A stretch of DNA of 48,101 nt from Candidatus Kerfeldbacteria bacterium (lineage in GTDB: Bacteria; Patescibacteriota; Patescibacteriia; UBA9570; XYC2-FULL-38-9), in NCBI GenBank assembly GCA_043813585.1, contig JBDRKW010000002.1, positions 85,182 through 133,282 on the forward strand. The letters are read 5' to 3'. The notes beneath the pieces are model-generated. The model was not told where the DNA came from. It made no database searches and saw nothing but the letters and a program-made list of their open reading frames with translations. Of this stretch, positions 1 through 48,101 are shown in pieces (position 1 is the stretch's first letter; the number at the start of each line of letters is the position of its first letter). A program made the translations under genes and the position numbers.

Positions 1-158
1 GCACTCCAAAGCACGGTCATCCATGTCAGGTGGTAGGTCTGTATCCAGGACGGCCACTTCGCAGTAAATTTGTCTACCAGGTAATGCTCAAAGCCGTAGA
101 GGAAATTCTTCCCCACCTTCTTATCGCCTGCGAATTTTCCGTTGTCGAAACTGTTCAT
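1..158 (-). CDS. N-terminus of a probable CDP-alcohol phosphatidyltransferase family protein (truncated by window edge)
   Basis: Not in the ORF track. Manual translation gives MNSFDNGKFAGDKKVGKNFLYGFEHYLVDKFTAKWPSWIQTYHLTWMTVLWS; the ATG overlaps the mpg stop (ATGA). The P.W...HLT segment resembles this family's N-terminus. Confidence 0.55.
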   Translation of the reverse strand, partial: MNSFDNGKFAGDKKVGKNFLYGFEHYLVDKFTAKWPSWIQTYHLTWMTVLWS

Positions 159-685
159 AGATAGAATCTATAGGGTTTTTTCGCCCATGTCCCTGCATAC
201 TCTACACCAATGCGCGGGCCTTGTCTAATGGCTGACCTTGGCACTTTTAACCCCCGATCTTCAAACCAAAGCCCCGTTTTTTTGCCTGCCAGAGAGCCGT
301 CAAATGAACGGTCCACGCCGAATAATTTTGTGACGCGCGCCGGGCCGCTCACCTGCGTCCTGTCCTCTGCCAGGCACCCCCGGATCAACACGGCAGCCGG
401 ATGCCCCTCTTTGCCGGTGACGATGTTCAGCATCCAATGCATACCGTACACCAAATAGATATACCAATGCCCAGCAGGACCGAACATCGGGGCATTGCGG
501 TCGGTTTTGCCGCGGCTGGCATGCGATGCCTTGTCGTCAAACCCGTCATACGCCTCGACATCAAGGATCATCGCTTCAATATCATACACTCCGTCCTTCC
601 GCACCAAATATTTTCCAATCAGCTCCGGTGCAATATCGAGTGCAGACTGTTCAAAGAAGGCCGGACCAAGGATAGGAAACCGCAT
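155..685 (-). CDS. mpg: DNA-3-methyladenine glycosylase (MPG/AAG family)
   Basis: Motifs VEAY.G.DD.ASH, MFGPAG..YIYLVYGMH..LN.V, AVLIRG, GP, RIG, PYRFY. Confidence 0.93.
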   Translation of the reverse strand: MRFPILGPAFFEQSALDIAPELIGKYLVRKDGVYDIEAMILDVEAYDGFDDKASHASRGKTDRNAPMFGPAGHWYIYLVYGMHWMLNIVTGKEGHPAAVLIRGCLAEDRTQVSGPARVTKLFGVDRSFDGSLAGKKTGLWFEDRGLKVPRSAIRQGPRIGVEYAGTWAKKPYRFYL

Positions 686-694
686 TGCCTTTGG

Positions 695-3304
695 CTAATA
701 TGCAAACGCTGAAGGAGTGCCGCCTCCGGTCCAGCCGCTGCCGAATGGATTGAACTGAATTCCCGTGTAGATAGAACCGTCTTTTTTTATCACCCGCACC
801 TGTCCGCCTTCATTCGGCAGAACTAACACGCCTGTCTTCCCTTTATCATTCACAACCCCCGCATCAATGCGAGCGCCGCCGTTCATTTCTTCGCCAAACG
901 GCTCCGAGAAACCAATCATCTCGGTTCCCATCGGCTTATAGACGCGCACCTGCACGGTATCGCCCGCCAGATTGCTGACTGCAATATTCGCTTTGCCGTT
1001 TCCAGTCAGGTCATGCGCCGCAACATCCACTCCCTGAACATTCGATGATGGAATCGCAGTAAATGAATATTTGAACTCCCCGCGCCCGGAATACACATAG
1101 ACATTCGGCTGCGCGCCAATTCCGGCGCCGACAATAATGCTCTCTTTGCCGTTTCCATTTGTATCGCCGGTAGTGACAGTGCATCCGTTGTCAGTCAGGT
1201 ACGCATTAAACTTGCGGATGAACTTTATCTTATTTGATTTCGTCAACCGATAGACCCCTACCGTCGGGTTGCCTTGGCTATAGCGACAAGTCACAATTTC
1301 GTTTCGGCCTTTTCCATCGATATTTCCAACAGCCACATCAACACCGCTCGTCCCGTACATTCCAAGGTTCTTTTCTGCCAATAACGTACCCCGCGCAGAA
1401 AAGATGCGTATCTTTGACGTGGAACCGTTCCGCGACCCGACCACTATCTGTCCACGGCCGTTATTATCCACATCGCCGGCAGCCGTATGCACGCCGGTGG
1501 TCACATCCTTGTGCAGACCGTTGAACTGCCGAACCATGATCTTGCCCTTCTTCCGAAAAATTCGGACTTGCGGCTTGTCTCCGTATCCTTTGCCGACTGC
1601 GTAGCGTACGCGCCGGGTTGTAAATTCTATGCGGTTGGAGATATACGACGCCTCTCCGGTTACTGCATTCGTCGTCTTCACCGCGCACCGGTACTGTGTA
1701 TTCGGTTTCAGGCCGATCGCAGTAATCACGACGCGCTTGCCCGCTTTCTTTGCGGTCATGGCTGCGCGCGTTCTTGCATCATTCCAGTTGTCCTGGTCCA
1801 ATCCGCCGGCAGCATAGCATTTTACAACATGCTGGTTGCGATCACTCCCGGACGGCGAGGTGAATTCCAGCTTCGCGCTGTCATTGGAACGGTTGATGAG
1901 GCTCAAATCAGACACCTGTGCAGGCGCCGCTTCCGTTACCCAGATTTCGCCGCCCGCGGCGCTATTCTCCACTCCGGCAACCAAATACTTATCAACAAAC
2001 TGCGGCCGTATCTCTTCATTATTAACATCGCCAAACGCGACCGAAGTCCACGCGGTCCAATGCGTTCCATCCGTACTCCGGTAGAGACGCTGGTGCGTAC
2101 TGTCATCGGCAATCAGGTACGCGACGTCATTCCGTTCATATAGTTTGTGCCGGTCCTGCGTCACATCACCCATGCCGCCGACAACAACCGGGGTGAAATC
2201 ACTTTCTTCGTCGCATTTCGATTTCTTTGAACAACGCCATACGTTATATCCGGTCGTATCATTGCTGGTTCCAAAAAGGAAATACCCATCATTTTCAAAC
2301 GCCGCCATGCGCCCTAAATCATTTTCCGTATCGCCGAATCCGGTCGAAGTAACAACGTTCCAATCCGTTCCGTTTGTGCTCCGCAATAAAGTGGTCCCAA
2401 CCGTGCCGTCAGTCCATGTTGCCACATACAGTGCACCGTTGAATTCCTGCAATATCGATAATAAATTCTTTGGTTCACCAAAGCCATCGTCAGCAATGCG
2501 CTCCCAATTTGTCCCGTTCAGGTTGCTCCTCCACAACTCTGTCCCGGCCGTCCAGTTGTAGGTTGACGCGTATAGTCGGTTCTTGAACTCAACCAGGCTG
2601 ATGATCTGATAATTACTTGCACTGCCAAATCCGGCCGCCGCAACCTGCTGGAACGTTGACCCGTCATAACGCACAATGCGGTCCCCGCCTGTCGCCTCAT
2701 TCGCAACCATATACAGATACCCGTCCTTTTCCATCAATAAATCAATAAATCGAACTGCCGGGCCATCACCCAATCCAAAGTCGCCCACCTGATCCCAGTC
2801 CGTGCCATTGCTCGAACCCATCAGGCGAGCGCCATCCGTTGAGTTATACGTGCTGAAATACATCTTCCCTTTATAGCGGACCGGGCACATCGTATATGCA
2901 TCGTTTCGAGGTACTGCCGGAAACACATCAGTAAAATTTTCATAATCTGTGGTATAAAAAAAACTTGCCACACCACCAGCTGCTCCTGCAGCAACAAACC
3001 ATTTGCCTTTAAATGGAGTTGCGCAGGGATAAAAAATCGTGTTACCAGGATCGCTCAAACCATACTCACCGGTTCGCGTCCACCCGTACGTTGCATCCTG
3101 CGCTGTGAACGATTGTGCATCCAGATCAGCCGCACTGCCATCTCCAACGTACAACTCGCTTAATACAGGATCAGTTTTCAGCAACCGGTCCAGCCGGACG
3201 TCGCTCTGTTCTGCGCTTGCATTCGCCTGCCATGGAGCGACAAAAAAAGCCACCAGAAGAACTGCGGCTCCAAAAACAGATACTGTTTGGATTCTCAATT
3301 TCAT
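695..3304 (-). CDS. Secreted multidomain surface protein (beta-propeller repeats, FN3-like domain, C-terminal FG-GAP/VCBS-like repeats)
   Basis: Signal peptide (ANASA); repeated S.NG..W..V...GFG units; LKPNTQY FN3-like segment; repeated GDVDNNG/GNIDGKG/GDTNGNG loops. Confidence 0.75.
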   Translation of the reverse strand: MKLRIQTVSVFGAAVLLVAFFVAPWQANASAEQSDVRLDRLLKTDPVLSELYVGDGSAADLDAQSFTAQDATYGWTRTGEYGLSDPGNTIFYPCATPFKGKWFVAAGAAGGVASFFYTTDYENFTDVFPAVPRNDAYTMCPVRYKGKMYFSTYNSTDGARLMGSSNGTDWDQVGDFGLGDGPAVRFIDLLMEKDGYLYMVANEATGGDRIVRYDGSTFQQVAAAGFGSASNYQIISLVEFKNRLYASTYNWTAGTELWRSNLNGTNWERIADDGFGEPKNLLSILQEFNGALYVATWTDGTVGTTLLRSTNGTDWNVVTSTGFGDTENDLGRMAAFENDGYFLFGTSNDTTGYNVWRCSKKSKCDEESDFTPVVVGGMGDVTQDRHKLYERNDVAYLIADDSTHQRLYRSTDGTHWTAWTSVAFGDVNNEEIRPQFVDKYLVAGVENSAAGGEIWVTEAAPAQVSDLSLINRSNDSAKLEFTSPSGSDRNQHVVKCYAAGGLDQDNWNDARTRAAMTAKKAGKRVVITAIGLKPNTQYRCAVKTTNAVTGEASYISNRIEFTTRRVRYAVGKGYGDKPQVRIFRKKGKIMVRQFNGLHKDVTTGVHTAAGDVDNNGRGQIVVGSRNGSTSKIRIFSARGTLLAEKNLGMYGTSGVDVAVGNIDGKGRNEIVTCRYSQGNPTVGVYRLTKSNKIKFIRKFNAYLTDNGCTVTTGDTNGNGKESIIVGAGIGAQPNVYVYSGRGEFKYSFTAIPSSNVQGVDVAAHDLTGNGKANIAVSNLAGDTVQVRVYKPMGTEMIGFSEPFGEEMNGGARIDAGVVNDKGKTGVLVLPNEGGQVRVIKKDGSIYTGIQFNPFGSGWTGGGTPSAFAY

Positions 3305-3383
3305 ATGTGTGTTGTTAGTTATGAACCTTTGTAGTGTAACAAAAAATACGCGGATGTTCTACCGTCGCACATTGCCTATGAAA

Positions 3384-4046
3384 CTATTTGAAATGAGGAA
3401 ACATAAACGCCGCCGGACACTTTTTGGCCAACAAACACTGGTCGCATTTCGGTTTTTGCGACGCACAGATCGCACGACCATGCTCGATGAGCAGATAGGT
3501 CAGGTTAAACCATTTTTTTTGGGAAAACAGTGCCATTAAATCCTGCTCGATTTTTTCCGGATTTTCCTGCGTCGTGAATCCCAGCCGCTGCGAAAGCCGA
3601 CGCACGTGCGTATCCACGGCTATTCCTTCAAATATTTTAAAAGCGTTCCCAAGAATAATGTTCGCGGTCTTGCGTGCCACGCCCGGCAGGGTCAGGAGCT
3701 CTTCCATCGTGCCCGGAACCTTTCCACCGAATTCCTGTTTTACTTTTTTCGCGCTCGCCAGGATATTTTTTGCTTTCTGCCGATAAAAACCGGTCGCATA
3801 AATATCCTTCTCAAACTCATTTTGAGAAGTATGCACGCAGTCATCGAGCGTTCTATATTTCTTAAACAGCTCTGCCGTTACCTCATTCACTTTCTTATCA
3901 GTGCACTGCGCGGATAAAACAACCGAAACAGTTAATTCCCACGGATTCTTATACGCCAACATCATCCCCGCCTTGGGATACGTAGAATCTAGCTTCTTGT
4001 AGATAATTTGCGCTCGTCTCTTCCGCTGTACTGTAGACTCGCTCAT
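3384..4046 (-). CDS. nth: Endonuclease III
   Basis: VLSAQCTDKKVN, HhH LPGVARKTAN, VDTHV.R, 4Fe-4S motif C-X6-C-X2-C-X5-C. Confidence 0.96.
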   Translation of the reverse strand: MSESTVQRKRRAQIIYKKLDSTYPKAGMMLAYKNPWELTVSVVLSAQCTDKKVNEVTAELFKKYRTLDDCVHTSQNEFEKDIYATGFYRQKAKNILASAKKVKQEFGGKVPGTMEELLTLPGVARKTANIILGNAFKIFEGIAVDTHVRRLSQRLGFTTQENPEKIEQDLMALFSQKKWFNLTYLLIEHGRAICASQKPKCDQCLLAKKCPAAFMFPHFK

Positions 4047-4061
4047 GCAGGTGTTCCCACG

Positions 4062-4562
4062 CTATTTCAATTTTGCCAGTTTCTTTTCAAAATCAACGAC
4101 AACCACTTTACTCTTTCCTTTCTTTTCCGTCTTTAGTCCCTCTTTTTTCAGCAGGCCCGAAATGACCGCGACGCCGCCCGGGTACTTCGGGTTCACTTCG
4201 CCGTCGCCTTTGAGCGTACGCCAATACGGCGTCACGCGCTTCTTCCCTTCCTTCAGCTGTTCGGTTGCGGCGCATGCGGCGATGGTGGCAAAAATCCCGG
4301 TGGTAATAGGACAGGCGATCGTGGCTTTGTGCTTCTTCGCCAGCGCAGCCCGGATCTCGTTGATCGTCGTCACCTTTCCTTTCGGCACCTTCTTCATGAG
4401 CGCATCCACCTCTTCCGGGTGCGGGATCGCACACGTGCCCTGCACGCCCCACTGCTTTTCCCATTTCTTATCAATCTTCACGACCTTTGGAAGGTCATGC
4501 CCTATATCATGGAGCTTCCCCTGCCAGTATTTTGGCGGCCGCGGCGTATCTGCCATTCCCAT
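4062..4562 (-). CDS. MGMT DNA-binding domain protein, alkyltransferase-like (start probably 4562 or 4556)
   Basis: VPKGKVTT, CPITTG, and PYWR in place of catalytic PCHR, then G..NPKYPGG...L..EG. Confidence 0.8.
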   Translation of the reverse strand: MGMADTPRPPKYWQGKLHDIGHDLPKVVKIDKKWEKQWGVQGTCAIPHPEEVDALMKKVPKGKVTTINEIRAALAKKHKATIACPITTGIFATIAACAATEQLKEGKKRVTPYWRTLKGDGEVNPKYPGGVAVISGLLKKEGLKTEKKGKSKVVVVDFEKKLAKLK

Positions 4563-4572
4563 AAGCGTATTT

Positions 4573-5031
4573 TTAATATTGTTGCTTATTTTCTTTCTCT
4601 TCCCACTTGTCAAACAACTTCTTGCAGGCGTGCCGATCCAATTTCCGTAGCGTGAACACCGGCTTTTTCTTTCCTTTCATTATCTTATTCAGTAGGTTGT
4701 CGTCAAACCCGGCATCTGCCGCGTCCTTGCGCGTGCATCCGTACACCACACTCGGAATCCGCGCCCAGTGGATCGCGCCAAAACACATTGGGCATGGTTC
4801 GCAGGTCGCGTAGAGCTCGCAATCAGACAAATCGTACCGCTTCAGTTTTTTGCCGGCTTTGCGTATGGCAACAATCTCGGCGTGCGCAGATGGGTCGTTT
4901 TCTATGGCGACCTCGTTATGCGCGGCTGCAACGACTTTTCCGTTGCGGACGATAACAGCGCCGAACGGACCGCCGCCTTTTTTTATTCCTTTCTCCGCTT
5001 CTTTAACCGCTTCTTTTAAAAACTTGTTCAT
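4573..5031 (-). CDS. Nucleoside/guanine deaminase (cytidine-deaminase fold, GuaD-like)
   Basis: GGPFGAVIV, HAEI, CEPCPMC..AIHWA, AADAGFDD. Confidence 0.88.
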   Translation of the reverse strand: MNKFLKEAVKEAEKGIKKGGGPFGAVIVRNGKVVAAAHNEVAIENDPSAHAEIVAIRKAGKKLKRYDLSDCELYATCEPCPMCFGAIHWARIPSVVYGCTRKDAADAGFDDNLLNKIMKGKKKPVFTLRKLDRHACKKLFDKWEEKENKQQY

Positions 5032-5032
5032 A

Positions 5033-5623
5033 TCAAAATCCTAATTCATCTGCAATCTCTGTCATCGCAGCAATCGCGAGCTCGATAAATTCACTGCGTT
5101 CTGTTCCGGCTTTTTCAATATCATTAATATATTCTCGATTGACATTCGCTGCAAATGATTTGTCCTTCAGCTTTTTCGTGATGGACTTCACTTTCGTACC
5201 TTCCAACTTCTTATCCGGCTTCATTAACACATACGCGACGATCAAGCCGGTGATATTTTCCGCTGCTGCGAGGCAGAAGTCCAGTTTCGATTCCCGCGAA
5301 ACCTCCGCGGCAATATGGCTTTCGTTATGCGCCTTGATCGCATGCAGCATCGCCGGATCGTAAAATCCCTCCTGCTCCAGAATCTCGCATGTCTTCAAAC
5401 CATGCTGTTCCGGCGTTTCCTTCATTTCCTCAAAATCCAAATCATGTAGCAGGCCGGTAATCGCCCATAACTCCTCATCCTCGCCAAGCCGTTTGGCCAG
5501 CGCCCGCATTATCACCTCTGTCTCGCGCGAATGCAGCAATAAAAAATTCTCCTTCAAATGTTGCCGCAACAGCGTTCGCGCGTCGTCGATTGTTTTTTCC
5601 ATAACTGATTGGTTGTATATCAA
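5033..5623 (-). CDS. HD-domain (HDIG-type) predicted hydrolase (start may be 5602)
   Basis: HS...E..MRALA, GLLHDLD, HG, AIKAHN, KSFAA.VNRE. Confidence 0.85.
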
Positions 5624-6114
5624 TCCTCGAGCCGGTACTTCTTGTCTTTCGGAAGGGTAACGCGACCTTCCTTCACGTGTTCTTTCCGGTAATACCGCGG
5701 CATGCCGATCACGTCAAAAATCGCCTCGTACGGTTCAAACGATACCGCCTCTTCGCCGTAGGTAAGGTTATTCAGGTCGTGAAGAATAAACATCAAAATC
5801 ACCACGGCAGAGGAAAGAAGCCCCACGAGCAACACGGAAAACGGTTCGTTTGTGTTCATATAAAACAGGGAAACCAGAAGGACGGCGGCCAGGAAATACA
5901 CAACGACCCATTCCAGCTTGGACAAGCGATCACTGTCTACCATAACCATCTTCTGCCGCGACGTCGTAATGTCATTTAATAGTGGAAGAAAACGGAGCGA
6001 CGCATAGTTGATGCAATACCGCAAGCCATTCGGATCCGGGCCGTCATCAAACACATGGCCGAGGTGCGCGCCTGACGAACCACTCTTATCTTCATGGCTG
6101 GTTTCGTCCGGCAT
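5620..6114 (-). pseudogene. Chimeric remnant: C-terminal MsrB fragment fused in frame to the C-terminal half of a DUF4239-like membrane protein
   Basis: [31 protein letters not shown] is the MsrB C-terminal signature without the MsrB N-terminal part. It is followed directly by an unrelated two-TM segment ending HDLNNL...RYY. Confidence 0.65.
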
Positions 6115-6115
6115 G

Positions 6116-6673
6116 CTACGTGTTTGGTAGCGTGTCGTCCGGCATTTCTTCTTCCTGTTCGCCTTTAGTTGCTGTCCATGTGCCGGATGTCCCGCGGCCG
6201 GTGTTCTGCCACGTCCCAGACGCATCCGTCTGTTCCGCGTTCGTAAACGCACCAGTGAATACCGTGCTGCCGTTTGCCGCTTCCATCGTGATGTCATTGC
6301 CCTCAACCCGGTAGATTCCAAAATCGCCGGACAACGGGACTGTCGCGGTTGTGCTGCCGTCCGACACCGTCGATGTCAACGAATCAGCCGTGCCAACCCA
6401 CACATCCGGAATATCGCTCGATCCATCATCATTTACCACAACTTCTGTGGTGATAGTCTTGCTGTCTTCAGAGGTTACCCAGCTCCATGCGCCGTCAAAC
6501 GGATTTTCGGCAATTGCCGGTTCTTGGTTTGTATTTGTCGCCTGTTCATTTGTGTTTTCGTTCACATTTGCGTTTGTATTTGTTTCCTCCTGCTGGCTCG
6601 GGCATAACGCTCCGGATGTAACAACCACCGCAAGCACTACGGCAATCCCGCCCCCATACAATGATTTTTTCAT
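6116..6673 (-). CDS. Putative lipoprotein with N/T-rich linker
   Basis: MKK + hydrophobic stretch + SGALC lipobox-like; [11 protein letters not shown] linker; beta-rich domain ending GTWTAT. Confidence 0.7.
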
Positions 6674-6713
6674 AGTCAAATTGATTACTATTGTCTTATG
6701 GACCCATTATAAC

Positions 6714-6737
6714 AAAAAGCGGCGTATTAAGCCGCTT
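6714..6737 (-). terminator. Intrinsic terminator after tRNA-Ser
   Basis: AAGCGGC/GCCGCTT hairpin followed by a T-run on the minus strand. Confidence 0.65.
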
Positions 6738-6741
6738 CGTC

Positions 6742-6831
<90 letters not shown>

Positions 6832-6882
6832 TAACGCCTCCATACCCTACAAAAAAAGGCCCCAAATGACAAGCCCACTACG

Positions 6883-8139
6883 CTACCCAATGAACAGTTT
6901 ATTCTGTTGCGGCATACGCTGTTTGCGCTCCGCTTCCGTAAACACGTCAATAACGCCGAACTCTCCGTCATACCCCGGGGAAATATGCACGTTCCCGTCA
7001 CGCACGCGTTTGATCCCTTCCGCAACCAGCGGATCCGCATGTTTCTGTATCTGGCTCAGCTCTGCATCCAGTAAAATATAAAACTCATTCCCGACCGCCT
7101 CGATCAGCTTCATATACTCGGCATCGACTTTTTTCGTGCGCACGCCGCACCCGAACGCGCTGGCGATGATCTCTGGCAGCGGCACAATGCTCTTAAACGG
7201 TACTTTTTTGTTCTTTGTGTTCTCCTCTGTCTGGTCAGCGAGCTCTTCCACTCGATTCAGCGTCCCAACGACGAGCGACAGTCCGCACTTGGGGCACTTA
7301 CCTTTATTTTTCTTCGTCTCCGCGGGCTCAAGCCTTACTTCGCAGGCGCGGTGCCCGTCCAAATGGTATTTCCCTTCTTCCGGGTAAAACTCAATCGTGT
7401 ACTTCATGTTCTCGTTCTTCTTCAACGACTCATACAACGCATCATACGTCACATTGTCCCATTCAAACACATTTGCCTCGCGCCCGATCTTATCCGGCGA
7501 GTGCGCATCGGAATTCGAAACGATCGTCCGGTTGTTCAGGTCAGAAACGCGCCAGTTCATCGCCGGGTCGGAAGACAATCCGGTCTCGATCGCGTAAATA
7601 TGCTCCGTCATTTCTTCGTAACACTCTTCCAGCGAATCAAACCCGGACTTGGACCCAAACACAGAAAACCACGGCGTCCAGATATGCGCCGGAATGATCA
7701 ACGCTTTCGGGTCAGCATCCAAGTAGATCTTCATCAACTCCCTTACGTCCCCGCCGATAATCGGCCGGCCGTCTGATTTCAAGTTGTATCCGCGCTTCTC
7801 CAATTCTGCATTCGCTTTTTTCGCGGCCGCCAGAGAAGAAACGCCAATCACGGTATGCAAGCGCCGTCCCTTATCATTTTTCTTATACATATTCGCGATC
7901 TCCGTAAACAGCGCGAACTTCACATCGCTCGAGCCGTCTTTCACCCGTAAAAAACCGGAACCATCCTCTTCCAGGTCCACTTCTATCTCTTCCAGCCATT
8001 TCGCATGCGTAATGTCGCCCGTCGCAATAACATCAACGCCTTTAATAGCAGCATATTTCGCAATACCGGCCACATTCAGCTGCTTCGACGTTGCTCGCGA
8101 ATAGTGCGAATGGATGTGTAAATCGGCGATAATCTGCAT
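6883..8139 (-). CDS. Endonuclease Q family protein (PHP domain + Zn finger)
   Basis: ADLHIHS.YSRATS, PAHIWTPW, ETGLSSDP, SNSDAHS, GREAN, GKYHLDGHRAC, CPKCG, PGYDGEFG. Confidence 0.9.
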   Translation of the reverse strand: MQIIADLHIHSHYSRATSKQLNVAGIAKYAAIKGVDVIATGDITHAKWLEEIEVDLEEDGSGFLRVKDGSSDVKFALFTEIANMYKKNDKGRRLHTVIGVSSLAAAKKANAELEKRGYNLKSDGRPIIGGDVRELMKIYLDADPKALIIPAHIWTPWFSVFGSKSGFDSLEECYEEMTEHIYAIETGLSSDPAMNWRVSDLNNRTIVSNSDAHSPDKIGREANVFEWDNVTYDALYESLKKNENMKYTIEFYPEEGKYHLDGHRACEVRLEPAETKKNKGKCPKCGLSLVVGTLNRVEELADQTEENTKNKKVPFKSIVPLPEIIASAFGCGVRTKKVDAEYMKLIEAVGNEFYILLDAELSQIQKHADPLVAEGIKRVRDGNVHISPGYDGEFGVIDVFTEAERKQRMPQQNKLFIG

Positions 8140-8170
8140 AGCATGTAGAACATAACAGAAGCCGGCACCA

Positions 8171-8199
8171 TTGACAATACGCCTTTTTTCGTGTATACT
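8171..8199 (+). promoter_or_regulatory. Sigma70 promoter
   Basis: TTGACA-17 bp-TATACT. Confidence 0.8.
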
Positions 8200-8229
8200 A
8201 CTGTGTTATAAATAATGGAGGATTGCCAT

Positions 8230-8967
8230 ATGACCAACGCATCACTCACAACTCATATAAAAACCTTTACGAACTGCTTCGTTCTTGCAAGTACTCTTAT
8301 TGTTGTGCTGGCAGTACTTTGGCCCGCACCGTCACATGCTATCAATTACAATGATATTCGCGCCGAGGGCCGCTACAGCGTTGAGATGATTGATAACTAT
8401 GCGCATGTTATTAAATTGAAGGTTACCCCTAATCCCTATTATTCCGAAGTGCATGGCGGGGTAAAAACTCTCAAGATTCGGTATGGGCAAAACTATGACC
8501 TTCCGCATCCGACCGTGATAAAAATTGACGGCTCGCCAGAAGAAGTCACTCTTTCAGGTCTTGCATCAAGCCAGACGTATTGGGTGGAAATTTCCTGCAC
8601 CTATAACGATGATCGGAGCTGTATTACGATTAAGGAAGATTTCAGCACCCGGCCGAACCGTCCGCGCTTCCTGAAGGTAATATACAGGGGATCGAACGAC
8701 GCTACCGTCAGATGGAAGCGGCCGTACCGAAGCGACTACTGGGTTCGTACCAATATCAAATTGTACAAACGACAGCCGAACAAGGTAAAAAAATTGAAAC
8801 TCATTCAAGAAGAATATCTTGTTGGCACTCCGCATAAATACTACTTTCGACGCCTTTATCCGGATACAAAGTACAGCTATAAGGTGCGTGTTCGCATCCT
8901 TAACGGACAATGGTCCCGCTGGTCTGACAAGAAGCGGTTCAGAACCCTGCCGGAGAATGTGGAATAA
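8230..8967 (+). CDS. Secreted fibronectin type III domain protein
   Basis: GGAGG SD before ATG 8230; signal peptide (SHA); two FN3-like units (LSGLASSQTY, LYPDTKYSYKVR..WS.WS...F.T). Confidence 0.72.
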   Translation: MTNASLTTHIKTFTNCFVLASTLIVVLAVLWPAPSHAINYNDIRAEGRYSVEMIDNYAHVIKLKVTPNPYYSEVHGGVKTLKIRYGQNYDLPHPTVIKIDGSPEEVTLSGLASSQTYWVEISCTYNDDRSCITIKEDFSTRPNRPRFLKVIYRGSNDATVRWKRPYRSDYWVRTNIKLYKRQPNKVKKLKLIQEEYLVGTPHKYYFRRLYPDTKYSYKVRVRILNGQWSRWSDKKRFRTLPENVE

Positions 8968-8975
8968 AAAAATAC

Positions 8976-9002
8976 AAACCGGGCTGCGAGAGCCCGGTTT
9001 TT
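8976..9002 (+). terminator. Intrinsic terminator (repeat copy 1)
   Basis: AAACCGGGCT-gcgag-AGCCCGGTTT plus T-run. Confidence 0.8.
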
Positions 9003-9105
9003 GATTTGCGCGATTATCTGTGCCGGCGTCTCAATCTTCTGTATACTGTAAGGACCTGCCCGATGATTCGTAATTACTCATGACATTTATCATTCATATA
9101 CAACC

Positions 9106-9843
9106 ATGAAACACACTCTTCTAGCGGCCGTTCTCGTAGCGGCCGGGCTGACTGCCGGAAACGCGGCCAGCGCGATGATCGTCCTGCAGCCACACGAAGT
9201 CCGCATTCCGGACGGGGCAACAGGCATTACCGAACAGACATTCGCCGACATTAAGGCCAGCCTCCCATGCGGAGCCCAGCCGCTGCCGGCATGCCAGAGG
9301 CCGGTGTTCGCCGGCAGCGATAACGTGTACCTGCGCGTCGCAAACGGCGCGATGTACCAGTACCATGGCATGATGGAAGGCGCCCGGTACACCGTACGGC
9401 TCAAACGGTATTTGCCGGACGGCGTCTACAGACACAAAGGCAACGTTTACCTGGTTGAAAACGGCCGCCGGATCAAACTGGCAAAGGGCAAGGCGTTCGC
9501 CCGCACCCTGCGCGCGGCACGCACCGGCGCTGCACACGGCATGACAACGGATAATATGAACCGCATGATCGACAAGTCCACCTATTGCTACGGCGCCGCT
9601 GATTTTGAGGCGTGCAACAACGACGCAGACGCGTTCCGCGAGCAGTATGAAGGACAGCTGGTCATGAACGCAGACACCGGAGCGCTATACTACGTCCCGC
9701 AGGGCGGCCTGCCGGTACAGGTGGAAAAATTCATGGACAGCGGCCAGGGCTGGTACGCGTTCATGAAGAGCATTGCCGGCGTACAGCCGCACTGGCTGAT
9801 CAAGGCGCTGCCGTCCGGAAAAGCGCTGGGCTTCGTCCGCTGA
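9106..9843 (+). CDS. Secreted hypothetical protein
   Basis: Signal peptide MKH...ASA; 245 aa ORF bounded by terminators. Confidence 0.7.
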   Translation: MKHTLLAAVLVAAGLTAGNAASAMIVLQPHEVRIPDGATGITEQTFADIKASLPCGAQPLPACQRPVFAGSDNVYLRVANGAMYQYHGMMEGARYTVRLKRYLPDGVYRHKGNVYLVENGRRIKLAKGKAFARTLRAARTGAAHGMTTDNMNRMIDKSTYCYGAADFEACNNDADAFREQYEGQLVMNADTGALYYVPQGGLPVQVEKFMDSGQGWYAFMKSIAGVQPHWLIKALPSGKALGFVR

Positions 9844-9874
9844 ACAACAGCACAGGTACAAACCACATTGAATG

Positions 9875-9902
9875 AAACCGGGCTCGCGCAGCCCGGTTTT
9901 TT
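9875..9902. terminator. Intrinsic, possibly bidirectional, terminator (repeat copy 2)
   Basis: AAACCGGGCT-cgcgc-AGCCCGGTTT plus T-run; lies between the convergent CDS and 5S. Confidence 0.78.
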
Positions 9903-9942
9903 GCATATGAAAAAACCTCCCGTAAGGAAGGCATTTCCATAA

Positions 9943-10049
9943 ACTGGCAGCGACCTACTTTCGCCCGAAGGCTATCATCGGCGCTGAAGGGCTTAACTGC
10001 TGAGTTCGGAATGGGATCAGGTGTTTCCCCTTCGCTAGAACCACCAGAG
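9943..10049 (-). rRNA. rrf: 5S rRNA
   Basis: CTGGTGG...ACACCTGATCCCATTCCGAACTCAGCAGTTAAGC...GCGCCGATGATAG...GAAAGTAGGTCGCTGCCAG. Confidence 0.96.
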
Positions 10050-10097
10050 CACAGCGGGTTTGCGGACAAACCACCTATACTCTGTCGGTTCCGGTTT

Positions 10098-10223
10098 TTA
10101 ATGTACTGCCAGTAGCGGCGTTGGTTCAATCAGGTAGTAAATGGACCCGATTACTGCTGTCAGAGCGACAAACACGGCGACCAATCGCCAGCAACATTTG
10201 ATGTTTCCGATTATCTTATTCAT
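10098..10223 (-). CDS. Putative 41-aa single-TM small protein in the 23S-5S spacer
   Basis: Manual translation MNKIIGNIKCCWRLVAVFVALTAVIGSIYYLIEPTPLLAVH; upstream TTGCAT-16 bp-TATAAT. Confidence 0.5.
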   Translation of the reverse strand: MNKIIGNIKCCWRLVAVFVALTAVIGSIYYLIEPTPLLAVH

Positions 10224-10436
10224 ACCCAATAAAGGATTATACATCAACGAGTGAAACATGCAAGCCTGTTATAAACAGGTATATATCCACCCTAGAAATA
10301 GGGCAAATACTGCCAACTATGCGTCAAGACCAAATGGCGTATTAGTACTTCTCGGCTTCGCACATCACTGTGCTTCTACCTAAAGCCTATCAACCTGGTC
10401 GTCTTCCAGGAGCCTATGAATCCTAATCTTAGAGAC

Positions 10437-10469
<33 letters not shown>

Positions 10470-10600
10470 AAACCAAAGATCGCTACCCAGCAATGCGGCT
10501 GGTGCCACAACTGGTACACGAGAGCTTTGTTCTTCCCGGTCCTCTCGTACTAGGGAAGAGACTCTTCAAGATTCCATGCCCACAGCGGATAGGAGACCGA

Positions 10601-11366
10601 CAATTCTGTTACTTTTGCAAACCACTTCCGGTACTGTAAGTGCTCTGTGGCGGTGCGATGCGAATCGCACTCTGCATGTCGCCATGCAGTTCGGACTATA
10701 TCTTATCTCGCTTTGCGAGATTCTCACGTATAGTCTCTGAAGATTCTACGATAGAAATCAGATCTTGTTGTTTTGTTGTTCTTCGCCTGCCGTTGTCATT
10801 CATCTTGAATGCCAGCTTCACAATCTGAATCGCTCCGTTCTGCGTTTGATGTTTTCCTTCAGCCATCATCCAAACGATTCTGGCAAATATCTTGAAATCA
10901 TTTGCCTTTGTCGTACGAAGATGCCTCTTTTCGAAGAAAGGAATTATCATTTTATGCAGATCTTCACGATTGCGAACAACATATACATGTGTTCTGTCTG
11001 ATTTGCGGCCACGGTGGTTGATTTTTATGTTTCCACATCGGAAAAACGACTGAATATCCTCAAGGACAAACCTTGAAGACGCGTTTTGCGATATATGGAA
11101 TTCCGGAATGACTTTGAGGCGCGTTTTCATTCGCTCATCTCTATACAGAGCGATATGGAAACTTCCCTCGCCGTCAACCAAACCAACGATATACCATGGA
11201 TCTATCGATCGTAGTCTTTCCTGCTGATTGTCTGCACTCAACACATTGTCACTTGCCATACCTACAGTATAGCAGAGTAGTGTGAGATACTCGAGTCCTC
11301 TATTGTCTCCAATGGACTCTTCAGAGTTTCCAGCAATTGGTGAGATTTTTGGACAGCACGATCTTT
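10601..11366 (-). mobile_element. Group I intron in 23S after U2604 (E. coli numbering), 766 nt, with homing endonuclease
   Basis: Splits CGTGAGACAGT|TCGGTC; the 5' exon ends in U and the intron ends in G; core elements AATCAGCAGG, TCAGAGACTA and GATATAGTCC (P7). Confidence 0.92.
10696..11259 (-). CDS. Single-motif LAGLIDADG homing endonuclease
   Basis: WYIVGLVDGEGSF, PEFHISQ, FFRCG.I, IIPFF...L.T.K..DF..F. Confidence 0.93.
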   Translation of the reverse strand: MASDNVLSADNQQERLRSIDPWYIVGLVDGEGSFHIALYRDERMKTRLKVIPEFHISQNASSRFVLEDIQSFFRCGNIKINHRGRKSDRTHVYVVRNREDLHKMIIPFFEKRHLRTTKANDFKIFARIVWMMAEGKHQTQNGAIQIVKLAFKMNDNGRRRTTKQQDLISIVESSETIRENLAKRDKI

Positions 11367-11410
<44 letters not shown>

Positions 11411-11444
11411 TGGCGAACAGCCAAACCCTTGGGAGCTGCTTCAC

Positions 11445-11477
<33 letters not shown>

Positions 11478-12023
11478 GAACCTGGCCGTCTATGTGGACT
11501 ATTGGGCCAGACTAGCCTGTTATCCCCGGAGTAACTTTTATCCGATGAGCTTCCGCCGTCCTATTTCGTACGGTCGGATCACTAAGTCCTACTTTCGTAA
11601 CTGCGCGACTTGTAAGTCTTGCAGTAAAGCTGGCTTTTGCCTTTACACTATCAGTTCGGTTTCCATCCGAACCTAGCCAACCTTTTTGAACGCCTCCGTT
11701 ACTTTTTGGGAGGCATCCGCCCCAGACAAACTACCCACCAGACACTGTCCCCACTCCAGATTCATGGAGGAGGGTTAGATATAACAATTCACTAGGGTGG
11801 TATCTCATATTGTGACTCCCCTATGGCTAACGCCATAGGATCAACGTCTCCCACCTATACTGAACAAGTAAGCTGGTATATCAATGCCAAGTTGTAGTAA
11901 AGCTTCACGGGGTCTTTTCGTCCTGCTGCGGGTAACCGGCATCTTTACCGGTATTGTAATTTCGCCGAGTCCCTCGTTGAGAGAGTCTCCAAATCGTTAT
12001 GCCATTCGTGCAGGTCGGAACTT

Positions 12024-12366
<343 letters not shown>

Positions 12367-13165
12367 GATTATAGTTATCGCCGGCGTTCATCCGCGCTTC
12401 GGTCAGGAGCTTCGATTCAAATTGAAGCTAACCCCCTTCCTTAACGTTCGGACACTGGCCAGGCATCGGCCCCTATACATCATCTTGCGATTTAGCAGGG
12501 ACCTGTGTTTTTGGTAAACAGTCGCTTGGAGTCTTTCGCTGCGGCCTCTATCTCCGAAGAGACGAGGCAGGCCTTATCCCGAAGTTACGGCCGCTATTTT
12601 GCCGAGTTCCTTAACGAGGGTTCTCTCGTACACCTGAGGATTCTCTCCTCACCTACCTGTGTTGGTTTACGGTACGGATATTCTAAGCCACATGTGACAT
12701 TCTTTTTCTAGGCCCCCTGTCCGGATATCTTGAGGTTGGGTCTCCCCGTCCTCTCGCTCCAGCCGCTTTCACGGTCAAAGGTGCCCCAATCCATTAGGAC
12801 ACACATCCTTTCAGGACGCGTCGGAAGTCACGAAACTTAAAATAGGGATGGAATATTAACCATCTGTCCATCGACTACGCTTTTCAGCCTCGCCTTAGGA
12901 CCGCCTAACCCTGGGTCGATCATCGTTGCCCAGGAAACCTTAGGTTTTCGGTGTCAGTGATTCTCACACTGATTCATGCTACTCATGCCAACATTCTCGC
13001 TTCGCATCACTCCATCGGCCCTCACAGGTCCGACTTCAGCGCGATACGAATGCTCCTCTACCACGCATACCCGAAGGTATGCATCCGCGTCTTCGGTACT
13101 TCATTTAGCCCCGTTAAATTTTCGGCGCAAAGCGACTCGACCAGTGAGCTGTTACGCTTTCTTTA

Positions 13166-13196
<31 letters not shown>

Positions 13197-14855
13197 TTGT
13201 TTGAGTCACAATACTACCTTTCACACTTAATGAAGATTTAGGGACCTTAGACAGCGATCTGGGCTGTTTCCCTTTTGAAACGTGAAGCTTAGCCCCCACG
13301 TTCTGACTCTTGCAATAGTCTCTTCCGGTATTCGGAGTTTGGTTAGGCAGGATATCCGAAGACTCCAGACCCATTCAGTGCTCTACCCCCGGAAGGTAGT
13401 TTGCAAGGCTATGCCGAAACATATTTCGAGGAGAACCAGCTATTGCCGAGTTCGATTGGAATTTCTCCGCTTACCACAGCTCATCCCCTGGCGTTATACG
13501 ACCAGTGGGTTCGGACCTCCCCTACCTGTTACGGCAGGTTCGTCCTGGCCATGGCAAGATCACCCGGTTTCGGGTCTATAACAAACGACAAATATCTATC
13601 CAATAATCGCCCGCTGACTTGGAGCGATTATTAGATAGAAGGCGCGCTATTCACACTCGGTTTCCCTATGACTACTCCCTCTTCGGGATTAATCTAGCCG
13701 TTTGCTATAACTCGTTGGCTCATTCTTCAATAGGCACACCGTCACCCACGCAAGCGCGGGCTCCGATCTATTGTAAGCACATGGTTTCAAAACTATTTCA
13801 CTCCCCTTCCGGGGTGCTTTTCACCTTTCCCTCACGGTACTAGTTCGCTATCGATCATGATACATATTTAGCCTTACCGCATAGTCACGGTGGATTCACA
13901 TAGGGTTTCACGTGTCCCATGTTACTCGAGAGAAAAAACCGTAGAGCGAAATCCCGTTTCGCGTACAGGGCTATCACCTTCTTTGGCCAGGCTTTCCAGC
14001 CTGTTCTACTACGGAAGATTTGCTTTGTACACTCTACCTCAGCTTGCGCTGAACGTTTTAACCTCACTACCCCACAAGTATTAATAACACTCATGGTTTG
14101 GGCTGTTTCCTGTTCGTTCGCCACTACTAAGGAAATACCGATTTGGTTTCTATTCCTCCAGGTACTAAGATGTTTCAATTCCCTGGGTTTGCTTCGCGCA
14201 CCTATGAATTCAGTGCGAGATACTGTGGGTTTGCCACAGTGGGTTGCCCCATTCGGAGATCTCCGGGTCAAAGGTTGCTTGCCACCTCGCCGAAGCTTAT
14301 CGCAGACTGCTACGTCCTTCTTAGCTGTATCATGTCAAGGTATCCACCATATGCTCTTGAGTGGTCTCGACGCAAAGTCGACAGTAATTGTCGCTATGCG
14401 TTGCATGTTGTTTCTTGAGTTATTTTTTGTTGAGAACTAATTAGTTTTTTGGAACTTTTCATTCTCGACGTAATTACATAATTGGACGCATTGAGTTATA
14501 AAACTCAATGTTTCTTGCATGTATTCACTTGTCAATGTTCGTCAGGACAACAGGTGCAACATTATCAGCACAGATCTACCTATTATAGAGGCAGGTCTTT
14601 GATGACAATGGGGTCTATGTATCGGATTCTTGGCTAAAATGAGCGGAAAATTCGTCTCTGCGGTTGAAAAAAGCCGCTTACAAGCGGCCAACGCGACAAT
14701 AAATTGGCGTTTGGCTATGCGCTTGTAGTGTTACTCGTAAGAGTTTCGATGGCGTTCATGATAATTTCGCTAGTTTTACACAGATTTCGGGATAAACATG
14801 TGGAAATCTGCTTCAAACTGTCGGAAAAGGTTCTTATTGATCTTTGCGTTAGCGT

Positions 14856-14884
14856 ATTATACGGGCATTTATAAAAGATGTCAA
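14856..14884 (-). promoter_or_regulatory. Consensus sigma70 promoter for the 23S unit
   Basis: TTGACA-17 bp-TATAAT about 480 nt upstream of 23S; boxA-like GAACATTGACAA near 14529-14540. Confidence 0.85.
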
Positions 14885-14934
14885 ACCCTACTCCATCAAG
14901 ACATTATTTGTGGAAAATGTCCCTTATTCTTCCG

Positions 14935-14962
14935 TTGACGCGGCAGGTTGCCGTGGTACAAT
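14935..14962 (+). promoter_or_regulatory. Probable metK promoter
   Basis: TTGACG-16 bp-TACAAT with extended TGn. Confidence 0.6.
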
Positions 14963-15144
14963 TTCGTCTCCGGAAAAAACGACTGGCCGCCTCCTGGGTT
15001 ACAGGGGCGTTGACTCAAATGTCATCGAGTTGACTACAGTGGTTTCTTTCGGGAGAAGGCAACAGAACAAACACCGCGTGCTGCAAAGCGCGTATTGACG
15101 ATGCCGCGGAATAGGAATCCGCGGACATGCATGGAGGAATCGGT

Positions 15145-16326
15145 ATGATTCGTTATGGTTTGTTCACGTCCGAGAGCGTGACCGAGGGTCACCCGGACAA
15201 GGCATGCGACAAGGTGAGCGACGCGATCCTCGACGCCTGCCTGGCGCTGGACCCGCTGTCACGTGTGGCCTGTGAGACCGGCCTGAAGGCCACCCCGGAT
15301 GACGGCAGCCTGGTCTGCATCCTCGCCGAGATCACCACCAACGCGGACTTCGATCTGACGGACGTTGTCCGGCAGCAGCTCATCGAGATCGGTTACCGGG
15401 ATCCGGAGACCGAGTTCGACGTCACCAACTTCGAGCTGGTGCGGCGACAGATGCGGCAGTCCAACGACATCGCGATGGGAGTGAACGAAGGCGACGGCCT
15501 GCACGATGAGCAGGGCGCCGGTGACCAGGGCATGATGTTCGGTTTCGCCTGCGACGAGACGCCCGAGCTCATGCCGCTCACGATCCACCTGGCGCACCGC
15601 CTGTGCGAGCGGCTGACGCACTGCCGCCGCGAGGAGATCCTGCCGTGGCTGCGCGCCGACGGCAAGAGCCAGGTGACGGTCCGGTACGAGAACGGCAAGC
15701 CCGTCGCCGTGGACACGGTGGTCGTCTCGGCACAGCACGCGCCGGACGTCAGACGCATGGACCTGGAGGACGGCATCACGCTCGAAGTGATCCGCGAGGT
15801 CCTGGGCAGCTGGTTTACGCCGGAGACCAAGCTCCACATCAACCCGACCGGCGCCTTCACCATCGGCGGACCGGCCGGCGACGCGGGCGTGACCGGCCGC
15901 AAGATCATCGTGGACACGTACGGTGGTCACGGTGCGCACGGCGGCGGCTGCTTCAGCGGCAAGGATCCCACGAAGGTGGACCGGTCCGCGGCCTACATGG
16001 GGCGCTACATCGCCAAGAACCTCGTGGCTGCGGGAATCGCCCGCCAGGCGCTGGTGCAGCTCGCCTACGCGATCGGCGTGGCCGACCCGGTCAGCTGCTA
16101 CGTCGACACCTGCGGCACGGCCGGGGACCTGGACGACCGCGACATCGCCGCGGCCGTCATGGAGATCTTCCCGCTCACGCCCGCGGGAATCATCCGGCAC
16201 CTCAGCCTGTGCCGGCCGGTCTACCGCCCGACCGCGGCCTACGGCCACTTCGGCCGCACCGGCGACGCGTTCACCTGGGAGCAGACCAACATGGTCGACG
16301 CGCTCCGCTCGCACTTCAACCTGTAG
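15145..16326 (+). CDS. metK: S-adenosylmethionine synthetase
   Basis: FTSESVTEGHPDK, GAGDQG, GRKIIVDTYGG, GGG.FSGKDPTKVDRSAAY; GGAGG SD before ATG 15145; GC-rich. Confidence 0.97.
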   Translation: MIRYGLFTSESVTEGHPDKACDKVSDAILDACLALDPLSRVACETGLKATPDDGSLVCILAEITTNADFDLTDVVRQQLIEIGYRDPETEFDVTNFELVRRQMRQSNDIAMGVNEGDGLHDEQGAGDQGMMFGFACDETPELMPLTIHLAHRLCERLTHCRREEILPWLRADGKSQVTVRYENGKPVAVDTVVVSAQHAPDVRRMDLEDGITLEVIREVLGSWFTPETKLHINPTGAFTIGGPAGDAGVTGRKIIVDTYGGHGAHGGGCFSGKDPTKVDRSAAYMGRYIAKNLVAAGIARQALVQLAYAIGVADPVSCYVDTCGTAGDLDDRDIAAAVMEIFPLTPAGIIRHLSLCRPVYRPTAAYGHFGRTGDAFTWEQTNMVDALRSHFNL

Positions 16327-16465
16327 CGGACGCCCCGACAACAACAAAATGAACCGCGCAACCGCGTGAGCTGAAGACCTTTAACGGGCGCTCCCTTCGG
16401 CAAATGCGCGAACCGCGGATCATGGCCTGACAAGCGACAACCTATGCTACCGCCCCCCCAGTAGG

Positions 16466-17092
16466 GTGTCGTATGTCAAACCGCCGGACCTTGGCCACCC
16501 GGCACTCTTTTTTTGCATAAATTTTTCCTTCATGTATCATAGAACTACCCTTATTTATAATGAAGAATCTATGAGAAACGAGAGAAAACCTAGCGCTACA
16601 CGGCGTGATGTCGGAGGTGCAGTGCCAGATATGCAACAAACAAACGAGACACATATAATGAAAGGAAAAACGTTCGAACAAGATATTATTTCCGGGGATG
16701 CACCGCCTGATGCGCTTCGCGCATTCTACATTGACGGACAGGATCAAGAATTCAAGAAAAAAACAGACGATTGTTCTCGGTTCGAGCAGGATCTCAACAG
16801 GCTGATAGAACTAAAGCGGCAAAACGCCACCGAAGAAACGAGAGAGCGTATTGAAGATCAAATTACGGAAGCGCTCGGAGCAATCGTAGAAGCCCGCCGC
16901 GCGCTCAAAGAACTGCGCCAGCTTCACGAAAAAATAAAGGCGGAGCTGACTGAATTAAGTGATGAAAAAATTGCTCAAGACGGCAAAGACAGTCCGGTTC
17001 CGACAATTATGAAAAAATATCATCCGGACATAGAACACTTGAACCAGGTACTGTCTGCGGCGATGTTCCTAGGAAAAGAAGAGCTCGAATAA
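16466..17092 (+). CDS. Hypothetical coiled-coil protein (true start probably 16571 or later)
   Basis: Charged heptad-like helices; ends at a bidirectional terminator. Confidence 0.6.
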   Translation: MSYVKPPDLGHPALFFCINFSFMYHRTTLIYNEESMRNERKPSATRRDVGGAVPDMQQTNETHIMKGKTFEQDIISGDAPPDALRAFYIDGQDQEFKKKTDDCSRFEQDLNRLIELKRQNATEETRERIEDQITEALGAIVEARRALKELRQLHEKIKAELTELSDEKIAQDGKDSPVPTIMKKYHPDIEHLNQVLSAAMFLGKEELE

Positions 17093-17102
17093 CGCGTAAT
17101 AG

Positions 17103-17127
17103 AAAAAGCCCTCATCGAGGGCTTTTT
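17103..17127. terminator. Bidirectional intrinsic terminator
   Basis: AAAAAGCCCTC-atc-GAGGGCTTTTT between convergent genes. Confidence 0.85.
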
Positions 17128-17142
17128 GATTTGTGGATAAAC

Positions 17143-18414
17143 TTATTCGTACGACTGCTGGAACATCTCCTTCTCGTCTACCATCTGGAGGTCATCGCTG
17201 GTTCGCCGCTTGAATTCAAATTTATTTTCAGCAAGCGTTTTTTCAGAAACAACAATACGGTACGGAATACCAATCAAGTCATTATCCTTGAACTTCGCAC
17301 CCGGACCCATGTCACGGTCATCAAGCATAACGTCAATCCCGCGTTCCATAAATGAATTGTACAGATGCTCTGCACTCTCCATCACCTGCTTGTCTTTCCC
17401 AACCGGAATGATGTTCACCGTATACGGCGCAACCGATGCCGGCCACACCAATCCCGCGTCGTCGCTCAACACCTCAGCAATCACACCCATCGTCCGAGAA
17501 GGACCAATGCCATAGCATCCCATCACCACTGGATGTTCCTTTCCTTCTTTATCCGTATACTTATATCCGAATGCATCAGAAAAACGCGTACCAAGCGGGA
17601 AAATATTTCCAACTTCCGAAGCGGTCTGCTCTTCAAACTCATCCTTGCCGCATTCTTTACACTTCATGCCCTCTTCAAAAATCTCATCATTATATCCAAC
17701 GCCACAAGCGCATAAATGAATCATATCCTCGCCCCATTTGTTCAACGTCTGGAATTCATGTGAGTACTCATCTGTAAATGCTCCGCCACTCGCATAGGTG
17801 TAGTGTGTTATGTCACCGAGCCCAAGACGATCAAACACAACATGATACGCCTTCGTTGCTTTCTTATAGAATTCCTGACGGTCCTCTTCGGATGCATCAA
17901 ATGAATACATGTCCTTCATCCGAAACTCACGACCACGCAACAGTCCCGACTTCGCCCGTGGTTCATTCCTGAATTTCGTCTGAATTTGATAGACAGAAAA
18001 AGGCAAGTCTTTATACGAACGAGCATGCTTCGCAACTAGTGGGGTGACAGTTTCCTCATGTGTAGGATTCAGTCCGATTTCCTTATCATCCGACGTCGAC
18101 ACCTTAAACAACACATCAAAACTCTCCCATCGGTCAGTCTTTTCCCAAACCTCTTTCGAAGAAAACGCCGGCATCAAAATTTCCTGCCCGCCAATGGCAT
18201 TCATCTCCTCGCGAACAATGTTCTCGATCTTCGTTAGCACGCGCAAACCTAACGGCAGAAACGAATACACGCCCGCCATCTCCTGGTTGATAAATCCGGC
18301 CTGCGTTAGCAGCTTCGCGTTCATGCTGTCCGCATCTTTAGCCGTAGTCTTGCTTGTTTTTGTAAACAATTCTGAAAAACGAATATGCGTAGTGTTAGTG
18401 GTTAACGTCTGCAC
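17143..18414 (-). CDS. proS: Prolyl-tRNA synthetase, short form without insertion/editing domain (start uncertain: GTG 18414 or ATT 18384)
   Basis: PTHEE, YQIQTKFRNEPRAKSGLLRGREF.MKD.YSF, EVGNIF.LG, MGCYGIG..R, DLIGIP. Confidence 0.95.
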   Translation of the reverse strand: MQTLTTNTTHIRFSELFTKTSKTTAKDADSMNAKLLTQAGFINQEMAGVYSFLPLGLRVLTKIENIVREEMNAIGGQEILMPAFSSKEVWEKTDRWESFDVLFKVSTSDDKEIGLNPTHEETVTPLVAKHARSYKDLPFSVYQIQTKFRNEPRAKSGLLRGREFRMKDMYSFDASEEDRQEFYKKATKAYHVVFDRLGLGDITHYTYASGGAFTDEYSHEFQTLNKWGEDMIHLCACGVGYNDEIFEEGMKCKECGKDEFEEQTASEVGNIFPLGTRFSDAFGYKYTDKEGKEHPVVMGCYGIGPSRTMGVIAEVLSDDAGLVWPASVAPYTVNIIPVGKDKQVMESAEHLYNSFMERGIDVMLDDRDMGPGAKFKDNDLIGIPYRIVVSEKTLAENKFEFKRRTSDDLQMVDEKEMFQQSYE

Positions 18415-18441
18415 TATACTGTGCCGCGCTCATTTTTTCAA
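18413..18441 (-). promoter_or_regulatory. Probable proS promoter
   Basis: TTGAAA-17 bp-TATAGT, abutting the IS30 left end. Confidence 0.65.
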
Positions 18442-18442
18442 G

Positions 18443-19508
18443 CTTAGATTCCAACATCTAGCGCAACGATATACAATCGTTGCATATGAAAACAAATACG
18501 ACATATCGCCGCCTCACGATGGATGAGCGGGAAGAAATCAGCAGGCTGCTCGCCACAGGAACGAGCCAGGCGGGCATTGCACGGACGCTCGGACGCAGCC
18601 CGGGCACCGTCAGCCGCGAGATCGCGGGCCGCGGGATGACCGCCGCAACCTACAGGGCCCAAAGCGCCGATTGGCGGTCAGCGCAAGCGCGGAAGAAACA
18701 AGGGGCAAAAAGGAAAATGGAACGATATCCTGCCTTGCGCGCATACGTCCATGAAAAACTGAGGAAACGCTGGTCACCGGAGCAGATTTCCAAACACCTC
18801 ACAGAAGAGTATCCTGATGACATGACAATGCAGATATCTCCGGAAACAATCTATACCTACATCTACGTGCTGCCGCGGGGCCAATTGAAACAGGAGCTCG
18901 TCAAAGCCCTGCGGCAGAAACGGAAACGACGGGGGCAAAGAAAGCGGCTCCGTGGCACAGAGCAGGAAACACGGGGGAAATTGGCTGATATTCTCAGTAT
19001 TGAAGAGCGGCCAAAGGAAGTTGCGGACCGCACCGTGCCGGGGCACTGGGAAGGGGACCTCATCCTCGGCAAGTACAAGCGTACCGCCCTCGGCACGCTG
19101 GTGGAACGCACAACACGGTTTGTCATCCTTGTGCCGCTGAAGACAAAGGACGCCCCGGGCGTCCGGACGGCGTTTGCCGGGAAGATGAAGCAGCTGCCCT
19201 CCTATGTGCGCAAAACCCTGACCTATGACCAGGGAAAAGAGATGAGCCAGCACAAGTTGTTCTCGAAGGGAACCCGGATGAAAGTCTATTTTGCACATCC
19301 CGGCAGTCCCTGGGAACGGGGTACCAATGAGAACACGAACGGGTTGCTCAGGCAATATTTTCCAAAAGGCACGGACTTTTCCACGCTCTCATCCCAGAAA
19401 ATACGCGCAGTACAAGATGAACTCAATGGAAGGCCGCGAAAAACCCTCAATTGGAAAACTCCCCAGGAGAAAATGAATGAGCTGTTGCGCTAGAAACTAG
19501 AATCTAAG
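18443..19508 (+). mobile_element. IS30-family insertion sequence (ends uncertain by about 2 bp)
   Basis: Imperfect IRs CTTAGATTCcaacaTCTAGCGCAAC / GTTGCGCTAGAaactaGAATCTAAG flanking a transposase. Confidence 0.92.
18486..19493 (+). CDS. IS30-family transposase
   Basis: HTH (IARTLGRSPGTVSREI), WSPEQIS, GHWEGDL, TYDQGKEM, SPWERGTNENTNGLLRQYFPK. Confidence 0.96.
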   Translation: MKTNTTYRRLTMDEREEISRLLATGTSQAGIARTLGRSPGTVSREIAGRGMTAATYRAQSADWRSAQARKKQGAKRKMERYPALRAYVHEKLRKRWSPEQISKHLTEEYPDDMTMQISPETIYTYIYVLPRGQLKQELVKALRQKRKRRGQRKRLRGTEQETRGKLADILSIEERPKEVADRTVPGHWEGDLILGKYKRTALGTLVERTTRFVILVPLKTKDAPGVRTAFAGKMKQLPSYVRKTLTYDQGKEMSQHKLFSKGTRMKVYFAHPGSPWERGTNENTNGLLRQYFPKGTDFSTLSSQKIRAVQDELNGRPRKTLNWKTPQEKMNELLR

Positions 19509-19511
19509 CTT

Positions 19512-19534
19512 AAAAAGCCCCGTGGATGGGGCTT
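19512..19534 (-). terminator. Intrinsic terminator after tRNA-Ala
   Basis: AAGCCCC/GGGGCTT hairpin plus T-run on the minus strand. Confidence 0.75.
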
Positions 19535-19545
19535 CAAATGTCGCG

Positions 19546-19618
19546 TGGACTCGAGGAGACTCGAACTCCTGACCCCCTGCATGCAAAGCAGGTGCTCTAC
19601 CAACTGAGCTACGAGCCC
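19546..19618 (-). tRNA. tRNA-Ala(TGC)
   Basis: CCTGC-TTTGCAT-GCAGG anticodon arm; G3.U70 pair. Confidence 0.96.
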
Positions 19619-19647
19619 ATAAGCGTGCAAAATTGCACCGGAGCAGT

Positions 19648-19878
19648 TTACCCTCTTGCGAAGATCCAGTCAAGTATGCCGAAGGCCGCACCGCTCATAA
19701 TGAAGAAAGCCAGAAGAATAAGTGCGAGGCCTACGACTTTCCAAAACGTCCACGTGCCACCGGACCCAAACTTGTCTTCTGCCCATGAAATCTTACCCAT
19801 CATGCGGATCATCGACTCCGTCTTCCAGATGACAAAGACACCGAATGCAATCATTATGACCCCAATAACATATTTCAT
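19648..19878 (-). CDS. Small two-TM membrane protein
   Basis: MKYVIG...WAEDKFGSGGTWTFWK.VG..., 76 aa. The upstream part of the 135-aa ORF overlaps another gene. Confidence 0.7.
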   Translation of the reverse strand: MKYVIGVIMIAFGVFVIWKTESMIRMMGKISWAEDKFGSGGTWTFWKVVGLALILLAFFIMSGAAFGILDWIFARG

Positions 19879-19992
19879 ACGGCGTTTATTGTACCTGTTT
19901 TTCGTTCGTTTGCCTAGATTGACCGACGGCAATATGTCGTGTATATAAAGCATGCAACGGTCAACCAACCTCTGGACATGGAGGAGGAGAAT

Positions 19993-20457
19993 ATGCCGCT
20001 TCGTTTCATGATTGGCAGGATGCTGGTGGAGCTGCCGGACGACTGCCTGGCCCACCCCGGCCTGAGCGAACTGTTAGACCGGGCCGGGCCGATCCACCTG
20101 GAGCTCAACCGGCGCAACCTGGACCTGCTCGCGAGCGTGGTCGGCGACGACCGGCTGAACCTGGATGAACCTGTCCTCCGGAAACTCTGGGCGCCGGCAA
20201 TGGACCTGATCATGTGCATGCCGGGTACGAACTTCCTGAAGACCTCGGGCATCACGCACGTGTTCCAGCTCGTGTCCTACACCAGCCAGGAGCTGGCGGA
20301 TCTAGGCGCCCTGCCCCGCGTGGTCACTGACCTCAGCTATGAGCTCCGGTCGCGCGGGCTCCACCTCGGCCTGCTAACCAAGGCCGCGCAGGCAGTGCTG
20401 GCGCTCCGGCTGCTGCGCGAACGGCTGAACCGGGACACGCAAAGCGACGATGAGTAG
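19993..20457 (+). CDS. Stand-alone protein with an RNA polymerase alpha C-terminal domain-like region
   Basis: NFLKTSGITHVFQLVSYTSQEL...ELRSRGLHLG resembles alpha-CTD [22 protein letters not shown]...VLASRGLSLG; SD GGAGGAGGAG; GC-rich. Confidence 0.68.
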   Translation: MPLRFMIGRMLVELPDDCLAHPGLSELLDRAGPIHLELNRRNLDLLASVVGDDRLNLDEPVLRKLWAPAMDLIMCMPGTNFLKTSGITHVFQLVSYTSQELADLGALPRVVTDLSYELRSRGLHLGLLTKAAQAVLALRLLRERLNRDTQSDDE

Positions 20458-20479
20458 GAGGCTCTCATCGTTTTTTTTT
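20447..20479 (+). terminator. Intrinsic terminator
   Basis: ACGATGAG...CTCATCGT hairpin plus long T-run, overlapping the stop. Confidence 0.75.
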
Positions 20480-20526
20480 ACACAAAAACCGCGAACGTGT
20501 CCGCGGCCCGTTTGTGAAGCGATGTG

Positions 20527-20600
20527 TGGGCGCTGTAGGACTCGAACCTACGGCCTCCTCGGTGTAAACGAGATGCTCTAGCCAACTGAGCTAAGCGCCC
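20527..20600 (-). tRNA. tRNA-Val(TAC)
   Basis: GGGCGCT acceptor; anticodon loop TTTACAC; GGTTCGAGTCC. Confidence 0.95.
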
Positions 20601-20612
20601 TGGTGCGTTGTG

Positions 20613-20696
20613 TGCGCGAGAGAGGATTTGAACCTCCACGGGTGTTACCCCACAGCCACCTCAAGGCTGCGCGTATACCGATTCCGCCACTCGCGC
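20613..20696 (-). tRNA. tRNA-Leu(GAG)
   Basis: CAGCC-TTGAGGT-GGCTG; long variable arm; GGTTCAAATCC. Confidence 0.95.
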
Positions 20697-20748
20697 TTAT
20701 GCAGAAGGGGCATTCGCTGCCCCTTCGGCCTCATAAAAATCAAATGTA

Positions 20749-21342
20749 CTATTCCTTGACCAGCGTTTCCTTCAGCCGCTTGGTGTAGTCGCGCAGGTAA
20801 TACAGCTTGGATCGGCGCACTTTCGCTTTCTTGACTACTTCGATCTTGTCGATCAGCGGCGAGGCGAGCGGGTAGATCTTGTCTACCATCACGCCGAATG
20901 AGTTCTTTTGCACCGTCACGGTTTTGGTTTCCGGAGTCTTGCCGCGCATGGCGACCACCATCCCCTGGAATACCTGGACGCGCTCCTTTTCGCCTTCCTT
21001 CACCTTTTCATGGATGCGGATGGTCATGCCGGGACGCAGGTCGGGCAGCGCAATCTCTTCTGCTGCCAATGCCTCTTCTTCCGCCTGTTTGCGCGCCAAC
21101 TCTTCCTGTTCTGCGAGCGCCGCCTCGTCATCAATGGGTTTTGCCTCTTCTTTCTCTGCCTCTGCCGGTGCTTCTGCCGGCTTCTCGGTTGATTCCGGCT
21201 CTGATTTTGCTTCCTGTGGAGCTGGGGTTGGCTGTTCTGCGGGCTGTCCTGCCTGTTCCGGCTTCTTTTCGCCTTCTACAGGAACTTCTGCCGGCTTCTG
21301 CTCAGCACTCTCCGCTTCTTGTGGTTTGTTCTCGTCTGCCAT
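20749..21342 (-). CDS. rplS: 50S ribosomal protein L19 with long acidic N-terminal extension
   Basis: PDLRPG.TI..H.KVKEG.KER.Q.FQG...KVRRSKLYYLR. Confidence 0.95.
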   Translation of the reverse strand: MADENKPQEAESAEQKPAEVPVEGEKKPEQAGQPAEQPTPAPQEAKSEPESTEKPAEAPAEAEKEEAKPIDDEAALAEQEELARKQAEEEALAAEEIALPDLRPGMTIRIHEKVKEGEKERVQVFQGMVVAMRGKTPETKTVTVQKNSFGVMVDKIYPLASPLIDKIEVVKKAKVRRSKLYYLRDYTKRLKETLVKE

Positions 21343-21411
21343 ATTTATACTGATAATAGGTGGTTATTCAAAAAACAAGCTTTGCCATTATACTGAAACG
21401 CCCTCTATCCG

Positions 21412-22335
21412 TCAAGCCTTCAGGAATATGTTAAATTCTTCAGGAAGCGGGGCAATGAATTCAACTGGTTCGCCGGTGCGGGGATGCGCGAACGCCAGGC
21501 GGTAGGCGTGCAGGAACATGCGCGGATACTCCTTGTCCGTGGCCCAGTCCTTGGTGACATACTTCCGGTCGCCCACAATCGGGTGGCCGATCGCCGCCAT
21601 GTGCGCGCGGATCTGGTGCTGGCGCCCCGTCTTAATGCGCACTGCCAGCAGCGCATACCGCTTGTTGCGCGTTTCCAGTACGTCATACTCGGTCCAGGCA
21701 TCGCGCCCCTCCTCCTGGTGCTCCGGCCGCGCCGCCATCTTGCCGTTTTTCGTTGTTGACCGGGCAAGCTTGAACCTGACCACGCCGGTCTCATCTGCCG
21801 GCACGCCGTGCACGATCGCGCGGTATTCCTTCTGCACGCGGCGGTCCATGAACTGTTCCTTCATCTTTTCGAACGCCTCCTGGTTCTTAGCCGCCACCAT
21901 CACGCCGGACGCCTTCTTGTCCAGGCGGTGCACGATACCCGGCCGGTCCGGGTCTTCGCCCACGCCTTCCACCCCCGGGCAGTGCTTCAGCAGAAAATGC
22001 GCAACCGTCCACTCGCTCTTATCATGCGCCGGGTGGGTCAGCACGGTGTTGGGTTTGTTGATCACGATAATGTCGTCGTCCTCATACAAGATTGGAATAT
22101 CGACCGCGTCGCTTTCAGATGGCGCAGCCACCCCCTCTAAATCCACGTCCACCACAACAACATCGCCTTCATCCAGGAAGTGATGCTTGCTCACGGTTTT
22201 TCCGTTCACGGTAACCAGCCCGTGCTTCACCCATTTCTGCATCTGCGAACGCGAATGATCGGGAAATGTTCCCACTAAAAAATGATCGATCCTCCGGTCC
22301 TGATCCTCGCTCCGGATTCTGAATTCCTGATGCAT
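21412..22335 (-). CDS. RluA/RluD family pseudouridine synthase with S4 domain
   Basis: RIDHFL..SRS, NKP, RPGIVHRLDK..SG, TGR.HQIR.H, HPIVGD..Y, LHA. Confidence 0.93.
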   Translation of the reverse strand: MHQEFRIRSEDQDRRIDHFLVGTFPDHSRSQMQKWVKHGLVTVNGKTVSKHHFLDEGDVVVVDVDLEGVAAPSESDAVDIPILYEDDDIIVINKPNTVLTHPAHDKSEWTVAHFLLKHCPGVEGVGEDPDRPGIVHRLDKKASGVMVAAKNQEAFEKMKEQFMDRRVQKEYRAIVHGVPADETGVVRFKLARSTTKNGKMAARPEHQEEGRDAWTEYDVLETRNKRYALLAVRIKTGRQHQIRAHMAAIGHPIVGDRKYVTKDWATDKEYPRMFLHAYRLAFAHPRTGEPVEFIAPLPEEFNIFLKA

Positions 22336-23108
22336 TATTTTTTCTTTGACTTCTTGTGGCCGTGCTTTTTTGTCTGTACGTAAACGCTCTCTTCCAGAAT
22401 CGCCATTGCTTCGTCAGCGCTGTCCACAACCGTATAAATCTTTTTGTCTTCCGGGTTGATCGTTTTGTGCGTGATCATCTCCGCTTCGATGAATTTCTCG
22501 GCAAGCGTGCCCCAGAACTCCTTGCCCACCAGGATCACCGGGACCGGCTGCATTTTGTGCGTCTGGATCAGCGTCATGACTTCAAACACCTCATCCATTG
22601 TTCCGAACCCTCCGGGGAATGCGACAAACGCCTGCGACGGCGAGGTCAGCATGACTTTGCGGGTAAAGAAGAAGTGGAAGCCGAGGCCGTGGCGCACGTA
22701 TTTGTTGATGCGCTGTTCGAACGGCAGCTGGATGTTCAGGCCGATGGATTCGCCGCCCGCTTTGAATGCGCCCTTGTTCGCCGCTTCCATAATGCCCGGG
22801 CCGCCGCCGGTGATGACTGATAGTCCGTGCTTCGCCATTTTATAGGTAAGCTCTTCGCACATTTTGTAATACTTGGTTCCCGGCTTGGTTCGCGCGGACC
22901 CGAATACGGTGACATCTGCCGTAAGCTTGGACAGGAAGTCATAGCCATCCACAAACTCGGCCATAATGCGGAATATCCGCCAGGTGGCTTCTCCGCCGCG
23001 GAATTCCGTCGGATTAATGACTTCACCGCGCAGTTTGGCGATGTGGGTCTGTTTTTTTGCGTCGTTTGTCTGCGGGGCAGCTTTTTTGGATGATTTCTTT
23101 GCTGGCAT
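22335..23108 (-). CDS. LOG family (TIGR00730-type) Rossmann-fold protein
   Basis: WRIFRIMAEFVDG, VTVFGSAR, TGGGPGIMEAAN, FFTRKVM, PGGFGTMDE. Confidence 0.92.
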   Translation of the reverse strand: MPAKKSSKKAAPQTNDAKKQTHIAKLRGEVINPTEFRGGEATWRIFRIMAEFVDGYDFLSKLTADVTVFGSARTKPGTKYYKMCEELTYKMAKHGLSVITGGGPGIMEAANKGAFKAGGESIGLNIQLPFEQRINKYVRHGLGFHFFFTRKVMLTSPSQAFVAFPGGFGTMDEVFEVMTLIQTHKMQPVPVILVGKEFWGTLAEKFIEAEMITHKTINPEDKKIYTVVDSADEAMAILEESVYVQTKKHGHKKSKKK

Positions 23109-23177
23109 GTTCAAGGAGTTATTAATTTGCTCTATTGTACCATATTTCCGCGAAAAAACTCGCCGAAGCGGGTAATG

Positions 23178-23251
23178 TGGGCGGTACTGGATTCGAACCA
23201 GTGACCTCTTGCGTGTCGAGCAAGCACTCTAACCAACTGAGCTAGCGGCGC
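23178..23251 (-). pseudogene. Damaged duplicate of tRNA-Val(GAC), possible att site
   Basis: 23176-23244 matches 27259-27327 at 67/69 nt, but the 5' acceptor strand GCGCCGC mispairs with ACCGCCC. Confidence 0.75.
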
Positions 23252-23393
23252 GCGCCCTCGAGCAGCAATGCGCGACTCTGTATAATGTCGTGCTCTTTCT
23301 CATATTGATCCTTGACAAATGGATAATAATGTGGCAAGACGTAGCTACTTCTCGCTTGTTCCTTTCAACAAAATGTATTGGAGATGTACTACG

Positions 23394-24608
23394 ATGGGCA
23401 ATGCAAGGCAATTCTCGGCGCTCTTCTTCAACTTCAACCTAGTCCTGGTCCTGGTTCTCGGCGCGTGCGACACCGGCGACGACAACCCGTCTGACGACGA
23501 CATCGCTGGAGATGACGACACCGGAGACGACGACGATGCCACGGCTGATGACGACGACATCACCGGAGACGACGACACCACGTACGAGGACTTCATCTTC
23601 GAGCCGATGGAACCTCTCCCGGAGTTTGAAACCGTCGAGATCGTGAACAGCTGCGAGGGGCGCTGCTTCCTCGTGGCCGTGGCAGTCGCCGGGTCCTTCC
23701 CTGCCATCATCTGCGACGAGCAGATCGTATGGTACCAGGACTTCGCGGACTGCGACGGGGTCCATCCTGAAGCCGGGGTGGATGTCCGCACGATCTGGCG
23801 GGAGGGGCACCGCTACCCCAACGTGACGGTGGGGGCAGGTACTCCGTACCTGAAATACCCCCAGTCCGAGGTTGACCTCCGCGGGGAGAAGGTGTGGGAG
23901 AGCCGCATGGAGGAAGAGGACTACGGCTTCCCGCACCACCAGTTCCACCCTCTGCCCGGCGGCGGCTATGCCGGCATGGTGCTGAACGCTCGGGACGCGG
24001 AGCTGTGGGAGACGGACTATGTCCGCTTCTATGACGGAGACTCGTTCGAAGACGTCATCGAGGTCGATATCGATGACTGGGGTAACAATATCTTCCCCAC
24101 GGACGACACCGTCTACTACATCAACCGCTATTTCGGCGTCACTAAGACCAGGAAGTTCCAGAAAAATCCTTCCACGGGTGAGTGGGACGACGTCTGGGAC
24201 GAACCGCTGGTCAACTGGGGCACGGAAGGCCAGGGCATCGGCCATGGCCACGCGGCGACCAGGTTGGACGACGGCGACTGGCTGACGTTCAACAACGAGC
24301 CGGAGACGAAGGCCGTGCGCCTGTCGCTCGACGAGTCGACCGGTGTCGGCCACGTCGTGTGGGAGGAGATGTGGGCTGATCACCGCCAGGAGGGGGATCT
24401 CGAGATGATCCCGCAGTTCGGCAACGTCGAGCTGATGGACGACGGGAACTATCTCGTCAACTGGGGCTGGATCGGCAGCTTCCGGGCGCAGGTTGACGTG
24501 GTCACCGAGGACCACGAAACCGTGTGCTCGCTGACGATGTCGCCGGTGCATACGTTCTACGTAGTACGGCCGTTCCCAATCTATCTCCTGGGGGAGCTGG
24601 AGGAATAG
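23394..24608 (+). CDS. Lipoprotein with GDDD acidic repeats and an aryl-sulfate sulfotransferase-like propeller
   Basis: Lipobox VLGAC; repeated DDD linker; HHQF, GHGHAA..L.DG..L.FNN, GNVEL..DGN.LVNWG; GC-rich. Confidence 0.6.
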   Translation: MGNARQFSALFFNFNLVLVLVLGACDTGDDNPSDDDIAGDDDTGDDDDATADDDDITGDDDTTYEDFIFEPMEPLPEFETVEIVNSCEGRCFLVAVAVAGSFPAIICDEQIVWYQDFADCDGVHPEAGVDVRTIWREGHRYPNVTVGAGTPYLKYPQSEVDLRGEKVWESRMEEEDYGFPHHQFHPLPGGGYAGMVLNARDAELWETDYVRFYDGDSFEDVIEVDIDDWGNNIFPTDDTVYYINRYFGVTKTRKFQKNPSTGEWDDVWDEPLVNWGTEGQGIGHGHAATRLDDGDWLTFNNEPETKAVRLSLDESTGVGHVVWEEMWADHRQEGDLEMIPQFGNVELMDDGNYLVNWGWIGSFRAQVDVVTEDHETVCSLTMSPVHTFYVVRPFPIYLLGELEE

Positions 24609-24614
24609 TAACGA

Positions 24615-24700
24615 ACGGGCTCTGGTTTCTGAAACATGAAACCACAGCCCGTCTTTTTTTACTACCCTTTCACGCAAAAAAACCCGCCTGAGCGGGTTTT
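24615..24700. terminator. Two back-to-back terminators between convergent genes
   Basis: ACGGGCT...AGCCCGT plus T7 (plus strand); AAAACCCGC-ctga-GCGGGTTTT (minus strand). Confidence 0.75.
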
Positions 24701-24724
24701 ATGAGTATTACTGAATTTGCGTAT

Positions 24725-27193
24725 TTATCTCTTCCTGATGCGGACAAAACCAAACGTTCCCAAACCGAGCCCAAACGCGAGAACCAGCGTCAATAGCGAG
24801 AATTCAGGTACTGCGTCTCCTCCTTCTTCTTCCAACGGACCGTTGCGTTCGTCTGCACCGATATCATAGCTGCCTGCGCCGAGCCATGGGCGGCCTTGAG
24901 CATCGTAATCGTCTGTAATGCCTGAAGCCGTCAGGTCCACGCCTTCGTTGATAGCCGGTGATGCAATTAACAAATGCAAATCTGACGGTGCTCCTGCAAA
25001 TAACGGGTCAGCTTCAATGGAATTGCCGGCCGGATTATCCTGGCCAGATGCTGCGTACCACTCCGCAAGCGTGTCTGCTGTTGTTGTTGTCGGTTCCCAA
25101 TACCCTGCGTTTGCACCGCCGGGTGAGTATATAACGTTATAATCCGAACTAAAGCCGCCGGCTACGCTGTTGCCAAAATTGATGCCGGTTGAATTGGTTG
25201 AAATAATATTATTTGCCAGCGTTGTGTTTGTCACGTCGGCCATGCTAAATCCTCCAATATTAAGTTCCGCACCCCCGTTCTGGTAGAAGGAGTTATTGGC
25301 AACGAGCGTATTATCAGATCCCTCTACTACCCCACAGCCGGAAGAATTGCTATAAATAAAGTTATTATAGACTGTCTCGTCGTCTGAACCGTACACAATA
25401 AAACCAAAGTCGTTTCCGTAAAGGTCATTCCGATATACGGCATTAGAATCGCCCATGAATAATGCTACTCCTAAACCAAAGCCGCTGACAGAATTATTAT
25501 TATTGTAGACGTCGTTATCATAAATTTCATTGCCCGATGCAAGCTGAACCATAATACCTGCACCTCCATCTCCGGTACTGTCGTTATCGTAAATATCATT
25601 CCCGTTTATCGTATTATTGCCAGATGTATTTATAAGGACTCCATACTCATTATCGTGCACTGTATTATATGAAATGGTATTGTTCGAAGATGTGCCGGCC
25701 CCCGAATAGACACCGGCCATATCTGCATCATTATGGTAAGCAATTGTGTTGCCGGTAATGAGCGAATAGCTACAATCATTTCCGATTTCTACGCCATAGG
25801 TTCCATTGCTCTGGTCTGCATCGCCTGCATTTGTGCCGATGTAGTTTCCCTGAATAGTCGCATAGTTGCTACTGTCCGAACTGCAACCATTAAGATAGAC
25901 CCCTGAGCTGCCGTTGCTGGAGATTACATTTGCGTCGCTTGCTATTGTCCCGCCAAGCGTGGTGCTTGAAGCAACCCCAATCGACACCCCGTAGGTCGTG
26001 TTGAACCTGATCGTATTGCTGTAAATGTTTGAACTGGAAATATCGTCCAGTAAAATACCGTTGTAATTCGGCGCCGCACTGCCTACGCTGTCTACACCGA
26101 TTAAATTATCGTATATCTGTAAACCCGTAGCAGTAGGGTCTTCTATATCAATGCCGAAGCCGTCAGCTATATGGTTTTGGTTTCCTATGATGTTATCGAA
26201 ATAGGTATTATTGTCGCTGCCGCCATGGTTATGGATGCCGTGCTTATTATTTCCGATATCCTCATTATTGGGTCCCACGCCTATTAGATTATTGCGAATG
26301 GTATTGCCGTTACCGGAAACCATTATGCCGGTGGCATTTTCATCCGTACCGCTGCTAAAGCCGTTGCCGCCGATGATGTTTCTAAGATCGCCAGCACCAC
26401 CGATTGTGCTATTGGACCCTATCAGACCTATACCCTGCCAACCATTGCCGATTGTACTGGTGCCTGCGGCGTTCGTGCCGATTTTATTACCGGTGAGTAA
26501 GTGGCCGGTACCTCCATCTATACGTATGCCTTCAGATGTATTTCCAGATACAACACTATCAGTAATATAAATGCTTCCACTAGGTGTTAAACTGATTCCT
26601 CGGTTACCGAATCCTAAATCACTCGTTCCGTCGGTACCTATATATAATTGATCGAGCGTTATATTACTACCAGATCCTAAAATACCTCGATCTTGACCAT
26701 TAACAAGGCGGATGCCCCCATCTACTCCGCCATCAATAGTTACATTATCCTGTTCGATTGCAAACCCATTACCGTTAACACCTGCGCCGGTACTATCAAT
26801 GGTTATGTAGGTGACACCGCCTTCTGTGGTTATTGTTGTGAGAGCATCACCAGAATCATTAATTGCAGGTAAATTAGCAGTGAGGGAGATGGTGGCCATA
26901 TCAATGTCCGCATCAAAATAAATGGTGTCCGCGCCTGCGCAGGCGCTTGCTTCCTGGATAGCCGCTCTTAAGGTGCAATCGGCATCATCTGTCAAACAGA
27001 TGCAATCTCCAGGATTTATATCTGTTGCATTTGTCGCGTCATCGTTTGTATCTATATAATAGGTCCCTGCATAAACTGCACTGGTTGAGACAAAAAAAGC
27101 GATGCATAAAGTCAGCGCTATTAGGGGAATTCTGAGTTTTAAGTGGCTTCTAGCCATTAAACGTTTACTTTGTTTTCTGTTTTGATAAAGCAA
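24725..27193 (-). CDS. CSLREA-domain, parallel beta-helix surface protein with a C-terminal VPEF (PEF-CTERM-like) signal (start may be 27157)
   Basis: Signal peptide; CTLRAAIQEA; many GN.IG repeats; SPAINEG...YDIGADE; VPEFS + TM + RIRKR. Confidence 0.8.
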   Translation of the reverse strand: MLYQNRKQSKRLMARSHLKLRIPLIALTLCIAFFVSTSAVYAGTYYIDTNDDATNATDINPGDCICLTDDADCTLRAAIQEASACAGADTIYFDADIDMATISLTANLPAINDSGDALTTITTEGGVTYITIDSTGAGVNGNGFAIEQDNVTIDGGVDGGIRLVNGQDRGILGSGSNITLDQLYIGTDGTSDLGFGNRGISLTPSGSIYITDSVVSGNTSEGIRIDGGTGHLLTGNKIGTNAAGTSTIGNGWQGIGLIGSNSTIGGAGDLRNIIGGNGFSSGTDENATGIMVSGNGNTIRNNLIGVGPNNEDIGNNKHGIHNHGGSDNNTYFDNIIGNQNHIADGFGIDIEDPTATGLQIYDNLIGVDSVGSAAPNYNGILLDDISSSNIYSNTIRFNTTYGVSIGVASSTTLGGTIASDANVISSNGSSGVYLNGCSSDSSNYATIQGNYIGTNAGDADQSNGTYGVEIGNDCSYSLITGNTIAYHNDADMAGVYSGAGTSSNNTISYNTVHDNEYGVLINTSGNNTINGNDIYDNDSTGDGGAGIMVQLASGNEIYDNDVYNNNNSVSGFGLGVALFMGDSNAVYRNDLYGNDFGFIVYGSDDETVYNNFIYSNSSGCGVVEGSDNTLVANNSFYQNGGAELNIGGFSMADVTNTTLANNIISTNSTGINFGNSVAGGFSSDYNVIYSPGGANAGYWEPTTTTADTLAEWYAASGQDNPAGNSIEADPLFAGAPSDLHLLIASPAINEGVDLTASGITDDYDAQGRPWLGAGSYDIGADERNGPLEEEGGDAVPEFSLLTLVLAFGLGLGTFGFVRIRKR

Positions 27194-27260
27194 GCTGCTG
27201 AGTTGTTACCCGTAGCTACTTCTATTATAGCACTATATAAATATCTTTACAAGTGTCTTG

Positions 27261-27334
27261 TGGGCGATACTGGATTCGAACCAGTGACCTCTTGCGTGTC
27301 GAGCAAGCGCTCTAACCAACTGAGCTAACCGCCC
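27261..27334 (-). tRNA. tRNA-Val(GAC)
   Basis: Intact GGGCGGT/ATCGCCC acceptor; CTTGC-TCGACAC-GCAAG anticodon arm. Confidence 0.93.
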
Positions 27335-27339
27335 CCGTG

Positions 27340-27412
27340 TACTCCCGCCTGGAATCGAACCAGGGACCGGTGAGATATAAGCTCACTGCTCTAACCGCTG
27401 AGCTACGGGAGT
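27340..27412 (-). tRNA. tRNA-Ile(TAT/UAU)
   Basis: ACTCCCG/CGGGAGT acceptor, A73; GTGAG-CTTATAT-CTCAC anticodon arm; GGTTCGATTCC. Confidence 0.92.
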
Positions 27413-27430
27413 TCAAGTGCGCGCCACGGA

Positions 27431-28393
27431 CTACTTGCCGTGGTAAGCGCGGTGTATTTTTGACCGTTTCTTGCCCTTTGTCAACTCCAGGTACAGCAAC
27501 GTCCAGTTTCCATAATGCCATGCGGAGAACACTATCACGCCAAACACCACCAGCACGAACGACAGGGAGTAAGCCGCAAACGTGTACAGGTACACGCCGA
27601 CGATGGTTTGCGCCGATATCAGGAGCGCCGCTCCGAAGAACAGCAGGGGCACTGCCGCGAGCGCGCCAAACAATACGCCGAGCAGCACCACCAGGAAATA
27701 GGCGAAGAACATGAGGAACGCCAGCTCAATGGATACGCCGGCGTTATGCCGGAACAGCTCCCAGCTTTTCCTGATCGCCTCCTTTGTGCCGCTTCCCTTA
27801 ATGACAATGTCTGCTACCGCAAATTTGATGAGCATCGAAATCAGGATTGCCAACGGGGTGAGCACTAAAAATAACAGGAGCGAGATTACCAGTTTGGACG
27901 TCTGCACGTTTGCCAGAAACAGCGGCAGCGCAACCAGCGCCAGCAACAGGTACGAGACGCCCTTTCCGATCAGGTTCACCCACAGCACCGGCCAAAAATG
28001 CTTTTCGCCGGATTCCACCACCTGGCCGAGCGTGATTTTTTTCTTTGACCGCGTGCGGACCGCTTTCGCGAACCCGTCAACAAGGCCGATCTGCGAATAC
28101 ATAATCAGCACCAGCACAAATATGCCCAGCACAAGTGATGCGATCACCATGGCAGCCAGCGTCAGGTTCGGAGCCAGCGCCTGGTCAATGAGCTGCGCCC
28201 ACTGGTCGAGCTCCCAGAATTGCGGGTTAAACGGGCTGAACCGGCTGTTGAGCAGGTTGCCGTTGGTCGAGAAGATCTCGAGTTCTATTCCTTTGCCGCC
28301 CCAGAACAGCGTGAAAAAACCAAGCAGCCACAGGACCCGTTGTTTTTTTGTGACCTTCCATGATTTTTGGAAGATCGTATTGTAGAATTTCAT
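27431..28393 (-). CDS. Multi-pass membrane protein, function unknown
   Basis: About 6 TM helices; W.....LWL.G, G..HFW.V, AI..SW.LF, W.L.Y..L pattern. Confidence 0.8.
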   Translation of the reverse strand: MKFYNTIFQKSWKVTKKQRVLWLLGFFTLFWGGKGIELEIFSTNGNLLNSRFSPFNPQFWELDQWAQLIDQALAPNLTLAAMVIASLVLGIFVLVLIMYSQIGLVDGFAKAVRTRSKKKITLGQVVESGEKHFWPVLWVNLIGKGVSYLLLALVALPLFLANVQTSKLVISLLLFLVLTPLAILISMLIKFAVADIVIKGSGTKEAIRKSWELFRHNAGVSIELAFLMFFAYFLVVLLGVLFGALAAVPLLFFGAALLISAQTIVGVYLYTFAAYSLSFVLVVFGVIVFSAWHYGNWTLLYLELTKGKKRSKIHRAYHGK

Positions 28394-28415
28394 ATTCCTC
28401 CGAACTTAATGGTAT

Positions 28416-30269
28416 TTATTTTTTCCCGCCGAGCAATTTTTCGAACTCTTCTTGTTCAAGCGTCTCGACCTCGAGCAGGCGTTCGGCAACCAGGTCCAGC
28501 TCTTTCTCATGGCTCTCAAGCAGTTCGCTTGCTGCCGTATACTGTTCGTCAATGATGCGGCTCATCTCTATGTCGATCGCTTCCGCGGTCTTGTCGCTGT
28601 AGTCGCGCTGTTCATGGATTTCCTTGCCGAGGAAGATCATCTCCTGCGCCACGCCATAGGTGCGCGGGCCGAGCTTGTCGCTCATGCCGTACTGCGCCAC
28701 GATGCTATGCGCCAGCTGCGTTGATTTCTGCAGGTCGCTTGATGCGCCGGTGGTGATATCGCCGAATTTGAACCGTTCTGCGGCATGTCCGCCGAGCGCA
28801 ACCACGATCTCTGCCATCATCTCTTTCCTGGAGTGGAGCTTTTTATCCTCTTCCGGCAGCTTGAGCGTGTACCCGCCTGCGCGGCCGCGCGGGATGATTG
28901 ATATCTTGCGCACCGGGTCGGATTCCGGCATAAAGTGCGCAGTAAGCGCATGGCCGGCTTCGTGGTACGCGGTGATCTTCTTTTCCTTATCAGAGAACCG
29001 GGCGCTCTTGCGTTCCGGGCCGAGCAATACCTTGTCGATGGACTCCAGGCATTCGTCCATGGAGATCTTCTTCTTGTTCCTGCGCGCGGCGAAGATTGCC
29101 GCTTCATTCAATAGGTTTTCCAGGTCAGCGCCGGAAAAGCCGGTGGTGCGCTGCGCAATGATTTTTAATTTAACGTCCTCGCCAAACACCTTGTTGCGAC
29201 CGTGCACTTGAAGGATCTCCAGGCGTTCCACCAGGTCCGGCAGGTCCAAGACAACGCGGCGGTCAAAGCGGCCCGGGCGCAGCAATGCCGGATCCAACAC
29301 ATCCGGCCGGTTGGTTGCGGCAATGACGATCACACCGGTATCCGGCTCGAATCCGTCCATCTCCGTGAGGATCTGGTTTAGTGTTTGTTCGCGTTCGTCG
29401 TGTGACCCGCCAAGTCCGGACCCGCGCTGGCGGCCGACGGCGTCGATTTCATCAATAAACAGTATGGAAGGTGCGGCTTTTTTCGCTTTTTTGAACATGT
29501 CGCGCACTCGGCTTGCACCGACTCCAACGAACATTTCAACAAATTCCGACCCGGTCACGTGGAAAAACGGGACGTTTGCCTCGCCTGCCACGGCGCGCGC
29601 CATTAATGTCTTGCCCGTACCAGGAGGCCCCATGAGCAGGACGCCTTTCGGGATCTTTGCGCCGAGCGCTGTGAATTTTTTCGGGTGTTTGAGGAACTCG
29701 ACAACTTCCATCAGCTCTTCTTTGGGCTCTTTGAGGCCGGCAACGTCCTGGAATGTCGTGCGCTTCTTCTTCTGCTCCGGATCGTCCGCCTTTGCCTGGC
29801 TCTGGCCGAACATCATCGCCTTGTTGTTGCTGCCCTGCACCTGGCGCATGATGATCCAGAGGAACAGGATGACAAACCCGATCGGCAGAAGGATAGGAGC
29901 AATATTGACGAGGAAGTATTTCCAGCCGCTCATGCCTTCCACTTTGATATTCGTGCCCTGCAACTGTTCAGGGCTCACGCCGTATGCGGTCAGCAGCGTC
30001 GGCAGCGACTCTGACGACTCTTTGCTCAATTTGTATTCGGTCTTTGCTTCGTCGTTCAGCGTGACTGTCAGGTCAGTGCCCTCGACGACGATAATTTCTT
30101 CTACCTGTTCCTGCAGGATCAGCTCGGCCAGACGGTTGATGGAGATCTCTTCCGGCTTTTCGAACGGCGAGTTGTAGAACGATAAGATGAACGCGGCGAC
30201 CAAAAACACCGCGATGAAGATTAAAAAGCTGCGAAATGCATTTTTGGATTCGATTTTTTTCTTTGCCAT
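28416..30269 (-). CDS. ftsH: ATP-dependent zinc metalloprotease FtsH
   Basis: Two TMs, [39 protein letters not shown]. Confidence 0.98.
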
Positions 30270-30477
30270 GTGTGGACACGTAAAATTAGTGGTTGTACTG
30301 TCAGATTATACAAAAAGAAGGCATTAAAATCAAGCGCCAATAGGCGGCGTTGAGCAGGCTTGCAATTTTTCGGCTGCTCTGGTAGAGTCTTCTTTGCGTC
30401 TTTATATCAATGTCGGCGTTACGCACCGGCCCCGCAAACGTCAGGTCACGTTTCGGATAATGATTATTACATAATAT

Positions 30478-31809
30478 ATGGCCACACAACCTACCAGTCC
30501 GTCTTCCGAGATGGAAAAGCTTTTAGAAGAGCATGAGGAGATTGCCCTTCCCAATGTCAATGACGTTGTGGAAGGCGTTGTTATATCTGCGCAGAATAAT
30601 GAGGTATATATCGACTTGGGCGGACTCGCGTCCGGCGTCGTGCGTGGGCCGGAACTTGTTGACGAGTCCGGCGTGTTTACGGATTTGAAGCCAGGCGAAA
30701 AAGTGATGGCTACTGTTCTCGATTTAGAAAACGAAACTGGCGTAATGGAGCTGTCGTTCCGCGAAGCCGGCCATAAGAAGGCCTGGGACGAGCTGGAGCG
30801 CATGCACCGCGACCAGGAATTGGTGCAGGGAAGCATTATGGACGCCAACAAGGGCGGCCTGATCGTGCGCCTTGGGAATGTCACCGGGTTTTTGCCGGTG
30901 TCGCAGCTGACGGTTGAGCACTACCCGCGCGTTGAAGGCGCAAACAAGCAGAAAATTCTTGAAAAATTAACTACCTATATAGGGGAAACATTTGAACTGG
31001 TGATCCTTGATGTTGCTGAGGATGAAAGCAAGCTGATTTTTTCTGAAAAAGCAGCGCGCAAGGACGAGCATTCGGAATTGCTGGCACAGTACAGCGTTGG
31101 CGACGTGGTGGAAGGCCTTGTCACCGGCGTGGTGGACTTTGGCGCATTTGTGGAGTTCAGCGACGGGCTCGAAGGCCTGGTGCATATCTCCGAACTGGCG
31201 TGGCAGCGCATTGACGACCCGAAAGACGTGATTGCGGTTGGCGATAAGGTGAAGGCACAGATCATTTCAATCGACCAGGGCAAAATTTCACTGTCGATCC
31301 GCCGCCTACAGGACGACCCGTGGAAAGGTGTTGCGGAAAAATACAAGGTGGGCGATATTGTCGAGGGCACGGTGCTGAAGCTGAACCCGTTTGGCGCGTT
31401 TGTTGAGCTCGATAAGGATATTCACGGGCTGGCCCATATTTCCGAACTGTCCTGGAATAAAATCCAGTCGCCGGAAGACGTGCTGAAGTCGGGCGACCGG
31501 CAGAAGTTCAAGATTGTCTCTATTGAACCGGCTGACCATCGCTTGGGTCTGTCGCTGAAGCAGCTGACTGAACGTCCGGCTGCCAAAGAGGCGCCTGAAA
31601 AGGAAGAAGCAGCTCCAGCAGAAGAAAAGCCTGCTGAAGCAGCTGCGGACGCGCCGAAAGTTGAAGACGCTCCAAAGACGGATGAAGTAGCTGCAGACGA
31701 AGCGCCTGCGGAAGAAGCGGCGCCTGAAGCTACCCCGGCAGAAGAAGTAGCTGAAGCACCGAAAGAAGACGCACCTTCCGAAACCGCCGAAGAGAAAAAA
31801 GCGGAATAA
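30478..31809 (+). CDS. rpsA: 30S ribosomal protein S1 (four S1 domains) with acidic C-terminal tail
   Basis: NKGGL...GFLPVSQL; FGAFVE...GL.HISEL.W twice; E/A/P-rich tail. Confidence 0.92.
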   Translation: MATQPTSPSSEMEKLLEEHEEIALPNVNDVVEGVVISAQNNEVYIDLGGLASGVVRGPELVDESGVFTDLKPGEKVMATVLDLENETGVMELSFREAGHKKAWDELERMHRDQELVQGSIMDANKGGLIVRLGNVTGFLPVSQLTVEHYPRVEGANKQKILEKLTTYIGETFELVILDVAEDESKLIFSEKAARKDEHSELLAQYSVGDVVEGLVTGVVDFGAFVEFSDGLEGLVHISELAWQRIDDPKDVIAVGDKVKAQIISIDQGKISLSIRRLQDDPWKGVAEKYKVGDIVEGTVLKLNPFGAFVELDKDIHGLAHISELSWNKIQSPEDVLKSGDRQKFKIVSIEPADHRLGLSLKQLTERPAAKEAPEKEEAAPAEEKPAEAAADAPKVEDAPKTDEVAADEAPAEEAAPEATPAEEVAEAPKEDAPSETAEEKKAE

Positions 31810-31823
31810 TACCGCTTAACAAT

Positions 31824-31850
31824 AAGAACCCGCGGTTGCGGGTTCTTTTT
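31824..31850 (+). terminator. Intrinsic terminator after rpsA
   Basis: AAGAACCCGC-ggtt-GCGGGTTCTT plus T-run. Confidence 0.85.
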
Positions 31851-31982
31851 ATTATGTGCTGTGCCGCCTGAATAAAGAAAGAAACCCCGTTCGCATCATG
31901 CTACTAGGGGTTTCGGGTTGATCTTCTGGCGTCTCTCATCTTGAGAGGCGCCGCTTCTCCGGCCGGGGCCGGGTCAGTCGGA

Positions 31983-32981
31983 CTAGCCGCGGCGGAGGCC
32001 GGTGGTCTTGGCGATGAGATCGCACACCGTGCTGGCCTTGATGGTCAGCTCGGCCTGGCACCACACCAGTCCGCCGTCCTTGGTGCTGTTGGAGCGGTTG
32101 TAGTTGCACCAGGGCTTGCCGGAGCGCTCCGCCAGGAGGGTCACCAACGTGTCGAGCCCGAACCAGTTGGTCACGGGCTTGAACCAGACGATGATGTCCT
32201 TCTCGTTGTTGCGGTCCGTGTCGCGCGCGTACAGCACCACGTCGATGCCGTCCTCGCCCAGCTCGTCCTCGGTCGGGTCCAGCTTCGTATCCTGAGACAC
32301 GGAGTGGACGCGGAAGGTCAGGCCACCGGCCACGAAGGACTGGTGGTTCGAGATTCGCAGCGGCACGCCACCGTTGGTGTGCGTCTTCGCCACGACCTTC
32401 GGCGCGGGGCGCTTGACCTGGGCCTTCCGACCACGGACCGGGCGCTCGGTGCGCAGGACCTTGCCGCCGCTCTTCACGGGGCGCTTGGTGCCGCGCGTCG
32501 GGCGGGTCGCCTGGCCGGTGCGGGGGGTGCGGGCGACGAGGTCCTTGCGGCCGTAGACCTGGATGAAGATCTTCTTGATGTCGGCCAACGACAGCGAGGT
32601 CGGGGTGGAGCCCGCCATCTTGACGTGCTCCCACGCGCCCAGGTTCTGGTGGACCCAGATCCCGGGCTCCCGCCGGTTCAACTCCTCGTACAGCGGCTTC
32701 AGGCCCTCGGGGTGGTCCTCGCGGATCTTCCCCGTGGCCATCACCGCGGTGAACTCGCCACCCTGATCCGCGCCCTTCTGGGTGCGCGCGATCTGGATGT
32801 CGAACATCCTCCGCGGGTGGCCGTCCGAGTTGTCGAACCAGAAGTCGCGGTTCTGGCCCGGGTCGGTGAGCAGGGTGGCCGCCACTCGGGCACCGCTCTT
32901 GCGCGTCTTGAACTGGTCCTGCACGCGCGGCAGGGAACCCTTGCCGGGCTCTCGCGAAAAGTCGTACTGCTGTGCCATCAT
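31983..32981 (-). CDS. GC-rich hypothetical protein with central K/R-rich linker
   Basis: AGGGAGG SD before ATG 32981; strong C/G third-position bias in this frame; promoter at 33128-33156. Confidence 0.72.
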   Translation of the reverse strand: MMAQQYDFSREPGKGSLPRVQDQFKTRKSGARVAATLLTDPGQNRDFWFDNSDGHPRRMFDIQIARTQKGADQGGEFTAVMATGKIREDHPEGLKPLYEELNRREPGIWVHQNLGAWEHVKMAGSTPTSLSLADIKKIFIQVYGRKDLVARTPRTGQATRPTRGTKRPVKSGGKVLRTERPVRGRKAQVKRPAPKVVAKTHTNGGVPLRISNHQSFVAGGLTFRVHSVSQDTKLDPTEDELGEDGIDVVLYARDTDRNNEKDIIVWFKPVTNWFGLDTLVTLLAERSGKPWCNYNRSNSTKDGGLVWCQAELTIKASTVCDLIAKTTGLRRG

Positions 32982-33127
32982 GATGGCGTCCTCCCTATTT
33001 TCGAAGATCAATCCGTTGCCAGTCGAAGGGAAAATCCCCTTCGGTGGCCGGAGCTGTGTCTCGTTGCGCTCCTGCGGTGAAAGAAAATTGTTTTTCTCCC
33101 CCCGCAGCGACCGCAATAAAGCACTAT

Positions 33128-33156
33128 ATATTACACTAAAAACGCTGTTTTGTCAA
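33128..33156 (-). promoter_or_regulatory. Sigma70 promoter followed by a structured ~140-nt leader
   Basis: TTGACA-17 bp-TAATAT. Confidence 0.7.
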
Positions 33157-33239
33157 TACTATTGGGGGAATAACCAGTACATGAATGTTCCACAAACACT
33201 CGCAAAAACCGCCATATTCTGGTATAATTCGCCAATACT

Positions 33240-34067
33240 ATGGCAGATGACACCCTCCCTGTTCCACAGGGCAAACAAACAACCAAAGAACAGAAAGATT
33301 CGTACTCCGAGTACGCAACGTTTTGGGCCGAGCGCATGCGCGCGGGCGGCAGTTTTTCGCACACGCACATCGAAAAACCGGTGATGTTCGGGCGCATGAA
33401 AGAGCTTGCGCAGGGCAAAGCCGTGCTCTGCATCGGCTGCGGTTCCGGCGAAGAGTGCGACGTGATCAACACCATGGGTCCGGAGCGCGTTGTGGGCACC
33501 GATATTTCCGAAGGGCTAATTGAAGAGGCAAAAAAGGCGTTCCCGGGCATTGAATTCCACGTGATGGCGGCCGAAGACCACAGCGCCCTGCCGGAGGAAA
33601 GTTTTGACATCATCTTTTCCAGCCTGACCATGCACTATGTGAAAAACTGGGAGCATGTGTTCAAGGGGTATTACCGCCTGCTCAAACCGGGGGGCGTGTT
33701 CCTGTTTTCCGCCAACCACCCGATCCGCCGCGGCATGGAGCTGGTGCGCAGGCCCGGCAGCCGCGTGTCGTCGCTCCTTCTTGGCTACTCTGCCGAGCCG
33801 GACAACCAGCAGGTGAAGATTTACGGCGACTACCTGAACTTCTTCACCCAGCACGACCGCTTCATGAAAAAAATCCAGGTCACCTACTACAACCGGCCGT
33901 TCTCGCAGATGTGGCACGAGATCAAAAACGCGGGGTTTGAAATCGCAGACATCATGGAACCGAAGTCAGTGCAGGAAAATGTTCCGGACAACTTCAGCGG
34001 ATTTTCCAAGATCACGCAAAAGATCCCGTACTTCATCATGTTTGAATGTAAGAAGCCGGGCGCATGA
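33240..34067 (+). CDS. Class I SAM-dependent methyltransferase
   Basis: VLCIGCGSG, GTDIS, FD.I.SSL.MHY, LLKPGG.F.FS..HP. Confidence 0.9.
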   Translation: MADDTLPVPQGKQTTKEQKDSYSEYATFWAERMRAGGSFSHTHIEKPVMFGRMKELAQGKAVLCIGCGSGEECDVINTMGPERVVGTDISEGLIEEAKKAFPGIEFHVMAAEDHSALPEESFDIIFSSLTMHYVKNWEHVFKGYYRLLKPGGVFLFSANHPIRRGMELVRRPGSRVSSLLLGYSAEPDNQQVKIYGDYLNFFTQHDRFMKKIQVTYYNRPFSQMWHEIKNAGFEIADIMEPKSVQENVPDNFSGFSKITQKIPYFIMFECKKPGA

Positions 34068-35164
34068 ACGTCGAGGAGAAACAATCGATCACTTCCATCC
34101 TGCTGCCGACTGAGCTGAACAAAGACACAATCGCAGCGGCATTCTTATTGCAGGAATACGGGCCAAACGCCTACCACGACGTGACGGCAGCCGCGATTTC
34201 GACGGAAGCGGAGGGCGCGGCCGCAGAGTCACTCGAAGCAGAGATAAAAAACGGCGTGTTTATGATCTCCGCCCTTCCCCAGGACAGTTCAAATACCGGC
34301 ACGCTGACGGTTCGCATGGCAGAGCACCTGGAGATCCGCCGGCGACCGGAGCTGCAGAAAATGATCCAGTGGGTGCAGGGCGAAACCGGCGCAGAACCGC
34401 TGGCAACGGCTGCCACCAAGCTTGCGGACCTAAAGCAGGAAGGGCATGAAGTCAACGAGATCCTCTACAATATCTTCCCGCTGCTGCAATCGCATGTGCA
34501 TGAACAGAAGCGGTACCACTACAACCTGCCGGATGAGTGGGCCAAGGCGCTGCAGGGGGGACAGGCGCAGGTCTATGACATGAAATACGGCAAAGACCCG
34601 CTGACGGTTGCCGTTATTGAAGCAAAGAGCGATGACATGTCCGGGTTCCTGTTCCAGTACGCAAAGATCAACGCTGACATTGTGGTGCAGCAGTATCCGG
34701 ACAAGAGCATCAACGTCATAACTAACCGGCAGAAGAATATTTCACTTGAAAATGTTGCGCGTATTGTCCGCGCGGAAGAGTCCCGCAAGCGCGACCGGGA
34801 TATTTCCGGCACCTCCGGTTTCTTTTTTGCCCGCGAAGGCATTACCGAAGGCGTGGTGGAGTGGTATTACGATACCGCGCTCCAGCAGCTGATCAACCGT
34901 TCAACCGATGACCGGCAGCTGCCGCCCACTGCACTGACCCTGCAGGACGTTGCATCCGCGGTCTATATCGGCCTGACAGAGGACGTGTGGGAGAAGAAAT
35001 GCCCGAAAACGGGCTGTAGAGGGGCTGCATGCTACTTTTATGCTTATGGGTTGTTGCGGTGCAGAAAACGCGAAATGGACGAGCTTCCGGAGATGCTGGA
35101 GCAGAAATTCAATGAAAAAAAGCAGCGCGACCGGCAGAATCCGCAGCGAAAAAAAACGACGTAG
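34064..35164 (+). CDS. Hypothetical protein with a C-terminal four-Cys motif
   Basis: ATGA-coupled to the methyltransferase; ends CPKTGC....CYFY.YGLLRC. Confidence 0.75.
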   Translation: MNVEEKQSITSILLPTELNKDTIAAAFLLQEYGPNAYHDVTAAAISTEAEGAAAESLEAEIKNGVFMISALPQDSSNTGTLTVRMAEHLEIRRRPELQKMIQWVQGETGAEPLATAATKLADLKQEGHEVNEILYNIFPLLQSHVHEQKRYHYNLPDEWAKALQGGQAQVYDMKYGKDPLTVAVIEAKSDDMSGFLFQYAKINADIVVQQYPDKSINVITNRQKNISLENVARIVRAEESRKRDRDISGTSGFFFAREGITEGVVEWYYDTALQQLINRSTDDRQLPPTALTLQDVASAVYIGLTEDVWEKKCPKTGCRGAACYFYAYGLLRCRKREMDELPEMLEQKFNEKKQRDRQNPQRKKTT

Positions 35165-35275
35165 AAATCCCCAAACAATGCACCGAATGAGGGCCCAAAA
35201 TGCCCTTGTTTTTTTCCCCCATTCTTGGTAAAATCGTACGGGCTAGAAGCTATGAATAAACGTTTAATCTACGAT

Positions 35276-35881
35276 ATGCACATCTATTGGCATGGTCTCA
35301 GCTGCGTCCGAATCCAGACCCAGGATGCAATGCTGCTCATCAACCCGTACCAGGACAAGTTCGGCCTGAAAATGCCGTCGCTGAAGGTGGATGTTGTCGC
35401 ATCGACAAAGCCGGATGACGACCAGGCGAACAATTTTGGCCGCCTGCAGGGCGATCCGATGATCATTTGCAACCCGGGCGAATATGAGAAAAGCGGCATG
35501 ATCATCTACGGCGTGCCGCAGACCGAAGGCCGGTCGATGTATGTCATTGACGCGGAAGGGATTACGCTCGGACACCCCGGCATCTCCCCTCCCGAACTCA
35601 CGGATGAACAGCTCAAACAGTTTGAAGGCGTGGATGTGCTGTTCCTCCCCCTGACCTGCGAATCCAACAAAATCTGTTCAACGCTGCTATCGCAGATCGA
35701 ACCGCGCATTATTATCCCGATCCAGTACAAAATCCCGAAGGTGAAGCTGAAATTGAACGACCTGGATAGGTTTGCGAAAGAACTCGGCAAGAACAGCATC
35801 ACCGGCGAAAAAAAGGTCATCCTCAAGAAGAAAGACCTGCCGGTAGATGAAACGCGGATGATCGTTCTTGATCCATCATAA
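35276..35881 (+). CDS. Metallo-beta-lactamase-fold protein with degenerate metal site
   Basis: I.WHG.SC.RI, PGEYE..G..I.G, .D.EGI...H.G, VDVLF.P, IEPRIIIP..Y; no HxHxDH. Confidence 0.8.
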   Translation: MHIYWHGLSCVRIQTQDAMLLINPYQDKFGLKMPSLKVDVVASTKPDDDQANNFGRLQGDPMIICNPGEYEKSGMIIYGVPQTEGRSMYVIDAEGITLGHPGISPPELTDEQLKQFEGVDVLFLPLTCESNKICSTLLSQIEPRIIIPIQYKIPKVKLKLNDLDRFAKELGKNSITGEKKVILKKKDLPVDETRMIVLDPS

Positions 35882-35890
35882 TAATAAATT

Positions 35891-36157
35891 ATGGCAGCGA
35901 AGAAAAAACAATTCAAAGAGCCGGAACCCTCCTCTACGCCCGAGCAGCGGACGAAGTTCCTTGTGCTGGGCATTCTTGCCGGAGCGCTTGTTATCGTGCT
36001 CTGGGCCGTAACGCTGCCGTATAACTTGCACGCAGAAAATAAAACAGCCCCTGGCCCTCAGGCGTTGTTTGGCTTCCTTGGAGAAACGATTGCCAAAGGA
36101 ACCCTGGTTGTTGATGTCGTAAAGACAACGACTGAGGCTGCGAAAAACGCTAACTAA
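35891..36157 (+). CDS. Small single-TM hypothetical protein
   Basis: 88 aa, one TM, tightly packed in the gyrA operon. Confidence 0.7.
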
Positions 36158-36165
36158 TATTGATT

Positions 36166-38763
<2,598 letters not shown>

Positions 38764-38779
38764 CGGCTGTTCAAAAAGC

Positions 38780-38806
38780 AAAGCCCGGGTTCGGCCCGGG
38801 CTTTTT
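38780..38806. terminator. Bidirectional terminator
   Basis: AAAGCCCGGG-ttcgg-CCCGGGCTTT between convergent genes. Confidence 0.85.
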
Positions 38807-38827
38807 GATATCTGTTTCTTGTAGAGG

Positions 38828-40783
38828 TTAAATTTCGTGAGGGCTGTGGGTGTCGTCTTTATCTTCGCCTTGGCCGTACTTCTTCTCGAAGTCGCGGAGC
38901 ATCTTCATTGCCTGCTCGCGGGCTTCTTCGCGCTGCTGCTGGGTAACGGCGAGTGCAGCTGCTTTTTTCTCTTCCTCTGTCATGGCGGGTTTCTTGGCCT
39001 CTTCCTTTGCAGATTTGCCTCTTTCGCCCAGCTTGCCCACCTTCACCGGTTCATAATGCAGCAGGTCCCATTCCAACTTTATGCTCAGCACTACAAATAC
39101 CGCCATGAGGGCGACGAGAAGCCAATTCATTCCTGTTCGTTCCACGCGTTGGGCACGAATTTCGAACACATCTGTCGTTTCGCCTGTTTCTCCGTCGCGC
39201 TGGAGAGCAACCTGGTAGGTCGCGTCGCCGTTCGGCACCTCTTCAAGCGGCACTTCGAGCGACCAGTTGCCGTTATCATTGATATCTGCGGCGTAGATTT
39301 CTATGCCGTCGCAAATCTGGAATGAACTGACGGCTTCCGGCGTGCCAACACCGGAGATGAGGATTTTATTTTGGGCGGTAAGCGTGACGCTGTTATCCTC
39401 AAGCTCCTGCGCATTCACGGTCTTTACGGAAAAATCTTCCAGATCAACCGGGGCAGAAAACGTTACTTCGTATTCATCCGAAAGAGCAAAAAAGTTATAG
39501 GTGACTACTGCAATCAGCGCAACCATGGCTAAGCCCATCACAGCGACCTGGTATAACCTTACGCGCGGAGCCGCCTCTTCCGGTGCCGGCGCTGCTGTTG
39601 TGCCGACTGACGGCGCCTGAGCGCGTTCTTTCCAAAAGATATTTACAACGAATACGGAGATGATCCAGAGAATGACGACGTTGGACAAAATCAGCCCGAA
39701 GGTGGCACTGATGCTCCGCTTTTCTTCGTTGACGATATTGCCCACGACCTGCCGTTCTGTTTCTATCCCGTCCACGCTGGAGTAGATAACCATGGAATGC
39801 TTGCCGGTGCCGAGTGCCTGTTTGGCGATCTCCGCATCCCAGTCTCCGTTTGCGTCGGCACTTACGGTAATGCCTTTAATAAGGTCGCTGGAACAGATAT
39901 CAATGTGCACTTCTGCTTCCGGCAGGGACTCTCCTTCAAATTCCAGGCCGGTATAGGCCAGCACATCCGGGTCCACGTCCCGGATAGCGGTTGTCTGGTA
40001 AACGCCCTGCGCCTTGTCTACAGAAAAATAGTTATTCAGCGTCGCCCGCCTCTGTTCCGTCTGCGTGTCCTCCTGAACAATGAGCTGTTTTTCGTCAAAC
40101 ACGGCAAAATCCGCCTGCTGGGGAGCTGTCTCTACAACAGCATCTTTCTTTATGTCGAGTGTCCGTATCTCCAGCTGCTCGACATATTCTTCGCGCGCCT
40201 TTTGTTCTTCTTTTGCTTTTACTTCAGCGGCTTTTTCCTCTGCTGCTTTTTTCTCTGCCGCTATCTGTTCCGGTGTTTTTTCCGGTTCGCCCGGTTCTTC
40301 GCCCGGAGCAGGCTCCTCTGCAGGTTCGGGTTCAGTCGGGGCGATTATTTCACCGGGAACTTCTTCTTCCGGCGCCGGCGCAGCTTCCTCCTTCGTTACG
40401 GCCTCAGGAACAACATAGGTGCCCGGGGCAGCATACCCACCCGCTCCGACCGGCGGAATGCTCGAAATCGGAAAAAGAACCGATACAATTGAAAATGTGA
40501 CGATGGCTCCGGTAACCAATGCCAAAACAGAAGTAAAGGAATACACCTGCGCGCGGCGCTTGAAACGTACATGCTTGTCATACGCTTCCCGCGATTCCCG
40601 CTCCTTCGCATCATGCGTTACAGCAAAGCTGACCCTTTTGGGGCTGAACAACACATGCACGCCGCTGTGCATGCTGTACATCAATGTCGCAAACAAAAAC
40701 TTTACCATGTTCCAAAAACGGCGCTTGCCGGAAACCCGGCTCTGCTCTACCTCTTCACCAAATTGTTCTATCTTCTGGAGCAT
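38828..40783 (-). CDS. Multi-pass membrane surface protein with two Ig-like domains (short paralog of 41473-47745)
   Basis: N-terminal motif + TM, P/E linker, Ig (ADANGDW), two TMs, Ig (NDNGNW), TM-EWDLL. Confidence 0.8.
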   Translation of the reverse strand: MLQKIEQFGEEVEQSRVSGKRRFWNMVKFLFATLMYSMHSGVHVLFSPKRVSFAVTHDAKERESREAYDKHVRFKRRAQVYSFTSVLALVTGAIVTFSIVSVLFPISSIPPVGAGGYAAPGTYVVPEAVTKEEAAPAPEEEVPGEIIAPTEPEPAEEPAPGEEPGEPEKTPEQIAAEKKAAEEKAAEVKAKEEQKAREEYVEQLEIRTLDIKKDAVVETAPQQADFAVFDEKQLIVQEDTQTEQRRATLNNYFSVDKAQGVYQTTAIRDVDPDVLAYTGLEFEGESLPEAEVHIDICSSDLIKGITVSADANGDWDAEIAKQALGTGKHSMVIYSSVDGIETERQVVGNIVNEEKRSISATFGLILSNVVILWIISVFVVNIFWKERAQAPSVGTTAAPAPEEAAPRVRLYQVAVMGLAMVALIAVVTYNFFALSDEYEVTFSAPVDLEDFSVKTVNAQELEDNSVTLTAQNKILISGVGTPEAVSSFQICDGIEIYAADINDNGNWSLEVPLEEVPNGDATYQVALQRDGETGETTDVFEIRAQRVERTGMNWLLVALMAVFVVLSIKLEWDLLHYEPVKVGKLGERGKSAKEEAKKPAMTEEEKKAAALAVTQQQREEAREQAMKMLRDFEKKYGQGEDKDDTHSPHEI

Positions 40784-40790
40784 GGGTTTA

Positions 40791-41468
40791 TTATATCGTA
40801 TGTGCCGCCGGCGGCGAAATAAACTTCTCTTTTGAGCGGCGATGGAAGAAGAACTGAAGGTTAATGGCGATAAGCACGGACAGGATGGCACAGCCAACAA
40901 TAATGATAAGCAGCCACGTCGCATTAGTGATCAGCGGCTGAGAGACCACTTCGATTGTTGCCACTTCAACAGGAGTTGAGTCAACTCCATCGACAGAGGT
41001 TCTGACGTAGAGTGAATGCGCCCCCTCCGGAAGTTCTTCAGACGATATAAGCGCGTGCCATTGCCCTTCTTCGTCAGCCTGCACCGTATCAACCTCAAAG
41101 TCCCGGTCTGCCAATATCGATACCTGTGCAAGTGGTTTGGTAATTCCCGCAATATACAGAATATCGCTGCCCGGCTGCTGCCCTATTTCCATTATTGGGT
41201 CCATACCAACGACAGACTGCTTCTCCAGGTATAATGTCGTTCCCACGCTGGTTCGAACCGGTATGTGCTGCAATGTTCCCGTGTCATCGTAGGTTTCGCT
41301 GAGCTGCTCCACCGAAATCATCGAAGCGTTCTGCTGGTCTAGCTGCTGTTTTACCTCCTTCTTTGTAAATTCTCCATCAGAAGCAAGCGCCGGCGCTGCC
41401 ATGATGACAGCCGCGGCAACGATCAGAGATATGGAAATGTATGTTCTTTTTGTTTTACGGTTGTTCAT
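40791..41468 (-). CDS. Signal peptide + Ig-like domain + C-terminal TM protein
   Basis: MNNRKTK...ALA signal; ADEEGQW..L.EG.H Ig-like unit; TM + RRSK. Gaps of 4 and 7 nt to neighbours. Confidence 0.78.
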   Translation of the reverse strand: MNNRKTKRTYISISLIVAAAVIMAAPALASDGEFTKKEVKQQLDQQNASMISVEQLSETYDDTGTLQHIPVRTSVGTTLYLEKQSVVGMDPIMEIGQQPGSDILYIAGITKPLAQVSILADRDFEVDTVQADEEGQWHALISSEELPEGAHSLYVRTSVDGVDSTPVEVATIEVVSQPLITNATWLLIIIVGCAILSVLIAINLQFFFHRRSKEKFISPPAAHTI

Positions 41469-41472
41469 ATGT

Positions 41473-44400
41473 CTATTTGTTAAGCGGAGGAAGGATAGGT
41501 TCGCCCGGCAACGTGGGCTTCTCCGTATCAGGTGCAGACGTTCCGTCAATAGCATCCGCGACCCGGTCCGGCAACTTGAACTCTGTGGATGCAACCGACT
41601 CCTGCGGCAACACGGGCGCCTGCGGGAGCGCGGTGAATTCGCCTTTGTCGTCTGTTTTTTGCGCACGGCGTTTCAACAGATCCCATTCGAATTTATTCGC
41701 CGTTATGACCAACAGAACGAGCAGGATGACAATCACCCAGTCCGGCGCGCGGCGCGCCATCTCGCTGATAATGATTTCAGCCGCGTCAGTTGACGCGAGC
41801 ACTGTTTTGCCGTCCTTCTCCACGGCAACCTGGTACGACACGTGGTCGTTTGGTATTTCCGCTACCGGGATTTCGAGCGTCCAGTTTCCGTTTTGATCGA
41901 TATCGATTTCATAGGAAATGACGCCTTCACAAACAGAAATGGTTGCATGCGCGCCCGGAGTTCCCGTGCCGGCAAGAACAATGGTCTCGTCTTCAAAGAA
42001 ATTCACCGGCTGCTGTTCGTTCACATCAAATCCGTTAACCGTACCGAGCGTCAGCTCCGGCAGGTTGAGGAAACCCCGAAATTGCACCTCTGTGTCGTTT
42101 GCAGGCGGGATGAAAGTGTAGATGAGTGCTGCAATCAGGACAAGGGATGCAACGCCGGTCGCAAGTATCTGAATGATCGGCACCTTGCGGTCGATTGCGG
42201 TAACTTCAGCCGCTTTCTGCCGCCATATCATGTACACGACAACCAGCGACACCAGGAGGATCACGAGAAGGTTGGCGATAATCAACAGGAATGTTGTGCC
42301 AAATTTTGCCACAGACTTGTTGATGAAGTCGCCAATGACTTTTCTGGCTGACGTTACGTCGCCGGACGTGGCCGTGGCAATAATTAAATGCTTGCCGTCA
42401 TACAGCGCGCTGCGGTCCAGCTCAACCTGCCAATTGCCGTTTTCGTCCGCTGTCGTGGTCGGGCCTTCCTTCAGTTCATCTACGCAGAAATCAAGGTTTA
42501 CTTCAGAGCCCGGCTTGGCGCGGCCAATGATAGTGACCGTGTCCGCTCCTTCATCAGCGCCGACAATCGAATCAAGAATAATGGAGTCGGTCAGGTCGTT
42601 AATGACGTCTGTTGCGCTGCCCGGCTCTTCGCCTCCGCCACCGGGGATTTCCGGTTCAATCACTTCCGGCGGCGTTACCACCGGCGGTTCGATTATCGGA
42701 GGTACTATTTCTTCTTCCTCTTCTTCACCGCCTCCGCCGTAGCCGTCGCCTTCCGGCTCTTCTTCTCCGCCGGTATCCGTCGTTGTTGTTGTAGGTTGGT
42801 AGACGTTATAGGAAGCATATTGGTTGCTGCTGCGAAGGCCCAGGCTGTCTTCAGCATACACGCGGATCAGACGGTCGCCCAGCGCGCCGGTCGGCAGCGG
42901 GAATACGGCGTTGCCGAGAACGCCGCCGTCGCCTTCATCAAATGCGGTGTTCCATACCAGGGTACTGTCTTCAAATATGTATAGGTCATTATTCGCGCCT
43001 CCGAGTACGTCAATGCCGATGATTGTGTTTAAGACATACCGGCTGGCGATAGCGAACAGCGGGGTCGGGACCGGATGCGCGTATTTGTACGGATACCATG
43101 ACGGTACGCCGACACCTTCACCAGAAGTATCGTCCCTGTATTTGACTTCGATAAGGTGGTCGCTCCCCTGCGAAATTCCGTGCGCTCCCTGCGACAGGTC
43201 AAAGTGCCACGAGATATCAGCGTCATAGGCCACTGTTCCGACTGCATTGCCGTCAATGTATACGGTACCGGTCGCATTGTCCGGCCCGATGCCGATAATG
43301 CGGAAGCCGTCCGTGGTGACGATGCGCTTATAATAATCGCCGCTCCGCGTATCAACGGTCAGCACGGTCTGCTGCAGCGGCGGCGTTACCACCAAACGGT
43401 GGAAGTCGGGCGCAGACGGGTTCTTTTTCAATGTTTCAAACAACACGTTATATTCGCCGATCGCCAGCGCGAACGGCAGCTCGCAGATGCCGGTCTGGTT
43501 CGTGTTGCAGACTGCGACAATCTCCCCGGTATTGAAGTCCTGGAACCGGAACTGTGACTCTACACCTTCAGGTGCAAGTCCCGTGAATTGCAACCGTTGC
43601 GGTTTTGTCGTTACCGTAAAGTCACCAACCAGCGAAGTAATTGCCGGAGCGGACCGTGTCGGGGTAAAGGTCGCGATTTTCTCTTTCACGGTTTGGCTAT
43701 GGTCTTCCTTCAACCGCGCTTTGCCGTGGCCGGTATAGTCCTCACCCTGTTCCACGTCAAAGGTGCCTTCAACAACTCCGCCAACCGGGTCTTTGAACTT
43801 CTTCTTTGTTTCTACGCCTTTATGCTTAATCGATAATTGGAGGTCGTGGTTCGGATTCACCTGCTCCACATGGAACTGCGCACCTTCATCAGGGTCGATA
43901 TACAGCCGTTCATTCGGGTTATACACGCGCTGGCCATTCAGGTAGACGTGATAGTGCAAATAATCTACGCCAAACGCATCCGTGGTGAAAGAGCCGGTTT
44001 TGGTAACCTGTGTGCCGTTCTTGTTCGTCGTCACGACCTCATAATAGTAGGTGGTGTTTGGACTTAGCCCGTCAATATGGAGCGTATGCGCCGTTCCGAA
44101 CGCGGCGTCTTCCACGGTTTGCGGCAGGTTGTTCGGATCGGTCCCATACCACACCTTTGCGGTAGTCGTTACCGAAGACGTGACGGTGATGTCCGCCTGC
44201 ACGTGCGTCTTTTCCACTGACACGTCAACCGAATACGCGTCGGGAGTCGGTGGCGGAGGGGGAGGAGGCGGAGGGGGAGGCGGCTCTTCACCGTCCGTGT
44301 CTACCGCTTCTACCGGGTCGCCGAATTCAGAAGTATTATCGTTTGTGTCGATGTTGATGGCGCTCAGGATTTCGCCGCTTGCCAGTATCAGGCTGCTGCC

Positions 44401-47400
44401 CGGCGTTGCGGGCTGCAGCGATGCCCCGGTCAGGCTCGAAATGATCACGCTCCATTCACCGCTCGCCGGAATGGACGTGTCTTCCGCCTGGTATTCCCCG
44501 TCCAGGTATACTTCGACTCGACCTCCAACAATAGCGTCCGTTCCGGAGACCGTGCTGTCCAGTACTGTTGTAATGGTTGGCGGCGTAATCCCGTTGTTCG
44601 CCCCGTCTATTAGTGTAATCAGCCGCGTAATGTCATCGCCGATGAACAGGTTTTTACTGATCAGCACCTTTTCCGTGTCAGCGCCATTAACAAGCACGCC
44701 GTAGCTGAATTCGGTATCGGCCACCGCAATGTAATTCATGTCAGCAATGCTCCCGCCGATGGTTACGTCATTGGTGCCGCTTTCAAAGAACAGCGCAGCC
44801 CCTGCGTTGGTCATGCCGGTCTGGAGAGATGAATTTGTTCCAATATAGTTGCCGGTAATAGTCAGGCCTGCACTTCCGCCCCAGAAATCAATGCCATCAT
44901 TCGTGCTGTTTGTAATCGTGTTGTCTGTAATCGCAAGAGCAGAAGTATCCTCACCGCCAATGCCGTCGTTACCATTATCATCAATGGTATTAGTATCTAT
45001 CGTAACGTTCTGCGAACTCTCCAAATAAATTCCATCTGTTGTATTTGAAAGAATATCGTTGTCGAAGATGGTTAATGGTCCGGCTGTTCCGGCAACATTT
45101 ATTCCTCTTAGCGAATTGTTCTGGGTCGTATTTCCGCTGACTGTAACATCGCCTGTTCCCTCAAGATGAATACCATGAAGCGTATTATTCTCGGTTGTGT
45201 TGTTTGAGATGGCCCCATTGAAATCATTTGATGCCAAAATACCGCGGCCGTTTTCATATGCATCATTGCCGTCAACTGTCACGCCGGAAGCTTCGTGAAG
45301 GAGGAATCCTTCAGTGTTATTATGGATATCGTTGCCGGTTACGCTTACAGGGCCGGTCGTATCGTGGACCTGTATTCCGTACTGCGAGTTATACACCTCA
45401 TTATCCTGAACCGTTGCCGTAGACGTACCGTCAATCGCAAGACCGACGTTGGTAGCCCCGGATATGTCCGTATTGGATACTGTGATATTGCTTGATCCTC
45501 TAAATGAAATGCCGTATTGTATGTTGCCCTCAACAACGTTGCCGTCCCGCACTGTTGTACCGTCGGTTCCTTCCCCGTAGATGCCGTATTGTGAAGTGCC
45601 ACTGATTGTATTCTTTACTATCTCAACATTATTCGATATGGCTGCTCCACCGCCTATAAGCGCTCCTATGAATACACCGCCAGAACTATTCTCGATCGTA
45701 TTAGATGTGACAGTCGTTCCATGGCTTTCCTCACCAATCGCAACATTGATTTGAACGTTCGGCAACGGCGTCATACCATCAGAGCCCACGCCAAACGTGT
45801 TCTTATCTATCAGCGCACCGGGACTGTTTAATACCATCACCCCCACTCCTGAGTTCCCTGCAATCAAATTTCCATCATTACCGCCGGGGCCGCCAACCTG
45901 ACATGCCGTGCAGGAAGACACGGCAATACCATTTGTGTTTGGTACTGCGTTCAATCCATTATAGTCTGTACCAATGTAATTATTCTTAATGACCAAGTTA
46001 ATACTCTCATCTTGAGTCTGAATAGCAAAGCCGCCGTTACCAGAAATTACATTTCGCTGGATCACTCCCGGGCCCCCAATATTACAGTCAGTACAATTAT
46101 TAATGATAATTCCATTACGCATATTACCCGCGGCACTTAATCCCTTAGTATCAGTGCCTATAAAATTACCGTAAATGTTGACGTTGAATGCGCTAACTCC
46201 GTAGCTGTGCAGATACATACCCTCATCATCATTGTTCGAAATAAGATTGTTTTCTATTGTGCTGTTACTGAGGTTAAAAGCGAGGATGCCAAACCTGTTT
46301 CCAGCCGCATCCTTATTTGGAGAAAATCCAAATGAATTATCGCTAATTAAAATATCATCTGTGTTTGATGCATTATCTGATTCTACAAAAATTCCAGCCT
46401 GCAGGTGGTTACTGAAGTAATTTTCGATATAGTCGTTATTCCCTGCGGTGGGCTTGTTAAAAATACCAGTCTTGCAACCGACTAGGTTTGTTGACCCGTC
46501 ATTGCCAATACCGAAGTAATTATTTTGAACTGTGTTTCCGCTGCTCGTTGACTCAATATACAGACCTCCATTTCGATTACCTCCAAAAATGTTTCGGAGT
46601 GCAGGGTCTGACCCACCGACTATATTATTGTCCCCAAACAGCAACATTCCGCTACCTGTATTTCTAAGTGTAGTGTTCCCGGTCTTATCAACTCCAATAT
46701 AGTTATTAGAAGCAACAAGCGTATCGGCGTTCTGATCTTGATATACACCGCTTGCTTCTCCCATGCCCACTCCATTTCCAGCAATGACACTATTGTTAAT
46801 AGTGGTATTACTGACATGGTCTTCAAATACATTACCGACGCGTATACCGCCAACCAGGTTTGGCCTGGAAGTTGTACCGTCCTCTGTACCGACAAAGACG
46901 TTGCTTACCCGGTTGTTGTTGCCAAGGACATATATTCCATAGCCAGTAACTACGCCGGGTATCCCGCTAACGCCCTGAGCATTAATGATGCGGATATACT
47001 TATTGAAGTAACCGTCAACAGAACAATCATCACAGTCGAGTATGAGACCGTTACTATTCGCAACTAATCCGTTGTCGATAACAAATGGAGCGGTTAACGC
47101 CGGTGAAACAGATATGTGAATCTTATCTTGCGACAATGCTGGTAAGGCAACTCCTGTTCGTGAACCAACGATCGTGGTACCTGAAACATAGGGTGAAATC
47201 TGAACATCACCGCCGTCCGCATTTGCCTGTTCGATTGCAGCGCGCAACGTGCATTCTTCCTGCGGAGGGCGGACTGGAAGAAAATTGCCGGTCCAACATT
47301 TTCCGTCTCCCGGATCGACATCACCATCATCATTAGTACTATTTACCCTGTATATTGTGACGGGCATAGGAACGACCTGCGCTTCCGCTTCCAGCACGCG

Positions 47401-47745
47401 CGTTCCCGGCAGGATAACCTGGACCAAACTAAAAACGATCATCGCCGCAGTAAACAGGATGACCGGTGAAGTTGCAGTGAATACGCGGATAGTGCGCTTG
47501 AATTGCTTATGGTCGAAGTACGATGTGCCGTAGGTTCCGTCCGGTTTTGGGACGTAGACCAGTTCAAAACTCTTTCGCGCCGGAGTGAACAACACGTAAA
47601 ACGCCCGATGAACTGTAAACAGCGTGACCATTCCCATAAACGGGATAAAACCGATCGCCTGGCGCCACCATGTGCACTTTTTCTTCTGTTGTATGGGACA
47701 GCCGCCTTGCCGCTGCGCTATCTGTTTTTCTATCGGAGTGGTCAT
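41473..47745 (-). CDS. Giant (2090 aa) surface protein: CSLREA domain, parallel beta-helix, poly-Pro, FN3, Ig-like domains, multi-TM anchor
   Basis: VNSTND..D.DPGDG.C...CTLRAAIEQAN; GN.IG repeats; Pro11 run; GLSPNTTYYY; Ig-TM-TM-Ig-TM-EWDLL. Confidence 0.85.
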   Translation of the reverse strand: MTTPIEKQIAQRQGGCPIQQKKKCTWWRQAIGFIPFMGMVTLFTVHRAFYVLFTPARKSFELVYVPKPDGTYGTSYFDHKQFKRTIRVFTATSPVILFTAAMIVFSLVQVILPGTRVLEAEAQVVPMPVTIYRVNSTNDDGDVDPGDGKCWTGNFLPVRPPQEECTLRAAIEQANADGGDVQISPYVSGTTIVGSRTGVALPALSQDKIHISVSPALTAPFVIDNGLVANSNGLILDCDDCSVDGYFNKYIRIINAQGVSGIPGVVTGYGIYVLGNNNRVSNVFVGTEDGTTSRPNLVGGIRVGNVFEDHVSNTTINNSVIAGNGVGMGEASGVYQDQNADTLVASNNYIGVDKTGNTTLRNTGSGMLLFGDNNIVGGSDPALRNIFGGNRNGGLYIESTSSGNTVQNNYFGIGNDGSTNLVGCKTGIFNKPTAGNNDYIENYFSNHLQAGIFVESDNASNTDDILISDNSFGFSPNKDAAGNRFGILAFNLSNSTIENNLISNNDDEGMYLHSYGVSAFNVNIYGNFIGTDTKGLSAAGNMRNGIIINNCTDCNIGGPGVIQRNVISGNGGFAIQTQDESINLVIKNNYIGTDYNGLNAVPNTNGIAVSSCTACQVGGPGGNDGNLIAGNSGVGVMVLNSPGALIDKNTFGVGSDGMTPLPNVQINVAIGEESHGTTVTSNTIENSSGGVFIGALIGGGAAISNNVEIVKNTISGTSQYGIYGEGTDGTTVRDGNVVEGNIQYGISFRGSSNITVSNTDISGATNVGLAIDGTSTATVQDNEVYNSQYGIQVHDTTGPVSVTGNDIHNNTEGFLLHEASGVTVDGNDAYENGRGILASNDFNGAISNNTTENNTLHGIHLEGTGDVTVSGNTTQNNSLRGINVAGTAGPLTIFDNDILSNTTDGIYLESSQNVTIDTNTIDDNGNDGIGGEDTSALAITDNTITNSTNDGIDFWGGSAGLTITGNYIGTNSSLQTGMTNAGAALFFESGTNDVTIGGSIADMNYIAVADTEFSYGVLVNGADTEKVLISKNLFIGDDITRLITLIDGANNGITPPTITTVLDSTVSGTDAIVGGRVEVYLDGEYQAEDTSIPASGEWSVIISSLTGASLQPATPGSSLILASGEILSAINIDTNDNTSEFGDPVEAVDTDGEEPPPPPPPPPPPPTPDAYSVDVSVEKTHVQADITVTSSVTTTAKVWYGTDPNNLPQTVEDAAFGTAHTLHIDGLSPNTTYYYEVVTTNKNGTQVTKTGSFTTDAFGVDYLHYHVYLNGQRVYNPNERLYIDPDEGAQFHVEQVNPNHDLQLSIKHKGVETKKKFKDPVGGVVEGTFDVEQGEDYTGHGKARLKEDHSQTVKEKIATFTPTRSAPAITSLVGDFTVTTKPQRLQFTGLAPEGVESQFRFQDFNTGEIVAVCNTNQTGICELPFALAIGEYNVLFETLKKNPSAPDFHRLVVTPPLQQTVLTVDTRSGDYYKRIVTTDGFRIIGIGPDNATGTVYIDGNAVGTVAYDADISWHFDLSQGAHGISQGSDHLIEVKYRDDTSGEGVGVPSWYPYKYAHPVPTPLFAIASRYVLNTIIGIDVLGGANNDLYIFEDSTLVWNTAFDEGDGGVLGNAVFPLPTGALGDRLIRVYAEDSLGLRSSNQYASYNVYQPTTTTTDTGGEEEPEGDGYGGGGEEEEEEIVPPIIEPPVVTPPEVIEPEIPGGGGEEPGSATDVINDLTDSIILDSIVGADEGADTVTIIGRAKPGSEVNLDFCVDELKEGPTTTADENGNWQVELDRSALYDGKHLIIATATSGDVTSARKVIGDFINKSVAKFGTTFLLIIANLLVILLVSLVVVYMIWRQKAAEVTAIDRKVPIIQILATGVASLVLIAALIYTFIPPANDTEVQFRGFLNLPELTLGTVNGFDVNEQQPVNFFEDETIVLAGTGTPGAHATISVCEGVISYEIDIDQNGNWTLEIPVAEIPNDHVSYQVAVEKDGKTVLASTDAAEIIISEMARRAPDWVIVILLVLLVITANKFEWDLLKRRAQKTDDKGEFTALPQAPVLPQESVASTEFKLPDRVADAIDGTSAPDTEKPTLPGEPILPPLNK

Positions 47746-47926
47746 TTCTTACCTAATATTGGTGAAATTAACAAAAAAACAGCGCTGTCCTCCGGAATTA
47801 TTCTCCTCCCAAGGATTGTGCACTGCAATACAGTTCATACCACGATAAAAACGTGTGCCCTCCATATTTGATTGTTGTTTTGTTTTTGTTTTGTTTTTGT
47901 ACGTTTTGTCCTTTTTGTACAAAGAA

Positions 47927-47955
47927 ATAATAGCATAAAACGCGTTAGTTGTCAA
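47927..47955 (-). promoter_or_regulatory. Sigma70 promoter of the surface-protein operon
   Basis: TTGACA-17 bp-TATTAT with extended TGn. Confidence 0.75.
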
Positions 47956-47961
47956 CGCGCT

Positions 47962-48101
47962 CGTAATGGTTCAATACCTTTGCACCACCCTATCAATAAC
48001 GGTGTAAAGTATGAGAATGGCATATACAACAAACCCAAACATACCAAAGGTAAGAAGACAGGCAGTAAACAAAGTACAATTGGAAGGTTGGAGCATGAGA
48101 C
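47962..48101 (+). mobile_element. Left end of a probable IS481-like element with transposase start (ATG 48011 or 48017), truncated
   Basis: IR-like CGTAATGGTTCAATACCTT; ORF MAYTTNPNIPKVRRQAVNKVQLEGWSMR resembles the HTH start of CPR DDE transposases. Confidence 0.6.

Follow-up and report, generated by a model that had tools for sequence, protein, structure and literature searches.

We identified, in a Patescibacteria genome (G000, a 1.17-Mb metagenome-assembled genome [MAG] in 22 contigs with 1038 called genes), a class of GC-rich genes in which a foreign base composition is coupled to a strong Shine-Dalgarno (SD) sequence, a long leader, and a characteristic terminator, and we favor, with moderate confidence, the view that these approximately 54 genes are moron-like units that were acquired by horizontal transfer from high-GC, SD-using bacteria yet to be sampled. 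Four members of the class lie in a 48,101-nt stretch of one contig (the window), from which the original prediction of a GC-rich, SD-led gene class was made. Defined as all called genes with a third-position GC content (GC3) of ≥0.8, the class comprises 54 of the 1038 genes (about 1 in 20), accounts for 4.2% of the DNA, and is dispersed across 12 contigs of a genome whose main GC3 mode lies at about 0.6.

The association between GC3 and the SD is strong throughout the genome. At unaltered longest-ORF starts, a 4- to 5-nt SD core is present in 57% of the class (53 scorable genes) versus 6 to 9% of genes in other GC3 bins, and GGAGG is present in 36% (53 scorable) versus 0 to 2%; in-gene decoys yield the core and GGAGG at 16% and 2.2% in the class and at 12% and 1.1% in the remaining genes, such that the native SD-core rate of 6 to 9% falls below its decoy rate of 12%. 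Fisher's test on 28/53 class genes and 37/912 others gives an odds ratio of 26 (p = 8e-22). When start sites are refined identically for all genes, a dG of ≤ -8 is reached by 87% of the class (47/54 genes; decoy, 30%) versus 24% of native genes (decoy, 17%), and GGAGG is found in 16 native genes. The coupling foreseen by the original prediction is therefore borne out, but the expected bimodality is not: there are no two clean GC3 modes, and a Gaussian mixture describes the distribution as a heavy right tail. Lawrence and Ochman are said to have proposed an amelioration model for compositionally atypical, horizontally acquired genes, and the intermediate ("mid") class in G000 (GC3 of 0.72 to 0.8), whose SD and terminator rates are likewise intermediate, is what would be expected of older, partly ameliorated imports.

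The compositional shift affects all codon positions (GC1/2/3 of 0.63/0.43/0.86 in the class versus 0.56/0.37/0.58 in native genes) and the encoded proteins, in which lysine usage is halved (class-to-native ratio of 0.49) and arginine, proline, tryptophan, and cysteine are raised. High GC is limited to the ORF together with some 40 nt at its 3' end, with native GC in the flanks, even between adjacent class genes. Stop-codon usage in high-GC bacteria is usually dominated by TGA, and that of the class (27 TAG, 21 TGA, and 6 TAA) is unlike it, which weighs against our interpretation. In 279 kb of a genome from the sister genus (G005), native SD cores occur at 4 to 6%, and a GC3 tail (15/253 genes at ≥0.6) is richer in SD-like sites.

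Within the window, the four GC-rich genes exceed their neighbors, as predicted, both in GC3 (0.91 for metK, 0.84 for the gene at 19993, 0.82 for that at 23394, and 0.92 for the orphan at 31983 to 32981, versus 0.43 to 0.75 for neighboring genes) and in 1-kb GC maxima (0.68, 0.60, 0.63, and 0.67, respectively). All four have an SD where one had been reported, and the native genes in the window lack one, among them ftsH, rpsA, and gyrA, for which this had also been reported; the neighbors of these units are rRNA, tRNA, aminoacyl-tRNA synthetase, ftsH, rpsA, and gyrA genes. The S-adenosylmethionine (SAM) synthetase gene metK (positions 15145 to 16326, forward strand; GC of 0.67) encodes all three MetK domains (N, central, and C; PF00438, PF02772, and PF02773, with E values of 1e-30 to 2e-61) and is preceded by GGAGG at 15133 to 15137, 7 nt before the ATG, and by a sigma-70-like promoter match at 14935 to 14962 (forward; TTGACG-16-TACAAT with a TG), for a leader of about 180 nt. 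The 154-amino-acid orphan at 19993 to 20457 (forward), located between tRNA-Ala (19545 to 19618) and tRNA-Val/Leu (20526 to 20696), has the SD GGAGGAGG at 19980 to 19987, 5 nt before its ATG, and a terminator consisting of a short hairpin and T9-AC at 20458 to 20481 (both forward). Its earlier description as alpha-CTD-like is unsupported, as it matches no Pfam family at an E value of ≤0.01 and its AF2 model (pLDDT of 54.6) is too poor for a fold search; among 5.8 billion proteins, its sole match is itself.

The third gene (23394 to 24608, forward) encodes a 404-amino-acid lipoprotein-like orphan with a signal peptide, an LGAC lipobox, and a D-rich linker, for which we found no Pfam family and three weak relatives among 1.84 billion representatives; a weak SD (GGAG, 23380 to 23383, forward) lies 10 nt before its ATG, and a class-type terminator (24613 to 24662, forward) consists of a long GC hairpin, a C, T7 (24654 to 24660), and AC. 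The fourth, a 332-amino-acid orphan on the reverse strand (31983 to 32981; GC of 0.66), has GGGAGG at 32990 to 32995, 8 nt before its ATG, and a sigma-70-like promoter match (TTGACA-17-TAATAT) at 33128 to 33156, about 147 nt upstream of its start, both on the reverse strand; it belongs to no Pfam or PHROG family and matches only itself among 5.8 billion proteins. Hairpins follow all four genes, in keeping with the original prediction, but a hairpin with a T-run follows only two (19993 and 23394), with those of metK and the 332-amino-acid orphan lacking the T-run. A counterexample that the prediction had named, a gene whose ATG at 28393 follows GGAGG at a spacing of 3 nt, is confirmed and belongs to the mid class (27431 to 28393, reverse; GC3 of 0.74).

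Across the genome, class genes are spaced as single units, with median upstream and downstream gaps of 170 and 108 nt (22 and 15 nt for native genes) and tight operon linkage in 8% (50% of native genes). Opposition to a flanking gene, which had been put forward as a trait of the class, is not specific to it (an opposite-strand neighbor in 48% versus 36% of native genes). A full promoter pattern occurs at 21/41 class genes versus 52/318 native first genes, class promoters resemble native ones, and the median leader is 104 nt versus 41 nt. A hairpin followed by at least seven Ts terminates 30/43 class genes versus 33/379 native genes; the bases after the T-run are A (80%) and then C (60%) in the class and G (50%) in native genes, and the genome has 69 T7+AC sites, 24 of which follow class genes, whose 3' hairpins have no common sequence apart from the T-run. 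This stereotyped terminator is absent from the genomes nearest to G000 in the purA tree (0 to 2 sites per 7 to 10 Mb) and was not found at the class genes of G005, both of which weigh against our interpretation.

Because the genome is a MAG in 22 contigs, and among the other-assembler contigs listed none bridges the metK junctions, the GC-rich genes of another organism might have been spliced into contigs during assembly or binning. We regard this as very improbable: it would require 54 separate single-gene insertions in contigs of up to 351 kb, separated by spacers of native composition that contain promoter and terminator; the contamination estimate is 0.21%; and Logan contigs (runs X1 and X2) bridge four junctions, spanning 19791 to 20304, 23187 to 24226, 31652 to 32297, and 32739 to 33270 with 0 to 2 differences (these runs may derive from the source sample, making the assembler independent but not the reads). 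The like pattern in a genome of another genus, G005, also argues against an artifact.

The original prediction had called for the anti-SD status of the 16S rRNA to be established, and its 3' end in G000 (GGATCACCTCCTTTCT) contains a canonical anti-SD, with the CCTCCT motif kept. Native genes have a GC content of 0.37 to 0.43 in the region from -40 to -1, a start-region MFE of -7.4 (-11.8 in the class), and, in 23% of 93 native first genes, a -10 box that ends 6 to 10 nt before the start codon; many thus appear to be leaderless or to have very short 5' ends. Strong SDs are nonetheless used by certain native genes, among them a pilin-like gene and rpsU, which encodes bS21 and whose extended SD (12 to 15 complementary nt with one bulge) is kept in 7/7 family or order genomes in which bS21 was found.

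These observations leave the more speculative part of the original prediction, in which the transcripts are tuned for the ribosomes of a host cell as an exported effector system, barely credible. The SD and codon usage of the class do set it apart from the genes native to the organism, and a crude rule assigns secretion signals to 15/60 class proteins (about a quarter) versus 20% of native ones; however, the organism's own 16S rRNA bears the anti-SD, native genes (the pilin-like gene and rpsU) use strong SDs, the promoters are of native type, and those members that could be annotated encode cytoplasmic enzymes present in a sole copy (metK, purA, and purB, along with purM-, purF-, and purH-like genes). 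No RNA export system was seen, and none is known.

The purA tree is at odds with vertical descent, and metK is patchily distributed. Both metK and purA are single copy in G000. The former occurs in 3/11 family genomes; in G005, it is also GC rich (GC3 of 0.86 within flanks of 44% GC) but not syntenic with that of G000. The three family genes, one of which has a GC3 of 0.33, cluster together (SH-aLRT of 83 and 95, flagged for long branches), which could reflect one old gain and counts against our interpretation. The native purA genes of the order form a clade of 16 with 100% support, and that of G000 falls outside it, on a long branch adjoining three genomes of 7.1 to 9.7 Mb and 66 to 69% GC (SH-aLRT of 89). 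Two species of one genus, G005 and G011, have a GC-rich purA in common, indicating that GC-richness outlasts speciation, which is another point against it. Between G000 and G005, by contrast, purA is represented by different xenologues with 43% identity that fall in separate clades.

A close donor was not found among 185,579 species genomes, in which the best identities were 52% for purA and 58 to 60% for metK, and the terminal branches are long (0.53 and 0.79). With no donor above 52 to 60% identity and orphans nearly without relatives, ordinary recent transfer from a sampled donor does not account for the class, and such divergence is hard to reconcile with a GC3 of 0.9 that shows no amelioration, unless the donors have yet to be sampled. 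The predicted capture from a high-GC host thus finds support in the composition shift, the absence of the orphans from relatives, the patchy metK, and the placement of purA, but the search for the donor or host itself was negative. Only 16/60 class proteins match Pfam (44/60 have no family), versus 17/20 length-matched native proteins; genes drawn at random from an ordinary bacterial genome should give far more matches, which weighs against plain capture. Four orphans tested, among them the three in the window, were each found in 0/40 relatives and in none of the 11 family genomes, and tested orphans had 0 to 3 relatives each in 1.8 to 5.8 billion proteins, which also weighs against it. Many orphans combine a GC3 near 0.9 with a lack of counterparts among billions of proteins, which points to a high-GC partner or gene pool that has yet to be sampled.

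Borrowed genes are commonly seen as a means by which CPR bacteria fill gaps in a minimal metabolism, and the imports would have come from high-GC, SD-using bacteria absent from public genomes, with some imports supplying functions that the lineage lacks or has lost, namely, SAM and purine nucleotide synthesis. As we envisage it, a unit begins with a promoter of native type (TTGACA-N17-TAnnnT) and a leader of about 100 nt, continues with a canonical SD and the GC-rich ORF, and closes with a strong hairpin-T7-AC terminator; it is inserted between native operons, where only units with strong terminators would be tolerated. The host's own genes are initiated without an SD, at 5' ends that are rich in A/U, have little structure, and are often leaderless or very short, and the ribosome still bears the anti-SD; GC-rich, more structured mRNAs would be unable to use this mode of entry, and only those imports that arrived with a strong SD or gained one later would then be expressed and retained. 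Four signals that occur together (composition, SD, leader length, and terminator type) make the imported layer separable, so that imports in SD-poor lineages can be recognized by a simple genomic marker, and this layer supplies core functions, namely, SAM and purine synthesis, to a host with another mode of initiation. It also provides a natural test of whether structured, GC-rich mRNAs need an SD and unstructured or leaderless ones do not.

An unlikely alternative is that the lineage itself maintains a second gene class, made up of long-resident accessory genes whose composition and signals are actively kept, perhaps as a translationally separate regulon; on the model of Flavobacteria, bS21 would normally sequester the anti-SD, leaving SD-led mRNAs mainly to ribosomes that lack bS21. 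The depletion of SDs from native genes to below the decoy level despite a retained anti-SD fits this proposal, as does the extended rpsU SD in 7/7 genomes, a signature described for Bacteroidota in the available text of PMC9976891 and PMC7797042, and the GC-rich purA common to two species, the clustering of family metK genes, the near uniqueness of the orphans to the lineage, and the terminators stereotyped within the genome are also consistent with it. Yet the four tested orphans turned up in none of the 11 family genomes, metK occupies different positions in G000 and G005, the purA genes of these two are separate xenologues, and the amino acid shift suggests that the genes evolved for a long time in a genome of high GC. 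Moreover, Flavobacteriales typically have one strong-SD gene (PMC9976891, available text), whereas G000 has some 50 or more and shows no such limit to a few genes.

The comparison with Bacteroidia bears on this alternative. According to the available portions of PMC7797042, PMC9976891, and PMC13000453, Bacteroidia translate independently of the SD, retain an anti-SD that is sequestered (in a pocket of bS21, bS18, and bS6), and autoregulate rpsU. The likeness of G000 lies in native SD-like sites below chance, the canonical anti-SD, A-rich leaders, and the extended rpsU SD; G000 differs in being a CPR bacterium in which about 50 mostly foreign and at least 16 native genes have a strong SD and many genes look leaderless. 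Among CPR ribosomes, the available text of PMC9297842 reports an anti-SD motif in only 48% of Parcubacteria; the lineages treated there likewise show weakened SD reliance, G000 differs in keeping CCTCCT, and that text deals with rRNA and ribosomal proteins rather than with a second, SD-led gene class. It is conceivable, although we think it doubtful, that this CPR order has Bacteroidia-like, SD-blind ribosomes, with a bS21-sequestered anti-SD and autoregulated rpsU, and that the roughly 50 SD-led imports form a translationally segregated layer. If so, ribosomes without bS21 would do most of the reading of this layer, initiation would serve to quarantine foreign genes or to group them as a regulon, and imports would come in a standard cassette format (a native promoter and long leader, then the SD, ORF, and T7-AC terminator) and remain un-ameliorated across speciation. 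The conserved rpsU SD may represent a second, independent case of a specialized-ribosome control so far shown only in Bacteroidota.

Regarded as acquired units, the class genes resemble other alien genes in their deviant GC and codon usage, patchy distribution, purA incongruence, gap-filling metabolism, and graded intermediates, and differ from them in having donors no nearer than 52 to 60% identity, in being mostly orphans without an integrase or tRNA link, and in their coupling to another mode of initiation and a stereotyped terminator. Horizontal transfer into Patescibacteria is documented (PMC12455944, in whose available text "ribosome binding" and "codon" have 0 occurrences each). Phage morons, as defined in the available text of PMC3594210, are independent units in which a single gene has a promoter and a terminator to itself, with a deviant composition and spread by horizontal transfer; the class matches this layout and composition but sits between chromosomal housekeeping genes rather than in a prophage. 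Integron cassettes are not matched, the units being scattered, with no integrase array and 3' hairpins that share only the T-run, without attC kinship.

The match to the moron definition in PMC3594210 also suits an origin of the units in phages, plasmids, or other elements that make up a GC-rich mobile gene pool in these bacteria or their hosts, with the element supplying the standard terminator, as do the very high share of orphans (44/60) and the stereotypy of the terminators. We consider such a pool improbable: 0/10 class orphans match PHROGs, three class proteins have no relative on IMG/VR contigs (by a method that detects close relatives only), the single orphan searched against plasmids has no match, no phage genes surround the units of the window, and the hairpins are alike only in the T-run. 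The units also have no insertion scars around them, no inverted-repeat remnants of insertion sequences beside them, and no association with tRNAs (a tRNA within 500 nt of 2/54 class genes versus 57/915 others); the lack of scars, of a tRNA association, and of an integrase weighs against our favored interpretation as well. That no integrase accompanies them, as the original prediction noted, holds genome-wide, where there is one tyrosine recombinase in all, but an IS30-like transposase lies just upstream of the 19993 gene. It belongs to an insertion sequence at 18443 to 19508 (forward; HTH_38 and rve transposase ORF at 18480 to 19493; inverted repeats CTTAGATTC...), which is a putative rather than demonstrated vehicle of the unit that it adjoins. 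This element has at least three copies in the genome, where it breaks contigs C5, C18, and C21, and, in a point that favors the mobile pool, it inserts right at class-type terminators.

The four window genes picked out by the original prediction are compositionally set apart from their neighbors. In 1-kb windows, GC content peaks at 0.68 over metK (15145–16326, plus strand) and at 0.60, 0.63, and 0.67 over an orphan of 154 aa (19993–20457, plus), a lipoprotein-like gene of 404 aa (23394–24608, plus), and an orphan of 332 aa (31983–32981, minus), in surroundings of 0.43 to 0.57; their third-position GC contents (GC3) are 0.91, 0.84, 0.82, and 0.92. Their SDs are, in the same order, GGAGG, GGAGGAGG, a weak GGAG, and GGGAGG, and none was seen at ftsH, rpsA, gyrA, or the remaining native genes of the window, so the predicted GC-richness, the SDs, and the SD-less native background all held. 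The metK product matched all three of its Pfam domains, the other three genes matched no Pfam family, and the predicted structure of the 154-aa orphan has a pLDDT of 54.6.

The source genome (GCA_043813585.1; 1,174,303 bases in 22 contigs, ~52% GC, 98.3% complete, 0.21% contaminated), in which the window is C2:85182–133282, has its nearest gyrA relatives, at 62 to 73% identity, among Kerfeld-, Buchanan-, Magasanik-, Uhr-, and Falkowbacteria and therefore belongs to a Patescibacteria (CPR) organism, as had been assumed. Genes were called with our own simple codon-model program, trained on long ORFs and extended by a second, high-GC3 model; because its starts are predicted, we report the untouched longest-ORF start, a subset of 353 genes with an unambiguous start, and decoys, which are in-frame start codons internal to genes. 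GC3 is ≥0.8 in 54 of the 1038 called genes (the class; genes between 0.72 and 0.8 are termed intermediate, and the remainder native). Its distribution has a main mode of ~0.6 (standard deviation, ~0.1), with the surplus drawn out into a heavy right tail instead of a clean second mode, such that the clean bimodality for which the original prediction proposed to look was not found.

GC3 and SD use are nonetheless correlated across the genome, as predicted. As a safeguard against circularity, the longest-ORF start was scored first, unmodified, with SD cores sought within positions −18 to −4. At this start, 57% of the 53 scorable class genes have an SD core and 36% have GGAGG, compared with 6 to 9% and 0 to 2% in the other four GC3 bins, and the pattern persists among the 353 genes with an unambiguous start. 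Decoy rates for SD core and GGAGG are 16% and 2.2% in the class and ~12% and 1% elsewhere, so that GGAGG is ~16-fold enriched in the class and native starts lie below chance. A dG of ≤−8 is reached by 28 of 53 class genes versus 37 of 912 others (Fisher odds ratio, 26; P = 8e-22); choosing the best among the first start candidates, for all genes alike, gives proportions of 87% for the class (decoys, 30%) and 24% for native genes (decoys, 17%). The features also predict composition, since the 37 genes that combine an SD of ≤−10 with a class-type terminator (hairpin plus a run of at least seven T's) reach a median GC3 of 0.82. As an observation, the GC-rich, SD-led gene class is confirmed, and searches by title and abstract of the literature on SD and leaderless initiation in Patescibacteria/CPR, and on HGT together with SD and GC content, returned no prior description of such a class.

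The anti-SD status of the organism, another point that the original prediction had raised, is clear: its one 16S gene (contig C18, 63742–65232, minus strand) has the 3′ end GGATCACCTCCTTTCT, the canonical anti-SD. GGAGG also occurs at 16 native genes, and the strongest SD of the genome, a perfect 11-nt AAGGAGGTGAT (dG, −19), precedes a 119-aa protein of native composition (GC3, 0.51) outside the window (locus L392; 72933–73292 of the window's contig C2, minus), which together suggest that this ribosome is able to use SDs. The protein has a signal peptide and two hydrophobic helices and is pilin-like by eye; a comparison with solved structures returned no relative.

We read the class units as imported genes turned autonomous, moron-like expression units. 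The median gap before a unit is 170 nt and that after it 108 nt (native genes, 22 and 15 nt), and only 8% of the units are tightly linked to a codirectional neighbor, versus 50% of native genes; opposing a neighbor, which had been put forward as a class trait, is not distinctive (48% versus 36%). Across class units, GC content is native (0.47 to 0.53) until about −60, rises to 0.60 to 0.67 from +20, inside the ORF only, and returns to the native level within 40 to 60 nt past the stop codon. Where class genes are adjacent, the spacer that separates them is native-like in seven of eight cases (GC, 0.42 to 0.54), and all six of the eight that are ≥100 nt contain a promoter-like TTGAC box, four of them with a T7-8AC terminator.

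Class promoters resemble native promoters, with TTGAC[AT]-N15-19-TAnnnT lying upstream of 21 of 41 class genes versus 52 of 318 native first genes, but the median distance from the −10 box to the start is 104 nt in the class and 41 nt in native first genes. A −10 box within 30 nt of the start was not seen in any class gene. Among 93 native first genes, 23% have a −10 box ending 6 to 10 nt before the start codon, so many of these genes look leaderless or nearly so, which suggests that the native mode is one of leaderless or very short-leader mRNAs. Leaders of native genes that are first in their operons are A/T-rich, with T at −1 in 55% (examples of such native genes are at window positions 33240, 8215, and 30478). 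The region around the start is more structured in the class (MFE, −11.8 versus −7.4 kcal/mol), and no known riboswitch family matched the leaders of metK, purA, and four other units.

At the other end of the unit, a hairpin plus T≥7 occurs downstream of 30 of 43 evaluable class genes, 13 of 38 intermediate genes, and 33 of 379 native genes. The class T-run is exactly 7 long in 22 genes and 8 long in 7 genes, with C before it (63%) and A (80%) and then C (60%) after it, whereas the native terminators found (n = 130) have short, often bidirectional hairpins and T5-7 followed by G (50%). T7+AC sites number 69 genome-wide: 24 after class, 8 after intermediate, and 3 after native genes, 30 within genes, and 4 elsewhere. 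This stereotyped terminator is neither native in style nor found in the closest genomes of the purA tree (0 to 2 sites each of the CTTTTTTTAC terminator). A simple terminator scan of the window, which overlooks the long-loop class terminators, gave 23 sites versus 22 expected.

Few class proteins have recognizable domains: Pfam matches were obtained for 16 of the 60 proteins with GC3 of ≥0.78 versus 17 of 20 natives, drawn at random and length matched from ~870 genes with GC3 of <0.70. Annotated members are metK, purA, and purB (above the NCBIfam cutoff), together with genes resembling purM, purF, and purH (the third truncated at a contig end), a FadB/J-like protein, the beta subunit of a Na+-translocating decarboxylase, an amidohydrolase, a LOG/PpnN-like protein, an FAD enzyme, an arylsulfotransferase-like protein, and four proteins with the MopE metal-binding motif. 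Neither metK nor purA has a second copy in the genome. Five purine-pathway genes (purM-like, C5:58284; purF-like, C21:19721; the purH fragment, C1:30899; purA, C18:200; purB, C18:46552) all fall into the GC-rich class and are dispersed as separate units over four contigs. Paralogues of class genes are mostly further class genes, and several members carry D-rich linkers and resemble lipoproteins. The class is also shifted in GC1, GC2, and amino acid content, with Lys halved, which favors prolonged evolution within a high-GC genome over a synonymous-site effect. On the largest contig (C20, 351 kb), class genes number only 5 (1.4 per 100 kb), and 3 of these lie in its first 3.5 kb, whereas the density on other contigs of >25 kb is 3 to 11 per 100 kb; this large core region is avoided by imports.

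The orphans of 332, 404, 154, and 706 aa were each sought in 40 relatives, including 11 genomes of the same family, and not found in any. In large protein collections, the 332- and 154-aa proteins matched only themselves, the 404-aa protein had three weak relatives among 1.84 billion representatives, and the 706-aa protein had two (72% and 49% identity); the 706-aa protein also had a single marginal match among metagenome contigs (27% over 94 aa), and the ESM Atlas gave no usable match to the 332-aa orphan. Three of the 11 family genomes encode metK, as do all 18 genomes of two sister families. The three family copies cluster (SH-aLRT, 83 and 95; flagged as long branches) separately from the sister-family copies and near Bdellovibrionota and Myxococcota rows; the copy in the related genome G005 has a GC3 of 0.86 in 44% GC flanks and a different genomic context, and that in related genome G002 has a GC3 of 0.33. 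The purA genes of the sister families form a single clade (100% support, 16 rows) with GC3 matching their flanks, outside which the purA of this genome falls, beside three genomes of 7.1 to 9.7 Mb and 66 to 69% GC (SH-aLRT, 89; 52% identity; long branch). G005 and a third related genome, G011, have in common another GC-rich purA (GC3, 0.88 and 0.93). From these distributions, the class is foreign to the order, the same functions were acquired repeatedly within the family, and its GC-richness outlasts at least one speciation.

Capture from a high-GC source, one of the two explanations offered originally, is therefore supported in outline by foreign composition and purA placement, though not with a host; the best matches anywhere are 52% (purA) and 58 to 60% (metK) identical, and no donor was found. 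The other, that these are effector transcripts tuned to the ribosomes of a host, found no support. In defining features, the class agrees with the compositionally atypical HGT documented for Patescibacteria (PMC12455944) but differs in having no donor, and with phage morons (PMC3594210) but differs in having no prophage. It also shares features with Bacteroidia-type SD-independent translation, from which it departs in that far more than one gene is SD led.

Several possible sources and routes of insertion were followed up without success. Phage origin found no backing, as 0 of 10 orphans match PHROGs and three viral-contig scans gave no relative; a tblastn plasmid search with one orphan gave no match. 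The predicted lack of an integrase extends to the whole genome, in which one tyrosine recombinase was found. Three window units lie near RNA genes; genome-wide, there is no enrichment of class genes at tRNA genes as integration sites (2 of 54 versus 57 of 915; P = 0.77). An IS30-like element, with an HTH_38 plus rve transposase and inverted repeats CTTAGATTC..., is present in at least three copies, at window positions 18443–19508 and at the ends of contigs C5, C18, and C21, where the assembly is broken. Four of its five readable flanks are intrinsic terminators, with the element abutting the end of the T-run (T6-8, then 2 to 4 bases), so terminators, that of the class purA among them, are apparently its targets. 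It was set aside as a vehicle because none of its inverted repeats was found on its own next to a class gene.

Chimeric assembly, a concern of the original prediction, does not fit 54 single-gene insertions with native spacers in contigs of up to 351 kb. Contigs from another assembler, built from sequencing runs X1 and X2 (which may be the source sample), bridge four ORF-flank junctions in the window with 0 to 2 differences; those of metK are not among the pieces listed. The pattern recurs in G005 (279 kb, 44% GC, GC3 mode ~0.38), whose genes were called with the class codon model of the present genome: native genes have an SD core at 4 to 6% of starts, and the GC3 tail (15 of 253 genes at ≥0.6) has one at 33% of longest-ORF starts, with clear SDs at several tail genes once starts are refined. 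Hairpins close these tail genes, in several cases with a T-run behind them; the strict T7-AC form is absent. RNA run X3 contains contigs of the organism at a depth of ~1 to 4, with the listed pieces on native genes; its bins over the 332-aa orphan and the 3′ half of the lipoprotein gene are at 0 to 1.3, values from contigs that cannot show absence or level. In DNA run X4, depth is zero over some class genes and likewise over native bins.

Retention of an import may be decided by its compatibility with the host. Native mRNAs would reach the ribosome via 5′ ends that are leaderless or else A/U-rich and unstructured; a GC-rich ORF adds structure around the start, and we propose that pairing of an SD with the retained anti-SD is therefore needed, while a strong terminator would shield neighboring genes. 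A parallel is offered by rpsU (bS21; locus L393, C20:335456–335608), which is preceded by AGAAAGGGGTGA. In a survey in which 8 of 21 genomes had some PF01165 match, the extended SD in the rpsU leader was kept in 7 of 7 family or order genomes with PF01165 detected (loci L393, L395 to L397, and L399 to L401). It has 12 to 15 nt of complementarity with one bulge (TAGAAAGGAG-N-GTGAT-like) and is conserved although native genes are SD depleted. In Flavobacteriales, SD-like sites occur less often than chance would predict, bS21, bS18, and bS6 sequester an anti-SD that is nonetheless retained, and rpsU is typically the sole strong-SD gene, autoregulated through bS21-free ribosomes (PMC9976891, PMC7797042, PMC13000453); the rpsU leaders here resemble that arrangement. 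If the Flavobacteriales picture holds here, SD-led imports would be read mainly by a ribosome subpopulation, which we offer as a lead and not as a result.

The rRNA genes are unlinked, the 16S being on contig C18 and the 23S and 5S in the window. The 23S gene (11289–14370, minus; 3082 nt versus a 2925-position model) occupies the gene-poor stretch upstream of metK, with its promoter region and metK arranged divergently, and lies ~1.2 kb from the 5S gene (9942–10048, minus), across a gap with a 187-aa ORF (10696–11259). The 5S gene lies directly downstream of a 245-aa ORF (9106–9843, plus; GC, 0.62; GC3, 0.76) without an SD or Pfam family, which may be an older, or a different kind of, import. 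A tRNA at 23178–23251 (minus; Rfam, 47 bits), missed by ARAGORN, lies ~140 nt upstream of the lipoprotein gene, and ARAGORN places a tRNA-Ile (anticodon TAT) at 27339–27412. The window also holds ORFs of 2090 aa (41473–47745, minus; native composition) and 698 aa (38828–40924, minus; no Pfam family). Stop codon counts are TAA 543, TAG 235, and TGA 137 in native genes and TAG 27, TGA 21, and TAA 6 in the class, with TAG exceeding TGA in both.
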